Positions 1 to 64,000 of a stretch of 64,000 nt of DNA are shown here, piece after piece. The stretch is taken from NCBI GenBank assembly GCA_963754875.1, contig CAVWHO010000022.1, forward strand, positions 32,001 through 96,000. The letters are read 5' to 3'. The notes below the pieces were generated by a model. The model was not told the origin of the DNA, searched no databases, and saw nothing but the letters and a program-made list of their open reading frames with translations. The stretch's first letter is position 1, and every line of letters starts with the position of its first letter. The stretch is from Nitrospirota bacterium (lineage in GTDB: Bacteria > Nitrospirota > UBA9217). The translations under genes and the position numbers were made by a program.

Positions 1-1315
1 CTTTGCCGCGGGAGCCGGGGATCGTCGTGGTCGAGCCGAGCTCGGCGGTGATGTTCTTCCCCCACTTGCCGCTCATGACCATGTCCTCGCCGTACTGAAA
101 CCGTTCGTCGTAGTTGGTGACGAGTCCGTCCACGAGTTTGCCCTGCGTAATGAACCGGAGCGAAAGCGCCTTGTCGATGGCCTCGCGGGGGGTCGTGCTC
201 TCCGCAAGCTCGACGGACCGGAAGGCGTGGTACATGCAGTCGGCCTTCTCGTCGGCCACGATCCGTTTTGTTCGAACGTAGAGCCCGAGCGGGTCTGGAT
301 CGTAGGGCGTGCCGATAAAGCGTCCGGCCCAGTAGGCGATCCGTTTTCCGACCGGCAGCTTTGCAACGCGCGCTTGTGCGATCAGGATCTCGTCGGCGGT
401 CAGGTCAGCGAGTTTCTTGCTCTCATCCGGACCGGCGCCGATGAGCCGGAGCCCGTATTGAAGTGAGTTGGCAAACCTGCGGTCATGGATGCCGGCCTGT
501 CGGACGGTGCCCTTTTTCCCGACCTGGAGGAACCGTCCGTTTCCCAGATACAGACCCTGGTTCCCTCCGTAGAAGATGAGGAGGTCTCCTGCTTCGAGCT
601 CCTTCCTCGACACCTTCTCTGCATTCGCTTTCAGTTCTCCTCGGTCCCTGCTGATCAGGATCCCATGGATGCGGTAGGTGATGTAAATGAGACCACTGGT
701 ATCGATGCCCTGGGCGGTCATGCCGCCTGCAAGATAGCGCTCTCCCTGGAACCGCTTGGCCGTAGTTGCAATCTCTTCCGGTTTTGTATCGTTCACGAGA
801 GGATCGGAGGATTTCACCGGCATGGCTTCGGCAGCATTGATGATCGCCACGGACCAGTCGGGAAACTGGACCTTGTAGCCCTCCGCGTTCTGTTGAAGAA
901 CCGGAAGGTGCGTGCCGCCATAGAGCGGCACCGTATGATTGCCCGTTTTGTCCAGAATGAGCGCCTCGGTCTTGGGTGTCGCCACGACGATCCACTGTCG
1001 CTTCGCATTCAGGTAGGCGCGTCCCTTGTCCTTCAGGACCTGTACCGCTTCCTGCTGGACCCAGCCCTCTTCATTGTCCTGGCTCGGGATGGCAACATGG
1101 TAGCGGTTGTCCTGTTTTTCCAGGATGCGGACCTCGTCTCCCATGAGCACCTGGGTAGCCAGCTTCGACTTCGGCAGCGGCTCTTTGTGCACATTGGCAA
1201 GCGGTGCAGTGACGATCCCTAATGTATTGGGTGCAGGCTCCTGCGCAGTAACGACGGTTGGTACGAGAACAGCAAGGCACCAAAGAAGGAGTACTATGGG
1301 GAATTTTTTTTTCAT
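1..1315 (-). CDS. Secreted SH3 + NlpC/P60-like + second amidase-like (DUF1460-like) domain protein, running off the left edge
   Basis: Translated by hand (not in ORF track): MKKKFPIVLLLWCLAVLVPTVVTAQEP signal peptide; SH3-like ANVHKEP..TQVLMGDEVRILE..GWV; NlpC-like GIDTSGLIY..GDLLIF..GLYLGNGRF; second domain FIGTPY..ADCMY. Confidence 0.8.
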   Translation of the reverse strand, partial: MKKKFPIVLLLWCLAVLVPTVVTAQEPAPNTLGIVTAPLANVHKEPLPKSKLATQVLMGDEVRILEKQDNRYHVAIPSQDNEEGWVQQEAVQVLKDKGRAYLNAKRQWIVVATPKTEALILDKTGNHTVPLYGGTHLPVLQQNAEGYKVQFPDWSVAIINAAEAMPVKSSDPLVNDTKPEEIATTAKRFQGERYLAGGMTAQGIDTSGLIYITYRIHGILISRDRGELKANAEKVSRKELEAGDLLIFYGGNQGLYLGNGRFLQVGKKGTVRQAGIHDRRFANSLQYGLRLIGAGPDESKKLADLTADEILIAQARVAKLPVGKRIAYWAGRFIGTPYDPDPLGLYVRTKRIVADEKADCMYHAFRSVELAESTTPREAIDKALSLRFITQGKLVDGLVTNYDERFQYGEDMVMSGKWGKNITAELGSTTTIPGSRGK

Positions 1316-1375
1316 TCGGATCAGTTCAGGACTGCACGATGGAGAACTGCATGCTCGTTCACTGCGGTACAATAA

Positions 1376-1388
1376 ATGGTGCCGAAGG
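1376..1388 (+). repeat. att direct repeat ATGGTGCCGAAGG (copy of the tRNA-Leu 3' end), left island boundary
   Basis: Identical to 62255-62267; similarity continues with mismatches (..aaggac vs ..ggggac). Confidence 0.85.
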
Positions 1389-1645
1389 AAGGACACCCCA
1401 CTTGAGGTACACACACTCTTCCCCCTCACTGCGGGTGCAATATATCATAGTGGACTTTAAACTGTCAACGGCTAAAAGGGACAGCTGAATCGACGCATCC
1501 GAAGAACACTCAGCCTGTATTAGTAAGGGGCCTGGCGATTATTACCTTGAGATAATATGATAGCCCTGTCCACGATAATATAAATGCACCGTAAAAACTG
1601 AAAAATCGAGCCACTCAAAAATATATAATACATAATAACAAGTAC

Positions 1646-1766
1646 TTGACATGTTATAATACTTAATTTATACTTTAAAACGTATTTAAAAATAATAACA
1701 GCTCTCCAATTAATACCATACGTAAACTACCAAACCATAGTCTTTTTAGACATAGTTTGGTAGTTT
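1646..1766 (+). promoter_or_regulatory. sigma70-like promoter plus 12-bp inverted repeat upstream of the Zn-ribbon/recombinase operon
   Basis: TTGACA(1646)-17-TATACT(1669); AAACTACCAAAC 1724-1735 / GTTTGGTAGTTT 1755-1766. Confidence 0.55.
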
Positions 1767-1788
1767 TAGGTATTAAAAGCCATTATCT

Positions 1789-3174
1789 ATGAACAATAAC
1801 GATTCCCTCAAGGTTGGTAAGTACGTCATCAGGCTAATAGATAGGCGTAAAGTTAGCATCCTCATCCCACCGGAATGCATAATCCCTCTGCCGGATAACT
1901 TTGGTCCGGCTACCCTCAGTCAACTCGAAGAACTACTTTTTTATCCCCCCGTTCTCCAGCATCTCGGCGGCAAGCGCTATAAGCTGTTGGCCCGCCATTG
2001 GCTTTCGACCTTTATTGTTGATAACCTCATAGACGTCTTCCCCGCCATTATTTTGCCCAAAAAGGGGAAAGAGAAAGAACAGGTGTCGGTCTTCGAGGAT
2101 ATCGGGATTCGGGAGTTAGGCTGGCTCGGGTTAAGTGAGCCGGCGAAGACCCTGGAATCAGTACCGATGGAGGCAAATAAGAAGCTAACGGCGGAGTCAT
2201 CCGGAGAGGTTTCGACAGGGGCAGCCCTTCAGGCTGAACCTCTGTCAATTCCACAAGGACCTGCGGAAACCGTGACGACACCTCATAGTTCGTCTGAACC
2301 GCGGGAAATAGTGATGCCCCCGAATGACATGTTGAAGCCGACAGAAATAGCTTCAATCTCCGCAGTCACTTCAGTGCTGGACGTATCTGTGACATCCCCT
2401 CAAGATGCACCGGAGACAGAGGGCTTGTGGGATACAACGAGCTCAAGAATACGATCTCGTCAAACAGGACGTTTATGTCCTTTTTGCGGAGGACCGCTTG
2501 TTTACCGTACAGGGGAAATCCCGCTGGATTCCGACTTCTACCGCGTAATTGCTTGTGACTACCGGACGAGTCCAAAAATAAAGTGTAAATTCTCACTCGA
2601 CATAACCGAATGGGAAGATCATAAATTTAGGGCATTTGAGTTTACGACAGCCGATTACGTGAAACCTGCGCCGGGCAAAATCTGCAAATGCAAAGAAGCC
2701 ATGTATCACAGGACCATTCACACCAGCGATACAGATATAAGAGAAGAGTACTATTGCAGAACCAGATTGGTTGAACGGGCAGGTAGATACTCATCGGACG
2801 ATTTCAAGATATTAGAGGCGATACGGCGGAAGTTGACCATCAAACAACTGTGCGATGCCATCGTCAAGGCGAACCTTGACATTGGTTTCCCCAAAAAGAA
2901 GAATGGTCTCCCCTGGCTCAACGATCTACTCGCGAATCCCAGTCTTCCAAAAGCGATGGACAAGCGCAATCTCAAGTCTTTCATTCGCAACGCAGACGGC
3001 TTAAGGGAATTTGTCTCATCACTGCTTAATCAAGGGCCAAAGAAATATTCCAAATTCGAATTAGAGAATATCATGCTGTTTAACCGTATCAGGATCGAGA
3101 GAGCATTCTCAGGATCGCCTCGGCTCTTTCAAGATGGCTTCGATTACTGCAAATATAGAGAACCTTTAAAATGA
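1789..3174 (+). CDS. Hypothetical protein with C4 Zn-ribbon motifs and a possibly ParB-like N-terminus
   Basis: 461-aa ORF; CPFCGG..C..KCKF and CKC..YYC motifs; low-complexity linker; stop overlaps next start. Confidence 0.65.
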   Translation: MNNNDSLKVGKYVIRLIDRRKVSILIPPECIIPLPDNFGPATLSQLEELLFYPPVLQHLGGKRYKLLARHWLSTFIVDNLIDVFPAIILPKKGKEKEQVSVFEDIGIRELGWLGLSEPAKTLESVPMEANKKLTAESSGEVSTGAALQAEPLSIPQGPAETVTTPHSSSEPREIVMPPNDMLKPTEIASISAVTSVLDVSVTSPQDAPETEGLWDTTSSRIRSRQTGRLCPFCGGPLVYRTGEIPLDSDFYRVIACDYRTSPKIKCKFSLDITEWEDHKFRAFEFTTADYVKPAPGKICKCKEAMYHRTIHTSDTDIREEYYCRTRLVERAGRYSSDDFKILEAIRRKLTIKQLCDAIVKANLDIGFPKKKNGLPWLNDLLANPSLPKAMDKRNLKSFIRNADGLREFVSSLLNQGPKKYSKFELENIMLFNRIRIERAFSGSPRLFQDGFDYCKYREPLK

Positions 3175-5756
3175 CAATTTCAGAAATCATTACAGAGCTT
3201 GAATCTTTCACATCTCCCCCTCCTGAGAAGATCAACTACAAAAAGGGTCCCGACGCTCGTATCGTGATCAATGAGGTTCTCGAGATTCCGGAAAGGACTG
3301 CTAAATTCGGCAATCTTAACGATGAGGCAATAGTATCGATCATCGATTACATTCTCAATATGTTCATGATTCCCCTAAACCTTCGGGGTGCACACCTGAC
3401 AGAGCCTTGTACGGAATATATGCTCAGGCGAGCGTTCGAAAAGGTCAAAGATAAGCATTCTAAATCATCGTCCAAAAACCGCGAAATCAACGAAGTTGAG
3501 ACGATATTCAAGGCAGTGGTTAAACAATGGTTTCAGTGCCTTCGACAATCGAAAATAATAAAAATTAAAACCCCGCCGAGGATCAAGGCAGCCCTTCCCC
3601 TATCCTTTCACTTAACCGCTTACGAGGAATCAACAAGAGAGTACAACTGGAAAAAAACCGGGTCAACGCGTAAGCTTGAGCCTCGTTTATACGAGGCTTT
3701 TGCATATAATTTTCACCTCAGGATTATGAACAAAGTGCCTCAACAGGGTAGAGACGCAACGAAACTGCTCTATGAACGCCTGCCGCGTTATGCGTTTTTG
3801 TATGCGTCAATGGAAATGCGAGAGAACGCACACAGGATCGATGAACACCCGAAGGAACTGGTCAAAGATTGGCTTACCAATTTTCACAAATCGGGAGAGG
3901 GAGAGGAGGCAAAGATCGCTTCTACCGCCTCGATAGGATACGCCAAGCTGTGGCCATTATTTTGGAATATGACCACCATCAAAGCCCGAAGTTACTATGT
4001 GCGCCGCGCTTCAGTTCATGATGGACTGCCGGAGACGGTAGAGAGCCCGGATGGCTCTGCCGATGAGCGAAAAAGTAAAGGCGTGGAGATATCTCATGTA
4101 CTCCAGGGTCTCGTGGACGATGAAGCTGACGACATCAGCCCCTATGAGCCTCCACTTGAGGCATCTCCCGATTATTATGGCACTGCAGACAAGATAGGTG
4201 ACATTGCAACAGGGAAGAGTAAGGCGCTGCCGGAGGGAGCCGCCGACTTTATCCATTCCCGGAATGTCTCCGCCTTTTGGGACTTTGACGTTCTGAGCCT
4301 GTACCATTACGCTTTCTTATATGAAGCCATAGAAAAAGCCAAATCAAGCGAGAAGGAAGAGGCAAGGGCGCTCGTTCTATACTTTCTCATCCTTATTCAT
4401 ACCGGGATCGATCCGCGTGATTTGCAGGACCTTATGGTCTTGGGGAAATATTCGACAGATTGGAGCCTCGACCTTACCCAAATTGGCAACCAGTACTATA
4501 TCCTGATCCCCAGCATGGTAAAACTTAAAAGTTTGCCTGCTCATGCGGATACTTACTCGACCGCTAAAAAAGTGCATGTCCCGGTTCCTCCCGCGATTGC
4601 GGAACTGATTCCACAGCGTCCCGCCGACAAATTATATATCTTTAGCTTCAAAGATAATCAAAATAGACTTACGCGTCTCAGCAATGATCAAATCCTCCCC
4701 CTTTTACAGCAGATCAACGATGACTATGGACTCGCCGTAAAGGATTGCCAGCACGGGCTCAATATTACGCTCGAGTGTATTGCCACCTCCTTTTACTCCT
4801 TGTATTGCGATCTTTTTGGATTTGATCCCTACATGGCCTGCCATATAAGCAAGCGTGACCACAAAACAAGGTACGGCGCAAAGCTTCACTACGTACACAT
4901 CCCCCATGCGATGCTCGAAAAACAATATTTAAAAACTTTTGACGAAGTAGATTTCCAGATCAGATTACATATGTTCAACAGCATGCAGAGCGGGACCATA
5001 AGATGGAAGGGTGCCACGCTTCCCCAAAAAAGAACCTCTCCCTTCTCTGCCAATGTCCTCGATGGATACGGATCCTGTGTTGTCTCCAAATTACCCTATG
5101 TGAAGGATCACATCGAGAAGCTTAGGGATGGCGTTATCAATGAAAGAGATCGTATCAAGAGACATAACCTTTTTAGCGTATACCTCTATCTGGCGTTCCA
5201 GTTCGCGACTACATTAAGGCCGCACGAGGATCCCCAGCTGTACTGGGTGCAGTATAATCGCAATGCCGGCGTTGTCACGATCTCCGATAAGCAAAGCGGG
5301 AAATATAACGAGCAGCGGACATTAGTCCTCCCGCAACTGATCCGGAACCTGTTGAATGGCATGCAGGATGGTTGGAGTGAAACACATCGATACATAATGA
5401 TAAATCGTTGCCTGTCTTATCAAAACGAGAAAACAGAGCAGATATTCTTTTCTATAAGCGACGACGGCACCTTTGTGGACTTTACGTATGACAATATGCG
5501 CAATGCATTTAAGGCGGTTGGTCTCGAGTTTACTGATGCAATGAATATGCCTCGGCATTATACGAGAAACTATTTATATCATAACAATGTCAGCCACGAG
5601 ATAGCGGACATTTTAATGGGGCATCAGAGCGCCGGCAGGGAAGTTTTTAACCTCGTATCGACGACAAGTCTAGCCCGTGCCGCGTCGGTTTACCTTCCCG
5701 TTCTTGATAAAATGCTTGATGAGCTCGGTTTCACCCAAGTGGAGTATCTGCCCTGA
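3171..5756 (+). CDS. Large protein with degenerate C-terminal tyrosine-recombinase domain
   Basis: 861 aa; TTLRP, ISDK, NMPRHY, LMGH motifs; no obvious catalytic Tyr after GH. Confidence 0.65.
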   Translation: MTISEIITELESFTSPPPEKINYKKGPDARIVINEVLEIPERTAKFGNLNDEAIVSIIDYILNMFMIPLNLRGAHLTEPCTEYMLRRAFEKVKDKHSKSSSKNREINEVETIFKAVVKQWFQCLRQSKIIKIKTPPRIKAALPLSFHLTAYEESTREYNWKKTGSTRKLEPRLYEAFAYNFHLRIMNKVPQQGRDATKLLYERLPRYAFLYASMEMRENAHRIDEHPKELVKDWLTNFHKSGEGEEAKIASTASIGYAKLWPLFWNMTTIKARSYYVRRASVHDGLPETVESPDGSADERKSKGVEISHVLQGLVDDEADDISPYEPPLEASPDYYGTADKIGDIATGKSKALPEGAADFIHSRNVSAFWDFDVLSLYHYAFLYEAIEKAKSSEKEEARALVLYFLILIHTGIDPRDLQDLMVLGKYSTDWSLDLTQIGNQYYILIPSMVKLKSLPAHADTYSTAKKVHVPVPPAIAELIPQRPADKLYIFSFKDNQNRLTRLSNDQILPLLQQINDDYGLAVKDCQHGLNITLECIATSFYSLYCDLFGFDPYMACHISKRDHKTRYGAKLHYVHIPHAMLEKQYLKTFDEVDFQIRLHMFNSMQSGTIRWKGATLPQKRTSPFSANVLDGYGSCVVSKLPYVKDHIEKLRDGVINERDRIKRHNLFSVYLYLAFQFATTLRPHEDPQLYWVQYNRNAGVVTISDKQSGKYNEQRTLVLPQLIRNLLNGMQDGWSETHRYIMINRCLSYQNEKTEQIFFSISDDGTFVDFTYDNMRNAFKAVGLEFTDAMNMPRHYTRNYLYHNNVSHEIADILMGHQSAGREVFNLVSTTSLARAASVYLPVLDKMLDELGFTQVEYLP

Positions 5757-8377
5757 TGAGCCTTGCACCTGAGAAGATAGAAGACATCGAAACGACATCG
5801 CGGTCTATATTATTCGCGGAGTCTACCGCGGACAAAGAAATCACGCTTCATGTCCAAACCATTGTCCTCAGGCAACTGATCGATATGATGACTAGTATTG
5901 GCAGCACGACGTTTTCTGATCAGGACGTTCGGAAAATATCGAGGAATCTTGCGGCGGGTAAAAGTGCCTCCTACCAGACGTATATCAAGTGGAAAACCTT
6001 CAATTTCTTGGCGGATAAACTGAACAAACGAAAAATTATCAAGTGTCCGATTATAGAAATACCCAACAAACAGAGACGCTTCTTGCTTTTTACTCCTGCA
6101 GACAACACACTTCGAAATCTTACGTATATCCAGGGGCTGCATGATTATCTTTTGAGATTCAACGAGTACAAGGCGGATCCAGTCTCTTATTGCAAGTTGC
6201 AAAAAGACACACCTCCGAATATGGCACTTGCCCAATACCTATGGGAGGATTTTAGTAGGACCGCTCCGGCCGACAAACAACTCAAGCAATTTGAAAACGC
6301 TCAAAAAAGAACTAGATGGCGGCAAAACCTCAAAGACAGGGAACTGGAGTATCTCTTCTCATTCATAGCGGCAGCCGCGATATTCGGGAAAGTTCTTTTT
6401 GACGAATATTACAAGTGGCTTTTGCAGCTAAATCCTGACGATATTCATCTGACTCCCTGCTACATAAATAGGACCTATCAAAACACCAATGCTATCCGAC
6501 GATATTTTCTGCCCGCTCCGGCCGCAGCATACCTTATGCGTTGCATGGGCTTTTACAAAAGAAACCGGAACAAGATGCAGAATATCGAGGGCAATGAGGG
6601 GCACTATTGGGTCGCCAACCCTGATGAAATCCTCGATAACTTCGGTAAAAAATTCAAAAAGTGGACCGCATCCAAACTTAAAGACCTGAACTGCGAAGGA
6701 CTCACGCCGACCGATTTCAGGCTTGCGGTCATCGCGTCCTCTCAGTTGGATCTGATGGATGGTCATGCAAGCCACAACAGCTATCCGCCCTTCATTCTTT
6801 CCATCCAGTCGGATCAGATTGACTCGCATGCCTACGGCAATCTTCATTTTCCCTACTTTATGGGAGTGACCCCGGATAGGATCGACTATAAAGACCGGTC
6901 AGCTTTTGACAGGAGGGCCTATGAGTTTCGAAAATCGGAACTTGCAACGGTGATCGCGGAAATCACTCCATTGAGAAGATCATTAATGGAGCTCGGCATG
7001 CACTACACGGATAGAAGAAAGCAGATCCTTACCAATATATATGCTGTTCTTGAGAGGCATAGACAAAAGCTGGATGCCGGAGATACCAGGAACCTTGAAC
7101 TTTTCATTTCATGGTTTAGCAACATGGTTCTCTACGATGATGATGAATTCAGCTCCATGAATACCTATGCAGGGCAAGTTCCGAGTTTGCTTTACAGAAT
7201 GATAGGAATAGGTGCATTGGATGAATTGTCGGCACCTGATCTTATTCAGGTCATTCGACAAACCATGTTCGAATATGACTCCCCGGGGATTAAAAACGCA
7301 TTGTCAAACTTCTGCAATTACCATGGGAGTATAGTTGGTGCGCCGTTCTCCGAGATTGACTGGACCTCCAAGACTCTTAGCAAAGAAAAGGTAAAATCCA
7401 TGAAATCGTTCGTGCGATTTGATCAATTAGACCAGGCAGTTGATCTGGCCGAGGATTTCTATTGCGCATACGCCCACAGATTGAGGAAAAAGAAGGGGAC
7501 GAAAGATAAAATTGAAGCCGCAAAGCACAAGGCCCGGGTCATCGAGCTTGCAATTCAGTTGGCGTATTACACCGGCATGAGGGTCAGCGAAATCATGAGA
7601 ATACGGTTACGTCACATAAAGAATGGCAAATTCCTGACGATCTATAAGACCAAGACTGATAATGGAAAAAGAAATATCCCATTTTACATCCTGCTCCCCT
7701 CTTCGGTATCCAGTGATTTTGTCTCTTATTATCAGCAGAGAAAAAATGAAGTAGAGACCCTGGATGAGCTCTTATTTGTTCAAAAAAACGGGAAGAAGTG
7801 GAATTCAAGCCAGATTTCTCGGGACGTGGCACGATTATTTTCTGTCGTTGGTGTGCGGAACTTTCATTTCCACCACCTCAGGCACTCGGCTGCGAATATT
7901 TACCTGTTCCGGTTCCTGGAAGCATATTATCCCGATCTAATACCTAGAAATGCTCCAATCTTGAGCCACGAGCTCTTTGGCGAGCATAAGCTAAAAATGC
8001 TAAAATTTATGATAAACGGCGTGGGCGATCAGAGAACCGGAGAGGATGTCGTAGATTTTGCCCTTCATACTCTTGCCCGCCTAATGGGTCACGGGGGGCC
8101 TCAGGTGACCATTCAGGAATATGTTCACTGCTCTGATATTATTTTTTATCTGATGTCTCTTCGACATAATAATGAGAAGGTTCCTTATTCAATTCGGCAA
8201 GCGATGGATTTTTTGCAATGCACGTATAAGCAGCTCCCCCCAGACATTGATCACTATGTGGATGATGGAAAGATAACGCTGGCGCATGTTTTGAATTATC
8301 AACACGACTCTTTAAAGAGAACTCATGGTAACTGCCGCCAATCTTTGTCTTCCCTGATTTCGTCACGCCAAGTATAG
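5756..8377 (+). CDS. Large site-specific tyrosine recombinase/integrase
   Basis: 873 aa; YTGMRVSE, KTK, HHLRHS, LMGH..QEYVH = complete R-K-HxxR-H-Y set. Confidence 0.85.
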   Translation: MSLAPEKIEDIETTSRSILFAESTADKEITLHVQTIVLRQLIDMMTSIGSTTFSDQDVRKISRNLAAGKSASYQTYIKWKTFNFLADKLNKRKIIKCPIIEIPNKQRRFLLFTPADNTLRNLTYIQGLHDYLLRFNEYKADPVSYCKLQKDTPPNMALAQYLWEDFSRTAPADKQLKQFENAQKRTRWRQNLKDRELEYLFSFIAAAAIFGKVLFDEYYKWLLQLNPDDIHLTPCYINRTYQNTNAIRRYFLPAPAAAYLMRCMGFYKRNRNKMQNIEGNEGHYWVANPDEILDNFGKKFKKWTASKLKDLNCEGLTPTDFRLAVIASSQLDLMDGHASHNSYPPFILSIQSDQIDSHAYGNLHFPYFMGVTPDRIDYKDRSAFDRRAYEFRKSELATVIAEITPLRRSLMELGMHYTDRRKQILTNIYAVLERHRQKLDAGDTRNLELFISWFSNMVLYDDDEFSSMNTYAGQVPSLLYRMIGIGALDELSAPDLIQVIRQTMFEYDSPGIKNALSNFCNYHGSIVGAPFSEIDWTSKTLSKEKVKSMKSFVRFDQLDQAVDLAEDFYCAYAHRLRKKKGTKDKIEAAKHKARVIELAIQLAYYTGMRVSEIMRIRLRHIKNGKFLTIYKTKTDNGKRNIPFYILLPSSVSSDFVSYYQQRKNEVETLDELLFVQKNGKKWNSSQISRDVARLFSVVGVRNFHFHHLRHSAANIYLFRFLEAYYPDLIPRNAPILSHELFGEHKLKMLKFMINGVGDQRTGEDVVDFALHTLARLMGHGGPQVTIQEYVHCSDIIFYLMSLRHNNEKVPYSIRQAMDFLQCTYKQLPPDIDHYVDDGKITLAHVLNYQHDSLKRTHGNCRQSLSSLISSRQV

Positions 8378-8449
8378 TGCGGGCTAAATAACAAGGCACG
8401 GGAAAACCAGAGCTTCTGTTTTACAACGATGTCAGGTAATTATAAGTAA

Positions 8450-8566
8450 CGCCTATTCCGACACGTTCGGACACTAATTCCGAGCCTTGTCGGACACGCA
8501 GTAAGATAAAGTTCGAACACTGAATGCGCTGAATCTCGGACACTCAGCATGAACACCCTCGGACAT
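8450..8566 (+). repeat. Five TCGGACAC-like motifs at exact 23-bp spacing (IS21-end-like or recombinase arm sites)
   Basis: Motif starts at 8467, 8490, 8513 (TCGAACAC), 8536 and 8559 (TCGGACAT). Confidence 0.75.
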
Positions 8567-8797
8567 TAAGTCCAAGACATCAATAGTTCCAAAGGAAAGA
8601 GTTACTTCTCGCCGTCGTCGTTATTACCAGTAACACCTACTACTATTGGGGTTTCGAAAAATGAGAACTCTATCGAATACCGGTAGAAACATAGTATGTC
8701 AGCAGAATGACAGAACTCACGATAGCCGCCTTGTCGAGCGTAGTCAGCGGACGGCAACAACACCTCAGCTTTCCATCGTCGTCGGCGTTGTGGCGAG

Positions 8798-8976
8798 ATG
8801 ATCTGTGTGGATCAACCCATTAAGCGACCCCAACCCATAAGGGAAAAACGCTTTATCTATGCGGTCTTCCATGCACAACATACTATTACGACGCATCTCG
8901 TTTTTTGACACTTTTTTCACCGATCATAGGTGTACTTGATGGCCTATTAAATCAGTGATTAAAACGCAAGTCAAGC
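8798..8976. repeat. Rhs-cassette junction repeat A (core + arm), no intact tip attached
   Basis: ATGATCTGTGTGGATCA at 8798-8814, CATAAGGGAAAA 25 nt after the 13-bp core, TTACG, TGACACTTTT, ATCATAGGTGTA, CAAGTCAAGC. Confidence 0.85.
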
Positions 8977-9074
8977 AGTCTGATGATATTTGCACTTGAC
9001 TCAGAGCTGAAATTAGCTATAATACCTTAAAAGGTACTAATAATATCTTATCAGGTATTCATAATTGGAAGGAG

Positions 9075-9578
9075 GTGTTTTCAATGTCATTCGGGAAAAA
9101 CGTGGCGCGGTTCAGAAAAGAGAAAGGCTTGACCCAGGAGGATCTGGTTAAAAAGAGCGGAGTGGCGATCTCGCAGATCAGAAGGTACGAGGCAGACAAG
9201 TCCTCGCCTACCCTCGACGTGATCACTAAGTTGGCCAAGGCCCTGGGCGTTTCCATCGACGAGCTGGTGTTCGACAAGACTTCCGGGATCGCTGCAGGCA
9301 AGCTCATGGACCGGGAGCTTCTGGAGCAGTTTGAGATGGTGTCCGCGTTGAATGAGGATGAACGTCTGGCGGTTAAAAAAATACTAGAGGGGATTATCGT
9401 GAAACATCAGGTTGAGAAGATGATGAGGCCCGCAGTGGAGAAGTCCTGGTCGCAGCGGTTCCGGGAGATCACGGACAAGCTCGCGAAGGGCGCGAAGGGG
9501 TATTCACAGAAGGAGATCGACAAGGTGATCGATGAGGCGGTGGCTGCGGTCAGGACAAAAGAGCATGCCCACACCTAA
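9075..9578 (+). CDS. XRE-family HTH repressor with C-terminal antitoxin-like extension
   Basis: RKEKGLTQEDL..ISQIRRYE..PTLDVITKLAKALGVSIDELV; promoter TTGACT-16-TATAAT at 8996-9023; likely start ATG 9084. Confidence 0.85.
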   Translation: MFSMSFGKNVARFRKEKGLTQEDLVKKSGVAISQIRRYEADKSSPTLDVITKLAKALGVSIDELVFDKTSGIAAGKLMDRELLEQFEMVSALNEDERLAVKKILEGIIVKHQVEKMMRPAVEKSWSQRFREITDKLAKGAKGYSQKEIDKVIDEAVAAVRTKEHAHT

Positions 9579-10002
9579 GCTGAAGGCGGTTATCGATACG
9601 AGCGTGATGGTGAGCGTGGCCTTTGCCAGGGAAGGACTGACCAGAGAGATGCGGGACATGATCGCGGACGGGGCCTTTACGCTCGTTACGTCGAAGGCGA
9701 TCATGGCCGAGCTCTACCGCGTGCTACACTACCCTCACATTCAAAAACGGTTCAAGCCGTCGGAAGACGACATCAACGAGTTTATCGGCATGGTCATCGA
9801 GCGCTCGCTGATCACCAAGGGCCGCTACAGCCTCAAGAAGATCGCGGATGATCCGTCGGACGATATGTTCCTCGCCTGCGCGCTCGAAGCGAAGGCGGAC
9901 TTCATCGTCTCCCGCGATCCGCATATCAGGAACTTGAAGCAGTTCCACGGCGTGAAGATCATCGATGTGAAGGCATTCATGGAAAAGGCGAGGATGAAGT
10001 AG
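9565..10002 (+). CDS. PIN-domain putative toxin
   Basis: AVIDTSV..EL..DPSDDMFLACALEAKADFIVSRD PIN motifs; overlaps the upstream HTH gene. Confidence 0.85.
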   Translation: MPTPKLKAVIDTSVMVSVAFAREGLTREMRDMIADGAFTLVTSKAIMAELYRVLHYPHIQKRFKPSEDDINEFIGMVIERSLITKGRYSLKKIADDPSDDMFLACALEAKADFIVSRDPHIRNLKQFHGVKIIDVKAFMEKARMK

Positions 10003-10051
10003 AGCCTTCCGAAGCGGGCCGGTCAGTTCAATTCAATTTTATTTTACCCGT

Positions 10052-11182
10052 TTATTTTTTCTGAGATTTTATATTTTCTATCGCCGATTCTAGTAACTTT
10101 ACCATCCGCATTTTATCATCTTGCAGTTTCTTTTCAAATTCGTCCTTCCTCGAGCTATTTTTTAACCACGGATACGAGGTAGGAAGTACTTTTGCTGCAG
10201 CCAATGCAAGCGAGAGCTCCTTTAACGTCTTTTGCGTATCGCCTTTACCATCATAAGCACTCGCCACTGCTCCCCGAATATAAACTTCGGTTAAAGGTTC
10301 AATGTTCTTCTCAGTAATTAGAGAACTATAGAATTTTATTGCTCGCTCGAAATCGCCTGAATCTTTATAGCAGGAATTCAACATAGGAAAATAATAGGAA
10401 AAGTTAACAGAGGGGTCTAGCTTGATGACACTCTCATAAATGACTACTGATTTTCTGCAATCCGGCTTTATCTTAGCATATACTCGAGCAAGGTTTTCCA
10501 ACGATTCCCTGTCATCATGATAATTCTGAACTCGTCTTTCTAACCAATCGGCATAAGCTTTATCCTGGCTTTCCACCGAAGGTTCGTTTGTAGGAGTAAG
10601 GCCTTGAATGAACCAATCGACATCAGCTGCTTTATCAAGGACAGCAATTTGCGCAGATCGATCGATGGCCTGAAACACCATCGACACTGATATTACTGTC
10701 CGCGATTTAAGGCAAGCAATTCTTTTTTTAATAAGGTTCTGCGTAGCATCATGCACTTTGTCCCATGAAGATTCTTTGAAAGATACGATGATGGAATACT
10801 TCTCGCTGCCGTTGAACAGTGTTTTGTTAACGCAAACAGCAGCGATGTCGTTTCTATCGAAAGCGGGTTTCTTAGATATGAGGTAGGTTTTACCACTTTT
10901 GTCCGATACTGATTCAAATAACGATAAGGACTGTTTCTCAATATTCTCGTCGGCGACAGATGCAAACGAAAAATCAATATTGGCTCCGCCATAACAGTTC
11001 CTTATTAGTGTTTTTTCCCGAGCCGCATCTTCTTTGATGAGCTCAATAAGTTTTACGGGGTCAAATGGAGTACCATCTGTACGCGCGTTCTTTTGTGCGA
11101 TTTGATCCGAAGTTGTGCAGCTAATTATATTCACAAAAAAGAAAATAAAAAGCATTGTCTTCATTACTCTTGATCGTGTCAT
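10052..11182 (-). CDS. Lipoprotein with SecD-like periplasmic head and TPR-like repeats; immunity position of tip 1
   Basis: MKTMLFIFFFVNIISC lipobox-like; helical TPR-like C-half; directly downstream of tip 1. Confidence 0.6.
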   Translation of the reverse strand: MTRSRVMKTMLFIFFFVNIISCTTSDQIAQKNARTDGTPFDPVKLIELIKEDAAREKTLIRNCYGGANIDFSFASVADENIEKQSLSLFESVSDKSGKTYLISKKPAFDRNDIAAVCVNKTLFNGSEKYSIIVSFKESSWDKVHDATQNLIKKRIACLKSRTVISVSMVFQAIDRSAQIAVLDKAADVDWFIQGLTPTNEPSVESQDKAYADWLERRVQNYHDDRESLENLARVYAKIKPDCRKSVVIYESVIKLDPSVNFSYYFPMLNSCYKDSGDFERAIKFYSSLITEKNIEPLTEVYIRGAVASAYDGKGDTQKTLKELSLALAAAKVLPTSYPWLKNSSRKDEFEKKLQDDKMRMVKLLESAIENIKSQKK

Positions 11183-11247
11183 TGTTTATTCACCCCTTAT
11201 TTCCTAGGTCCTGACGTCATTCTGATCCTTCCAAGAGCAACATACTC

Positions 11248-11829
11248 TTATAAGTGACATGAGCAATTTCCAGATAGTGTGTATGGCCCATATGCTAAAA
11301 TGTTAGGATCTAGATTGCCAGATGTCCATGCCGATACGGAAATAAATTTGAGTGGTACTTTTGATATATACACACCATAGTCACCGCTTTTGCCGCACTC
11401 AAGCGTTGATTTTATATTATTAACGGCGTTTATAACTTGACCACCTACCTTCGTAGCAAGCATAAAATCGCCAAACGCTTCCAGGTTTTCTATTAAGCTT
11501 CCAAGATCTGGTCCTTCAGTCAATCCTAAAGGATCCATACGTCTGATCGGATTATTTCCCACGTACGGGAAAAGACTATTCATTCCTCCAATCAACCCCA
11601 TCGGATCAGACTCTATGTATCTCCCGATCACCGGATTATAGTCCCTGTAATAATTATAATTCAGCCCCGTCTCAACATCGTAATACTGTCCAGGGAAGCG
11701 GAGATTGTTTGTGATGGTATTGGTGGTGATGTTGACTTCACCGAACGGTTTGTAATCCGCAGCCCAGACAACAACCCCAGAAGAGTCCGTCATCTTCTGC
11801 GGAGTACCTAAATGATCTGTGTGGATCAT
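11248..11829 (-). CDS. Orphan Rhs C-terminal cassette (tip 1)
   Basis: IHTDHLGTPQKMTD..RFPGQYYD.ETGL.YNYYRDY.P..GRY..DP..DPLGL followed by a unique tip. Confidence 0.9.
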   Translation of the reverse strand: MIHTDHLGTPQKMTDSSGVVVWAADYKPFGEVNITTNTITNNLRFPGQYYDVETGLNYNYYRDYNPVIGRYIESDPMGLIGGMNSLFPYVGNNPIRRMDPLGLTEGPDLGSLIENLEAFGDFMLATKVGGQVINAVNNIKSTLECGKSGDYGVYISKVPLKFISVSAWTSGNLDPNILAYGPYTLSGNCSCHL

Positions 11830-11987
11830 CCCATACCGCGACTTCAGCGCATAAGGGAAAAACGCTGTATCTATGCGGTCTTGCGAGCATAACATCCTCT
11901 TACGCCACGCCCCGTTTTCTGACACTTTTCTTGCATATCATAAGTGTAGTTGGCCCATTTAATCATTGATTACAGAGCAAGTCAAGC
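11812..11987. repeat. Rhs-cassette junction repeat B
   Basis: ATGATCTGTGTGGATCAT at 11812; CATAAG at 11850; arm aligns with copy A through CAAGTCAAGC. Confidence 0.9.
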
Positions 11988-11999
11988 GATTATCAATAA

Positions 12000-12191
12000 G
12001 TGAGCGTTATCTGTCGCAGCGTGTCGACTCATGAGTTGGTGGGATTGGAGATCGGTGATAGCGGAAATAAAGAAACCCGCCTCTGGCGGCGGTTCAGCCA
12101 GGTGGAAAAGCTGCCGCCGCCGAAGCGTAAGCAGATCGTGCAGATTCTCGATGCCTTCCTGGGAAGTGAGAAGGCGAAGAAGGTTGGATAA
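12000..12191 (+). pseudogene. 3' remnant of an XRE repressor
   Basis: ..THELVG..RLWRRFSQVEKLPPPKRKQIVQILDAFL, HTH N-terminus missing; same position relative to the repeat as the intact 9075 gene. Confidence 0.6.
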
Positions 12192-12204
12192 GATACCATG
12201 CCAC

Positions 12205-12495
12205 CTATGGTCGATTTTTATCCTGATTAAACGGTTTATAAAAATAGGTGTAAAGAATAGCAATGATGATAGAAGCTATCATTGTCCGATAGATCCATTT
12301 TAATTGCGAGTCCTCTTGTTCAGTTAAATAAACGATCGTACCATGAATATTCAGAGGATAGGTTCTTTGAATGTCAGCCTGTGGCTGCCCAGGCCGCGTG
12401 TACGCGTAATGATAGTTTAAATATACATATAACCCCAGGGATACAAATATCACTGTCACAATTACGAACGCTATAGCTTTTTTGTACTTTCTCAT
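12205..12495 (-). CDS. Small 2-TM membrane protein, putative immunity for tip 2
   Basis: Two hydrophobic helices; immediately downstream of tip 2. Confidence 0.6.
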   Translation of the reverse strand: MRKYKKAIAFVIVTVIFVSLGLYVYLNYHYAYTRPGQPQADIQRTYPLNIHGTIVYLTEQEDSQLKWIYRTMIASIIIAILYTYFYKPFNQDKNRP

Positions 12496-12530
12496 GGGAA
12501 AACTCCATTGACGCAGTTTCACGAAGTTTA

Positions 12531-13265
12531 CTAATGACACGATGCGGTTCCAACAGGAGGAGAAGCGCCATTTGGATTTCCGAACACATTAAATAGCGGT
12601 GTAATATTCGTTCCTGTTATTGTTGTTGAACCACCAGCACTTAGGCCAGGACCGACTGTCACACCTCCGCCATGAACAGTTCCATTAGGGCTACTACCGG
12701 TAAAAGCGTCCCCCGAAGCATTTGGACCCCAGCCACCTCCGAGACTTACTTGATTAAATGGACCGGATAAATCATTAATGGTCTGAGCATTTGAACCACT
12801 TACACTTACCCCACCCGAAACACCGCCACCGGCACCCGCGCCGCCACCTCCGGTTGTATAAACACCTATATTGCCCGATCCATCAAAGGCGATGCCAGCC
12901 GAACCTGTAAAGGTAAATGGACCCACCTGTCCGGTTACAGTTATGCCGACTTGCACGGTAGTTAACCCCAACGGATCAATAAATCTGACTGGGTTATTTC
13001 CTACATAGCGGTAGAGGTTAATTCCGCCTCTTAAGCCAATTCTGTCAGCTTCGTTGTACCTGCCGGTATTTGTGTTCAAGCCCCTGAAGTAATTGTAGAG
13101 CGAGCCCGTCTCTGCATCGAAGTACTGACCTATGCCACGTAGGTTGTTCGTGATCGAACTGGTGATATTGTATGCTTCCCCGAATGGTTTAAAATCCGCG
13201 GACCACTGAACCGTCCCGTTTGAGTCCGTCATCTTCTGGGGAGTGTCAAGATGATCTGTGTGGAT
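12531..13265 (-). CDS. Orphan Rhs C-terminal cassette (tip 2, Gly-rich); no native start
   Basis: IHTDHLDTPQKMTD..GQYFDAETG..IDPLGL followed by a Gly/Val/Thr-rich tip. Confidence 0.9.
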   Translation of the reverse strand: MHTDHLDTPQKMTDSNGTVQWSADFKPFGEAYNITSSITNNLRGIGQYFDAETGSLYNYFRGLNTNTGRYNEADRIGLRGGINLYRYVGNNPVRFIDPLGLTTVQVGITVTGQVGPFTFTGSAGIAFDGSGNIGVYTTGGGGAGAGGGVSGGVSVSGSNAQTINDLSGPFNQVSLGGGWGPNASGDAFTGSSPNGTVHGGGVTVGPGLSAGGSTTITGTNITPLFNVFGNPNGASPPVGTASCH

Positions 13266-13388
13266 CAGCCCGTACCGCGTCACCGACCTTTAAAGGAAAA
13301 ACCCTTTAATAATGATGTGGTCTTCAGTGATATACAACCTCCTATGACACCACTCTTTTTTCGACACTTTTTTTAGCAATCATAAGTA
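13251..13388. repeat. Rhs-cassette junction repeat C (more diverged, truncated)
   Basis: ATGATCTGTGTGGATCA at 13251; GGAAAAAC, GACACTTTT, ATCATAAGT. Confidence 0.8.
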
Positions 13389-14044
13389 TCGGTGCTGGCG
13401 GTTAAGCCAAGTGGCGAAACGACGCCACCGAAGCGTAAACATCGCGTAGATCCTTGATGTGTTTCTGGGAAGTGACAAGGCGAAGAAGGCCGGTTGAAAG
13501 ACTGCGGTTCCTTCGGTCGGCCTTCTGCTTGAACATTATGAACACAATGAACACGAAAATCAGCGGCGTCGTTTTCTGCCGTTGGCTTGTTTGATTTGTC
13601 GGGCACGATGTTCCTTAATGATAATAGATAGTCGATAAAAAAGATCACAAGACTAAAAAATGAAAAAAGGATGCAGGTGCCCCATATAGCGCCGATGGAT
13701 TTTTGACAAGAATTTCCAGGATCTTTGGGATCGTAGAGAATGTCTATTGCTTGGCCTTCTTTGTAAACGCCGAATGGGTTTAGTTTTAAAAGTTCATATT
13801 CATTTCCAGTTGCATTATAAAACTTAATAATCGGAAAATTCGAAATATATGTGTCCCGCCACCCCCCGCGTCCACCTTCTATATTGTATGTAACTGGCTG
13901 ACTTCTAAACCCTTTCACGATCGCAACGGTAGGGATAGCCGCTCTCAGAAATAGAAGAGTCACAAAAAAGTGGTAAGCCGCTATGGTGAGAAATAGCAGC
14001 GCCAAAATGGTAGATGTTTTAACAGTAGCTCCTAAGATTCGCAT
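13373..14044 (-). CDS. DUF3592-like membrane protein (paralogue of 25833-26318)
   Basis: TM..PIIKF..G.EY..GQAIDILYDPKDP..TM pattern. Confidence 0.65.
   Translation of the reverse strand: MRILGATVKTSTILALLFLTIAAYHFFVTLLFLRAAIPTVAIVKGFRSQPVTYNIEGGRGGWRDTYISNFPIIKFYNATGNEYELLKLNPFGVYKEGQAIDILYDPKDPGNSCQKSIGAIWGTCILFSFFSLVIFFIDYLLSLRNIVPDKSNKPTAENDAADFRVHCVHNVQAEGRPKEPQSFNRPSSPCHFPETHQGSTRCLRFGGVVSPLGLTASTDTYDC
13395..13497 (+). pseudogene. Decayed copy of the XRE 3' remnant
   Basis: Nucleotide similarity to 12082-12191 (ccgaagcgtaa..ctgggaagtga.aaggcgaagaag). Confidence 0.55.
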
Positions 14045-14156
14045 TGATGCCCAAACCAACAATTGAGCAGACCTTTCCTCAACATTCCATAATGCGTGCT
14101 GATCCTATCTTTGCGTCTTTAGTCCATTTTTCTCCCGCAACGAGACCCATACACAT

Positions 14157-14609
14157 CTAATGTTCCTTGTGGTTTGCCATTTTTATAAAAAGCCAAATTA
14201 CTCCCATAAATATGAGCGCCGATAAAACCGGCATAATCAAAGCACTTATTTGTGTTCCAAGATCAGGAGCTTTCCAAAAGTTCCATAACCGTGAATTTAG
14301 CGCTAAGAAGATAGCAAGAGCTGGAAAACTATAATAAAAAGCTTCTTTTCTAAAAACATAAAAAAGAAGATAGCCAGAAATTGTCGCCGATATTAACGCT
14401 GAGATTGAAGTAGATATAATATTTAGACATATGGTCAAGATCAAGATAACTATCTCTGACTTTATCGTTGAAGCGCGCAGTGAGATAAAATCAAAGCTCC
14501 AGTTAAACAGTAAATGGTTTACATACCCAAAAACAAATCGGAAGATTAGCCCTATACAAAATGCATAGCACCAGGATATCAATTTATTTTTGCGGATTAG
14601 AGCAACCAT
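14157..14609 (-). CDS. Multi-TM membrane protein, putative immunity for tip 3 (paralogue of 26385-26867)
   Basis: Hydrophobic; start ATG 14609 just after the tip 3 stop. Confidence 0.65.
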   Translation of the reverse strand: MVALIRKNKLISWCYAFCIGLIFRFVFGYVNHLLFNWSFDFISLRASTIKSEIVILILTICLNIISTSISALISATISGYLLFYVFRKEAFYYSFPALAIFLALNSRLWNFWKAPDLGTQISALIMPVLSALIFMGVIWLFIKMANHKEH

Positions 14610-14622
14610 GCTTATCCTCTTA

Positions 14623-15216
14623 TTAATACATGTAGAATATCCACTTCCATTCAAGACAACAATCTTTAGGGGGAGCATGACAAACACCGGGTTCCTGCGG
14701 GCAGGGTTTTGCACAAACCCGCTTGAAGCTCCATATCTGCCCCGTTCTATCTCCCAAATTAAAATCGGTCAGACCGGTAGCAATACTGTTAAGCGATCCT
14801 GCCGCTCCCGCATTACCAGGATAACTGGATGGCCCCGATCCTGAAGTCGCGTCGTCTAATCCTTTTGAGTCAACTCGATTCATGGGACTATTCCTCACAT
14901 AGAGATAATCATGAAGATGGCCAGGAGTCATAACAAAAGCAGAGGGGACAAAATATGTTGCACGGTTGTGGATAAAGGGTAACAACAATGGGTCCGATTC
15001 CAGATAACGCCCAATCACAGGATTGTAGTCCCTATAATAATTGTAATTCAGCCCCGTCTCCGCATCGAAGTACTGCCCCGGGAATCTCAGGTTGTTCGTG
15101 ATCGTTGATGCGGTGACCGTAGCTTCGCCGAATGGTTTGTAGTCAGCAGACCAGACGACCGCGCCGGTTCCGTCCGTCATCTTTTGTGGGGTGCCAAGAT
15201 GATCTGTGTGGATCAT
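14623..15216 (-). CDS. Orphan Rhs C-terminal cassette (tip 3), close paralogue of the currently fused tip
   Basis: MIHTDHLGTP..DSKGLDDATSGSGPSSYPGNAGA shared with the 3' end of 26881-30756. Confidence 0.9.
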   Translation of the reverse strand: MIHTDHLGTPQKMTDGTGAVVWSADYKPFGEATVTASTITNNLRFPGQYFDAETGLNYNYYRDYNPVIGRYLESDPLLLPFIHNRATYFVPSAFVMTPGHLHDYLYVRNSPMNRVDSKGLDDATSGSGPSSYPGNAGAAGSLNSIATGLTDFNLGDRTGQIWSFKRVCAKPCPQEPGVCHAPPKDCCLEWKWIFYMY

Positions 15217-15383
15217 CCCGTCCAGCGGCCTCGGCTCATATGGAAAAAACGCCGTATCTATGCAGTCTTCCGAGCACTATATCCTATTACGACACCTCGC
15301 CGATTAAGCCTCTTTTTTCAAAGATCGTAGGTGTACTTGGATGTGATGGTCTATTAAATCATTGATCAAAACTCAAGTCAAGC
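15199..15383. repeat. Rhs-cassette junction repeat D
   Basis: GATGATC-tgtgtg-GATCATC (7-bp arms); CATATG at 15237; CAAGTCAAGC at end. Confidence 0.9.
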
Positions 15384-15465
15384 GATTAAGTATGTATTGA
15401 CTCTGGAGGGGTGTGAGGAACTAAAAAAATCACGCGAGCATAGTGCTCCGTAATTTTGCAGGAAG

Positions 15466-15852
15466 TTACCATTCCGCTCTAACGGGATACTTCGTGATAC
15501 GAGGATCGGGTGTGAGGATAATGTGCCCGCCAGCAATCGCCTGGCAGACGAGTATTCGGTCGAAGGGGTCTTTGTGATAATCGGGGAGACGGGAAAGCTG
15601 CAATACTGAGGCTTCGTCCAAAGGCAAAGAGTCAATCTCGTGGCGCGTGCGCCACTTCTTGATAAATTCGTGCGCAGGCTCGGGCAACGGTAATTTGCCC
15701 AGTTTGTTTTTGACGATGATCTCCCACGCGGACGCTACGCTTAAGTAAACCTCGTTGCCTGGATCGGAGAAGAGATGACGCGCAGTATCAGATAGCTCAG
15801 GACTGCCAGATGCAATCCACAGGAACGTACAGGTATCCAGAAGAAGGTTCAC
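15466..15852 (-). CDS. vapC: VapC-family PIN toxin
   Basis: LLLDT..LW..SVASAWEI..K..GKL..HKDPFDRILVCQA. Confidence 0.9.
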   Translation of the reverse strand: MNLLLDTCTFLWIASGSPELSDTARHLFSDPGNEVYLSVASAWEIIVKNKLGKLPLPEPAHEFIKKWRTRHEIDSLPLDEASVLQLSRLPDYHKDPFDRILVCQAIAGGHIILTPDPRITKYPVRAEW

Positions 15853-16094
15853 GATTCTTCACCGCGAAACTGGGCAAGTGTTTCCTCGGGCAGATCTTCG
15901 AAGAACGAGGCAGGCACCTTGAATTTCCCTTTTGCCAAGCCGATGGAGCGCGGCTTGTGCCGATGAACCGCGAGCGGACGCAGTTCAGCAACCGGCTGGT
16001 TCCGCCGACACAGCAAGACGGTTTCCCCATGCTCTACTTCTTCGACGTAGTGAGACAAATGAGTTTTGGCTTCGTGCATATTTATTTTTTTCAT
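15849..16094 (-). CDS. Phd/YefM-family antitoxin
   Basis: INMHEAKTHLS..VE.GE.V...RRN.PVAEL; overlaps the toxin start. Confidence 0.9.
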   Translation of the reverse strand: MKKINMHEAKTHLSHYVEEVEHGETVLLCRRNQPVAELRPLAVHRHKPRSIGLAKGKFKVPASFFEDLPEETLAQFRGEES

Positions 16095-16139
16095 GGTTCA
16101 ATACTAACCTAAGTAGTGGACTAAGTCAAGAAGGGATTT

Positions 16140-17072
16140 TCAATCCCGGTCCTTCTCCCTTGGGTGGCATTTGGTGTGGACTTCTTTGAGATCAGCGATA
16201 CTGACTGACGTATAAATCTGGGTCGTTTCGAGTGATGCATGCCCAAGCATCTCCTGGATGTGATGTATGTTGGCCTTGTTTCTGAGCATAAGCGTTGCGC
16301 ACGTGTGCCTGAAGGTATGAGGCGATATATTCTTCTTGATCTTCGTTTTTTTGCCGTAAATCTTCACCAGCTCCCATACCCTGTTTTTTGATAGTTTAGT
16401 CCCGTTAATGGTGAGGAATAGATGATTGTCCGTCGGGTCTTTAACGAGCATGGGTCTTACCGCCTTTACGTAGTTTTCTATGTATCTGCATGCGATCTTG
16501 CCGATCGGGACGACACGGTCCTTGCTTCCTTTTCCACTGTTCACTCTGACGTAGCCCTCGTAATAGTCCACATCCGCAAGCTGCAGGTTAATCAGTTCGT
16601 TCCTTCTGATCCCGGTTGAGTACAAGACCTCGAGGATGGTCCGGTCCCGGTATCCAGTAGCGGTTTTTGTGTTGGGTGCATGGATAACCTTCTTCGCTTC
16701 CGGTCCCGTCAAAATCGAGCGGGGCAGTCTCCTGGGCGTCCTGGCATAGGATATGTCTTTGGCCGGATCGCTCACGAGGTAGTTCTTTTCGACGAGGAAG
16801 CGGAAGAAGCCTTTCAAGGCCTTTAAGGTGTTGTTCTGGTGGAAGACGCTATTTGGTTCCCCCCGGCTGTTGACCATCTCGTAAATGTGAGCCTGGTAAT
16901 CATGTACGATTTCTTTTGCGACCTTGCTGACTTTGGTGACGCCTTGCTCTTCGATCCAAGCGAAGAAGCGGTTAAGAAAATAGATATGTCTCTTGATCGT
17001 TTCGGGGGCATAGTGAATGACCGTAAGGTGCTGGCGGTATGTTTCTTTTAATGTATTAAAGTCGTTATTCAT
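16140..17072 (-). CDS. XerC/D-like tyrosine recombinase 2
   Basis: YSTGIRRNE, GKGSKDR, PHTFRHT, MLGH..TTQIY. Confidence 0.95.
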   Translation of the reverse strand: MNNDFNTLKETYRQHLTVIHYAPETIKRHIYFLNRFFAWIEEQGVTKVSKVAKEIVHDYQAHIYEMVNSRGEPNSVFHQNNTLKALKGFFRFLVEKNYLVSDPAKDISYARTPRRLPRSILTGPEAKKVIHAPNTKTATGYRDRTILEVLYSTGIRRNELINLQLADVDYYEGYVRVNSGKGSKDRVVPIGKIACRYIENYVKAVRPMLVKDPTDNHLFLTINGTKLSKNRVWELVKIYGKKTKIKKNISPHTFRHTCATLMLRNKANIHHIQEMLGHASLETTQIYTSVSIADLKEVHTKCHPREKDRD

Positions 17073-18129
17073 GATGAGGCTGCCCCTTCTTAAACCGGAT
17101 GTCGGGAACAGCGTCTACTCGCTCGTCTTTATCACGTTCTCTCGGATGGCTCATGTCATGGGTCTTCTTTACGTCAACGCCGGCAACGCGGAGGTAGATG
17201 TTCGTTGCGCTTAAGTTCGAGTGACCGAGCATCTTCCGGACTGCGGTGATGTCGGCGCCGTTTCTGACAAGCTCCGTTGCGAACGTATGCCGAAAGGTGT
17301 GGGGCGTCACTTTCTTTGTAATCCCGGCTTTCCTTGCATAGTCTCTCACCATGAGCTCAATCACCTGCTTGGAGAGCGGTCCGTTAAAGCGGCTGACGAA
17401 AAGGTTCTTAACGGCTTTGTTCTTTTTCGTATGTTGTGGACGCACGCGTGTGAAGTAGTCTTTTAAAAACCTTACCGCATGTTTGCCGAGAGGTATAAAT
17501 CTGTCCTTGGAAAATTTGCCTTTAACCCGTATCAGACCGCCCTGGAGATCGCAGTCGAAGATGGTAAGCTTTATCAGCTCTTCAAGCCTGATGCCAGTTG
17601 AGTAGAGGACTTCGAGCATGGCACGGGCACGAATTCCGCTGATAGTGTTTAGCCTCGGCTGTGCTAGGATCCTCCTAACCTCGACTTCGCTCAGGACATT
17701 TCTCGGGAGACGTGTTTCTTTCTTCGGCTCTTTGATGTGCTCAGCCGGGTTGATGAGGATCGTACCGCTGTCTTCGAGGTATTTGAAGAAGCGCTTCATC
17801 GCCCTGGTCTTTGTGCAGATTGTGCCAACGCTGTACTTGTTGTTCGTCCGCGTGCTTGTGTGGTCCATGATCTTGAGCTGGTACGCATGGAGATGATCGC
17901 GGGTAACGCGCTTCACGTCTGTTATGCCACGTTCCTTGAGATAGGCAAACAGGCCAGGGAGGTGTTCGCAGTAAGCCGCAATACTGGCAGGAGAGTAATT
18001 CTTCACCTTCATGTGTTCGGTGAACCTGGAGAGATGATGGTCAAAGCCGTTCATGATTCGCCTCGTTATATATGTATGATCGATGTTTTTCACGCATCCG
18101 GTATATATGCTTTTCTTTAAAACCGCCAA
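17065..18129 (-). CDS. XerC/D-like tyrosine recombinase 1 (true start probably MNGFD)
   Basis: YSTGIRLEE, KGK..KDR, PHTFRHT, MLGH..TNIY. Confidence 0.95.
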   Translation of the reverse strand: MAVLKKSIYTGCVKNIDHTYITRRIMNGFDHHLSRFTEHMKVKNYSPASIAAYCEHLPGLFAYLKERGITDVKRVTRDHLHAYQLKIMDHTSTRTNNKYSVGTICTKTRAMKRFFKYLEDSGTILINPAEHIKEPKKETRLPRNVLSEVEVRRILAQPRLNTISGIRARAMLEVLYSTGIRLEELIKLTIFDCDLQGGLIRVKGKFSKDRFIPLGKHAVRFLKDYFTRVRPQHTKKNKAVKNLFVSRFNGPLSKQVIELMVRDYARKAGITKKVTPHTFRHTFATELVRNGADITAVRKMLGHSNLSATNIYLRVAGVDVKKTHDMSHPRERDKDERVDAVPDIRFKKGQPHHE

Positions 18130-18196
18130 GATGCTGTTCGTAAGTGAGATAATACTATGTTAATTAATAGTTTTTTCTTGATTCATACTTGCACTA

Positions 18197-20788
18197 CTAC
18201 TGCCCTCCAACCGCCCTCCTGGTACCCTCCAACTGGTCTTTTTTGCCCTCCAAGTTTTTGGCCTTCTCCTTGAGCTGTTCGATACTCGTCAGTCCCATGA
18301 GGAAGGGCTTACCGTCCTCGCCTCCGCCCGGATAGAGAAGCTCGTAGACGTATTCCTTGCCTTTCTTGCCGGCAACGGAGTAGATGTACTCCAGGTCTTC
18401 GAGCTGCCGTACATGGCACTTGGTCTGAAAGTCGCTCCATTTGGTCCATTCGCGTATGTTCTTCCGCGTGAAACGGTATGCCTTGGGTTCGATGTTCTGC
18501 CGTTTGCATTCGGCCTCGACCATGCCGCGGATCATCTTGAGCAGAAGGCGAGATGGTGGGGAGAGCTCGTCGAGCGTGCGACCAAGGATCTCGGCAGCCA
18601 GGTTGTTGGCCTTCTCGATGTCGTTTAATGTCACTTCGATGTATTGGATGGCTGAGCCATTCTGCTGCACGGTCTTGATCTCCCGCTGGTATTGATGCAG
18701 GAAGGCAATGGCCTTGATCAGGCCCAGATACTTCTTGTGGTCCCTTCTCGCACGTAAGGACTCCGAGGAGAAGGTTAGATGTGAAGCAAAGGGGTTGATG
18801 ATGTAAAGAGGCCGTAAGATGCGCTGCGCGTTATGATGCCGCATCGTGACATGCCCGGTCTCTGTCTTCCTGAACAGACCTTCGATCGTTTCGTTCTCAC
18901 GCTGCTTCTGGAGGATGCGCTCGGTCATCTCTTTTGACTCGTCTACCGTGAGGATTATGAAGCGGTTGGATGTTTCGTAGTCCAACTCTGCCTCGGTCGT
19001 GGTGATCATAAGGGACACGGGGCCCTTTACCTTATACTCTTCAGTCATGAGCTTGCCGGTGGCCGAGTCCTTGCCTGTGGCGGCGATGGAGAGGTATTTT
19101 GAAGACTGGATGTTTCTGATAGAATAGGATGCGTCCCGCGCACCGTGCTCTTCCTCGATGGCAAGGAGCTTATGGACCAGGCTGTATTCCCCTTTATAGA
19201 ACAAGGCCTGACCGGTTAAGCGGGTGTATTTGATGTAATCTTCCGGAGGGATGAGAGAGAGCACGGCATCCTGCAGCGTGCTCTTGCCGGCAGCGCTCCG
19301 GGACTGGACCAGGACGGACAAGGGTTCCTCGAGCTTTCTGCTTGTTGCCGAGAGATAGCCCATGAGCTTGTTTGCATCTTCTCCGGTGATCCCTACGGTC
19401 TCGAAGTCAACGAGGATGCGGGTGAAAAGTTCCGGGTCTTTGAGAAACGCCAGGGCCTCGTCTTCTTCATCCCTGGTCATCTTTGGTATGGAAGAGGCGT
19501 CTCTGTTTTCAGGAATCCAGGACTCGGCCAGGTCGATAAGCTTAGAAATGTCTTCAGTCACGATCTCTTCTTTCTCGGAGAAGAGCACGGAGCAGGCTTT
19601 GGCGAAGAAAAGTCGGCTTCGATTGGAGTAAAGGTCTACGGTATCGAGATGGAAGGGCGGTGCTTTATCGCCTGGTTTCTGCTTAGCTGCCTTGATCGTC
19701 GCTTTGAGCTTCACGCCTTCTCTCACAATCCCGCGCACGTCGTAGCGCCGATCTTCGTACTGTACGACAAGACCGGTGTCGGTCTTTTCATATGCCTTTT
19801 GTTCGCTATTCACGATCTTGTCGGACCGAATCGATACACCTGAGTTGGATTCGCGTAAGAGTTCCTCGAAGACAGCGGGAGCGTTTGCGGTTAAGAGAAA
19901 AAAGGAGTTGATATCCACGTTGCCCGCGTTTGTTGGCAGCGGGACCTCTGGGAGCTGCACGATATACGGCTCGATGCCTTTCCCCTTTAACTGCGCTGCT
20001 ACGGTCTTAGCATCAATGTTGCCGACGTCGTCTTTGTCGAAGCAGATATAGACTTCTTTAACCTGGCTATTAGTGATAATGTCTAACTGGTCCCGAGTGA
20101 AGCCCTGCGCGTCGCAGCAGGGAATCACGTCTTTAAAACCGGCATTATAGAGAGTGAGCATGTCTATTATGGATTTTGTGAGGATTATTGATTTTGATCT
20201 GTTTGCCGCCTGATAGTTGAAGATACTGCAACGAGAACCTGGGAGATACACGTGAGAGGGTTCGCCGTCCGTAATCTTGCGGCCGTAGAGACTGACGCAG
20301 TTTTTATTAGTATCTAAGATCGGAAAGACTGCACAGCCGTGAAACATCTCGTTACCGTGTTCGTTTAGGATTCCGATCTCCTTGAGGGCTTCGCGGATAT
20401 CGCCTTCTTCCGGGATGGTATTTATCAGAGTGCCGTTGCTGTAGCCGATCGTAAAGTCTGCGAAAATAGAGTTGCCCGTTATCCCGCGAGAGTGAAGATA
20501 CTCTAAGGCCCGGCGGTCTTCGCAAAAGGTTTTATGATAGAAGGAAACGACGCGGTTTAAAAGATGAGTGTGGTTGATGAATGATTCCGGGTCGGGGGGT
20601 TCCTTTGCCTTCTTCTCCGGATTCTTTCCTCTGAGCTTATTGGCTGTCTCACATGTGTATTCTGGTGAATTCAGGCAGGCATTCGGTTTCGTTTCGGGCA
20701 CGCATTCCGATTCAATTCGGGCACTCTCCAACGGGATAACCGATTGCTGGGTTAAAGCTACTATCTCATAGGGATTTTGACTTGTCAA
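18197..20788 (-). CDS. DnaG-like Toprim + P-loop primase/helicase-like protein lacking an N-terminal CHC2 finger
   Basis: ALEYL.SRG, FPI....LYGR, CFDKD, DIN, QSRSAAGKST; typical partner of tandem xer genes. Confidence 0.8.
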   Translation of the reverse strand: MTSQNPYEIVALTQQSVIPLESARIESECVPETKPNACLNSPEYTCETANKLRGKNPEKKAKEPPDPESFINHTHLLNRVVSFYHKTFCEDRRALEYLHSRGITGNSIFADFTIGYSNGTLINTIPEEGDIREALKEIGILNEHGNEMFHGCAVFPILDTNKNCVSLYGRKITDGEPSHVYLPGSRCSIFNYQAANRSKSIILTKSIIDMLTLYNAGFKDVIPCCDAQGFTRDQLDIITNSQVKEVYICFDKDDVGNIDAKTVAAQLKGKGIEPYIVQLPEVPLPTNAGNVDINSFFLLTANAPAVFEELLRESNSGVSIRSDKIVNSEQKAYEKTDTGLVVQYEDRRYDVRGIVREGVKLKATIKAAKQKPGDKAPPFHLDTVDLYSNRSRLFFAKACSVLFSEKEEIVTEDISKLIDLAESWIPENRDASSIPKMTRDEEDEALAFLKDPELFTRILVDFETVGITGEDANKLMGYLSATSRKLEEPLSVLVQSRSAAGKSTLQDAVLSLIPPEDYIKYTRLTGQALFYKGEYSLVHKLLAIEEEHGARDASYSIRNIQSSKYLSIAATGKDSATGKLMTEEYKVKGPVSLMITTTEAELDYETSNRFIILTVDESKEMTERILQKQRENETIEGLFRKTETGHVTMRHHNAQRILRPLYIINPFASHLTFSSESLRARRDHKKYLGLIKAIAFLHQYQREIKTVQQNGSAIQYIEVTLNDIEKANNLAAEILGRTLDELSPPSRLLLKMIRGMVEAECKRQNIEPKAYRFTRKNIREWTKWSDFQTKCHVRQLEDLEYIYSVAGKKGKEYVYELLYPGGGEDGKPFLMGLTSIEQLKEKAKNLEGKKDQLEGTRRAVGGQ

Positions 20789-21525
20789 CGATTGATCTTT
20801 GATTTGCTCTTTCTCATTGATTCTCCTTTCAGGTCTATTTTGTAGGCGTTATGCACCAGACGGTCCATGATAGCGTCAGCCAAGGTCGGGTCGGCCAGGA
20901 TATCATGCCAGTGCTTAACCGGCATTTGGGTAGTTATGAGGGTCGACCGGCGATCATAACGGTCCTCGATGATTTCCAGAAGATCTCTTTGCTGTTCCGT
21001 CGTGAGCGGAGCAAGTCCGAAGTCGTCGAGGACAAGCAGGTCTGCCTTGAGAAGTGACTTCATCAGTTTCCGATACCGTCCGTCGTGATGCGATAGGGCC
21101 AGATCTTCAAGAAGCCTCGGCAGCCTCTGATACACGACGGCATGACCATCACGGCAGGCTTTGTGGGACAGGGCGCAGGCAAGATAGCTCTTTCCCACGC
21201 CGGTCGGGCCGATGATAAGCAGATTGTGATGCTCGATAATCCACTGGTTCGACGCAAGCGACAGAATGAGCGATTTGTCCAGCCCTCGGGGCTGACGGAA
21301 GTCGATGTCTTCGACAGAGGCAGAGATTCGTAGTTTTGCAACCCGTAAGCGCGTAACAAGCCGTCTGTTCTCTCGTTCTGTCAGTTCTCGGTCAATAAGG
21401 AGCCCAAGCCGCTCCTCAAAGCTTAGTGAAGTCGCTTTTTGATTCTGCAGTTGTTCACGCAGGGCTTTTGCCATGCCAAAAAGACGGAGTTGTTCGATCT
21501 TGTCGAGTGTGGGATGCGCTAACAT
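20785..21525 (-). CDS. istB: IS21-family helper ATPase
   Basis: GPTGVGKS, LLVLDDFG, DAIMDRLVH, GESMRK. Confidence 0.95.
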   Translation of the reverse strand: MLAHPTLDKIEQLRLFGMAKALREQLQNQKATSLSFEERLGLLIDRELTERENRRLVTRLRVAKLRISASVEDIDFRQPRGLDKSLILSLASNQWIIEHHNLLIIGPTGVGKSYLACALSHKACRDGHAVVYQRLPRLLEDLALSHHDGRYRKLMKSLLKADLLVLDDFGLAPLTTEQQRDLLEIIEDRYDRRSTLITTQMPVKHWHDILADPTLADAIMDRLVHNAYKIDLKGESMRKSKSKINR

Positions 21526-21543
21526 AATAGTCTCCTTTTGCAG

Positions 21544-23085
21544 TTAGTTATAGTATTCGCTGCCACGGATGTTGCTGTGAGTGATCGCCTGTGATGCGGC
21601 TTTTGGCTCTGGTAACGGTTTTTTGTCTAAATTTGTTTCAAGGATGGACTTGACGCTTCCGAAACTGATGCCCCCGATGGCGAGTGCTCGCTTGCAGGCA
21701 GCCTCGACGCGTTCTTTGCCAAACTTCTTGGAAAGAGTGATGATCCCCATACAGGAACGAAAGCCTTGTTGTGGGTGAAGCTTCTTTGCGAGAATGGCCG
21801 TAACCAGCTCTGCCGTTGATTTGCCGGTTTCCGATGCCCAGCGTATCAGGCGCTCTGGGGTCCAGTCAGCATAGTCCCGATGGGACTTCGGCATGTGCTC
21901 GGCAAGTGTCGTATGTCTTCCCTTGGCATAGGACCGGATATGTGAGGCGATGCGTTTGTTGTGAAAGAAGACTTCTACAATCGATTCCGTTAGCCGTACG
22001 TCCAGGTATTCATTGCGGAGTTGGTAGGGTACGCTGTAATAGTGGTCATTGACTTCGACGTGGTAATCGATGCCGGAACGTTTTTTTATCTTCCATTCTG
22101 CGTAATCGAAGGCCACAGCAGGCAGCGGTTGTAATGCAGGCTTATCGATCTCCAGAAAACGGCTCATACGGCTGCCGGAGAGCTTCTTGAAGGGCCGGTT
22201 ATTGAGTCTATCCAGCAGTTCCCGGATAGCGGCATTGAGTTCTGCGAGGCTGAAGAAGGTACGGTTCCTGAGGGCTGCCAGGATCCAACGCTGCACCAGA
22301 AGGACTCCGGCTTCAACTTTCGCTTTGTCTTTAGGCTTCCTGACGCGGGCAGGAATGACCGCAGCACCGTAATGAACTGCAAGCTCTTGATAGGTGCGAT
22401 TGACGCCTGGCTCATAGCGACAGACCTTGGTGATGCCGGAGAGAAGATTATCAGGGATCAGGATCTCGGGCACACCGTCGATGAACTTAAGGGTCCGGAC
22501 ATGGGAACCGATCCAGTCTGGCAGACCCTGCGTAAACGTTGCTTCGGCATATGTAAAGTTGCTGGCGCCTAGGACGGCGACGAAGATCTGACAGTTGTGT
22601 ACCTCTCCGGTGGATTTGTCGATTACCGAGACTGTTTGGCCACAGTAATCAACAAACAGCTTTTCTCCTGCAAGATGAACCTGTCGCATGGAGATATCGA
22701 GCTTTTTTGCATAGGCGCGATAGAGGTCACAAAAATGTGCGTACTGATATCCTTCAGGATATTGCGCTTTGTACTCGTCCCACAGGAGCATCAGGGTAAC
22801 ACTTTTACGCGCAAGCTCGCGGTGAACATCCTCCCATACAGGGAGCGGACGTGGAGATGTGGAGACAATGACCGGCGGGTAGAGAAGATGCTCGAGGGCG
22901 GTATCGTCCAGGTCTGCCGGCAGGGGCCATGATAGCCCGGCCTGTCTGGCTCGTTTCGTATACTCGTCAACGGTGCTTCTGGCTATTCCACAGCTTTTGG
23001 ATATAGCGCGGCGGTCTAGGCCGCAGGACCATTTGAGGCGTAAAACTTCTTTAATTGTTCGCACGGGTATTCTTTCTCTCGTCAT
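21544..23085 (-). CDS. istA: IS21-family transposase
   Basis: GEKLFVDY, PDNL, PARVRKPKDKAKVE, YSVPY. Confidence 0.95.
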   Translation of the reverse strand: MTRERIPVRTIKEVLRLKWSCGLDRRAISKSCGIARSTVDEYTKRARQAGLSWPLPADLDDTALEHLLYPPVIVSTSPRPLPVWEDVHRELARKSVTLMLLWDEYKAQYPEGYQYAHFCDLYRAYAKKLDISMRQVHLAGEKLFVDYCGQTVSVIDKSTGEVHNCQIFVAVLGASNFTYAEATFTQGLPDWIGSHVRTLKFIDGVPEILIPDNLLSGITKVCRYEPGVNRTYQELAVHYGAAVIPARVRKPKDKAKVEAGVLLVQRWILAALRNRTFFSLAELNAAIRELLDRLNNRPFKKLSGSRMSRFLEIDKPALQPLPAVAFDYAEWKIKKRSGIDYHVEVNDHYYSVPYQLRNEYLDVRLTESIVEVFFHNKRIASHIRSYAKGRHTTLAEHMPKSHRDYADWTPERLIRWASETGKSTAELVTAILAKKLHPQQGFRSCMGIITLSKKFGKERVEAACKRALAIGGISFGSVKSILETNLDKKPLPEPKAASQAITHSNIRGSEYYN

Positions 23086-23166
23086 CCAGCTCTCCTTAGA
23101 AGCGAATTTTAAGGAGCAGGATATACGAATTTGTAGAATTTACCCAGCGTCGTTTAATGCGTTAGA

Positions 23167-23286
23167 GGGTGCCTGAATTGGAGCGGAACACCGGCCCGAA
23201 TTGCAGTGGAATGGGTGCCTGAATTGGAGCAGAACAGGTGCCTGAATTGCAGTGGAATGGCTGCCTGAATTGGAGCAGAATACTCA
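23167..23286 (-). repeat. IS21 left end: five 23-bp repeats starting TGAGTATTC
   Basis: Alternating GCTCCAATTCAGGCA / ACTGCAATTCAGGCA units at 23-bp period upstream of istA. Confidence 0.85.
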
Positions 23287-23582
23287 CTCACAGACACTGA
23301 GTTCCTTGCTTTTACTCATTTCGGCCTACTTTGTAAAACTCTGTCAAGAGGTTGGCGATAATCGGAACTAAGACGATTTCGATAATGGTCTTATCGTAAT
23401 AAATTGAAAATGAGCGCATCGCAGCATTGAGTACCTTTTCCTTCGTCGTAAGGCTATCTAATCCTGATGGCAGGATTGTTACCGCATCTTGCACGAAACA
23501 TCAATCCGATCTTGTATCTCACGACAAAAAGCAGCACAGTGCATTGATTTGTTATGTCTATTTTCCGCTCTCTGCTTGTATC

Positions 23583-23990
23583 TCATGTAAAGCGGCGGGG
23601 AGAGACAGCCAATCTTGTCGGAATATCAATGAGTTGAAAGGGTATTCCGGCTTGTATCTCGCGAAGCAGAAAGACGTTTTCCTGAACTGCATCAAGAGCT
23701 TTGGAGAACATCTCGGCTTTTATCTCGTCAGGCCTCAATTTCATACGCCGCTCTTTTCGCTTCCGACGCCAACTCTTCTGGTAGTCAAGGTGATCCTTTC
23801 TCCACTCCTTGACCACATCGTATCTGCCAAGCCAGTAATCGGGATTCTTTCTGCGAAAGCGCTTGTTGCTCTCACTCTTACTAACTTTTCGACACGTCGC
23901 CGAACACACCTTCTGGCGCAGCCCGACCCTTTTGTCCGGCACGAACATTTTGCCGCAGCACTGACAACGTTTCTCTCTCGCCATCATCAT
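23583..23990 (-). CDS. Small basic Cys-containing (Zn-binding) hypothetical protein
   Basis: CQCCGKMFVPDKR..QKVCSATC..NPDYW. Confidence 0.6.
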   Translation of the reverse strand: MMMAREKRCQCCGKMFVPDKRVGLRQKVCSATCRKVSKSESNKRFRRKNPDYWLGRYDVVKEWRKDHLDYQKSWRRKRKERRMKLRPDEIKAEMFSKALDAVQENVFLLREIQAGIPFQLIDIPTRLAVSPRRFT

Positions 23991-24192
23991 TCGCTCTCCC
24001 CGAGATCTGTGATGGCTTCACTGTATTGATTTTGTCGAAGAATAAAAGGCCCGAAATGAATCTTGAAAAGAAAGGATCAAAGTACAGGAATTAAATCAAG
24101 GATGTCATTGCGGCTGTGGCTCATAAGGGGGAAGCCCTTTCTCAATGTGGCCTTCAAAGGGCAACATACTCAAGGTAAAGGTCATATAAACT

Positions 24193-24858
24193 TCATTGGT
24201 TTTCAACAGAGACTTTTACTTTTCTGTACAAGAAGAACAATAGAATTACCATAAAAAGAGTAAGTAGAAGATGGACCATATTTGCTTGCCGCAACGTTGC
24301 GTCGATCATCTTTCCAATCTGAGTAGAGTTTAAGCCGCCTGCGGCATTCAGAGAACCGGTTGCAATAATCTTATCGACTTGATGTTTATAATATCTACCC
24401 AGAATCAGAGTTGGCACGTAAAACAAAATAGCTAATAGGATAAAGTATATTGGTATCTTCTTGCCGATAAGCTTGTTTTTCTCGTTGTCTAAGCCAGTAA
24501 AGTAAATAAGAATAGACCAGAGAGACGCGGCCAACGAAAATAGCACGAGTATCCTTGTAGCATACTCTGTTAAAACAGTTGGCGCGAGTTCTATTAAGAA
24601 ATAAATCTGTGCCGCTAAAGCGAGAGGCAATAAAACGCCACCAATTATTTTCATTTTAGGGTGTATGTTTCGGATCATCGCGGCCAAAAGAACTCCCATG
24701 GTGCTTAAAAGTAATTTTGATAATAGACTGATTAAGGCCCAAGCCGTGATCGAATAGGCACCTGCAATTTTCAACCATACGACTGAGACCAGACCATATG
24801 ATAGGATACAAAATAAGAAGTAATCCCTGATTTGCCGTTTGAAAGATTCAGAAGTACT
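24193..24858 (-). CDS. Multi-TM membrane protein, putative immunity for tip 4
   Basis: About six hydrophobic helices; directly downstream of tip 4. Confidence 0.65.
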   Translation of the reverse strand, partial: STSESFKRQIRDYFLFCILSYGLVSVVWLKIAGAYSITAWALISLLSKLLLSTMGVLLAAMIRNIHPKMKIIGGVLLPLALAAQIYFLIELAPTVLTEYATRILVLFSLAASLWSILIYFTGLDNEKNKLIGKKIPIYFILLAILFYVPTLILGRYYKHQVDKIIATGSLNAAGGLNSTQIGKMIDATLRQANMVHLLLTLFMVILLFFLYRKVKVSVENQ

Positions 24859-24874
24859 CATTTCATTTATCCTA

Positions 24875-25555
24875 TTATCGTGCAGCTTCACACGTCTCAT
24901 AAAATCGTTGGCGCAACATACCGCAATATGCCTCACCAGTCCGAAGACCAGGATCTTCTATGCCAGACGGGACAGTGAAGCAAACAATCGTTAACCCGGT
25001 TCCGATGATACCACCTATGATGGGATTCTGTGTCGCTACGCCAGCTCCGACACCGGCTCCAATGGCAAGTATTACACATGTAGTTGTGGCCATGCGCTGA
25101 GGTCCTTGTCGCATACGAGTCATACAATCATTATACGCCGCATCTGCCTGTGCTTGACATGTATCTGGTTGGCAAGCTCCTGTACCGCCGCTTACCTGCA
25201 ATCCTGAAGAGTCCATGAGATTCACAGGATCGTTTGCGGCATAAAGATAATCGTGAAGTTTGCTTGGAGTCTTTGTAAAATAAGGTGGGACAAAATAGCT
25301 TCGCCCTCGGTAGACAAATGGAAAAGACAATGGATCACTCTCAATGTACCTCCCGATCACCTGGTTATAGTCTCTATTAAGGTTATAGTTCAGTCCTGTC
25401 TCAGCATCATAGTACTGCCCGGGGAATTTGAGGTTGTTCGTGATCGTTGATACAGTGATCGTCGCTTCCCCGAAAGGTTTGTAGTCCGCGGACCATACTA
25501 CGGTCCCTGATGAATCCGTCATCTTTTGTGGCGTCCCTAAATGATCTGTGTGGAT
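24875..25555 (-). CDS. Orphan Rhs C-terminal cassette (tip 4, Cys plus Gly-rich hydrophobic hairpin)
   Basis: IHTDHLGTPQKMTD..FPGQYYDAETGL..MDSSGL followed by a unique tip. Confidence 0.9.
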   Translation of the reverse strand: MHTDHLGTPQKMTDSSGTVVWSADYKPFGEATITVSTITNNLKFPGQYYDAETGLNYNLNRDYNQVIGRYIESDPLSFPFVYRGRSYFVPPYFTKTPSKLHDYLYAANDPVNLMDSSGLQVSGGTGACQPDTCQAQADAAYNDCMTRMRQGPQRMATTTCVILAIGAGVGAGVATQNPIIGGIIGTGLTIVCFTVPSGIEDPGLRTGEAYCGMLRQRFYETCEAAR

Positions 25556-25679
25556 CAACCTGCCCTGCGCTTCCGGACCATAAGAGAAAAGCCCTGCATC
25601 CATGATGGGTTTCGGGTGTTACGTATACTTACGACACTCTGCGTTTTTTGACACTTTTCCAAGAAATCATAGGTGTAGA
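25541..25679. repeat. Rhs-cassette junction repeat E
   Basis: ATGATCTGTGTGGATCA at 25541; CATAAG at 25579; TTACGACAC, TGACACTTTT, ATCATAGGTGTA. Confidence 0.9.
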
Positions 25680-25685
25680 TTCTTG

Positions 25686-25783
25686 GGTTCAGCCAGATAA
25701 AAACTCTCGCGCCGAAGCGTAAGCAGATCGTGCAGATTCTCGATGCGTTCCTGGGAAGTGAGAAGGCGAAGAAGACCGGATGA
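25686..25783 (+). pseudogene. Third XRE 3' remnant
   Basis: Near-identical to 12091-12191 (PKRKQIVQILDAFLGSEKAKK). Confidence 0.6.
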
Positions 25784-25832
25784 ATAACTACAGTTCCTTC
25801 GGTCGGCCTTCTGCTTGAAACATTATAAAATA

Positions 25833-26318
25833 TCAGCGGCGGCGTTTTTTGCCGTTGGCTTGATTGATTTGTCGGGCACCACGTTCCTTAATGATAATAG
25901 ATAGTCGATAAATAAAAAACACAAAACTTAAGAATGAAAAAAGGATGCAGGTACCCCAGACGGCTCCAATGGTTTTTTGATAAGAATTTCCAGGATTCTT
26001 TGGATCGTAGAGAATGTCTATTGCTTGGCCTTCTTCGTACAAGCTGAACGGGGTTAGTTTTGAAAGTTCGTACTCATTTCCATTGGCGGTATTAAACTTA
26101 ATAATAGGAATATTAAATAAATATGTGTCTCGTCTACTTCCATATCGGCTTTCAGTATTCGATGTTACTGACTGACTTCTAAACCCTTTCACCAGAGCAA
26201 CGGTGGGCACAGCCGCTCTCAGAAATAAAACAGTAGAAATAAAGTGGTAGGCTGCTATGGTTAGAAATAGCAGCGCCAAAATGGTAGATGTTTTAACAGC
26301 AGTTCCTAAGATTCGCAT
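25833..26318 (-). CDS. DUF3592-like membrane protein
   Basis: Paralogue of 13373-14044 with a different 3' reading frame. Confidence 0.65.
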   Translation of the reverse strand: MRILGTAVKTSTILALLFLTIAAYHFISTVLFLRAAVPTVALVKGFRSQSVTSNTESRYGSRRDTYLFNIPIIKFNTANGNEYELSKLTPFSLYEEGQAIDILYDPKNPGNSYQKTIGAVWGTCILFSFLSFVFFIYRLSIIIKERGARQINQANGKKRRR

Positions 26319-26384
26319 TAATACCCAACCAACAATTGAGCAGTCCCTTCCACGGCCAAGAGATCGGTTACACCCGTTCAAATT

Positions 26385-26867
26385 CTACCGACCGACTCCA
26401 GACAAGTTATTATTATCGCCGTTCCCCATGCGCTTGATAAGATACTTTTGAAAAAGCCATACTACAGCTAAAAAAACGAAAGCTGCCAAGAACGGTCCCA
26501 TCAAAGCGCTTATTTGCATTCCAAGATCAGGAGCTTTCCAAAAATTCCATAAATGGGAATTTAGCACAAAGAAGATAGCAAGAGCAGGAAGACTATAATA
26601 AAGAGCTTTCTTTCTAAAAACATAAAAAAGAAGATAGCCAGGAATTATCGCCGATATTAACGCTGAGGTTGAATCAAATATAATATTTACAAATATAGTC
26701 AAGATAAATAGCTGTGACTTTAGCGTTGAAACGCTTCGCGAGATAAAATCAAAGCTCCAGATCCACAGAAAATGTTTTACATACCCTAAAGAAAATCGGA
26801 AAATTAGCCCCATACACAATGCATAGCACCAAGACATTAATTTATTTTTGTGGATTGAAGCAATCAT
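26385..26867 (-). CDS. Multi-TM membrane protein, putative cognate immunity of the full-length Rhs
   Basis: Starts 14 bp after the Rhs stop; paralogue of 14157-14609. Confidence 0.65.
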   Translation of the reverse strand: MIASIHKNKLMSWCYALCMGLIFRFSLGYVKHFLWIWSFDFISRSVSTLKSQLFILTIFVNIIFDSTSALISAIIPGYLLFYVFRKKALYYSLPALAIFFVLNSHLWNFWKAPDLGMQISALMGPFLAAFVFLAVVWLFQKYLIKRMGNGDNNNLSGVGR

Positions 26868-26880
26868 GTTTATCCCCGTT

Positions 26881-29800
26881 TTACCACTCGTAGAAGATCG
26901 TCTTCCATTCACAACATTCACTCTTCGGAGCGGGACCATGACAAGCAGCCGGTTCCAGCGGGCAGTATTTTACACAAACTTGCTTGAAACCCCATGTCGA
27001 GTACGGATCGCCCATATTAAAAAAGATGAGGCCGGCAGCATTGTTAAGCGCTCCTGACGCTCCCGCATTACCAGGATAACTGGATGGCCCCGATCCTGAA
27101 GTCGCGTCGTCTAATCCTTTTAAGTCAATCCGATTCATGGGACTATTCCCCACATAGAGATAATCATGAAGACGGCCAGGAGTCATAACAAAAGTTGAGG
27201 GGACAAAATATGTTGCACGATTGTGGATAAAGGGTAACAATAATGGGTCCGATTCCAGATAACGCCCAATCACCGGATTATAGTCCCTATAGTAGTTGTA
27301 ATTCAGCCCCGTCTCTACATCATAGTACTGCCCAGGGAAGCGGAGATTGTTGGTGATCGTTGACACGGTGACGGTCGCTTCCCCAAAGGGTTTGTAATCC
27401 GCCGCCCACACAACAGCCCCGGTCGAGTCCGTCATCTTCTGGGGTGTACCTAAATGATCTGTGTGGTAATAATAGGTATTGCCATTTGCTATCATCGCCA
27501 TCGGCTGACCATTCAAGTATACATATTCCGTTGTAATAATTCCAGCACTATTTGACTCTGCTATGATCTGGCCGCTCTGACTGTAATGAAAGACCGTCAC
27601 GGTGCCGTTTACATCCTTCTTCACCCGCTGCCCATTGCCGTTATACGTGTAGTACGCCGTGGTCGTGCCATTATTTACCTGGACCAGCCTCTGATTCTGA
27701 TTATATATATACTGGCGGGAGCCTTCTATCGTGGTATTTCCGTCGTTATCAAATCCAAATGATATGTTGTTGGCACTCGTGAGCTTATTTGTATTCGGGG
27801 CATAGGTATAAGTGTTCAATCCTTCTGCCAGCCTGTTGCCGACTCCATCATAGGTCCAGCCGAGGCTGCCCCAAGATCCCATCGCGCTCGTTAAGCGATC
27901 CAATGCGTCGTAGCCAAAGGTTTTGTTTTTCGTGGGATCGAGTATGTCGGTGATGTGCTGGATATTGGCATTTGCGTCATACTGATCGTAGCTGAGATTC
28001 ATGACAGCACCCGTGGCAATGGACGTGATACGATACTGATTGTCATAATTGATGGTGCCGGCGATGCCGTTGCCGTACGTCAGCGATGACATCCCGCCGA
28101 AAGGCTTATAAGTGACATTCGTGGCCAGGTTCGCGGCATTGTTCAGGACGCTTGTTGCGCGGTCGTTCGTGTAGTTATACGTGATTACGCGGCCCGACGG
28201 ATAGGTCATGGTCTTTAGATTGCCGTTTTGATCGTAGGTGTATTGGGTAATGTACTGAACGCTGCTGATGGTTTTGGTCTCTTTCCTGACCTGCCCTTTC
28301 GGCGTGTACTCGTAGCTTGTTACTCCACTCGCATCAGTCATGGAGCAGAGCCTGCCCTTGCCGTTCACGCAGGTATCATATGTGTATGCAGTATCGGTAT
28401 CCGATGGGAAATCGATGGTCGTCAGTCTGTTTAAAGCATCGTAATGATAGGAGATCGTGACGCCCTTGGCATCGGTCTTTGAAGTTAAATTTCCTGCGGG
28501 GTCGTACTGGTAAGTCGTCGTTCCCGTGTCCGGGGATATCACCTGATATACTCTGCCGCGGTCGTCATATTTATAAATGGTGGCATTGTTGTTCGCATCA
28601 GTAACTTTCGTGAGATTGTTTATCGTATTGTATTCATAGGACGTGGTAATCGTACCCGGCTGAACAACCGATGTCAGCCGACTTAATGCATCGTAATTGT
28701 ATGAAGTCGTATTATTTTTAGGGTCTTTGGCCGTATTCCGGTTTCCTAAGGCATCATAGGTATATTGAGTAAACGTCGAATCGGGATTAATTATCTTGGA
28801 AACCCGATCCAGGGCATCATACGAATAGCTTAATGTCTTCTGGAGGCTCCCCGAACTGTCCCTGATCTGCTCCGTCAACTTATTGCCCTCGGAATCGTAG
28901 GTGTAGTTTATCGTGTTGTTCAGGCTGTCGTTTATGGTGATAAGCTTCCCCATCGAGTCGTAAGTATACGAGATCGTGTTTCCTTCGGGAAGCGTGATGT
29001 GATCGATCTTATTCGCCCCGCCGCAGGACTGACATCCGCCTGCTACGTAGAAATACTGCGTCGCGCCAGTATCGCCGGGAGCTTTTATTGTCAGCACCCT
29101 GCCGAGAGTGTCATAGGTATAAGTTGTTGCATTACCGTTGGGGTCCGTTGCCGTCTGAGGATTGCCAAGCTGGTTGAAGTTGGAATACGTCGTCGTGCCC
29201 ACAAGCGGCTGATCTACGCCGTTAAGATTGCCCGTGGCTGGGTCGTAATAGTACGTGGTCACGTCGTTGACGTCGGTCCTGGGGCCGTCGATGGTTGATA
29301 TCTTGCCGCTTGCATTATATGTATAGCTTGTGGTGTAGGAATAGGGCGTTCCATCTCCGAGCAGGCCGGTTTCCGTGGTCGTAAGCAGGTTGCCATTCGT
29401 CTCGTCGTAGGTTTTTGTGGTGACCCTGATGTTGCCGGGATCAACGACGCTCGTTACTGTTTCCGTAGTCACGAGACTGAAGTTAGGTTCGTAGGTGTAG
29501 GTAGTCGTCTTTTCTTGCGGCGTGCCCGCGGCTTCGGTTCTGCTGAGCACGTTGCCCTTGCTGTCGTAACTGTTGATTAAGGTAGTTGAAATCCCCGTTG
29601 TTATGTCAGTATGGATTTCCTGGAGTATCCGGGTGTTGTTGTCCCGGACGTAGGTGGTGACGTTGCCGAAGGTGTCGGTGACCTGTACCGGCATGCCGTT
29701 CGTGTCGAACTGGACGGCGCGGGTCTGGGTATTCAGGAGATTGCCGCTCATGTCTTTGATCAAAGTGGTCATCGTGGTCTGCTGATAAGGGATGATGTAT

Positions 29801-30756
29801 GAGAAGTCGATCTCGCCCGTGCCATGAGTCTGTTTGACGACTTTTCCTGTGGAATCATAGGTGTTGATGTAGGGGCCTTGTCCTTCATCGATGGATGTCA
29901 GGAGATGGTTTCTGGTCGGATCAGTATATCCATAGGCCGAGTTGCCGGCGGGCCCCGCGACTGAGGTGAGGTTGCCGATGCTGTCGTGATTGTAGCTCAC
30001 GGTCCGGCCGGTGCTGTCGGACAGCCCCGTAAGCCTGCCGGTCGAGGTGTCATACTGCAGGTCCACTGACGCTCCGGTGGCGTTGCCCGATGCGTCTCTT
30101 TCTTCGATCCTGCTCAGGTGGTAGTCGTAGGCCACGATGACAGGAGTGTTTTGATCTACATTTGCCGGCAGCAATCCCCAGAGAAAATCTCGTGTAGCGG
30201 CCCGGTAGAAAAAGACGAGCGAGTTCCCTTTAGCATCGGCCATGCTCATGAGCCTGCCCTGGCTGTCGTATTTTTCCGTACCGCCGTACTTGTCGGTGTA
30301 GGTGTAGGTGCCGTCAGCGTTCTGCATAAGCTCGCCCGTGGCTCCTGCGGTGCTGGTGTACAGGCCTGTTACCGAGTTCCAGGTGAAGTGCATTTTGCCT
30401 CCGCACTCCCGCCGCACCGTGGCCGAGTTGTCGGCATAGATGTAGAGCCGCTTGTCGTAGTTTATGGCCCAGCCGTAACCCAGGGGGCTGTCATAAGTTG
30501 TTTTGCTATTGTAGCTCCGCGTGACCCGGATGGAAAAAAGATTTCCAAGGGTAAGGTCCGTGCTCGGGGAAAACGTCTCCATGCCGGATAGCAGGCTTAT
30601 GGGCTTGCCGCCAAAGGCGGGGTTGGTGCCCGCTGTCTTGCCGGATTCGCAAAAGAGGTCGGGCAGGTTGTCCTGATCTGCGATAGAAGCGTAAACAACT
30701 GATGAATACAGAATAAGAAGTGCTACGACTATCGATTTATATGCTTCCCGCAGCAT
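26881..30756 (-). CDS. Full-length Rhs/YD-repeat protein with N-terminal signal peptide
   Basis: Hydrophobic leader ending VYA; DUF6531-like RSYNS..LGYGW; many YD repeats; YYHTDHLGTP core; DLKGL cleavage motif; short Cys-rich tip. Confidence 0.95.
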   Translation of the reverse strand: MLREAYKSIVVALLILYSSVVYASIADQDNLPDLFCESGKTAGTNPAFGGKPISLLSGMETFSPSTDLTLGNLFSIRVTRSYNSKTTYDSPLGYGWAINYDKRLYIYADNSATVRRECGGKMHFTWNSVTGLYTSTAGATGELMQNADGTYTYTDKYGGTEKYDSQGRLMSMADAKGNSLVFFYRAATRDFLWGLLPANVDQNTPVIVAYDYHLSRIEERDASGNATGASVDLQYDTSTGRLTGLSDSTGRTVSYNHDSIGNLTSVAGPAGNSAYGYTDPTRNHLLTSIDEGQGPYINTYDSTGKVVKQTHGTGEIDFSYIIPYQQTTMTTLIKDMSGNLLNTQTRAVQFDTNGMPVQVTDTFGNVTTYVRDNNTRILQEIHTDITTGISTTLINSYDSKGNVLSRTEAAGTPQEKTTTYTYEPNFSLVTTETVTSVVDPGNIRVTTKTYDETNGNLLTTTETGLLGDGTPYSYTTSYTYNASGKISTIDGPRTDVNDVTTYYYDPATGNLNGVDQPLVGTTTYSNFNQLGNPQTATDPNGNATTYTYDTLGRVLTIKAPGDTGATQYFYVAGGCQSCGGANKIDHITLPEGNTISYTYDSMGKLITINDSLNNTINYTYDSEGNKLTEQIRDSSGSLQKTLSYSYDALDRVSKIINPDSTFTQYTYDALGNRNTAKDPKNNTTSYNYDALSRLTSVVQPGTITTSYEYNTINNLTKVTDANNNATIYKYDDRGRVYQVISPDTGTTTYQYDPAGNLTSKTDAKGVTISYHYDALNRLTTIDFPSDTDTAYTYDTCVNGKGRLCSMTDASGVTSYEYTPKGQVRKETKTISSVQYITQYTYDQNGNLKTMTYPSGRVITYNYTNDRATSVLNNAANLATNVTYKPFGGMSSLTYGNGIAGTINYDNQYRITSIATGAVMNLSYDQYDANANIQHITDILDPTKNKTFGYDALDRLTSAMGSWGSLGWTYDGVGNRLAEGLNTYTYAPNTNKLTSANNISFGFDNDGNTTIEGSRQYIYNQNQRLVQVNNGTTTAYYTYNGNGQRVKKDVNGTVTVFHYSQSGQIIAESNSAGIITTEYVYLNGQPMAMIANGNTYYYHTDHLGTPQKMTDSTGAVVWAADYKPFGEATVTVSTITNNLRFPGQYYDVETGLNYNYYRDYNPVIGRYLESDPLLLPFIHNRATYFVPSTFVMTPGRLHDYLYVGNSPMNRIDLKGLDDATSGSGPSSYPGNAGASGALNNAAGLIFFNMGDPYSTWGFKQVCVKYCPLEPAACHGPAPKSECCEWKTIFYEW

Positions 30757-30830
30757 TAGAGCCTCCCGTTTTAATTTAACTTTTAAATAATTCAGTTGAG
30801 AATTGCATTTGCATCTTCAATTCACTCGAA

Positions 30831-31352
30831 TCAGTGCCCGACATTTCCTGGCTTATTTTTTTCCTGACAGCACGGATCCGGATCCCCGCAGCACGTATCC
30901 TTGCGTTCACACGCCCCCCACTGACCGTTGCTGCAAGTTTGGCTTCCGGGACAGCCGTCACTCGACTCGCACGCCTGCGTAGATCCATCAGAGTCGCAAC
31001 ATACCCATTTATATTCATAGATCCAGTCTTGACATTCACAAGCGTACGCTCCTTCGGAGAAACACCCGCCCCCCACGCATTGCCAATGTACATCGTGATC
31101 ATTTTTAGAATTACCCGCGGATGTGGTTGTTTTTCCTGCAGTGCAACAAGAGGCCGCGGGAGAGTTAGTATTGCAGGGGTTCATAGAACATATTACCGTA
31201 TAAGAAGGTGTGCCAATTAGCTTCCAGTACCCGCCCGCGCAGAGTAAATCATCACCCCGAGCGGGATATGCAGCGCCGAGAATAATAAAAAACGTGAGCA
31301 GCAACTGCGTTACCCTTCTCCTAAAAGATCGCCTTCCGAAAATAACACGCAT
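30831..31352 (-). CDS. Secreted Cys-rich small protein
   Basis: Signal peptide ending ARG, many Cys; RBS GGAGG upstream. Confidence 0.65.
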   Translation of the reverse strand: MRVIFGRRSFRRRVTQLLLTFFIILGAAYPARGDDLLCAGGYWKLIGTPSYTVICSMNPCNTNSPAASCCTAGKTTTSAGNSKNDHDVHWQCVGGGCFSEGAYACECQDWIYEYKWVCCDSDGSTQACESSDGCPGSQTCSNGQWGACERKDTCCGDPDPCCQEKNKPGNVGH

Positions 31353-31421
31353 GGGGAATCACTGCCTCCTTTTTCGATGTTTCATCAAGTCTCTTAATAA
31401 TTATCTTTACCTTTAGAATTA

Positions 31422-31497
31422 GTCATCCCCGAATGATTTTATCGGGTGAGCAGTAGCTTTTCGGATGATTTCTGGATTCCCGCTTTTGCGGAATGAC
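31422..31497. repeat. REP/RPE-like palindromic element
   Basis: GTCATCCCCGAA..TCGGG ... CTGGATTCCCGCTTTTGCGGAATGAC, with complementary GTCAT/ATGAC ends. Confidence 0.55.
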
Positions 31498-31584
31498 GCT
31501 AATGCACGGCAATATCCATACTATTTTGAGACCATTAGTCGTTCTCTATTGAATCTTCGGTCAAGGCAAATGAAAGCCCAGAAC

Positions 31585-34500
31585 TTATTGTTCAATATTC
31601 ACGAAGCCGTATGTTGACGATCCTTGGCCTGTGACAGGGTTCACTGCTTGGATTTTGATTGCATACGGGCCTTCTTCCTGCACGAGAAATTGCTTGTCCG
31701 TCGCGTCGGATGCATTAAGAGCAGTCCATTCTATTGTGTGTGATCCGGCGCTTTGAGACTGGTTGCTCACGACAGTCACCACCGCACCTGACGGTGAAGT
31801 GACAGTAATGGTCACGTTGGCATCCCGCGAGAGCGAATACTCGATTCTCGTGAACTGGCCGTAGGAAAGACTCACCTGATTCGGATCGGTCTTTACCGAA
31901 CTGATAACAGGGGTATTCCCCGACGTGATGATATAGTTTTCGCGAAGAAGCGAAGCAACAGAGCATTGAGCGGTTCCCGATATGACAACATTTCCGGCAC
32001 CGTCGGTGCCGTCCCATACATACGAATAGGCTCCCGTAGCACGAGGAGCTGCCTTGAGGGGATTCACGGCAACGTAACCGCCGTCTACAGTGATGGCTGC
32101 CGATATCCTTTCGGGCTGGGAAACAGAATAGCTTATCGTCATCGGGTCGTTCTTATAGGGGTTGTAAGTGTCCTGCGAACAATTAATGCTGCCGCTGCCT
32201 GTCGGCGCCGTTGGACTATAACTTACGCTTCTCGTCCCATCAGCGGCTTCGAGAATATAAAGATAAGCATCGTCCTGCACAGTCCTGCCCGTACTGTCTT
32301 TACCCGCCCAGGTGAACATATATGCCCCCGATGCCGGGCAGATTTGCGAGGCCTGATATACCGGCGTGCCGGTGGGGCCTTGTCCCTCGGGAATGACTTT
32401 GAACGTGACCGTAGCCGAAGAGTTGATGGTGAAGAAAACCGTGCTCGATTGGGCAAGCGAGGTATCTATTGCATGACTGCTTGCGACGACACCCGAGAGA
32501 TCTAAGTTGTCCACAGTAACAGGCTGAATGACCATGGATGTATTTCCTGCCTTGTCCGCGGCTATGAGCCTAAGGACATAGTTCCCGTTTGTGAGAAGCA
32601 AGTGACCCGTCTGATCTTCCGTGACCCAGGTTGTGAGCGTTCCGTTGGACACCGGCGTTGTTGCGGTTCCTAAGAGGGTCCAGGGGCCGGTGCCACCCGC
32701 GGGACCATAATCAACGCGGTAAGAGTCGAAGTTTGCGTCAGTAGCGTTGCCGGAGATCGAAACTATACTATACAATACGGAATTGGCTGTCGGGGCGCTG
32801 ATCACCGCAGTTGGGGCCGTCACATCTACGGTTAGTAATCCAGTTTGTGTCGTCGCTGCAAGGTTTGTCTCAGAGCTCGTCGCGTCGATCCGGTATGTGT
32901 ACGAGCCGTCGGGAACGGTACTTCCCGAATCATCAGTTCCATTCCAAGGCAGGCTCAGGGCTGTCCCGGTCCCCGCATAGGTCTTGACCGTCGTGCCCGA
33001 GGAATTTTTTATGGAGACGGTCCATGCGCTGTCAAAGCTGATTGACGAACTGATTGTCGTTGAGTCTTTTATCCCGTCTCCATTGGGTGATATATAGCTT
33101 TCGGACACAGCAACATTCTGTATCCAGAAGAGCCGCACGCGAGCGGTGTCGACAACCACGTTCCCGGCATTGTCCGTGACCGTGAGCCGCAGCGTATAAA
33201 GACCGTTGGCAAGGGATGTCGTGTTCCAGGGATAGATCACACCGTCCGTGACCGGCGTTGTGACGCCGGATCTGAGCGTGGTCCACGAGACGGGATTCTC
33301 TCCTGTGCCGTAATCAAGAGTGTAGTTTTTAAAATCCGTCGGATCCGATGCCGTGCCGGTGATATTGATGACCGTTCCGCCGCTGAACATCTGATCGTCA
33401 GTGGGTGGGTCCATGTAAGCAATCGGGACCTGACGCGAAACCATGATCAGTCCCTGGGGCACCGATGCGGTGCTGCCATTTGTCGGGTCAACTGCGCTTA
33501 TCTGGTAATAGTACACACCGTCAGCAACTTTTACGGATTGGGTGTCGTCGCCGTACCATTTCTGCTTGATCGTCGTACCGGTTCCGGTTAACGTATTGAC
33601 GGTTGTGTTGTTTCCATCGGTGATCGTGATGGTCCAGGTCGCTGAAGACGATATCCGCGCGGTAAAGGTCACGTTTCCGCCGTCGGGATTCAGCGAAGCG
33701 GGCATGGCATGCGCTTCGGTAATGCTGAGAATTGCAGTTGGCACTTGGCCAAGCCAGGGATTATATAGCACGTGGTCAGTGATCCTGTCACCTGTCCCCA
33801 ATACATTGGCCGAATAAGTGGGACCGGTTATATTACCCCACCAGTTGTCCCGCGCGTCAACGTCCGGGGAGGTAGACGCATTCCAGACCCCGGCTGTGGT
33901 GTTCGAGTTTATCTTCGTATTCGTAATATAAGGATTCGACGAAGATGAATAGAGGCCCCACTTGTTTCCCGTGATCTCGCTGTCGATGATGACCGGCCAG
34001 TTGGTCGCGCTCGAGAAATAGACTCCGCTTCCCGCGCTGTTTCTGAATACGCAGTTTCTGAGCACCGGCGAGGAAGAACCGACAGACAGATCGGCGTTCG
34101 AGTAATTTGCTCCTGCGCCGCCATATTCGATGGTCGCATTCTCAAGAACGCTTGAACCTGACGCAGGCCCGTACAGTGTGATGCCGGTCCAGTTGCCCGG
34201 CGCTGGTGTTGCCTGACTTGAGGTAAAGAGGATTTTACTCGTCGGCGTTCCCTGGGCGGACAACACGCCGTTGTACGAATTGAGGCCTATCTGCAAACCT
34301 GTGCCTGGGCTGAATTCTATTGTCACGCCCGGCTCAATGGTGAGCATAGGCGAGGCTGACCCGTATACGGCAACATTGCTCGTGACGATGTAAGGAATGC
34401 TGTTGTTCTTCATGGTAAGGTTTTGGCTTATCGTGCCACCGATGAGCTCGACGCCATTACCGCCATTCGTACCAAAGGTGTTGACATTTCCCGCCTGAAG

Positions 34501-37500
34501 GATCCCCATCCTGGCCGGATAGGATCCGTTGCCTGACAATGAGTTTCCGGAGATCGTTGTCGCTGCACCCGAACCATCGTAAATGCCATAGGTGCCGTTG
34601 CTCGTGATCGTGTTCCCTGTTGCGGTGAACGCGGAGGTATTTGTTACGTATATCCCAGCGGTCCCATTACTTGTTATTTGACTCTGTTGGATCGTGGGGC
34701 TGGAGCTGACGAGATAGACCCCATAACCTGAGCTCTGCCGGATCGTCGAGTTCGTGATCGTGGGCGAGGCGGAGTTTATATTGAGGTTGCTGTTTATGTT
34801 GACGTAACCGTTGTAGAGGGGGTACCCGCCGTACTCCACCGTCACGTATGAGAGCGTCGTATTTGCATCTACCGTGCCGTCATAAAAATAGATACAGCCC
34901 CAGTATCCGGGGGTCGGCGTCGCCTGGTTTGCAGTGAAGAGAATGGGGGCGCCGGCGGTCCCTACGGCCGAGAGAGCGCCTGGTGTGGTGCCGCTACCGA
35001 TATAGAGCGTCTTACCCTGATTAAACTTCACCGTGACCCCCGGCTCGATCGTGAGCACGGGGGCGCTCGAACCGTACACGTAGACATTATCCGTGACGAT
35101 GTAGGTAAGTCCCAGGCTCTTCCACGTCCCGCTGGTGGACACTACACCCCCGAGTACGTACAGCGTGTCCCCGGGCTGGATGTTCTGGATGGTGTTCTGG
35201 GTCGTCACGCTCCCCGCGAGGTTCGCACCCACCTGGATGGGAAGGCCCGTGACGTTTACAAACGTGTTGCCGGTCACCGTGCCGCTGCCGCTGTTGACGT
35301 ACAGTCCTCTGTTGATCGTGCTGCCCGTGATCACGGGTGTGCCCGAAGTGAGATACACTCCGTAATTCCCGCTGTTCGTTATAATGCTGTTCGTGATCGT
35401 CGGGGAGCCGTTCCCGTAGATGCCATAGGTTGCCGCGCTGTCTATCGTGGTGTTCTGGATCGTGGGGCTGGAGCTGACGAGATAGACCCCATAACCTGAG
35501 CTCTGCCGGATCGTCGAGTTCGTGATCGTGGGCGAGGCGGAGTTTATATTGAGGTTGCTGTTTATGTTGACGTAACCGTTGTAGAGGGGGTACCCGCCGT
35601 ACTCCACCGTCACGTATGAGAGCGTCGTATTTGCATCTACCGTGCCGTCATAAAAATAGATACAGCCCCAGTATCCGGGGGTCGGCGTCGCCTGGTTTGC
35701 AGTGAAGAGAATGGGGGCGCCGGCGGTCCCTACGGCCGAGAGAGCGCCTGGTGTGGTGCCGCTACCGATATAGAGCGTCTTACCCTGATTAAACTTCACC
35801 GTGACCCCCGGCTCGATCGTGAGCACGGGGGCGCTCGAACCGTACACGTAGACATTATCCGTGACGATGTAGGTAAGTCCCAGGCTCTTCCACGTCCCGC
35901 TGGTGGACACTACACCCCCGAGTACGTACAGCGTGTCCCCGGGCTGGATGTTCTGGATGGTGTTCTGGGTCGTCACGCTCCCCGCGAGGTTCGCACCCAC
36001 CTGGATGGGAAGGCCCGTGACGTTTACAAACGTGTTGCCGGTCACCGTGCCGCTGCCGCTGTTGACGTACAGTCCTCTGTTGATCGTGCTGCCCGTGATC
36101 ACGGGTGTGCCCGAAGTGAGATACACTCCGTAATTCCCGCTGTTCGTTATAATGCTGTTCGTGATCGTCGGGGAGCCGTTCCCGTAGATGCCATAGGTTG
36201 CCGCGCTGTCTATCGTGGTGTTCTGGATCGTGGGGCTGGAGCTGACGAGATAGACCCCATAACCTGAGCTCTGCCGGATCGTCGAGTTCGTGATCGTGGG
36301 CGAGGCGGAGTTTATATTGAGGTTGCTGTTTATGTTGACGTAACCGTTGTAGAGGGGGTACCCGCCGTACTCCACCGTCACGTATGAGAGCGTCGTATTT
36401 GCATCTACCGTGCCGTCATAAAAATAGATACAGCCCCAGTATCCGGGGGTCGGCGTCGCCTGGTTTGCAGTGAAGAGAATGGGGGCGCCGGCGGTCCCTA
36501 CGGCCGAGAGAGCGCCTGGTGTGGTGCCGCTACCGATATAGAGCGTCTTACCCTGATTAAACTTCACCGTGACCCCCGGCTCGATCGTGAGCACGGGGGC
36601 GCTCGAACCGTACACGTAGACATTGTCCGTGACGATGTAGGTAAGTCCCAGGCTCTTCCACGTCCCGCTGGTGGACACTACACCCCCGAGTACGTACAGC
36701 GTGTCCCCGGGCTGGATGTTCTGGATGGTGTTCTGGGTCGTCACGCTCCCCGCGAGGTTCGCACCCACCTGGATGGGAAGGCCCGTGGCGTTTACAAACG
36801 TGTTGCCGGTCACCGTGCCGCTGCCGCTGTTGACGTACAGTCCTCTGTTGATCGTGCTGCCCGTGATCACGGGTGTGCCTGAAGTGAGATACAGCCCATA
36901 ATTCCCGCTGTTCGTTATAATGCTGTTCGTGATCGTCGGGGAACCGTTCCCGTAGATGCCATAGGTTGCCGCGCTGTCTATCGTGGTGTTCTGGATCGTG
37001 GGGCTGGAGCTGACGAGATAGACCCCATAACCTGAGCTCTGCCGGATCGTCGAGTTCGTGATCGTGGGCGAGGCGGAGTTTATATTGAGGTTGCTGTTTA
37101 TGTTGACGTAACCGTTGTAGAGGGGGTACCCGCCGTACTCCACCGTCACGTATGAGAGCGTCGTATTTGCATCTACCGTGCCGTCATAAAAATAGATACA
37201 GCCCCAGTATCCGGGGGTCGGCGTCGCCTGGTTTGCAGTGAAGAGAATGGGGGCGCCGGCGGTCCCTACGGCCGAGAGAGCGCCTGGTGTGGTGCCGCTA
37301 CCGATATAGAGCGTCTTACCCTGATTAAACTTCACCGTGACCCCCGGCTCGATCGTGAGCACGGGGGCGCTCGAACCGTACACGTAGACATTATCCGTGA
37401 CGATGTAGGTAAGTCCCAGGCTCTTCCACGTCCCGCTGGTGGACACTACACCCCCGAGTACGTACAGCGTGTCCCCGGGCTGGATGTTCTGGATGGTGTT

Positions 37501-40500
37501 CTGGGTCGTCACGCTCCCCGCGAGGTTCGCACCCACCTGGATGGGAAGGCCCGTGACGTTTACAAACGTGTTGCCGGTCACCGTGCCGCTGCCGCTGTTG
37601 ACGTACAGTCCTCTGTTGATCGTGCTGCCCGTGATCACGGGTGTGCCCGAAGTGAGATACACTCCGTAATTCCCGCTGTTCGTTATAATGCTGTTCGTGA
37701 TCGTCGGGGAGCCGTTCCCGTAGATGCCATAGGTTGCCGCGCTGTCTATCGTGGTGTTCTGGATCGTGGGGCTGGAGCTGACGAGATAGACCCCATAACC
37801 TGAGCTCTGCCGGATCGTCGAGTTCGTGATCGTGGGCGAGGCGGAGTTTATATTGAGGTTGCTGTTTATGTTGACGTAACCGTTGTAGAGGGGGTACCCG
37901 CCGTACTCCACCGTCACGTATGAGAGCGTCGTATTTGCATCTACCGTGCCGTCATAAAAATAGATACAGCCCCAGTATCCGGGGGTCGGCGTCGCCTGGT
38001 TTGCAGTGAAGAGAATGGGGGCGCCGGCGGTCCCTACGGCCGAGAGAGCGCCTGGTGTGGTGCCGTCGCCGATATAGAGCGTCTTACCCTGATTAAACTT
38101 CACCGTGACCCCCGGCTCGATCGTGAGCACGGGGGCGCCCGAACCGTACACGTAGACATTGTCCGTGACGATGTAGGGGCTTCCGGCGAGAGTCCATGTC
38201 GTGTTCGTCGAGATAACTCCTCCGCTGATCGTCGTGGAAATGACACTGAAGGTTGCAGTAATCGTATGGTTTGAAATTATGTTATTGAATGCGTAGCTGT
38301 TTACTGCTCCGACCGAACTGCCGTCTACCTGCACATCAAACACCCGGTATCCGGAAGTTGGCGTTATTGTGAAAGTCTGGGTTGCACCGGAGTAAACATT
38401 TACCGCGCCTGATGGTGTGATTGTTCCGTTAGCATTGGCCGATGCGGTAATTGTATAAGTGTTGATCGCGAAGCTGGCAGTAATCGTATGGTTGGCGATT
38501 ACATTGATAAACGTGTAAGTACTCACTGCCCCGACCGAACTGCCGTCCACTTGCACGTCGGAGACGTGATACCCGGCGTTCGGCGTCATGGTGAATGTTG
38601 TCGTGGCCCCTGAATTGACACTCACGACACCTGTGGGCAATAACGTGCCATTGGCATCCGTTGATGACGTAATCGTATAGGTCGTGATCGCAAAACTGGC
38701 AGTGATCGTATGGTTGGCGATTACGTTGTTAAAAACGTAGGTGCTGACGGCTCCAACAGACGTGCCATCAACCTGCACGTCGGAGACATGATAACCGGCA
38801 TTCGGTGCCATAGTAAATGTTGTCGTGGCCCCTGAATTGATGCTCACCGCGCCTGCTGGTGATATCGTGCCGTTGGCATTGGCCGATGCAGTAATTGTAT
38901 AGGTAGTGATCGCGAAACTGGCAGTGATCGTATGGTTGGCGATTACGTTGCTAATAATATAGGTGCTGACGGCCCCCACCGAATTGCCGTCCACCTGCAC
39001 GTCGGAGACGTGATACCCATTATTCGGCGTCATGGTGAATGTTGTCGTTGCCCCGGAATTGATGCTCACCGCGCCTGCTGGTGATATCGTGCCGTTGGCA
39101 TTGGCCGTGGCCATAATAGTATAAGTATTGACAGCAAAACTTGCGGTAATCGTGTGGTTGGCGGTCACGTTGATGAATATATAGGTGCTGACAGCTCCTA
39201 CAGACGTACCGTCCACCAGCACATCAGAGACGTGATATTCGGCGTTCGGTGTTATTGTGAAGGTCTGGGTAGCGCCGGAATAAACGTTAACCGCTCCAAC
39301 CGGTGTGATCGTTCCATTACCATTTGCTGATGCGGTAATGGTATAAGTGTTTATCGCAAAACTTGCCGTGATCGAATGATTAGCAGTTACATTGGTGAAT
39401 GTGTAGCTGGTTACGGCGCCCACCGAGGACCCGTCTACTTGCACATCGGAGACCTGATAGCCAGTGTTCGGCATTATGGTGAAAGTCGTCGTGCCTGCCG
39501 AATTGACACTCACAAGCCCTGCAGGTGAAATAGCTCCGTTGGCGTTGGCTGAAGCTGTGATGGTATAGGTATTAATTGTGAAGCTTGCGGTAATTGTGTG
39601 GTTCGCAGTCACGTTGGTGAATACATAAGTGCTTACTGCTCCGACCGATGCGCCGTCTACCTGAACATCAGATACATGGTAGCCCGTGTTCGGCGTCATG
39701 GCGAAGGCCTGGTTCGTACCAGTGTTAACGCTCACGAGGCCGTTCGGAGATATCGTACCGTTGGCGTTAGCCGTGGCAGTAATGGTAAACGTATTGACTG
39801 CAAAACTTGCGGTGATCGCATGGTTTGCTGTTATATTGGTGAACGTGTAAGTCGATACCGCCCCGACAGAAACACTGTCAACAAGAACATCGCTGACATG
39901 GTAACCGGCAGCCGGCGTCATGGTGAAGGTCTGATTCGTACCAGTGTTTACGCTCACGAGGCCGGTAGGCGATATCGTGCCGTTGGCTCCGGCGGTTGCC
40001 GTTATAGTGAACGTATTTGCTGAAAAAGTAACCGAGATGGTGTGGTTTGCGGTGATATTGCTGAAGGTATACGTGGGGTTTATGGCGACCGCGGATCCAT
40101 CTACCGTGACGCCGGCTATCTTGTAACCCGTATTCGGGGTCATGGTGACCACCTGGGTGGATCCGTTGGCCACAGCGACCGTGCCGCTCGGAGAGATGGC
40201 GCCGTTCGTCCCTGCCGATGCTGAAATCGTCCAGATGGTCTGGTTAGCGACATTGGAATAGGCGGAATAGTTGGTTCCATCATACGCCCTGACGCGGTAA
40301 TAGTATGCGGCGCCGATTGAAAGGCCGGTATTGGTTGTGGTCGTGACATTTGCCGCAACCGTTCCAATCACTGAGTACGGGCCCCCGCTGGCTCCGGCCC
40401 GCTCGATTGAATACTGCGTTTCATATGCAGTGTTGTCAGTCCAGGAAAGGCTGATCGAGGAAGCAGAAACCACGGCAGCAACTAATGCAGTGGGTGCGGC

Positions 40501-40965
40501 AAGGGCCGGCGTTTTTGCGTTTGCGGTATTGGAATAGCTCGAATAGGTTGAACCTGCCTTGCAACGTACTCGGTAATAATACGTCGTGTTCTGGGTGAGG
40601 CCAATATCTGAATAGCTTGTGACATTCGCGCCGAGGGTGGCGATCACCGTCCAGGAACTCGACCCGTTCGGCGAACGCTCAACGTAGTAATTTGTCTCAT
40701 TCGTCGCATTGTCCTTCCATGTCAGATTGATCTGGCGGGAAGAGACCGCTGTAGCCGCAAGATTCGTGGGCGCTTTGGGCGCGGCCGCCCATGCTGCGTT
40801 TGCAAAGAACCAAACGAGGATAAATGAGAAACAGTACATCGCTATAGCCTTACGTGAAAGACGGGCTATTGTGTTTGATCTGCGTGATACGCTTCTAACG
40901 ATTCTCATTCGTCCACTCCTTTTGATCGTTTGCGTAATTGATAAATAATATTCCAGAACAAACAT
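31585..40965 (-). CDS. Giant surface protein: 2 FN3, nine ~74-aa Ig/InlB-B-like repeats, beta-helix repeats, FlgD-Ig-like domains
   Basis: 3126 aa; signal peptide ending AWA; APTNLAA..YYYRVR; TITA.A..NG.ISP repeats; EPGVTVKF beta-helix units; SPNGDG and DG.Y.Y motifs. Confidence 0.85.
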   Translation of the reverse strand: MFVLEYYLSITQTIKRSGRMRIVRSVSRRSNTIARLSRKAIAMYCFSFILVWFFANAAWAAAPKAPTNLAATAVSSRQINLTWKDNATNETNYYVERSPNGSSSWTVIATLGANVTSYSDIGLTQNTTYYYRVRCKAGSTYSSYSNTANAKTPALAAPTALVAAVVSASSISLSWTDNTAYETQYSIERAGASGGPYSVIGTVAANVTTTTNTGLSIGAAYYYRVRAYDGTNYSAYSNVANQTIWTISASAGTNGAISPSGTVAVANGSTQVVTMTPNTGYKIAGVTVDGSAVAINPTYTFSNITANHTISVTFSANTFTITATAGANGTISPTGLVSVNTGTNQTFTMTPAAGYHVSDVLVDSVSVGAVSTYTFTNITANHAITASFAVNTFTITATANANGTISPNGLVSVNTGTNQAFAMTPNTGYHVSDVQVDGASVGAVSTYVFTNVTANHTITASFTINTYTITASANANGAISPAGLVSVNSAGTTTFTIMPNTGYQVSDVQVDGSSVGAVTSYTFTNVTANHSITASFAINTYTITASANGNGTITPVGAVNVYSGATQTFTITPNAEYHVSDVLVDGTSVGAVSTYIFINVTANHTITASFAVNTYTIMATANANGTISPAGAVSINSGATTTFTMTPNNGYHVSDVQVDGNSVGAVSTYIISNVIANHTITASFAITTYTITASANANGTISPAGAVSINSGATTTFTMAPNAGYHVSDVQVDGTSVGAVSTYVFNNVIANHTITASFAITTYTITSSTDANGTLLPTGVVSVNSGATTTFTMTPNAGYHVSDVQVDGSSVGAVSTYTFINVIANHTITASFAINTYTITASANANGTITPSGAVNVYSGATQTFTITPTSGYRVFDVQVDGSSVGAVNSYAFNNIISNHTITATFSVISTTISGGVISTNTTWTLAGSPYIVTDNVYVYGSGAPVLTIEPGVTVKFNQGKTLYIGDGTTPGALSAVGTAGAPILFTANQATPTPGYWGCIYFYDGTVDANTTLSYVTVEYGGYPLYNGYVNINSNLNINSASPTITNSTIRQSSGYGVYLVSSSPTIQNTTIDSAATYGIYGNGSPTITNSIITNSGNYGVYLTSGTPVITGSTINRGLYVNSGSGTVTGNTFVNVTGLPIQVGANLAGSVTTQNTIQNIQPGDTLYVLGGVVSTSGTWKSLGLTYIVTDNVYVYGSSAPVLTIEPGVTVKFNQGKTLYIGSGTTPGALSAVGTAGAPILFTANQATPTPGYWGCIYFYDGTVDANTTLSYVTVEYGGYPLYNGYVNINSNLNINSASPTITNSTIRQSSGYGVYLVSSSPTIQNTTIDSAATYGIYGNGSPTITNSIITNSGNYGLYLTSGTPVITGSTINRGLYVNSGSGTVTGNTFVNATGLPIQVGANLAGSVTTQNTIQNIQPGDTLYVLGGVVSTSGTWKSLGLTYIVTDNVYVYGSSAPVLTIEPGVTVKFNQGKTLYIGSGTTPGALSAVGTAGAPILFTANQATPTPGYWGCIYFYDGTVDANTTLSYVTVEYGGYPLYNGYVNINSNLNINSASPTITNSTIRQSSGYGVYLVSSSPTIQNTTIDSAATYGIYGNGSPTITNSIITNSGNYGVYLTSGTPVITGSTINRGLYVNSGSGTVTGNTFVNVTGLPIQVGANLAGSVTTQNTIQNIQPGDTLYVLGGVVSTSGTWKSLGLTYIVTDNVYVYGSSAPVLTIEPGVTVKFNQGKTLYIGSGTTPGALSAVGTAGAPILFTANQATPTPGYWGCIYFYDGTVDANTTLSYVTVEYGGYPLYNGYVNINSNLNINSASPTITNSTIRQSSGYGVYLVSSSPTIQNTTIDSAATYGIYGNGSPTITNSIITNSGNYGVYLTSGTPVITGSTINRGLYVNSGSGTVTGNTFVNVTGLPIQVGANLAGSVTTQNTIQNIQPGDTLYVLGGVVSTSGTWKSLGLTYIVTDNVYVYGSSAPVLTIEPGVTVKFNQGKTLYIGSGTTPGALSAVGTAGAPILFTANQATPTPGYWGCIYFYDGTVDANTTLSYVTVEYGGYPLYNGYVNINSNLNINSASPTITNSTIRQSSGYGVYLVSSSPTIQQSQITSNGTAGIYVTNTSAFTATGNTITSNGTYGIYDGSGAATTISGNSLSGNGSYPARMGILQAGNVNTFGTNGGNGVELIGGTISQNLTMKNNSIPYIVTSNVAVYGSASPMLTIEPGVTIEFSPGTGLQIGLNSYNGVLSAQGTPTSKILFTSSQATPAPGNWTGITLYGPASGSSVLENATIEYGGAGANYSNADLSVGSSSPVLRNCVFRNSAGSGVYFSSATNWPVIIDSEITGNKWGLYSSSSNPYITNTKINSNTTAGVWNASTSPDVDARDNWWGNITGPTYSANVLGTGDRITDHVLYNPWLGQVPTAILSITEAHAMPASLNPDGGNVTFTARISSSATWTITITDGNNTTVNTLTGTGTTIKQKWYGDDTQSVKVADGVYYYQISAVDPTNGSTASVPQGLIMVSRQVPIAYMDPPTDDQMFSGGTVINITGTASDPTDFKNYTLDYGTGENPVSWTTLRSGVTTPVTDGVIYPWNTTSLANGLYTLRLTVTDNAGNVVVDTARVRLFWIQNVAVSESYISPNGDGIKDSTTISSSISFDSAWTVSIKNSSGTTVKTYAGTGTALSLPWNGTDDSGSTVPDGSYTYRIDATSSETNLAATTQTGLLTVDVTAPTAVISAPTANSVLYSIVSISGNATDANFDSYRVDYGPAGGTGPWTLLGTATTPVSNGTLTTWVTEDQTGHLLLTNGNYVLRLIAADKAGNTSMVIQPVTVDNLDLSGVVASSHAIDTSLAQSSTVFFTINSSATVTFKVIPEGQGPTGTPVYQASQICPASGAYMFTWAGKDSTGRTVQDDAYLYILEAADGTRSVSYSPTAPTGSGSINCSQDTYNPYKNDPMTISYSVSQPERISAAITVDGGYVAVNPLKAAPRATGAYSYVWDGTDGAGNVVISGTAQCSVASLLRENYIITSGNTPVISSVKTDPNQVSLSYGQFTRIEYSLSRDANVTITVTSPSGAVVTVVSNQSQSAGSHTIEWTALNASDATDKQFLVQEEGPYAIKIQAVNPVTGQGSSTYGFVNIEQ
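34689..38177. repeat. 768-bp near-identical intragenic tandem repeat, ~4.5 copies
   Basis: Shadow ORFs recur at 35135, 35903, 36671 and 37439 (period 768). Confidence 0.95.
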
Positions 40966-41501
40966 GCAGCGAAAACGACATTCCAGTGTTATGAATTATC
41001 TTATATGTAGCCGATCCACATAGTCGAATAAGAGCACTTCGTGATCGGGCGTCAGGAGAAGCATCCGTATCACTGCAACGGAACAATAGTCCTCTGCTCT
41101 ATAGAAGAACTGTTGGGTAAATAGATTTTACAAGCTTGATTAAGACAGAAAGAACTAACGTAATCGCGAAAGGTCGGTTAACAAGTTCTTAATACAAGAC
41201 CATATTGCCATTATGCTTCGAATACTTAATCGGGGAAACTGTTCTAAGTCTTGTGGGGAAATCACGGGTATGTCTAATGCCAATCAATATCTTAGCTAAA
41301 CTGCAACTTTGATATCATATTCGTGCAATCATTGCAAGAAATTTAATGAGACAGACGGGGTATTTTTGGGGGATGTCAATAAAATGGCAAGTCGCTTCAA
41401 GCAAAATTCAAGTTTCTATTGCTTACTGTAACGAATGCGGTATGAAGTCTACAATTTCCAAATAATGCAACCGTTGCGAACTTCAGACCTTATGATTAAA
41501 G

Positions 41502-41671
41502 TGGCAAGTCCGTCTTAAGGTATGTTTGTGTCAGGCAGACAAAATAGTACCGAAAGGAGACTTGCCATGAATAACCTTAGCAAACTGGATTTCACCGGTC
41601 AACACATTTATGTGGGGATGGATGTTCACCGAAAGAGCTGGAGCATCAGGAAGAATCTCGCGAGTTATTGA
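41502..41671 (+). pseudogene. IS110-family remnant: leader plus first ~28 transposase codons
   Basis: ATG 41567 MNNLSKLDFTGQHIYVGMDVHRKSWSI, then stop at 41671; TGGCAAGTC/GACTTGCCA inverted repeat around the leader. Confidence 0.7.
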
Positions 41672-42331
41672 GGATTGAAATAATTGCAGACTTCAAGCTG
41701 AATTTACGTTTAAGTGCCAATGTTACTGATCGTAATCTTGTAAGCTATTAACGTTCTCGTCAGAAATATTGGACTAAGCCGTTACGCGGTGGCTAAAAAC
41801 CCAAGACACAGCGGCTGAAAAATCCTTCGCCATTTCGTAATCTCTTCGTCAATCCCCACGCTTGATCAATATTTTTTTCCCTATAATCTCTTTCCGTACA
41901 CACCATCGTCGTCATGCCGCTAGATAATCCGACACAGGGAAGGAGATTCAATAATGGGAAAGTTGCGCGATCAAACGCTGGCAGACATGGAGCTCAAGTC
42001 AGTACCACAGCGCAAAATTACACTCATGAGAAATCTCTCAAAGAGGCCAAAAGATCACTCATTAATTTGGTAATGAAAAGCGACAAAGTAAAGGTGGACC
42101 TTGCGCCAAGATTATTAAAGCAATTTATCTTTGACAACATTTTTCATAATAATTCAAAGTTACAGTCCTGGCCAAACCTGCGCAGATTATGTATGTAGCC
42201 CATTCGATAAGACTCGGCGTTTTTTTTCCATTTAGCCACAAAATCTTTTTTAGTGCGATCTGTCTTCACGTTATCCGACTCAACGTGCACCTTAGTCACA
42301 CATTGAATCTGACAGGCTTTGTCGGTTCTTT

Positions 42332-42625
42332 TTAGAGTTCTTTTGCAAATGCATTTGCGTCCTTTTCAGAAACGTGTTTTCGAAAAATTACTTTCGCCGC
42401 CTTTTTCGTTAATGTTTTCGGCCTTAAAATATGCAATAATGTCTCAAGCATGTCCTGCGATTCTTTTTCTGTAAGAACGATGCCGGGATTCATGTCCGCA
42501 TGTTCCCTGAACAGTTCGCGGGCCTTTTTTCTGGAACCGGCGTCGATCAGCAGGCCACAATCGACAAAAAAGCCATTCCCCTTCTTTTTCACTTCCAGAC
42601 CGTGATATTTCTGCTTTTTAGCCAT
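42332..42625 (-). CDS. Hypothetical protein
   Basis: 97-aa ORF with AGGAG RBS. Confidence 0.55.
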   Translation of the reverse strand: MAKKQKYHGLEVKKKGNGFFVDCGLLIDAGSRKKARELFREHADMNPGIVLTEKESQDMLETLLHILRPKTLTKKAAKVIFRKHVSEKDANAFAKEL

Positions 42626-42658
42626 TGATGATTCTCCTGGTTGTTTATTTTTTTTGCA

Positions 42659-42859
42659 CTACGAAAATACGCCATTTTCGATCCTGCCGAGTACATCCAG
42701 CACTTGTTGAAAACCTTCCGGCGTTTCGATAAGCTTTGCCGGTATTTTATCGCCTAATGCCCGGCATGGAGTATTCAGCCATCTATAAAACCGGTCCTTG
42801 CTCTCAAAAGCATGAATTCCCCTCGTCTCGAGTAGTCGAAGTTGTATCTTCTTGGCCAT
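42659..42859 (-). CDS. Xre/MbcA/ParS antitoxin C-terminal (toxin-binding) domain only
   Basis: F....F..WLNTP.RALG...P..L..T.EG.QQV.DVLGRIE.GVFS. Confidence 0.75.
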   Translation of the reverse strand: MAKKIQLRLLETRGIHAFESKDRFYRWLNTPCRALGDKIPAKLIETPEGFQQVLDVLGRIENGVFS

Positions 42860-42929
42860 GGTGAGGTTGTGCCTTTCAATAAAACGCCGGCTCGGACTAA
42901 AGGAATGCCGAGCTGGCGTTTTTGAGTTC

Positions 42930-43415
42930 TTACATAGCATCTGAACAGCTATTCTTGAAATTACACTTCGCGCACTTGTTCCTCGTCGGCGTCCCCTTCG
43001 GAGGCGTTCTCCTCTTCAGATGCCAGTACATGAGCCCTGAGATACGGTGAACGTCTTTTGTTGCGCCTCGAATTATAGGAGTATCTCTCCGGAATTGGAA
43101 CGTCCGATCATTTCCGTATCGGAGTTCCGCTTCATCGAGCCCCGTGGCGATCATCTGGGCGGTCACCTGTAGGACGTCTGAGTAGCGCGCCTTTTGGCCG
43201 ACGTGAGCGCTTTTGAATTCAAGCAGCCTGTTGCCCTCGACCACATCGGGCCTGGCTGATATTTTCTCCAGCTGGTTTCGGTAAACCCGGCCCCCCCTTC
43301 CGTCGAGATCCTGGCTTTTGACCCACCCTGAGACTCCTGCTTTTTTCCTCTTATTCGCAAGCTTCCTATACATGATGAACGCTACTATTGCCGCAGCAAG
43401 AACCACAATAAACAT
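42930..43415 (-). CDS. Cas4-like PD-(D/E)xK nuclease, C-terminal half with N-terminal TM anchor
   Basis: AGGAGG RBS, ATG 43415; TM helix; RPD..EFKS..LQ; CAKCNFKNSC. Confidence 0.7.
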   Translation of the reverse strand: MFIVVLAAAIVAFIMYRKLANKRKKAGVSGWVKSQDLDGRGGRVYRNQLEKISARPDVVEGNRLLEFKSAHVGQKARYSDVLQVTAQMIATGLDEAELRYGNDRTFQFRRDTPIIRGATKDVHRISGLMYWHLKRRTPPKGTPTRNKCAKCNFKNSCSDAM

Positions 43416-43633
43416 ACGAGCCCTCCTATAAGAATTGTTGTTTTGAATTTCAACTGAGCCCTCTGCACTGCCTTGATGCCATAAGACTGATTTTTGTGAA
43501 ACGCTATCCCTTTCCTCGACGCAGCAGAGGAAGTAACTCTCATCTTTCCGGTTTTGATGAAATACCACTGCCTCGGGCAAAAATCATACTGTTTGAACTC
43601 GTTCGAGCCGATGAACGGCTTATTTTTATTCAT
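43385..43633 (-). CDS. Cas4-like N-terminal half with C-terminal TM helix
   Basis: IGSNEFKQYDFCPRQWYF..G..FH motif followed by a hydrophobic tail. Confidence 0.7.
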   Translation of the reverse strand: MNKNKPFIGSNEFKQYDFCPRQWYFIKTGKMRVTSSAASRKGIAFHKNQSYGIKAVQRAQLKFKTTILIGGLVCLLWFLLRQ

Positions 43634-43907
43634 TGTTAACCCCTTCCTTTAAAGATTTGCCTTGCTCATCTTCTTTCCTTCTTTCTTCATCGTTAATCCT
43701 GTCCAGGTTCCGCTCCGCTCTCTTTCCGGCGCTTACAATGGAAGCAAAAGCGACAATGATGAGAATCGGCCTTACATAGGCGCTCTGCACGGACTCGTGG
43801 AACAGCCCGAAGGCGAATAGCAGCACAAGCAGATACTTGCTCATGTCCATGTAGAATTGAGCCACCATTTTTGTCGTTGTGAGATTCATCTTTGGGGTGT
43901 TATCCAC
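43626..43907 (-). CDS. Small 2-TM hypothetical protein
   Basis: RBS, overlaps next gene, two hydrophobic segments. Confidence 0.55.
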   Translation of the reverse strand: MDNTPKMNLTTTKMVAQFYMDMSKYLLVLLFAFGLFHESVQSAYVRPILIIVAFASIVSAGKRAERNLDRINDEERRKEDEQGKSLKEGVNNE

Positions 43908-43927
43908 TTTTTCTCCTTTGACGGCAG

Positions 43928-44593
43928 TTATTCGCGTCGGATCCCGATATTTTCCTGTTTGGTTCTTTCCGATAAGACTTTCACTCTTTCTTCAAATTCC
44001 TTGCTATAGGTAATACTGCGGTTCTTGATAACGACAACTGCGCGATCCTTGACATAACCGGTAGTCGGCTTTTGTGTCAAACGCCAGCCATCAGACTCCC
44101 AGAGGATATAGATTGCCCCTTCCCTCTTCGAAAGCTCGATCAGGACTTTTCGGTCTCGTTCGATCTCAAGATCTCCGTGCCATATTTTCTCGGCCTTGGA
44201 GTTATAGATGTTCGCGTTGAAGATCGTCGTTGGTTTTTTCATGCTTTTACTCGGGTAAAGCATCCTGCCCTGATAACCGAGAAGTTTAACGGCGGCCTTC
44301 GATATTTTTGTGATATTATAATTGAAACCGCCTTTTTCTCGCCTCATGCCGGCGCCTGTGACGCCCGCCTCCAAAACGTTCATCGCCGTCTGCATCCTGT
44401 TCCGCAACATCTCGTTTTCTTCTGCCAGTTCGTTATTCAGTTTCTTGATCGAAATTCTTTCCAGCCATTCGGCGTATCGTCTCCAGTCTTCCGGCTGCGG
44501 ATCGACTTCAACGTCTGTTTGGGCCTGGAAGCGTTGCCTAAGCATTTCCCTGCTTTCCTTCTTCATACCACCTCCTTTTTTACGGTTTTTCAC
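43928..44593 (-). CDS. Hypothetical protein
   Basis: 221-aa ORF co-oriented in the operon. Confidence 0.5.
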   Translation of the reverse strand: MKNRKKGGGMKKESREMLRQRFQAQTDVEVDPQPEDWRRYAEWLERISIKKLNNELAEENEMLRNRMQTAMNVLEAGVTGAGMRREKGGFNYNITKISKAAVKLLGYQGRMLYPSKSMKKPTTIFNANIYNSKAEKIWHGDLEIERDRKVLIELSKREGAIYILWESDGWRLTQKPTTGYVKDRAVVVIKNRSITYSKEFEERVKVLSERTKQENIGIRRE

Positions 44594-44999
44594 GCTGCTT
44601 GAGAGGTAATCTCGATTTATCGCTTTTCTTTTTAGTTTTCATCGTGCCCCTGCCCGTTCTTGATGAGCTCAAGCGCCTTGCAATAGTCAACTCCTCCGCC
44701 CAATCCTCTCCGCATCGAAATCGTTTCCCTTATCCACTCGGCCCTCTCCCTGGGACTTTTTTCGATGATCCCGTATATTTCATTCCAGCACTCCGTCTAT
44801 CTTAAGCTCGCGCGCCGGTCATACCTGTCAGCCCAGGAAAAAAGCTGTATAAGCGCTAATAGTCCTATGGACGCGACAGCCGCTGCTGCCAGTACCTTGA
44901 CTGTTCTCTTGGTTCTCTTTTTCTTGAGATTTACTTTCTTCATACTACTATCCTCCGCTTTTGCCCAGATTATTTTATACATCCAAGTCTGGTTCCAGA

Positions 45000-45317
45000 T
45001 CATTGTTCTGAATGCCCTTCGTTACTTCTTTCATGCTTATTTGCCCCCATGACCGCCCGGTAAGCACCATCGATCATCTCCCTGCTGATGATATGTTCCG
45101 GTGTGATTGCCTGTTCTACGATTTTGCTTTCGTCCCAGACATAGATCATCCACTCATCGTTGCCCGTTTTCTTGCTGCACTCCCTGAGTAACAGTTCCAT
45201 GAAATCGTGAGCCCCTTCGTTGTCAAGGCTGTTGAACTGCTGATCCAAATAATCGTAATCTTCTTTCCGTATGTACATCCTGTCTCCTCTCTCGATTCTG
45301 ATTTGCTTAAGCCCCAA
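45000..45317 (-). CDS. Hypothetical protein
   Basis: 105-aa ORF with RBS before internal MYIRK. Confidence 0.45.
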   Translation of the reverse strand: MGLKQIRIERGDRMYIRKEDYDYLDQQFNSLDNEGAHDFMELLLRECSKKTGNDEWMIYVWDESKIVEQAITPEHIISREMIDGAYRAVMGANKHERSNEGHSEQ

Positions 45318-45325
45318 GCAGCCGG

Positions 45326-45469
45326 TTATTCTTTGCGGATATGCGGCTTGTTCCGGACCTCTTCAACAACCCATCGTGCAAGCGTTTTCAGGAACGCATC
45401 GGCGTGGTCGGGAATGCCCTCCGAGTCGGGATGAAGGATATCGTTTTCTATGTCTCTCGGCTGCTCCAT
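45326..45469 (-). CDS. 47-aa hypothetical, first gene of the leftward operon
   Basis: Hand translation MEQPRDIENDILHPDSEGIPDHADAFLKTLARWVVEEVRNKPHIRKE. Confidence 0.35.
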   Translation of the reverse strand: MEQPRDIENDILHPDSEGIPDHADAFLKTLARWVVEEVRNKPHIRKE

Positions 45470-45562
45470 AATTATCATTGATAATTAAATAATAATAAAT
45501 GGTCATAGAATTGTCAAGTTATTTTTATTGAAGTAGATAATTGATTCTGTTAAGATTGCGGC

Positions 45563-45769
45563 ATGAAGAAGGCAACGTATAGTGTGGTGTTGACGCCGGG
45601 AGTGAAGGAAGCCCTGGAAATTGCGGCACAAAAGGATCGCCGCTCGCTGTCCTCGCTAGTAGAAATAATCGCTATCGATTATTTAGAAAAAGAAGGGATA
45701 CCGTGGGCCGGGAAGGGAAGTTCGCCGGCTAAAGTAGGAAGGCCAAAGAAAACAGCGGCAAAGAAGTAG
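45563..45769 (+). CDS. Ribbon-helix-helix DNA-binding protein, divergent from the small-gene operon
   Basis: TYSVVL.P.VKEAL..AA.KDRRSLSSLVE; palindrome TAATTATCA-t-TGATAATTA at 45469-45487 in the intergenic region. Confidence 0.7.
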   Translation: MKKATYSVVLTPGVKEALEIAAQKDRRSLSSLVEIIAIDYLEKEGIPWAGKGSSPAKVGRPKKTAAKK

Positions 45770-45959
45770 ACAGCGAAAAAACAAGATGATAGCTATTTGA
45801 ACAGTACCTTAGCGGGCAGTGTCAGAAGAAGAGTCATGATGAGATCGAGAATTGCGCCTATCAGGAGCGGTTCTGCTCTGTTCTTGCCATAAGTGGTGCC
45901 TTTTTTAAATCATATTGTTTTATTTCTCGATTATTATGCATAATGGCTGAAATAGTCCT

Positions 45960-47143
45960 TTAAGATATATCAGGTCGAATCAGAATCTCTTGCTCTAAGC
46001 CTTTTTTCAACGAGTGCAAATGTAAAACAAGCTCTACAATTACCGTATCATTAACGGTAGAAATATCCGGGGCTTGATGAAGCTGGGAGTTGTAAAGCGA
46101 TCTTTTCCCGAATCTCTTTATTAAGATATCAACATTATCGGGGACAAACAACCGTGCTCTCCGCCCTAATTTCTTCTCGAATTCATTAAAATAGATAGAT
46201 ATACCTGCAAAATCAAAATCCCCATAGTGAAGATAATCGTTCGAGATATTTTGCAGCCATTTCACTAAGTTGTTAGCGACGACGTTTTCGGGGACGATTT
46301 CGACGATAGCGTCCTCGGTGTCGAAAGCTGGTATCAATGTCTTTGACTTTACCTTAAAAGCCGGATTCTGATTTTTTATTCGATTCTATGCTATATTTCT
46401 TTCACCTTATGACTCGGAGGTCCTATCGGAGAAAGCATCTATTCGGTTTTATCTCCTCTACAACCTGGGATATCAAAGAAATAGAGGCGCGACATTAACA
46501 GTCGCACTCGTTATTCAAGTGCGCCTTTTTTCGAATTTCAGCGGGGACGCCACCGTCAGAATCGTCCCCGTTCCGACCGTCGCCTACATAAGTCGCCATT
46601 TTGCGGATATCGACTCACAAAAAGCGGCGTAATGCCAGAGAACAAATTGCGTTGCATCTCCACATAGCGGAAATTCTCAGGATTCTCGATGCCGACAACG
46701 GTGACATGAGGAGGTGGGATGAAGGCCTCAAAATCATAGATATAAGTAAAAGAACCAGGTCTCGGTTCAATAGTGATAGACTTTCCGTTCAATTTTGCCT
46801 CAATTGAAACATAGCAATTGATCGGAAATCCTTTAAAAGTCCTGACCCTCCTAATCTTTGAATCTGATGCTGCGTCGATGGACTCCGCTCGTGTTACCGT
46901 CTCTTCCCGTAGAAATTTTATATATTTCTCGAGGTCGGAAATCCCAAAGTGGTTCTTAAGATATTGAGTGAACGCGTCCTTGTCCCGCATGAGATAAACG
47001 GCCTTGCCTCGCCCTTGGCGAGTCAGAATCCCATCAACTTCCATGCGTTTTATCATTTCGTTCTTACTCAGACTGCTAAAGGGCAATGTCTGACCTTGAA
47101 AAAGTTCGAGTAGTTTCTGTGCAATGTGAAGTGATATCTTCAT
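45960..47143 (-). pseudogene. JetD/MksG-like Toprim nuclease interrupted by a MITE
   Basis: VGIENPENF..SRYPQNGDL|VKWL..YLHYGDFDFAGISIY; removing the insert and one TSD copy restores a 286-aa frame. Confidence 0.8.
46271..46588. mobile_element. 318-bp MITE with TGT..ACA ends and 5-bp TSD
   Basis: TAAGT at 46266-70 and 46589-93; imperfect 29-bp TIRs sharing GCGACG and CGGGGACGATT. Confidence 0.9.
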
Positions 47144-47147
47144 GCAA

Positions 47148-50100
47148 TCAGTGCTGGGTAATGATTCGCTTTATTTTTGTTATACTTTCAGCATCTTTTT
47201 CGAGTTTATAAATATGCCGATAGGCAAGGGCATCAGTCTCGGTTGGTGAACCATTAATCAGAAGGATGTTACGATCATTAGCGAATTTCAGGATACCTCG
47301 TACATTGCTGGGGTGAAGTCGCCCGATCTCATCCATAACGCAGTGAAGTTTAAAATCTTTGAATTTTCTCGACGCCCCCTCTTTAAAAACATTCAACAGC
47401 ATGATATTGAGCATCGCCTTTACCAGGATATCGGTTCCCTCGGAACCTACGTTCGAAAGCCGTTCGACCCATCCCGTATCATTCTGGTTTTCAATGACCC
47501 TGAACTTCAACTCGAAGGAATCCGAAAGAGAAATTACATCGTGCTTATAATCCGCAAGCTCCTTGACCAGCTGTTTAAGCAGGTCGATAGCCTTTTTGTT
47601 CGTTGTATCCTGATCCAGCTGCCAGGAGAAAAGATTGGCCGCACCCAAAGCAAGCCCCTCTTCTTGGTGAAATTTTGCTATCATTTTCAAGATCAGGACG
47701 ACCCGATTGGCGCTCTCGTCCATCTTCAGCTCGATTTTCTGAATCACCCCGACGAAATTCTTTTCAGTTATATCGCGGTTGATTTTTCCGATAACGTTCT
47801 GGATTTCCCCTTCCCGGGAGCTAATAGCGTCGGTTTCCCGCGCGATCAATTTTATGATATGTGCATACCGCTCATTTACCCTCTTTTCGTACTGGGATAT
47901 CTTGTCGTCTGTGATAAACCGGCTTAATTCTTGTGCAAACCGAAAATACTCTGCGTCCGAGACAAGGTTTGTCTTGAATTGAAAGATATTCTCAGCCGAA
48001 AAACGACCCAGGTACTTATTGATCCCCTCCCTCAGCTCTTTCAATTTTTCATCGATTGAGTAATGAATTTCCTTGATCTTACCTATAAGGTCTTTGCATC
48101 TCGCGCTCGTTGGGAAGTTTGGCTCTTCTTTCAGAAGTTGGCTGATTTTTTCAAACCACTTCCATTGCCTAAAATCCTCGAATTCGCCCAAGTCTTCCTG
48201 AATTTTCTCCAGCCCATCCTGGTTTCTCCTGATTTCCTCGCCGACGGCCCTTGCTTTTTCGTCAAGCGTCTTTTTGATCCGCTGGTATTTTTGCTCCTCT
48301 TGGTCCAGCTGCTGCTCATGAACGCGACGTTGTTGTTTGAATTCATCGATTCGATCAATGAACTCTCTTTTATCTCGACTATAGTTATACACATTCTCTT
48401 GGTTGGTTTCTATATAGCCAAGTTCTTTACCGACATCATCCAGCTTATTCTCTATCTCTTTGATCCTGGTTACGTCGGCGCCCTTTCCCGAAAGCTCAGC
48501 ATGCTTTTGATCAGCGAGATCGCTGCGTCGAGCCTGATGTCCCTTCCGATATTCATTCAACTCATCGTCCAGGCGGGCGAGCGTCTGTCCCTTCCTGACG
48601 GATTCCTCTTCGATTTTGTGGTTCCAGTCCTTCTCAACCGCAACTCGCTGCTTTTTGACTTCTCCTTTTAAACTCTCCACGGATTCTTTTTCTTTGAATT
48701 CAACCTCTGTGGCACTGGTGATTTCGGAGTCGATCTTATCAAGTGCTGCTTTCTTTTCCGCTTCGGCTTTTGCCCGCAGGTCCGTTAAAGCCAGTTCCGC
48801 AATCTTTAATTTCTCTGTTGTTTGTTGCGCATTGTATTCGGTAAGTCTTTGTTGGTCTTGGCTCTCCCTGATTTTCGAGTTATGCCGCTTGTTTAGTTTC
48901 TCTCTGTCGCTGTCATATCCGGCGGATAGTTCGCTGATTGAAGTGCGAATTGACTCGATTTCCGAATTAATCCCGTCTCGCTCCTTTTCATAATCAGCGA
49001 GCGTCCTGACCTTTCGGTTTATTTCCTTAAGATCCAATTCAATCCCATAAAGGAAGGAACGGCCTTCTGAATGAAGTTTGGGAGCGAGGTCGGAATGGAA
49101 AAGAATTTTCTCGTCGCATATCTTTCCGATTGATGTCTCCCATTCCGGGTAATGGTCGCTTAGCCAACCGTAAAATGAATTCTTACCGGCTTTAAGGGTT
49201 AATTCAACGGCGCTTAGCTTGGCGTTCAATTGAGAAATTCTTTCCTCCAGCTTCCCTTTCTGCTGCTCATAGGAATCAGTCAAGCTTTTCAGATCGTATT
49301 CCCATTGCCTGCGCCGAGTCTCCGCTTCTCCTTTCAGGACCTTCAAACTGCTTTCTATGTGAATTAAATTCGCTCTAAGCTCCGCTATAAGACTCTTGGT
49401 CTGTTCCGTTTCCTCTTCATAGAACCGCTCATTGACAAGCCCGGCCTTCTTTTCCCTGAGCTTTTGCACGCCGGCCGCTTGCAGCCTGAGCGCTGCTTCC
49501 GCCTCCCGGAGTCCCGCCTCGTGCTGTTTTTCGATTTGCGCGAGAAGTTGTTCACCTGTTTCCCGAAGCTGCTCTCTTTTCGAAAGAAAATTCGCTTCGG
49601 TTTGATTTCTGCGTTTCCCGATGCTGTTTTCGAATCCGGTAAGCTCGCTGTCGATCAGACGCTCCAATTCCTCGAACTTTTTCGTAATGTCCCTGAAACG
49701 GGTAGTGAGGACTTCTTTCTCCCTGTCCAGAGCATCTTTATCGCGTTTGAGGTCATCCTTGCGCGCCACCCTCCGGATAATCTCCTCGATGTTGATTTCT
49801 CGGTAATGACCGATCTTCTCGTTGGCAGTATCCAGATTATTCTTCAGTATGGTGATTTTTTCCTGAATAGCTTTCTTCTTATTTTCGGCTCGCGTTTCTG
49901 ACTCTATTATTTTCTCGACAATCCCGGTCTTCTTCTCTTCTGCCTGCCGGAGCGCCGCTTCGAGCACGGGCTTTTGCGACTGCGCCTGTTCGACGGCCTT
50001 TCCCAGACACCTGCAAAGGTCCGCCTTTTCTCCCTCCAGGTTCTGTATCAAACCACTCTGAGCGGATATGGTATTTGCGTGGGAGATCGACTGCCTGAAT

Positions 50101-50783
50101 TGTCGGATGTCGGCCAGCTGCTCCTCGAACCCTTTGAGCTCATACTGGTAGGTTTGCAGATCTATTTGCACGTCCACGTCGTTCAAAGAATGGATAATCG
50201 TCTGCTTTATAAACTCCGCTTCCAAGCGGGAGTTCAGAAAGACATTCTGGATCGTGCGGGCGATGCTTTGATATTGACGGCTCTCCAGAAGCGAAAACTT
50301 GCGCAGCTCGCGCTTTCCGTCGTTGTTTCCGTAAATGATGTCGCGGTATTCTTCGAACGTGTCGATCTTCCGCGAGTAATCGAATCCCTGCTGGTCGAAG
50401 GACGATCTGATCTTGTCCCAAGTATCAGAGACCTTTCCGTCTTCAGCAATGAAGTTTCGCTTGTCGAACGGACCGTCTATGAACCGGAAGGCGAGCCTAC
50501 CGAGCGACTTGAAGAGCAGAACACAGAAGGGACCGGATTCCTTGGCAACTTCATATACAATATAGGAATTTGCATACGGAAAATAGTATTCCGAGAAGTG
50601 CTTTTTTTCCTTGGATATACCGAGTTTCTGTGTATCTGCATTGTAGAAAAAAAGGATCGCTCGAAGAATAGTGCTTTTCCCTACCCCCTGAGTGCCGATA
50701 AAATGGATGTTTCCGTCGAGATTAACTTCGGCGAACCGGATAGCGGCGCTGTTGATGAAAGCAATCTTACTGAGGGATCTCAT
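47148..50783 (-). CDS. SMC-like ATPase (JetC/MksB-like)
   Basis: GTQGVGKST, long coiled coil, GSEGT signature, CVMDEIG. Confidence 0.9.
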   Translation of the reverse strand: MRSLSKIAFINSAAIRFAEVNLDGNIHFIGTQGVGKSTILRAILFFYNADTQKLGISKEKKHFSEYYFPYANSYIVYEVAKESGPFCVLLFKSLGRLAFRFIDGPFDKRNFIAEDGKVSDTWDKIRSSFDQQGFDYSRKIDTFEEYRDIIYGNNDGKRELRKFSLLESRQYQSIARTIQNVFLNSRLEAEFIKQTIIHSLNDVDVQIDLQTYQYELKGFEEQLADIRQFRQSISHANTISAQSGLIQNLEGEKADLCRCLGKAVEQAQSQKPVLEAALRQAEEKKTGIVEKIIESETRAENKKKAIQEKITILKNNLDTANEKIGHYREINIEEIIRRVARKDDLKRDKDALDREKEVLTTRFRDITKKFEELERLIDSELTGFENSIGKRRNQTEANFLSKREQLRETGEQLLAQIEKQHEAGLREAEAALRLQAAGVQKLREKKAGLVNERFYEEETEQTKSLIAELRANLIHIESSLKVLKGEAETRRRQWEYDLKSLTDSYEQQKGKLEERISQLNAKLSAVELTLKAGKNSFYGWLSDHYPEWETSIGKICDEKILFHSDLAPKLHSEGRSFLYGIELDLKEINRKVRTLADYEKERDGINSEIESIRTSISELSAGYDSDREKLNKRHNSKIRESQDQQRLTEYNAQQTTEKLKIAELALTDLRAKAEAEKKAALDKIDSEITSATEVEFKEKESVESLKGEVKKQRVAVEKDWNHKIEEESVRKGQTLARLDDELNEYRKGHQARRSDLADQKHAELSGKGADVTRIKEIENKLDDVGKELGYIETNQENVYNYSRDKREFIDRIDEFKQQRRVHEQQLDQEEQKYQRIKKTLDEKARAVGEEIRRNQDGLEKIQEDLGEFEDFRQWKWFEKISQLLKEEPNFPTSARCKDLIGKIKEIHYSIDEKLKELREGINKYLGRFSAENIFQFKTNLVSDAEYFRFAQELSRFITDDKISQYEKRVNERYAHIIKLIARETDAISSREGEIQNVIGKINRDITEKNFVGVIQKIELKMDESANRVVLILKMIAKFHQEEGLALGAANLFSWQLDQDTTNKKAIDLLKQLVKELADYKHDVISLSDSFELKFRVIENQNDTGWVERLSNVGSEGTDILVKAMLNIMLLNVFKEGASRKFKDFKLHCVMDEIGRLHPSNVRGILKFANDRNILLINGSPTETDALAYRHIYKLEKDAESITKIKRIITQH

Positions 50784-51339
50784 TGTTGACGTCCTCGGGA
50801 ATATTAATACTCAAAATAAGCTCCTCCAGATAACGAAAAGAGGAAAGCACCTTGTATTGATCAGTCAGTTCGTTCTCCAATTCAAAGAAGCTCTCATTAC
50901 AGACCATCCGGATGATCTTTTTTAAGCTGTCGGCGTAAGTTTCTTCAGATGAATATTTTCTCAACCCTTCGAGCTTGTTCTTGAGCAAAGCATCCACATT
51001 GAGCCGGACAAGGATGTCGGAAGGGGTAAAACGGGATCCGGGTCCGAAAGAGCTTTCGAAGGTCTTGAAGAAATCTACTATATCGATCCACTTATAGGCA
51101 GCCTCGATTTTTCTTTCGAAGTCTACCTTCGATTCCGAACGACTGAAATAAAAGAAATCATCCCCGCGTTCCAGCACAAAATTGATTAAAATGAAATACT
51201 CATAAAACTCGTCGAAGCGGTCGTCGATGACGCTGTACAACTGGCGGATATTTTCCGCGGAGCTGTTCGCGCAGATAAATTGCCCCCTGCTCAGCAACTC
51301 GAAGATCTGGCTCGTCTGCTTCGGCATGTTCATGGTCAT
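50767..51339 (-). CDS. MksE/JetB-like condensin subunit
   Basis: 190 aa, IFELLSRGQFI; position directly before the SMC gene. Confidence 0.7.
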   Translation of the reverse strand: MTMNMPKQTSQIFELLSRGQFICANSSAENIRQLYSVIDDRFDEFYEYFILINFVLERGDDFFYFSRSESKVDFERKIEAAYKWIDIVDFFKTFESSFGPGSRFTPSDILVRLNVDALLKNKLEGLRKYSSEETYADSLKKIIRMVCNESFFELENELTDQYKVLSSFRYLEELILSINIPEDVNNEIPQ

Positions 51340-51343
51340 ATCT

Positions 51344-52534
51344 CTATCCCGGATACACTACGGCGTATTCCACTTCACCGTGTCTGTTAAAGGCATCAGT
51401 AATTTTCAGTTCCTGCTCATACAGGGATACCATGCGACAAAATATCGTCACCTTCTCCTCAAACGGTACTTCCCTTGGATAGGGGTAGTTCATCAGAAAG
51501 CCGAACAGGTGGTTACCCGAAGCGGAAAAACCGTTCCTGATTGCGTCCAGGTCTATTACCGCCTCCTGCTCTGTCTCTATCAGCAGGTAGTTGCCGGCAA
51601 TATTATCGGCGATCGGAAGGCCGGGAGGCGCCGAATGCTTAACCTTCTGGCCCACTTTCAATATCGATTGCCAGGCTTCATCGGTCTGAAGATATTCCAG
51701 GGAGAGCTTGAGAGGGTAGAAAGGATTGGGTTCGAATATCACGGAATTGTTTCGGCCAAGAATTTCCTCGATGTTGGTTTTTGTCTTGAGTTCGAACTGA
51801 TCTTTCAAATGCTTTATCCGCCGCAGGTGCTCGGCCACCCTGCTCTGATACTTGATCTGGTTCAGATACTCGATGATCTGCTTCTGGATTTCGATCAGAT
51901 TGTGGCGATACTCGTTAATTTGATGGCGAAGTTGAACGACAATCTGCCTTAGCTCTTCATCCAGTGCTGCCTTGAAAAATGTCTGTTCATCCTCACCGAC
52001 GAGATTTTCAATCTGGTCGAGAAGCGAGCTGATATCCTGCCGTTTCCGGTCGTAATGTTCCAGCTTGGAGATCTTTACCGCATACGTCGGCTCCGTTTTG
52101 AAGGCGTGTTCGATATTCCTGTTGAGATCCATGATATTGCGGAGCGTTATTCGGCCTGCTTTTCGGAGAGATGATTTTATGCTCCGCAGATAGGCATATT
52201 TGCGACTTTCGTGGTTCTCCTGCAGATAATACAGTATCCCTTGCTTAATCTGCTGGATATTTTCATCAATGAAGAACGTGTTGATTTCCTCATTGACATC
52301 CAGGATGGTCTCGAGGAACTGCAAATACTGGTCGTCGATCTCGACGAAAGAGGCATTCGACCTGATGACGCCCCGCTCCTTCAGGAACTCCAACCGTTCC
52401 TCATCGAATTCGACCAGCTCGAGAGCGTACTCTTCTTTAAAGGGAATTTTTCGCTTCTCGAACAGCTCGGAGAGCAGGTTCCGTTCCCTATACAGAGCGG
52501 CAACAAGGTCTTTTACTGAATGGAAGTATTGCAT
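51344..52534 (-). CDS. MksF/JetA-like subunit
   Basis: 396-aa helical protein, first gene of the four-gene SMC operon. Confidence 0.6.
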   Translation of the reverse strand: MQYFHSVKDLVAALYRERNLLSELFEKRKIPFKEEYALELVEFDEERLEFLKERGVIRSNASFVEIDDQYLQFLETILDVNEEINTFFIDENIQQIKQGILYYLQENHESRKYAYLRSIKSSLRKAGRITLRNIMDLNRNIEHAFKTEPTYAVKISKLEHYDRKRQDISSLLDQIENLVGEDEQTFFKAALDEELRQIVVQLRHQINEYRHNLIEIQKQIIEYLNQIKYQSRVAEHLRRIKHLKDQFELKTKTNIEEILGRNNSVIFEPNPFYPLKLSLEYLQTDEAWQSILKVGQKVKHSAPPGLPIADNIAGNYLLIETEQEAVIDLDAIRNGFSASGNHLFGFLMNYPYPREVPFEEKVTIFCRMVSLYEQELKITDAFNRHGEVEYAVVYPG

Positions 52535-52556
52535 TTATCTTGTTTTTAAATACCGA

Positions 52557-52871
52557 TCAAAATGAAGTGCACTTTTCATAAAACACGATGCCGACGCGCC
52601 GAATATGATCAACCACAGCTGGATCGGTTATTTGTGCAAAAATAGACAAATCGATCTTATACGGCAAAAGCAAGTCGTCGAGTTTATTTTCAATTTTGCG
52701 CAGGACCGTCGGAGACAAGCCGTTGCCGTACAGCGTCAGGTCGATGTCGGAGCCTGTTTTATAATTCCCCTTGGCGCGCGAGCCGTATAATATCGCTTTG
52801 TCCACTTCGGGATAGGCGGCCAAGACAGCCTGCATTCGTTCAATGGTCTTTTCGTCAAGCCCGTACTTCAC
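52557..52871 (-). CDS. Minimal nucleotidyltransferase (MNT)
   Basis: LYGSRAKG....GSDIDL. Confidence 0.9.
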   Translation of the reverse strand: MKYGLDEKTIERMQAVLAAYPEVDKAILYGSRAKGNYKTGSDIDLTLYGNGLSPTVLRKIENKLDDLLLPYKIDLSIFAQITDPAVVDHIRRVGIVFYEKCTSF

Positions 52872-53293
52872 GGTTGTTCTTCCTCTTTCAATTTATTCAA
52901 TTTCACTTGCAAGGCATTAAACGCTCTGTAATAATTGTCCCTGACAGCTTCCACGATTTCCAAAGCAGTCGATTCGTTGTAGGTATGCGTGGTAAGGTTC
53001 CGGCTCCTGATCATATCCATCCAGGTTTCGCCGTTTTCTATCAGGCCCGCCTTGAACGCTTCGCGGGTGGCGTCTTTTGACCCGTAGATGTTTTGAACGC
53101 CGCGACTTTCCAGAAAATCTTTCAAAGTATTCCAGGCCAGTTCGTGGGTGAATTCAAACGCCTGGATCATGCCCTGCTCTTCGAGCTTCGAAAGGTCTCG
53201 CTGCCCGGCCAATTCCACGGCCTCGGCCAATTGGCTCAGGGCTTTGCTGAAATTATGAAAGCGTTGTAACCAGCGGATGTCTTTTGCAGTCAT
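52868..53293 (-). CDS. HEPN / nucleotidyltransferase substrate-binding protein (HI0074-like)
   Basis: IQAFEFTHELAW; RNLTTH = Rx4H. Confidence 0.9.
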   Translation of the reverse strand: MTAKDIRWLQRFHNFSKALSQLAEAVELAGQRDLSKLEEQGMIQAFEFTHELAWNTLKDFLESRGVQNIYGSKDATREAFKAGLIENGETWMDMIRSRNLTTHTYNESTALEIVEAVRDNYYRAFNALQVKLNKLKEEEQP

Positions 53294-53500
53294 GATTCTT
53301 GCTCCTTTTTACGAGTGACTTGTTGATATGATGAAGTTCTACGAACCCTCTATAGGTGCTGATTCTACACAGCCACTCTTTGCAGCGGCAATGGAAGCGA
53401 ATTGGTTTCTTCGGACAGCGTTCGCCAGCTTTTTGCTGAGCGATATGCCAACCCTGAAATTTCCGATTAACGGTCAAGGCGGAATGACAACATAAAAAGC

Positions 53501-53599
53501 CTCCACCCGATTAATCACCAGTACCATGACATCGTCCTGAACAAGGACAAGGCGTACCAGATCGTCGGAGTGGTGATGGAGGAGAAGCAGTATAAGTAG
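53501..53599 (+). pseudogene. C-terminal remnant of an S24 (LexA/CI-like) peptidase
   Basis: Hand translation LHPINHQYHDIVLNKDKAYQIVGVVMEEKQYK*. Confidence 0.45.
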
Positions 53600-53605
53600 C
53601 AAGCG

Positions 53606-56600
53606 CTACGCCACAACAAATCCGTCCTTCAGCAGCGTCTCGACGTCATGTTTTATCTGAGCATAGACGAAGTTCCTTAATGGACACATTTCCGAAGAAT
53701 GGTCGTAACCGCCACTTCCCCCATATCTTCCGACGCTAACCAAGGGTATTGGTTGATGATCACGAAAAATCGAATCCAATCCGCGATGATGCCATGATCT
53801 AAACATGGTGAAGTCGTCATACTTGAATCTAGATACAGCCGGCCTAGCTACGACCTCTATTGCGGGTTCACTCGAATCGTACTTGAATCCAAACTGCAAA
53901 CTGCCTGCATGCATTGAATTCATTTCAGTATCAAACTCTACATATACGCCAGAAGGCATCTCAGAATAGAATTCAAACCGATCTTTCAGCGTGGGAAAGC
54001 ATACATCTACAAGTATTTTATACTCCTCAAAATACCTACGAAAGAACACTTCGATGTAGTTCCTGAATTGCTTCTCACTATACTGAGCGCAGATAAGCTG
54101 TGGGATCCAACCTTGGCTCCCTCCTCTGCTATGAAGCGTAGTATATATTTGATCACCTGTAATATCTGGTGGCGGAAGACAAGGTGAGGTTATCTGCCCG
54201 TATCTGTGCTGAATAGTTTTTAGAGCATCTAGCAACACTGAATAGAGCTGCGATTTTCCAATAACTCTGGAGGGTGGGATTGCGCTGCCAGCATCGACAG
54301 CCGCTTGCGATTTTTGTTCTATGTCAGCCCAGTTTAACTGTTGAGGACTGAAGTTGTAGGATACTATATTCCCGTTTCTTTGAGTCTTGATCCGGCCGGC
54401 GTCGATTTCCTGCTGTATTGCTTCATTTTGGTAAAATTCGCGTGCGTAAATAAGTTTCACTCTTCTTTCGATATCAGCGCAGCTAATCGGAAATAAATGC
54501 GTTAAATCGGGCAACCAATTATAAACAGTTGGTTTTGGAAAACCTAGTTCCTGTGAAGTGTTATAAATTATTGCGATAGATTTTTCTATGGCAAGGGCTT
54601 CATTGCTAGATTCGTTTAGTTGGCCTTTTTTAATAATTTTTTGCAATTGCTCTACGACTTCTGCACGAGCTGCATCAATAGGATTTGACGAAATAAAATC
54701 CTTTGATCTGCTTTTGAATGTAGCCACACCCATTTTATATAATTTGGGCGATAGCTCTTCGCGCGAGAGAACGGGAAGCACCTCCAGTAATGCGTTGTCT
54801 GCGTCTTGGAGAGGACGAAATCCATATGCAGCTTGCAATGCATGCTGATTGTCAGATATAACAAGTCCTATCATCCCTGACGTAAAAGGCTCAAAGCGGT
54901 CCTTGATTGTTGGAAAATGTGTTTCGATCAATCGAATGTATTCATTCAGAAATACTAATGCCCTTGTTTGGCGATACTCCAACAATATTTTCCTGTGGCT
55001 ATCTTTCGCAATTGAATTGTACCAACTCAAAACACTTAACCCCACCTGACTTTCGAATAGCGATGGGATGACTTCGCGCAGTTTATTGTCTGTCTTGCTT
55101 GATAATTTCAATGATAACGTAGCAACGACAAAGTCGCGTATTCTTGTGTAATAAAATCCAATATGATTTAATCCATCATCGGACTCAGAACGCGACAGTA
55201 TATTGTAAGTAAATAATTCGTCCGGAAGTTTATCACTTGGCTTCATCGAAAGAAAACAACGAAGATGAGATTCTTCGACTCGATCAGACAAAAAAGGCTT
55301 TTTGTCCCCATCTGTGCCAGCATGCAACAAAGCACTTCCGACACCGTCCAGGTAGTTTAGTGCAAGCTCCTTATCGGTTTTTTCAAGTTTTTTGTCTAAA
55401 TACGCCTTCAGTATAGCTACATCGTCTATAGTCTGTGGCAGTTCTTTCCCCTCATAAACTTCAGCGATGATTCTAAGCATGAAGCCGAGGGAGCACTCTC
55501 TTTTTGTTTCACCTATTAATTGGCCTCGATACTTAAATACGCTTCTGTATTTGTTGTCCAAAATATCGAGTTCATCATTGTCAAAGCGTGTGACATAAAT
55601 GCCGGGCATCTTCTTTATGACTCGATCTTCTTGGTCTGTATTTACAGCAGATGAATGCTCATAAATATGTTCCGCTATGTACGTAGGGTTGCCCTTTAGC
55701 GTAAGATAATTATTCCATTCCAGCGACTTACAGGTAACACAAATCTTAATATGCTGGTACGGCTGTATTTTTCTCACCAAATCGTTAAGATCTTGAACAA
55801 AATTTGGTGCCGACGCCTCATCAATTGCATCAATGAATATGCAAACACGCCGGTTTTCATGATGCGCCAAATCATCTAACCTTTTCACAATTTCGACTGC
55901 TTCAAGTTGAGGCGAAAAGAACCAATTGAAATCATCTCTGATATTGCCGACTATATCTCCATATATATCTGCCGCGTTATAAAATAGGACGACGTGATCT
56001 CCAATAGCCTTCTCTGCAAGACCGCATATTAGGTTGGTTTTACCAACACCAGATTCACCAATCATTGCAAACACTATTGAAGAACTTTTCAGATACTCAT
56101 TAAATTGTTCATGAATAATCCTGCGCTCTATCCATAGTTCAGGAATATACTTCTTCTGCACTTTTGTTATACTGCCCTTCAACGTCAGCATTCTTGAATC
56201 TACTTGATAGCGAGAAAATACTGATAGATTTGCTGAAGACAGGCCAATAAAATTCAATAATGCTTCATATCGTTTTTCAAATTCTTCGCTTGCTGCTAGT
56301 TTGCAACCATTTTTCCAGAAGTTGGATTGACTGCCGATTTCATACCCCTGCAGATCCTTCTTTTCTATCGTATCGACTATCCGCGTTTCTTTTCCATTGG
56401 TAACAATTACGAAAGGCGCTATCGGATGGACTAATCTTGCATATGATATAGCTTGATCGACATCGCTATCAGTGATGCTTAAATTATCCGCCTTCACTTC
56501 GATGATGAAAAGATTTACGCCTCCCTTTTTGCACAGGATGTCGGAGCGCCCCCCCGCCGTAACAACCTTGCTAACCGTATTCTCACTTTTGCCTAAGCGT

Positions 56601-56740
56601 ATACTAAAAGATGTTTCAAACTGTATTTCATCTGAAGATACACTGAGACTCTGCAGGTAAGGCAATACCAGTTTATTTTTAAGGTCTTCTTCTGTAATTA
56701 ATATTTTCTGCATGAAATCGCTAAATGCCTCACGCACCAT
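53606..56740 (-). CDS. HsdR_N-type nuclease fused to a NACHT/STAND ATPase (Avs/NLR-like defence candidate)
   Basis: RSDIL..IIEVK..QAISYA..VTNG; GESGVGKT; IFIDAIDE. Confidence 0.75.
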   Translation of the reverse strand: MVREAFSDFMQKILITEEDLKNKLVLPYLQSLSVSSDEIQFETSFSIRLGKSENTVSKVVTAGGRSDILCKKGGVNLFIIEVKADNLSITDSDVDQAISYARLVHPIAPFVIVTNGKETRIVDTIEKKDLQGYEIGSQSNFWKNGCKLAASEEFEKRYEALLNFIGLSSANLSVFSRYQVDSRMLTLKGSITKVQKKYIPELWIERRIIHEQFNEYLKSSSIVFAMIGESGVGKTNLICGLAEKAIGDHVVLFYNAADIYGDIVGNIRDDFNWFFSPQLEAVEIVKRLDDLAHHENRRVCIFIDAIDEASAPNFVQDLNDLVRKIQPYQHIKICVTCKSLEWNNYLTLKGNPTYIAEHIYEHSSAVNTDQEDRVIKKMPGIYVTRFDNDELDILDNKYRSVFKYRGQLIGETKRECSLGFMLRIIAEVYEGKELPQTIDDVAILKAYLDKKLEKTDKELALNYLDGVGSALLHAGTDGDKKPFLSDRVEESHLRCFLSMKPSDKLPDELFTYNILSRSESDDGLNHIGFYYTRIRDFVVATLSLKLSSKTDNKLREVIPSLFESQVGLSVLSWYNSIAKDSHRKILLEYRQTRALVFLNEYIRLIETHFPTIKDRFEPFTSGMIGLVISDNQHALQAAYGFRPLQDADNALLEVLPVLSREELSPKLYKMGVATFKSRSKDFISSNPIDAARAEVVEQLQKIIKKGQLNESSNEALAIEKSIAIIYNTSQELGFPKPTVYNWLPDLTHLFPISCADIERRVKLIYAREFYQNEAIQQEIDAGRIKTQRNGNIVSYNFSPQQLNWADIEQKSQAAVDAGSAIPPSRVIGKSQLYSVLLDALKTIQHRYGQITSPCLPPPDITGDQIYTTLHSRGGSQGWIPQLICAQYSEKQFRNYIEVFFRRYFEEYKILVDVCFPTLKDRFEFYSEMPSGVYVEFDTEMNSMHAGSLQFGFKYDSSEPAIEVVARPAVSRFKYDDFTMFRSWHHRGLDSIFRDHQPIPLVSVGRYGGSGGYDHSSEMCPLRNFVYAQIKHDVETLLKDGFVVA

Positions 56741-59700
56741 TAATGATCTTAATGTCCGTATCCGTCAAACCATACAGCTCAAACACCAATTGATTGATTT
56801 GCTGGTCAACTGCATCGACTTGACGCTGGAGAGCCGTCTTTTCGTGGTCGGTTTTGACCTCGGGTCCTTGTTTAGTAAGCGAAAGCATCTGTTCAACCAG
56901 AGCAACTATTTTATCGCGTTTTACTTTTTCACTTTTATTGCTGTGATCGATAACTTTAATCGGGACTTTTCCCATATACTGATAAATTAAACGATAACGA
57001 TATTGGCCGGCGCGAACTCCAAAGGGAATGCTGATATGACTTATAGCAAACCAGAACAAAGAGCTATTCAACAAACCGAGTAAATAACGATCGTCAGTTC
57101 CGAGGCAGTAAGCTGTGTTGGCTAAATAATGGCCCTTTTCATCAAGCGAGAATCTTGGTCCTTTCGCTATATCTGGATAAACGATCTTCGGACCGTCAAA
57201 GACTTGGTAGTAGGCCACGTCATCTTGAATTTCATACCATTTGTAACTGCCTGGCTTTCGTCCAACTTTATCTTTTGAAGACTTCTTGGGTGTAAGCTCG
57301 GATCGCCAATTTGATAAGTGTTCCTTGATAGCAGGATATTCATCAATATTGATTCCTCGCCGTGTAAAGATCAGCCACAAATCCGTATTGTTGTAGATAT
57401 AGCGGCGAATATCTTCGCCACCCAGTAGTGGCTTTATAAGTTGACCGCTTGATTTGTCTTTTGCAATTAACGCTTTTCTTGTTTTACTATCAATGATGAA
57501 AGCTTCATTTAACCCGGTTTTAATGCCATAATTAATGCTTCTCTTTAAGTAATCTCCAAGCGGTTTTCCCGCCTTCATCACCTTATCGAAGACCATAGCT
57601 TCTTCGTCCGATTTTAAAGACCATGATTCGGACGAAAGTCGGTCGTGCGGAATTCTAAAGGAATTATCGACAACGTATTCATTGAGGTCACGTATTTCAA
57701 GCGAAGGGATTTTCGTTACTTCCACTCGCGCCGGTTGTTTGCCTTTCGTGAACAGCGGAATACAGACATAGGTGTCTTTGGCATTGGCGAACACAGGTAA
57801 GCCGCCGAAATCAACTATTCTAAGCACTGCGGCATGTTTTTTCAACGTTCGGCGTAGTGGTTCTCCATAGGTCGTGCGGAGAAAACTGCTTGAGACAATG
57901 AAACTGAACCGCCCGCCTTCGCGCAGTAGCTTGACGCTGCGCTCCATCATATAGGCATAAAGGTCTGCAACGCCATCGAACGCTTCATAGTGTGACGCAA
58001 AATAATCTTTGAAGTCGGATAATGATTCCTGCCTCACATATGGTGGATTGCCTATCACCGCATCGAATCCGCCAGCTTTCGTAATCTCGGAAAACTCTTG
58101 TTCCCAATCAAAGACATTCACGCGATACCGGTCTTCATCGTCCAGCATTGTTTGTTGCTGATAGAAATCGGGACCGACGAGTGAATTCCCGCACTTGATG
58201 TTGTCTCCAAGATCGGGCAGCGCCCTTTCATGGAACATGCGGAGCTGGTTCGCAAGAGTCTGGTTGTTCTCGCCTTCGAGCACCTTCAGAAGCAATGAAA
58301 GCTTTGTCACTTCCACAGCCTGGGAGTCGATATCCACACCGTAGATGTTGTTCAGAAGAATACGCTTTTTCTCCGACGTGGTGAGATTCCAATTCGGAGT
58401 ATTAGGATCAGGCGACGGGCCTTGATAAATTGAGGGCTGCTTTGTCTTTGCCCATTTATCGGGCTCGTTGCTCGATGTACCATTTCAAATGCCAGTCGAG
58501 AAGATATTGATATGCACCAAGCAAGAACGATCCAGAGCCACAAGCCGGATCGAGGATCTTCAGTTTCTCGACATCTTTCGGTTTCTTGTCCTCGACCAGC
58601 TTCCCCACGGTGTTCTTGACGATGTAATCAACGATGTACTTCGGCGTGTAATAGACGCCGCCAGCTTTTCTGACCTCGGGTTTTTCCTCTACCTTTGCCT
58701 GATGTCCTGCTGTGAGGCGAATGACCTTGCCGAGGAACTGCTCGTAGACCTGGCCGAGAATGTCGGCGGAGAGCACTGAGAATTCATAAGGGCTCTCGGG
58801 ATAGTAGAGCCGGTTGATGATGTCCTTAAGAGGCTTATCGTCAATGGAGATATTCGGAGTGAGCTTGTCCGGGTCCTCGTGCCGTTCCTTTTCCCGCTGG
58901 AAATGGAACAGGCCGGAGTTGTACCGGTCATCGGCCTGGCTGAAAAGCTGCACGAGCCGCTTGTAGACGTTCGTGCCGTTCAGCTGCGTCTGGAGCCTGC
59001 CGTATTCCTCGATACCCCGGTCTTCGCAGATTCGCAGGAACACGATCCGGTCGATGGTGCGCTGCACCGCGAAGTTCAGTTCGCGCGTGGTCAAGTCCGC
59101 GTTCCGCAGCGCGATATTCTTTGCGAGCATGTCCCGCCAGTCTTCGATCTCGGTCAGGAAAGCATCGTCAACCGTTGCCGTCCCCTTCTTGAGCTTCGAG
59201 GACTCGGCGTACTTGTCAAAGGAACCTTTAAGAACGGCTTCGCGGGAAAAGATGTTGACGAGTTCATCCCATTTAGCCGGAGTAGTCTTTATAAGTGAAG
59301 TACAGCACTCGACCGGTGGATGCTTTATCGGTCTGGACAGGTTTTATGCGACAATCATAGACGGCGAATTCCTCAAAGTCGGTGAGAATGCTGAGCGGAA
59401 GTTTTGCAGACCAGGCATAGCGCCTGAGCTGAAAGGCGGGACTGACATCGTCCTTGAGATTGACTGCGGGTTTTTTCGCTTCAACAAAGAACTTCTTGAC
59501 GCTGCCGATCCGAAAGCAGTAATCAGGTGCCTTGGTTGCGCCGCCGATCTTGATCGCGTCTTCGTGGATCACATCCCGGTACGCTTCGGCGTACCCCGCT
59601 TTGTTGGTCATGTCCCAGCCAAGAGCGCCAAGAAACGGGTTAAGAAAGTCCTGGCGAAGCTGGGCTTCGTTGTACTGTCCGCCCTTGTAGGCTTCAAGGT

Positions 59701-59755
59701 TCCGGTCAAAGCGTTCGATCAAATCAGCAATTTCATTCGGTAGCCCCATCAGCAC
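56730..59755 (-). pseudogene. Type IIG (Eco57I-like) restriction-modification enzyme split by two +1 frameshifts
   Basis: APDY..VEAK nuclease; LDPACGSGSFL; GNPPY; TaqI_C-like tail; frames rejoin if one base is removed near 59281 and one near 58471. Confidence 0.85.
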
Positions 59756-59777
59756 CCCGTGTGGATAGTCTTACGTG

Positions 59778-60125
59778 TTATAACTCCGTGTACTTCTTTG
59801 CCGTACCCTTAGCCTTGTGAACCGGGTACTTGGTTTCGTTCTTCGCAATCTTCTTTTCTACTTCAGCCAGCAAGTCAATCTTGTATTCCTCGCTGAGATA
59901 TGTGAGGAAGATAAAGATATCAGATAGCTCTTCTTTTACGTTCTTGAGTTCTTCTGCTGAGAGATTGCGGGACTGCTCGGTGGTCTTCCAGAGGAAGTTT
60001 TCAAGCAGCTCCCCCGCTTCAATGGAGAGGGCTTCGGCGAGGTTCTTGGGATCGTGGAATTGCGCCCAGTCACGCTCGTTCCGGAATGAGAGGATCTTTT
60101 TCTGAATTGCTTCTAAATCACTCAT
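59778..60125 (-). CDS. MazG-like nucleotide pyrophosphohydrolase
   Basis: ERDW.QFH.PKNL..ALSIEAGELLE..EELSD..KYP. Confidence 0.9.
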   Translation of the reverse strand: MSDLEAIQKKILSFRNERDWAQFHDPKNLAEALSIEAGELLENFLWKTTEQSRNLSAEELKNVKEELSDIFIFLTYLSEEYKIDLLAEVEKKIAKNETKYPVHKAKGTAKKYTEL

Positions 60126-60423
60126 GCTCCTCCCCGACGTGCATTAAGCCTATAATAATACGGCACTTTACTACAGGTCACGGAAAATGTCCAGAAGAGA
60201 TGCGCAATTTGAAATGCGTGATTCGATCCGCTTTTGACGCTTTTTCAGCTTGAGTCCCATATTCAGCAGGGATTCCCAAGATACCTGCCTCAAGATCCAT
60301 TTCAGACCATTCGGCATGACGAAGTTCTCCCAGGGCGCACACATTTCACAAAGAACGAGCCGTTATGGCCATCGAGGCACGGAGAAGAGATGCCGCTTCC
60401 TGCAAAACGCAAATGAAAATTGC

Positions 60424-60478
60424 TTGACATTCAAACACCTCTTTTGTATCATTTAATTATCAATGTTAATTAAATGAT
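60424..60478 (+). promoter_or_regulatory. Recombinase promoter with overlapping 12-bp palindromic operator
   Basis: TTGACA(60424)-17-TATCAT(60447); ATCATTTAATTA-7-TAATTAAATGAT at 60448-60478. Confidence 0.6.
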
Positions 60479-60543
60479 TTTCAATTGCTGAGCACTGAGA
60501 ATTATCTGTTTACTGCAGGGTCTGACCAAAGTTAGCACACTGT

Positions 60544-62424
60544 TTGTATCAGATCTTACCCAAGGCACGAGGAGCAAGGGATGTTATGAAGAATAAAAGG
60601 ACACTGGACTTACGAGAAGCAATGGTTATTCCCCCGAAGAATAAAAGGGCACTGTACTTACGCTGCTCCACAGACATGCAGGAAATGTCCATCCCGGACC
60701 AACGGAAGGTCCTTCAGAAGTACTGCGCTGAAAAAGGGTATGAGATCGTCGAGGAGTTTCAGGACGAAGGAATATCCGGCACCACCTTTGAAAAAAGGCC
60801 GGGTGCCATGAGACTCTTCCAGAAGGTCCAATCCGGACATCATGACTTTTCGGGAGTGGTGATCCTGAACGAATCCCGGTTCGGCAGGGCGCCGAATACC
60901 AAAGAGACATTTCACTACGAGTACCTCCTGGAAAAAGCAGGCGTCTTTGTAGAATACGCGCAGAGCGAGAGCAACATGCCGGGCGCCCCCGGCCTAATTA
61001 TGCGGGCAGTAAAGTACGAGCAGGCCGCCGAGTTCAGCAAGCAGCTCTCGAAGGACGTGATCCGCGGCCATTCCACCGCGGCAGGACTGGGGTATTCTAC
61101 AGGGGGATTTCCGCCTTTCGGGTACACCAGGATGGTCTGCGATGAAACAGGGAAGGAACTTTTCACCCTGGTTCCCGGACAACGCAAGGCAATCAAAAAC
61201 CATTGGGTCAAATGGGTCCCCGGAGACCCGCGTGACGTCGCGCTGGTAAACCGCATCTTCACCCTCTATGCCGAGGGCAGTAAGGGCTTCAAGGCGCTTT
61301 GCAAGGTCTTTAACGACGAAAAAATACCATCACCAAAGGGGGGGCTCTGGGGAACGGATACGCTCCGATCGATTCTTGTGAACAGCGCCTACATCGGCGA
61401 GCGCATATACGGGGGCAAGTGGTCGAAAAAAGTTCAGGAGAAGGTCATCTGCCAAGAGGCTCACGAACCCATTATTACTTCGGACCTCTTCGAGAAGGTC
61501 CAGGCATTGATGAAGACGAGAGATTTTGGGGCTTGCAGCGGGATGCGAACGGAATACCTTCTTTCTGGAAAAATTGTCTGTAAGAGCTGCGGACACAAGT
61601 TCCAGGGCCGGAAAGTAAACAACGGCAGTGGAAAAGAATATATATACTACGTTGATTCAGGCCACACGCAATATCGAGTCTGTAAACCCCTTACGATCCC
61701 GAAAACCACGAAAGGCGAGGTCGTCGGCATCGAGGACTTTATTATCTCCGAGATACAGAAGATGCTCGATTCCGACCGGTATGTCGAGCGTTTTAAGGAA
61801 CATTTGAAGGAAGCCTTGATCAACATCGAACGGGAGACGGAAAACGCATATCCTGCCGTCCAGAAGAAGCTGAAAGGCCTCGATGCGGAGATCACGAAGC
61901 TTCAGGATGCCGTCATTTTCACCGAATCCCGGTCAAGGAGTCTCGCTGAGCGGTTAGTCAGGGCCGAAGAGGAGCGGGAAAGCCTTCAGAAGGAACTCGC
62001 AAAATACGAGGAAGTAAAAAAACAACCCAGCAAAGTGCTCCTCCTGGTCAACGAGTACGCCAAGATACTCAAAAACCTCGGAGACACATTGAAAAAACGT
62101 ACACCGGGAGAACAGAAAACCGCGATTAGCTACTTCCTGGACAGGATTGAGGTGCTGAGGGATGAGGGAGTGGCTCGCTGCTACTTCTACGACACTCCAA
62201 GACCGCGGGAAATCGATTATGCTCTGCCGGTCGATACCGGCCGTGTATGTAAAGATGGTGCCGAAGGGGGGACTCGAACCCCCATGGGTTGCCCCACACG
62301 CCCCTCAAACGTGCGTGTCTACCAATTCCACCACTTCGGCACAGGTGAAAAACTTCAACAACAGGATTACCCGGAACACAAAGGGAAAAAACTATTTCTT
62401 GCTCTTTTATATCGTAACTTCTGA
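60544..62424 (+). CDS. Large serine recombinase (island integrase); likely start 60586
   Basis: [45 protein letters not shown], coiled coil; reads through the tRNA antisense. Confidence 0.9.
62256..62340 (-). tRNA. tRNA-Leu (GAG)
   Basis: GCCGAAG acceptor stem, GGAATTGGTAGACAC D-arm, CACGT-TTGAGGG-GCGTG anticodon arm, long variable arm, GTTCGAGTC, CCA end. Confidence 0.97.
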
Positions 62425-62439
62425 GCTGCGACAGAACAG

Positions 62440-63381
62440 CTACTTCTTCATCGCCGGCTGTTTTGCCGAGACGTAGGTGAGCCACTCTTCATGCTTATTG
62501 TCGCGTCCGTGAACGATATCGAAGAACGCGGCCTGGAGCTGCTTTGTCACCGGCCCCGGCTTGCCCATGCCGATTGTCCGGTTGTCGACTTCGCGGATCG
62601 GCGTGATCTCGGCGGCCGTGCCGGAAAAGAACGCCTCGTCGGCAATATAGAGTTCGTCGCGCGTGAACCGCTCTTCCACGACGCGCATGCCCCGTTCCGC
62701 AGCAAGCTGAATGATCGTTTCCCGGGTAATGCCCTCCAGGATCGAAGTCAGCGGAGGGGTCTTGATGATGCCCTTCCTCACCATGAATACGTTTTCACCG
62801 CTGCCCTCGGCAACATATCCTTCCGTATCGAGCAGCATGGCCTCATCGTACCCGTCCTTCAATGCCTCACGCTTGGCCAGCAGCCCGTTCGCATAGTTCG
62901 CCGTGGTTTTTGACCGTACCATCGTCGCATTCACATGAGGCCGGATAAAGGATGAGATCTTGACGCGAATGCCGTTTTTCATTCCCTCTTCACCAAGGTA
63001 GCTGCCCCAGGGCCAGACTGCAATGGAAACCTGAACGGGATTCTCCTTCGGAAAGACCCCCATGGCACCGTAGCCGATGTGGACAAGAGGCCGAATGTAG
63101 CACGCGTCGATCTTGTTTACGCGGACGGTTTCGAGGATAGCCTCGTTTATTGCTTCACGGGTGAACGGCATTTCTATCTGGTAGATATGAGCAGAGTCGA
63201 AGAGCCGGTCCACATGTTCCCGCAGACGGAAAACGGCAGAACCTCCGTCGGTCTTATAGCACCGGATCCCTTCGAACACGGCCGTTGCATAATGGAGCGA
63301 ATGCGTCAGGATGTGCACTTTGGCATCGTCCCATTTGACGAATGAACCGTTCATCCATATTTTTTCAGTGGCTTGAAGCAT
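62440..63381 (-). CDS. ilvE: Branched-chain amino acid aminotransferase
   Basis: [38 protein letters not shown]. Confidence 0.95.
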
Positions 63382-63550
63382 AGGCGTAATTTATAACAGC
63401 CTGGGTCAAAATTGTCAATCCTTTTTTTCCTTGCATTGGCGAGCACCCTCTTGGCAGAACAATAACCGTGAGATCAGAATATCTGTTCAAAAACTTCAAC
63501 GACAAACTTTCTTTTTCAGCAATGATCAACTGCCAATCGCCTCCCCACGC

Positions 63551-63580
63551 AAAAAAGCCCCCTCCACGCTGGAAGGGGGC
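63551..63580 (-). terminator. Rho-independent terminator-like hairpin
   Basis: GCCCCCTTCCA-gcg-TGGAGGGGGC-TTTTTT on the minus strand. Confidence 0.55.
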
Positions 63581-63890
63581 ATCTGTATAAGGAGGATGAA
63601 CGTTTGCAGTTCATCGGTTGCTGCCATACGCCATCTGTGAGTCGCACGACTATAGTTCAGGCACGCCACAGTTATTTCTTTATGTATTGCATAATAACGT
63701 ATTATCTCGGGTATTGTAAATCGCCTGATCAGGGTATTTATGGGGGATGCCAAAAGAAAAAAAACGGGAGGTATATGTTTCAGGAGCGGGAACCCGATGG
63801 AACAGCGAGGATTGCCGATTGGCTGAATACTACAAGAGAAGCTCCGAGGCCAGCAGGCGCCTCTCGGACAGGATAATCGGATCGGTTTAT

Positions 63891-64000
63891 TTAAATGATC
63901 CCTCGTTTTCGCGCCTTGACAATAGCATCGTTTCTGTCCTTGGCCTGAAGTTTTTCGTAGATGTTTTTGATGTGCGTATGAACGGTGTGGGTGCTGATGC
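63891..64000 (-). CDS. 3' end of a LuxR-family HTH regulator
   Basis: Hand translation ISTHTVHTHIKNIYEKLQAKDRNDAIVKARKRGII*. Confidence 0.8.
   Translation of the reverse strand, partial: ISTHTVHTHIKNIYEKLQAKDRNDAIVKARKRGII

Follow-up and report, generated by a model that had tools for sequence, protein, structure and literature searches.

Since arrays of orphan Rhs tips were first reported, it has been unclear how polymorphic toxins acquire new tips while keeping their old ones. The 64-kb stretch of DNA analyzed here (the window) contains such an array, in which a full-length Rhs gene is followed by displaced tips, presumed immunity genes, and a repeated recombination site. Comparison of these sequences with those of relatives makes it very probable that the array consists of Rhs-targeting integrative elements mobilized by tyrosine recombinases, together with mini-cassettes derived from such elements by deletion.

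Read in the direction of the genes (minus strand unless stated otherwise), the array begins with the full-length Rhs gene (26881 to 30756), which encodes 1,291 amino acids with a DUF6531 domain, YD repeats, and the Rhs core and carries the current tip, G. The core site within this gene (27452 to 27473; attL/attB type) consists of a Tyr-codon left half, the spacer CACACA, and the right half GATCATTT and is not palindromic. It is followed by the presumed immunity gene of tip G (26385 to 26939), which was assigned by position, has no family match, and is a paralog of the gene after tip D. The cargo of unit G-E, a gene for a DUF3592-like membrane protein (25833 to 26381), comes next, and a 3' remnant of an element repressor (XRE) gene on the plus strand (25690 to 25783, limits approximate) abuts the arm of site E. 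Site E (25539 to 25690; attR/attP type) comprises an arm and a core of 8-6-8 geometry and leads into orphan tip E (24875 to 25552), with 225 open codons counted from the spacer, and its presumed immunity gene (24193 to 24936), which encodes a membrane protein with no family match. Beyond these lies a partial, seventh arm piece without a core (24108 to 24171), which probably represents the damaged right end of an earlier mini-unit.

The recombinase-bearing element occupies the next part of the array. It contains an IS21-family insertion (istA and istB; 20653 to 23286) with a 6-bp target duplication and five more near-identical copies elsewhere in the genome, the element primase (18197 to 20652) with Toprim and C-terminal PF27228-like domains, the tyrosine recombinase genes Xer1 (17065 to 18129) and Xer2 (16140 to 17072), and a Phd/YefM antitoxin and PIN toxin pair as cargo (15466 to 16094). 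Its right end is site D (15197 to 15384), with a promoter-like box, an arm, and a core with perfect 7-bp arms. Orphan tip D (14623 to 15210; 195 open codons), a close paralog of tip G, is followed by its presumed immunity gene (14157 to 14714) and by the cargo of unit D-C (13373 to 14062), a paralog of the DUF3592-like gene with 80% DNA identity over 300 nucleotides and no Pfam match itself. Site C (13249 to 13497), composed of a repressor remnant, an arm, and a core, leads into the glycine-rich tip C (12531 to 13262; 243 open codons) and its presumed immunity gene (12205 to 12540). Site B (11810 to 12192) has a repressor remnant (approximately 12084 to 12192, plus strand), a promoter-like box, an arm, and a core and is joined to tip B (11248 to 11823; 191 open codons), the presumed immunity gene of which (10052 to 11182) encodes 376 amino acids with a weak SecDF P1-head match. 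Unit B-A carries, on the plus strand, an RstR-like repressor gene and a PIN gene as cargo (9075 to 10002); the repressor is related to those adjoining element primases in other loci. The array ends distally at site A (8796 to 8981), where a promoter-like box, an arm, and a core precede a decayed tip. Family searches returned no toxin-family match for any tip of the window.

The initial annotation had singled out a 13-mer within the HTDH codons as the recombination core. Exact copies do lie at 8798, 11812, 13251, 15199, 25541, and 27454, separated by the core-to-core distances given there (3,014, 1,439, 1,948, 10,342, and 1,913 bp), and 7 matches with up to 2 mismatches were found against 1.41 expected, a number reached in 0 of 100 shuffles. 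The loss of Rhs homology is base precise, as had been claimed, falling exactly at the His codon in tips B to E; aligned to the Rhs body, the last five codons upstream of these tips give scores between -6 and -9, compared with 32 for the gene itself. The palindromes reported for the five copies outside the gene were also recovered, with perfect inverted arms around the 6-bp spacer of 5 bp in A, C, and E, 6 bp in B, and 7 bp in D, compared with 1 bp in the gene copy. The boxes located 25 nucleotides after the 13-mer read CATAAG in A, B, and E and CATATG in D, and site C has none. Two statements required amendment. Each unit ends in an immunity gene and a tip except at site A, where the tip has decayed to 14 open codons, and what is conserved is not the 13-mer, the spacer of which varies from locus to locus. 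Judged by its sequence, the true unit is an 8-6-8 inverted-repeat site plus an arm of 135 to 190 bp, marking the right end of the element. Codon identity alone constitutes no evidence, since, as the initial annotation had cautioned, the five intact copies also share, without variation, the codons for K and T in KMT along with several more. An RNA or attC-like fold of the arm was ruled out; the consensus fold of 23 arms showed no pairing beyond the 5 pairs of the core, and compensatory changes were absent.

Read in the direction of its genes, the full element opens with a 3' piece of Rhs that starts at the fixed codon. A presumed immunity gene and a divergent repressor gene follow, then a primase gene and either one or two genes for Xer-like tyrosine recombinases; toxin-antitoxin cargo may be present before the arm, which ends in the element-side half-site. 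The copy in the window is damaged, as the IS21 insertion splits the primase at its 5' end, the first ~95 residues of the primase (the zinc finger) are missing, and no repressor adjoins it. Both Xer genes retain the catalytic motif residues R-K-H-R-H-Y. Their products score 121 and 124 bits against the IntI model TIGR02249 (cutoff, 265), and the best model for them is the XerC-like PRK01287, for which the score is also below the cutoff. The C-terminal half of the primase had no significant relative among solved structures. Two large tyrosine recombinases encoded at 3171 to 8377 were considered as the agents and rejected because the only fetched locus in which they recur is L053, with 31% identity and no arm found there. 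The small units appear to have arisen from the full element by deletion, because three of them retain the 3' end of the element repressor gene, and we infer that they would still be excisable.

Searches of relatives and metagenomes yielded 62 arm-linked sites (69 matches less 5 truncated and 2 core-less ones), which use seven Rhs codon motifs. Their dyad symmetry averages 6.39 of 8, compared with 1.74 for 31 cores within Rhs bodies and a median of 1.9 for other geometries, and the 19 sites outside the profile training set average 6.6. On the same axis, the 6-bp spacer (6.39) performs only slightly better than spacers of 8 bp (6.02) or 4 bp (5.89). The element-side half-site mirrors the Rhs-side half and changes along with the target motif, such that left halves agree best with right halves from the same class (HxDH, 6.06, against at most 5.11 elsewhere; xxKG, 5.25; xDP, 6.25; HHDN, 8.0), with DYNP as the exception. 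The spacer begins on an in-frame codon at 58 of the 62 sites, the remaining four being decayed distal tips. The base-precise HxDH breakpoints reported for the window extend to its relatives, as all 27 HxDH arm sites break at one codon; variable-length core fragments, which homologous recombination would be expected to leave, are absent among these 27 sites. Variable breakpoints are limited to six armless orphan tips from five loci of the same family. Spacers are uniform in six of eight loci, including a second locus in the window genome (on C16), and mixed in the other two; 41 of 47 pairs match, compared with 0.28 when shuffled. Uniform spacers could equally come from shared ancestry or gene conversion. 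Arrays of three to six sites occur at L048, L050, L065, L113, and L117, and the last tip of the array is short in five of nine loci examined.

An unbiased pattern search of 64 genomes gave 23 matches in 9 of them (control, 0), 20 of which were arm linked, and a phylum-wide search at a strict threshold identified 3 of 401 genomes, including that of the window. A scan of a genome collection using the Xer2 protein alone returned one short locus, and the viral collection contained no close relative, the best of 47 viral loci having 34% identity over most of the length. In all 14 metagenome loci with at least 62% identity and at least 1,300 nucleotides of flank, xer2 is followed by an arm; below 60% Xer identity, an arm was found in just 2 of 12 loci. 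Arm arrays with neither element primase nor Xer are present in genomes G032, G050, and G021. In Xer trees built from 37 loci with a labelable site or Rhs core plus 2 outgroups, nine HxDH-linked rows, including the window, form one clade in both trees (100/99; SH-aLRT 100) that holds no other target class.

Empty and filled alleles in Escherichia coli provide evidence by analogy, because the E. coli and Lonsdalea relatives have a single Xer (~38 to 39% identity) and no detectable arm homology. The empty alleles L202 and L203 rejoin the filled allele L201 at the first spacer base, across ~15.8 kb. One element end was found at two separate positions in different strains, with the junction at the spacer both times, and an E. 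coli insertion occupies a secondary site outside an Rhs core. The initial proposal of site-specific, in-frame tip exchange at a core within the HxDH codons is supported by the covariation of half-sites across seven motifs, the Xer clades that track the motif, the locus-matched spacers, and, in distant relatives, the empty and filled alleles joined at the spacer. Among circular records, one of 11.3 kb from Lonsdalea contains two such units, showed no Rhs-body match, and may represent an excised element. A Shigella circle corresponds to a single repeat of a tandem array and could stem from homologous recombination or assembly; a 13-kb Leptospira circle with a primase and a recombinase was set aside, having no Rhs match. 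For the window genome, one run holding 0.06 of the words of the region gave no circles or junction reads; it represents contigs of relatives, with no joint at a core, and is uninformative either way. Terminal repeats of 15 to 200 nucleotides were absent from 80 of 80 metagenome contigs, and self-comparison of 30 of these contigs revealed tandem diverged units rather than circles.

The arms also carry sequence boxes. A promoter-like box, defined by a motif chosen after inspection of the data, occurs in 24 of 60 arms; a generic promoter scan gave 33 matches, no more than chance would give (26.4 ± 4.8), and did not list the arm boxes. Some arms (16 of 60; background, 3.9%) contain an IHF-like box that overlaps with the promoter-like one and is indistinguishable from it.

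Such promoter-like boxes would be expected if the arm were solely a promoter and translation-start module and tips were moved by RecA-type recombination in the conserved Rhs core, the model of Jackson et al. (2009), with the primase-Xer element as vehicle or passenger. The 60 to 100 codons of shared core after each site, the existence of armless orphan tips, and the persistence of arrays without element Xer agree with that model, as does a TTG, ATG, or CTG triplet in frame two codons before the His at 27 of 27 HxDH sites. However, the palindrome itself forces this start-like triplet, GTG never occupies the position, and the half-site of the NNP class encodes no start. Homologous exchange would give variable breakpoints. 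The left halves shift along with the seven Rhs motifs, the Xer clades track the motif, and the secondary E. coli insertion, outside an Rhs core, has its junction at the spacer. We regard RecA-type exchange as quite unlikely to account for the array.

The recombinases responsible could in principle be those of the host. Chromosomal XerCD might read the sites, as it does dif-like modules and CTX-type elements, with the element Xer genes doing something else; the spacer has 6 bp as in dif, arrays are present where only host-type Xer matches were found, and the repressor is RstR-like. This is very unlikely given that the half-sites are unlike the dif consensus in a comparison by eye and vary by class with the element Xer phylogeny and that the arm follows xer2 in all 14 of the close loci. 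It is extremely improbable that tandem duplication of one ancestral element end, with later divergence, left the window sites as fossils of a single event. The six identical spacers, the damaged element, and the 79% identity of units G-E and D-C over 1,880 nucleotides would suit such an origin, yet the arms are just 62 to 77% identical pairwise while the cores are identical, the tips and cargo of the other units have no relation beyond the Rhs core, and arrays with other spacers and cargo recur in other genomes.

Under the preferred reading, that of elements mobilized by their own tyrosine recombinases, the element would exist as a circle in which the arm and half-site are joined to its own tip (attP). 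Its Xer proteins, assembled on the arm, would recombine attP with the corresponding codons in an Rhs gene on the chromosome, with crossover across the 6-bp spacer. Because the left half on the Rhs side is not palindromic, target capture is assumed to be lopsided. The Rhs body would gain the incoming tip, and the old tip and immunity gene would be pushed behind the arm, where displaced immunity genes may continue to be transcribed from the promoter-like box that many arms carry at their far end. Through repeated rounds, a polar array would accumulate in which the last tip is the oldest and has decayed, and mini-cassettes would result from deletions that run from the repressor gene up to the arm. 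The left junction resembles an empty target and the right junction resembles the circle site, so the same reaction at any downstream arm site would excise the intervening DNA; excision between the Rhs site and a downstream arm site would restore a stored tip. A broader proposal, to which we give even odds, is that of a dedicated, retargetable warhead-exchange system ranging from this lineage to the enterobacteria, in which self-replicating recombinase elements and their mini-cassettes would be mobilized in trans and in cis at one codon-embedded site. New tips would be imported, any stored tip could be rearmed by excision, and the target codon would change through coevolution of the recombinase and the element-side half-site.

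These results name a candidate enzyme, site, and element for tip exchange, for which the standing model relies on RecA-type exchange. The occurrence of the same design, in empty and filled alleles, at a vgrG-linked rhs locus in E. coli permits direct testing in a laboratory host, and a recombinase family that shifts among seven coding motifs with matching half-sites offers a natural series for the study of specificity change in tyrosine recombinases.

Integrons are recognized by IntI, attI, and attC, by repeated sites between cassettes, and by additions at one proximal site. The description "integron-like" in the initial annotation is apt in that the array works like an integron, with addition at one end, repeated sites, a promoter-like box facing the cassettes, and arrays left without a recombinase. 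It is not an integron in the strict sense, because no conserved, attC-like hairpin exists in the arm outside the 5-bp core and the scores of the recombinases fall well short of the IntI cutoff; in addition, insertion occurs inside a coding gene and results in fusion, and the recombinase travels inside a unit. Islands with tyrosine integrases, such as those in dusA and trmE, enter genes and supply a replacement 3' end. They share with the present elements an attP with an arm, crossover within codons, a displaced gene end at attR, and tandem accretion. In contrast to those islands, the replacement end here is a different toxin-type domain rather than a duplicate of the former end, the elements as a family have shifted between at least seven motifs within a single gene family, and many members have a recombinase pair.

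No description of such a system was found in the literature surveyed, in which Martinkus et al. (2026, Curr Biol) was covered as cited in 10.64898/2026.07.13.738213 for Xer systems beside Rhs poly-immunity arrays. Term searches of Jurenas 2021, PMC13515810, and PMC13556189 returned nothing relevant, and the "rhs" passages of Van Houdt 2012 proved to concern catalytic motifs. The relevant sections of Jackson et al. 2009 (PMC2935791) propose Rhs C-terminal displacement by RecA-type exchange via a hypothetical circle and state that no integrase is known with Rhs. The array described here resembles that proposal in its polar series of displaced tips, proposed circular intermediate, and downstream shunting of the old tip but differs in its attached recombinase module and in having breakpoints confined to a dyad site. 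Zhang et al. 2012 (PMC3482391) noted XerC/D-like genes beside immunity arrays and suggested that they help accumulation; the passages concerned name no site, element, or tip exchange and do not mention a primase. In Bacteroidales, the rAID-1 loci of Ross et al. (10.1101/471110) are arrays of immunity genes behind one recombinase, identified in the sections consulted by more than 44% identity to the Bacteroides fragilis rAID recombinase and by co-directional immunity genes only. They are similar in having a XerD-family recombinase beside immunity arrays with repeated intergenic motifs but are set apart by their described gene content; those sections mention no toxin-tip fusion, Rhs-internal target, or primase.

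The sites in the window are very probably those of a site-specific element that targets Rhs genes. The 13-mer reported by the initial annotation, which encodes HTDH on the minus strand, is matched exactly at five array sites (A to E, at 8798, 11812, 13251, 15199 and 25541) and inside the full-length Rhs gene (copy G, at 27454), with 1.41 occurrences expected by chance even if two mismatches are allowed. As had been claimed, copies A to E run on into a palindrome and an arm, and copy G runs on into the Rhs body; perfect inverted arms span 5 to 7 bp in A to E, compared with 1 bp in G. The base-precise loss of Rhs homology was also borne out, with the Rhs-body homology of tips B to E ending at the His codon. 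These tips remain open for 191 to 243 codons, and tip A closes after 14. Because neighboring codons are likewise conserved in the five intact copies, as the annotation had cautioned, codon identity was given no weight.

In gene direction, the Rhs gene with tip G is followed by a presumed immunity gene, a DUF3592-like gene, a repressor remnant, and arm E, and then by tip E, a presumed immunity gene, a core-less arm piece, an unknown ORF, IS21, and the primase. Next come xer1, xer2, a toxin-antitoxin pair, and arm D; the tip D unit and arm C; the tip C unit and arm B; and the tip B unit with an RstR-like repressor and a PIN gene, arm A, and a decayed tip. Toxin-tip and immunity-gene labels are putative, being assigned from position only. 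Units G-E and D-C, each running from one core to the next, are 79% identical over 1,880 nt, indicating that a unit begins with its tip and ends with its arm. The residues of the catalytic motif are preserved in both recombinases. The primase is missing its zinc-finger end and is interrupted by IS21, so the element in this copy probably could not function on its own. A 135-aa ORF (23583-23990), which matches no family and whose start resembles a CxxC zinc ribbon, occupies the expected place of the repressor and the primase 5' end. On contig C16 of the same genome, a second Rhs gene is 68% identical to that of the window, and its downstream arm is interrupted by an insertion sequence; the core spacer there is that of its own Rhs gene and differs from the window spacer.

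Just past the last site lies a three-gene block (1789-8377) encoding two large tyrosine-recombinase-like proteins (861 and 873 aa), and a pair 31% identical to them lies near an Rhs region of locus L053. On the other side, 31585-40965 encodes a 3,126-aa beta-helix/FlgD-Ig surface protein, the gene for which contains near-identical repeats of 768 bp and further repeats of 222 bp. The Rhs genes on C16 and in L010 are likewise preceded by a large gene and then a small cysteine-rich one. Farther right, a low-GC region includes MksE/DUF3584 (Wadjet-like condensin) and restriction-modification genes (47148-58337), and a tRNA-Leu(GAG) gene close to the right end of that region (62256-62340) is a possible island boundary.

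Relatives were compared in 20 Rhs regions of family members and in 80 metagenome loci that surround genes for Xer2 homologues. One Xer2 homologue (64% identity) carries the label Nitrospirota in its source. The recurrent gene order is an Rhs 3' piece, a small gene, a divergent repressor, primase, xer1, xer2, and arm. An arm profile gave 69 matches, leaving 62 sites after exclusion of five cut by contig ends and two without a core. These enter seven classes of Rhs codons: HxDH and NNP (27 each), xxKG (placed in YD repeats), xDP, and HHDN (two each), and DYNP and NSNNN (one each). At all 62, the most symmetric 8-6-8 placement (half-sites around a 6-bp spacer) within 8 bases fell at the arm-projected position, with ties given to that position and 43 of the sites in the profile training set. 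Mean dyad symmetry was 6.39 of 8, versus 1.74 for the cores of 31 Rhs bodies, and reached 6.6 at the 19 sites outside the training set; the axis is sharp, but spacer length is not (6.02 for 8 bp and 5.89 for 4 bp). The element-side left half best fits the Rhs right half of its own class in six of seven classes, the exception being DYNP. Counting against the reading, the left half on the Rhs side is not palindromic. A profile-independent pattern search for HxDH-type palindromes found 23 in 9 of 64 genomes and none in controls, with 20 of the 23 linked to an arm.

Several loci show further arrangements. Two tandem elements at L082:860-8700 have right ends 92% identical over ~1 kb and sites of different classes (NNP and EDP), which suggests quick retargeting or tolerance. 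In L113 and L117, the Xer pair precedes five to six short cassettes of the NNP class, a layout closer to that of an integron than any other seen. Between primase and xer1, several elements have an inverted stretch with weak similarity to the arm (L004:1207-1279, L065:4471-4604, L070:4656-4723, L088:171-238, and L095:5473-5540), which may be an operator for recombinase autoregulation. L210 (G036:C5, near 233666) has a lone HxDH-type core and the proximal third of an arm, with no Rhs match nearby.

Of the 26 metagenome loci with sufficient flanking sequence, 16 have the arm 3' of xer2 (all 14 at Xer identities of at least 62% and 2 of 12 below 60%). In both the Xer2 tree (39 rows, careful method) and the Xer1 tree (33 rows, quick method), the window groups with eight other HxDH-linked rows in a single, fully supported clade. 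The arm is downstream in six of these nine and only upstream in two, and the remaining one has an HxDH Rhs core only. Two xDP rows pair in both trees, and NNP rows do not form a single clade. Since these rows are kin, the match of clade to target motif shows association and not repeated co-evolution. Strand exchange by tyrosine recombinases needs matching spacers. The spacer is uniform in six of eight multi-site HxDH loci (mixed in G032 and L065), and within-locus agreement is 41 of 47 pairs versus 0.28 in shuffles; shared ancestry could contribute to this uniformity.

Plasmid records with recombinases at 35 to 42% identity include two small circles in which the only components are repressor, primase, one XerC-like gene, SymE, Rhs tips, and small genes. 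Two units, both beginning at the spacer, are present on the Lonsdalea circle, which gave no match to an Rhs body; the Shigella circle corresponds to a single period of a tandem and is ambiguous as an excised form. Sites of these distant relatives follow the same plan, in that the 6-bp spacer falls on the DP codons of DPIG and the element half mirrors the IG codons. Of 5,426 E. coli genomes, 44 contain 80% or more of one such unit. The ansP-vgrG-rhs locus of E. coli S10 contains two tandem elements, with one element end inside the Rhs gene and a one-base frameshift at that junction; in two other strains this end lies at a secondary site behind an immunity gene, joined again at the spacer. The last displaced tip of S10 was matched from exactly the first spacer base in 3 among the 60 matches listed, and the two of these loci examined are both empty alleles in which the Rhs body carries that tip. 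The first is 99.8% identical to S10 in the right flank from the spacer on and 99.4% in the left, the form expected of excision restoring a stored tip. Because the arm profile detected nothing in these single-Xer relatives, the empty and filled alleles serve as an analogy for the window family. A 13-kb circular record from Leptospira noguchii (L196) carries a related primase and recombinase with no Rhs match; several copies occur on Leptospira plasmids, and the target may be another one.

We propose that a circle bearing an arm, a half-site, and its own tip would be recombined by the element Xer proteins into matching Rhs codons, fusing the incoming tip in frame and shifting the former tip behind the arm. 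The last tip is short in five of nine loci, as entry of new units at the Rhs gene would predict. Since the two junctions resemble the two substrates, excision from the Rhs gene to any arm site would bring a stored tip back into use. A promoter-like box, a motif chosen after inspection, lies 155 to 190 nt before the spacer in 24 of the 60 arms, those of A, B, and D among them (background, 0.4%), and would keep displaced immunity genes expressed. Deletions would yield mini-units, such as B, C, and E, that retain a remnant of the repressor. The primase C-terminal half is similar to PF27228 clusters, and that the circle replicates is a guess.

Some observations speak against the reading. No circle was seen for this genome in the one sequencing run that matched the region, which contained a 0.06 share of it as contigs of relatives. 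Arm arrays are kept in three genomes (G032, G050, and G021) in which no element primase or Xer was found, as might be expected if the sites were read by host XerCD instead of the element Xer proteins. The simplest reading of these arrays is that the element was lost, and we regard a host XerCD route as highly improbable. Six armless orphan tips have variable breakpoints and show that the classical homologous route is also at work.

In the parts available, Jackson et al. 2009 (PMC2935791) proposed homologous recombination and remarked that Rhs had no known integrase, Zhang et al. 2012 (PMC3482391) reported XerC/D adjoining immunity arrays, and Ross et al. (10.1101/471110) described rAID-1; those of Steele et al. 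2021 and Koskiniemi et al. 2014 gave no site-specific mechanism. A 2026 preprint (10.64898/2026.07.13.738213) refers to Xer-dependent systems next to Rhs poly-immunity arrays, citing Martinkus et al. 2026, a paper that may overlap with the present findings. A full-text literature search, covering few subscription papers and judged on titles and abstract openings, returned no account of the element or its site. The feature is real, and the first reading of it as site-specific, integron-like tip swapping is supported with refinements. The system works like an integron, but its recombinases fail the IntI integrase test and its arms fail the attC test. Gene-targeting tyrosine-recombinase elements are the class that it fits; unusually, the end that it supplies in replacement is a new toxin-type domain.
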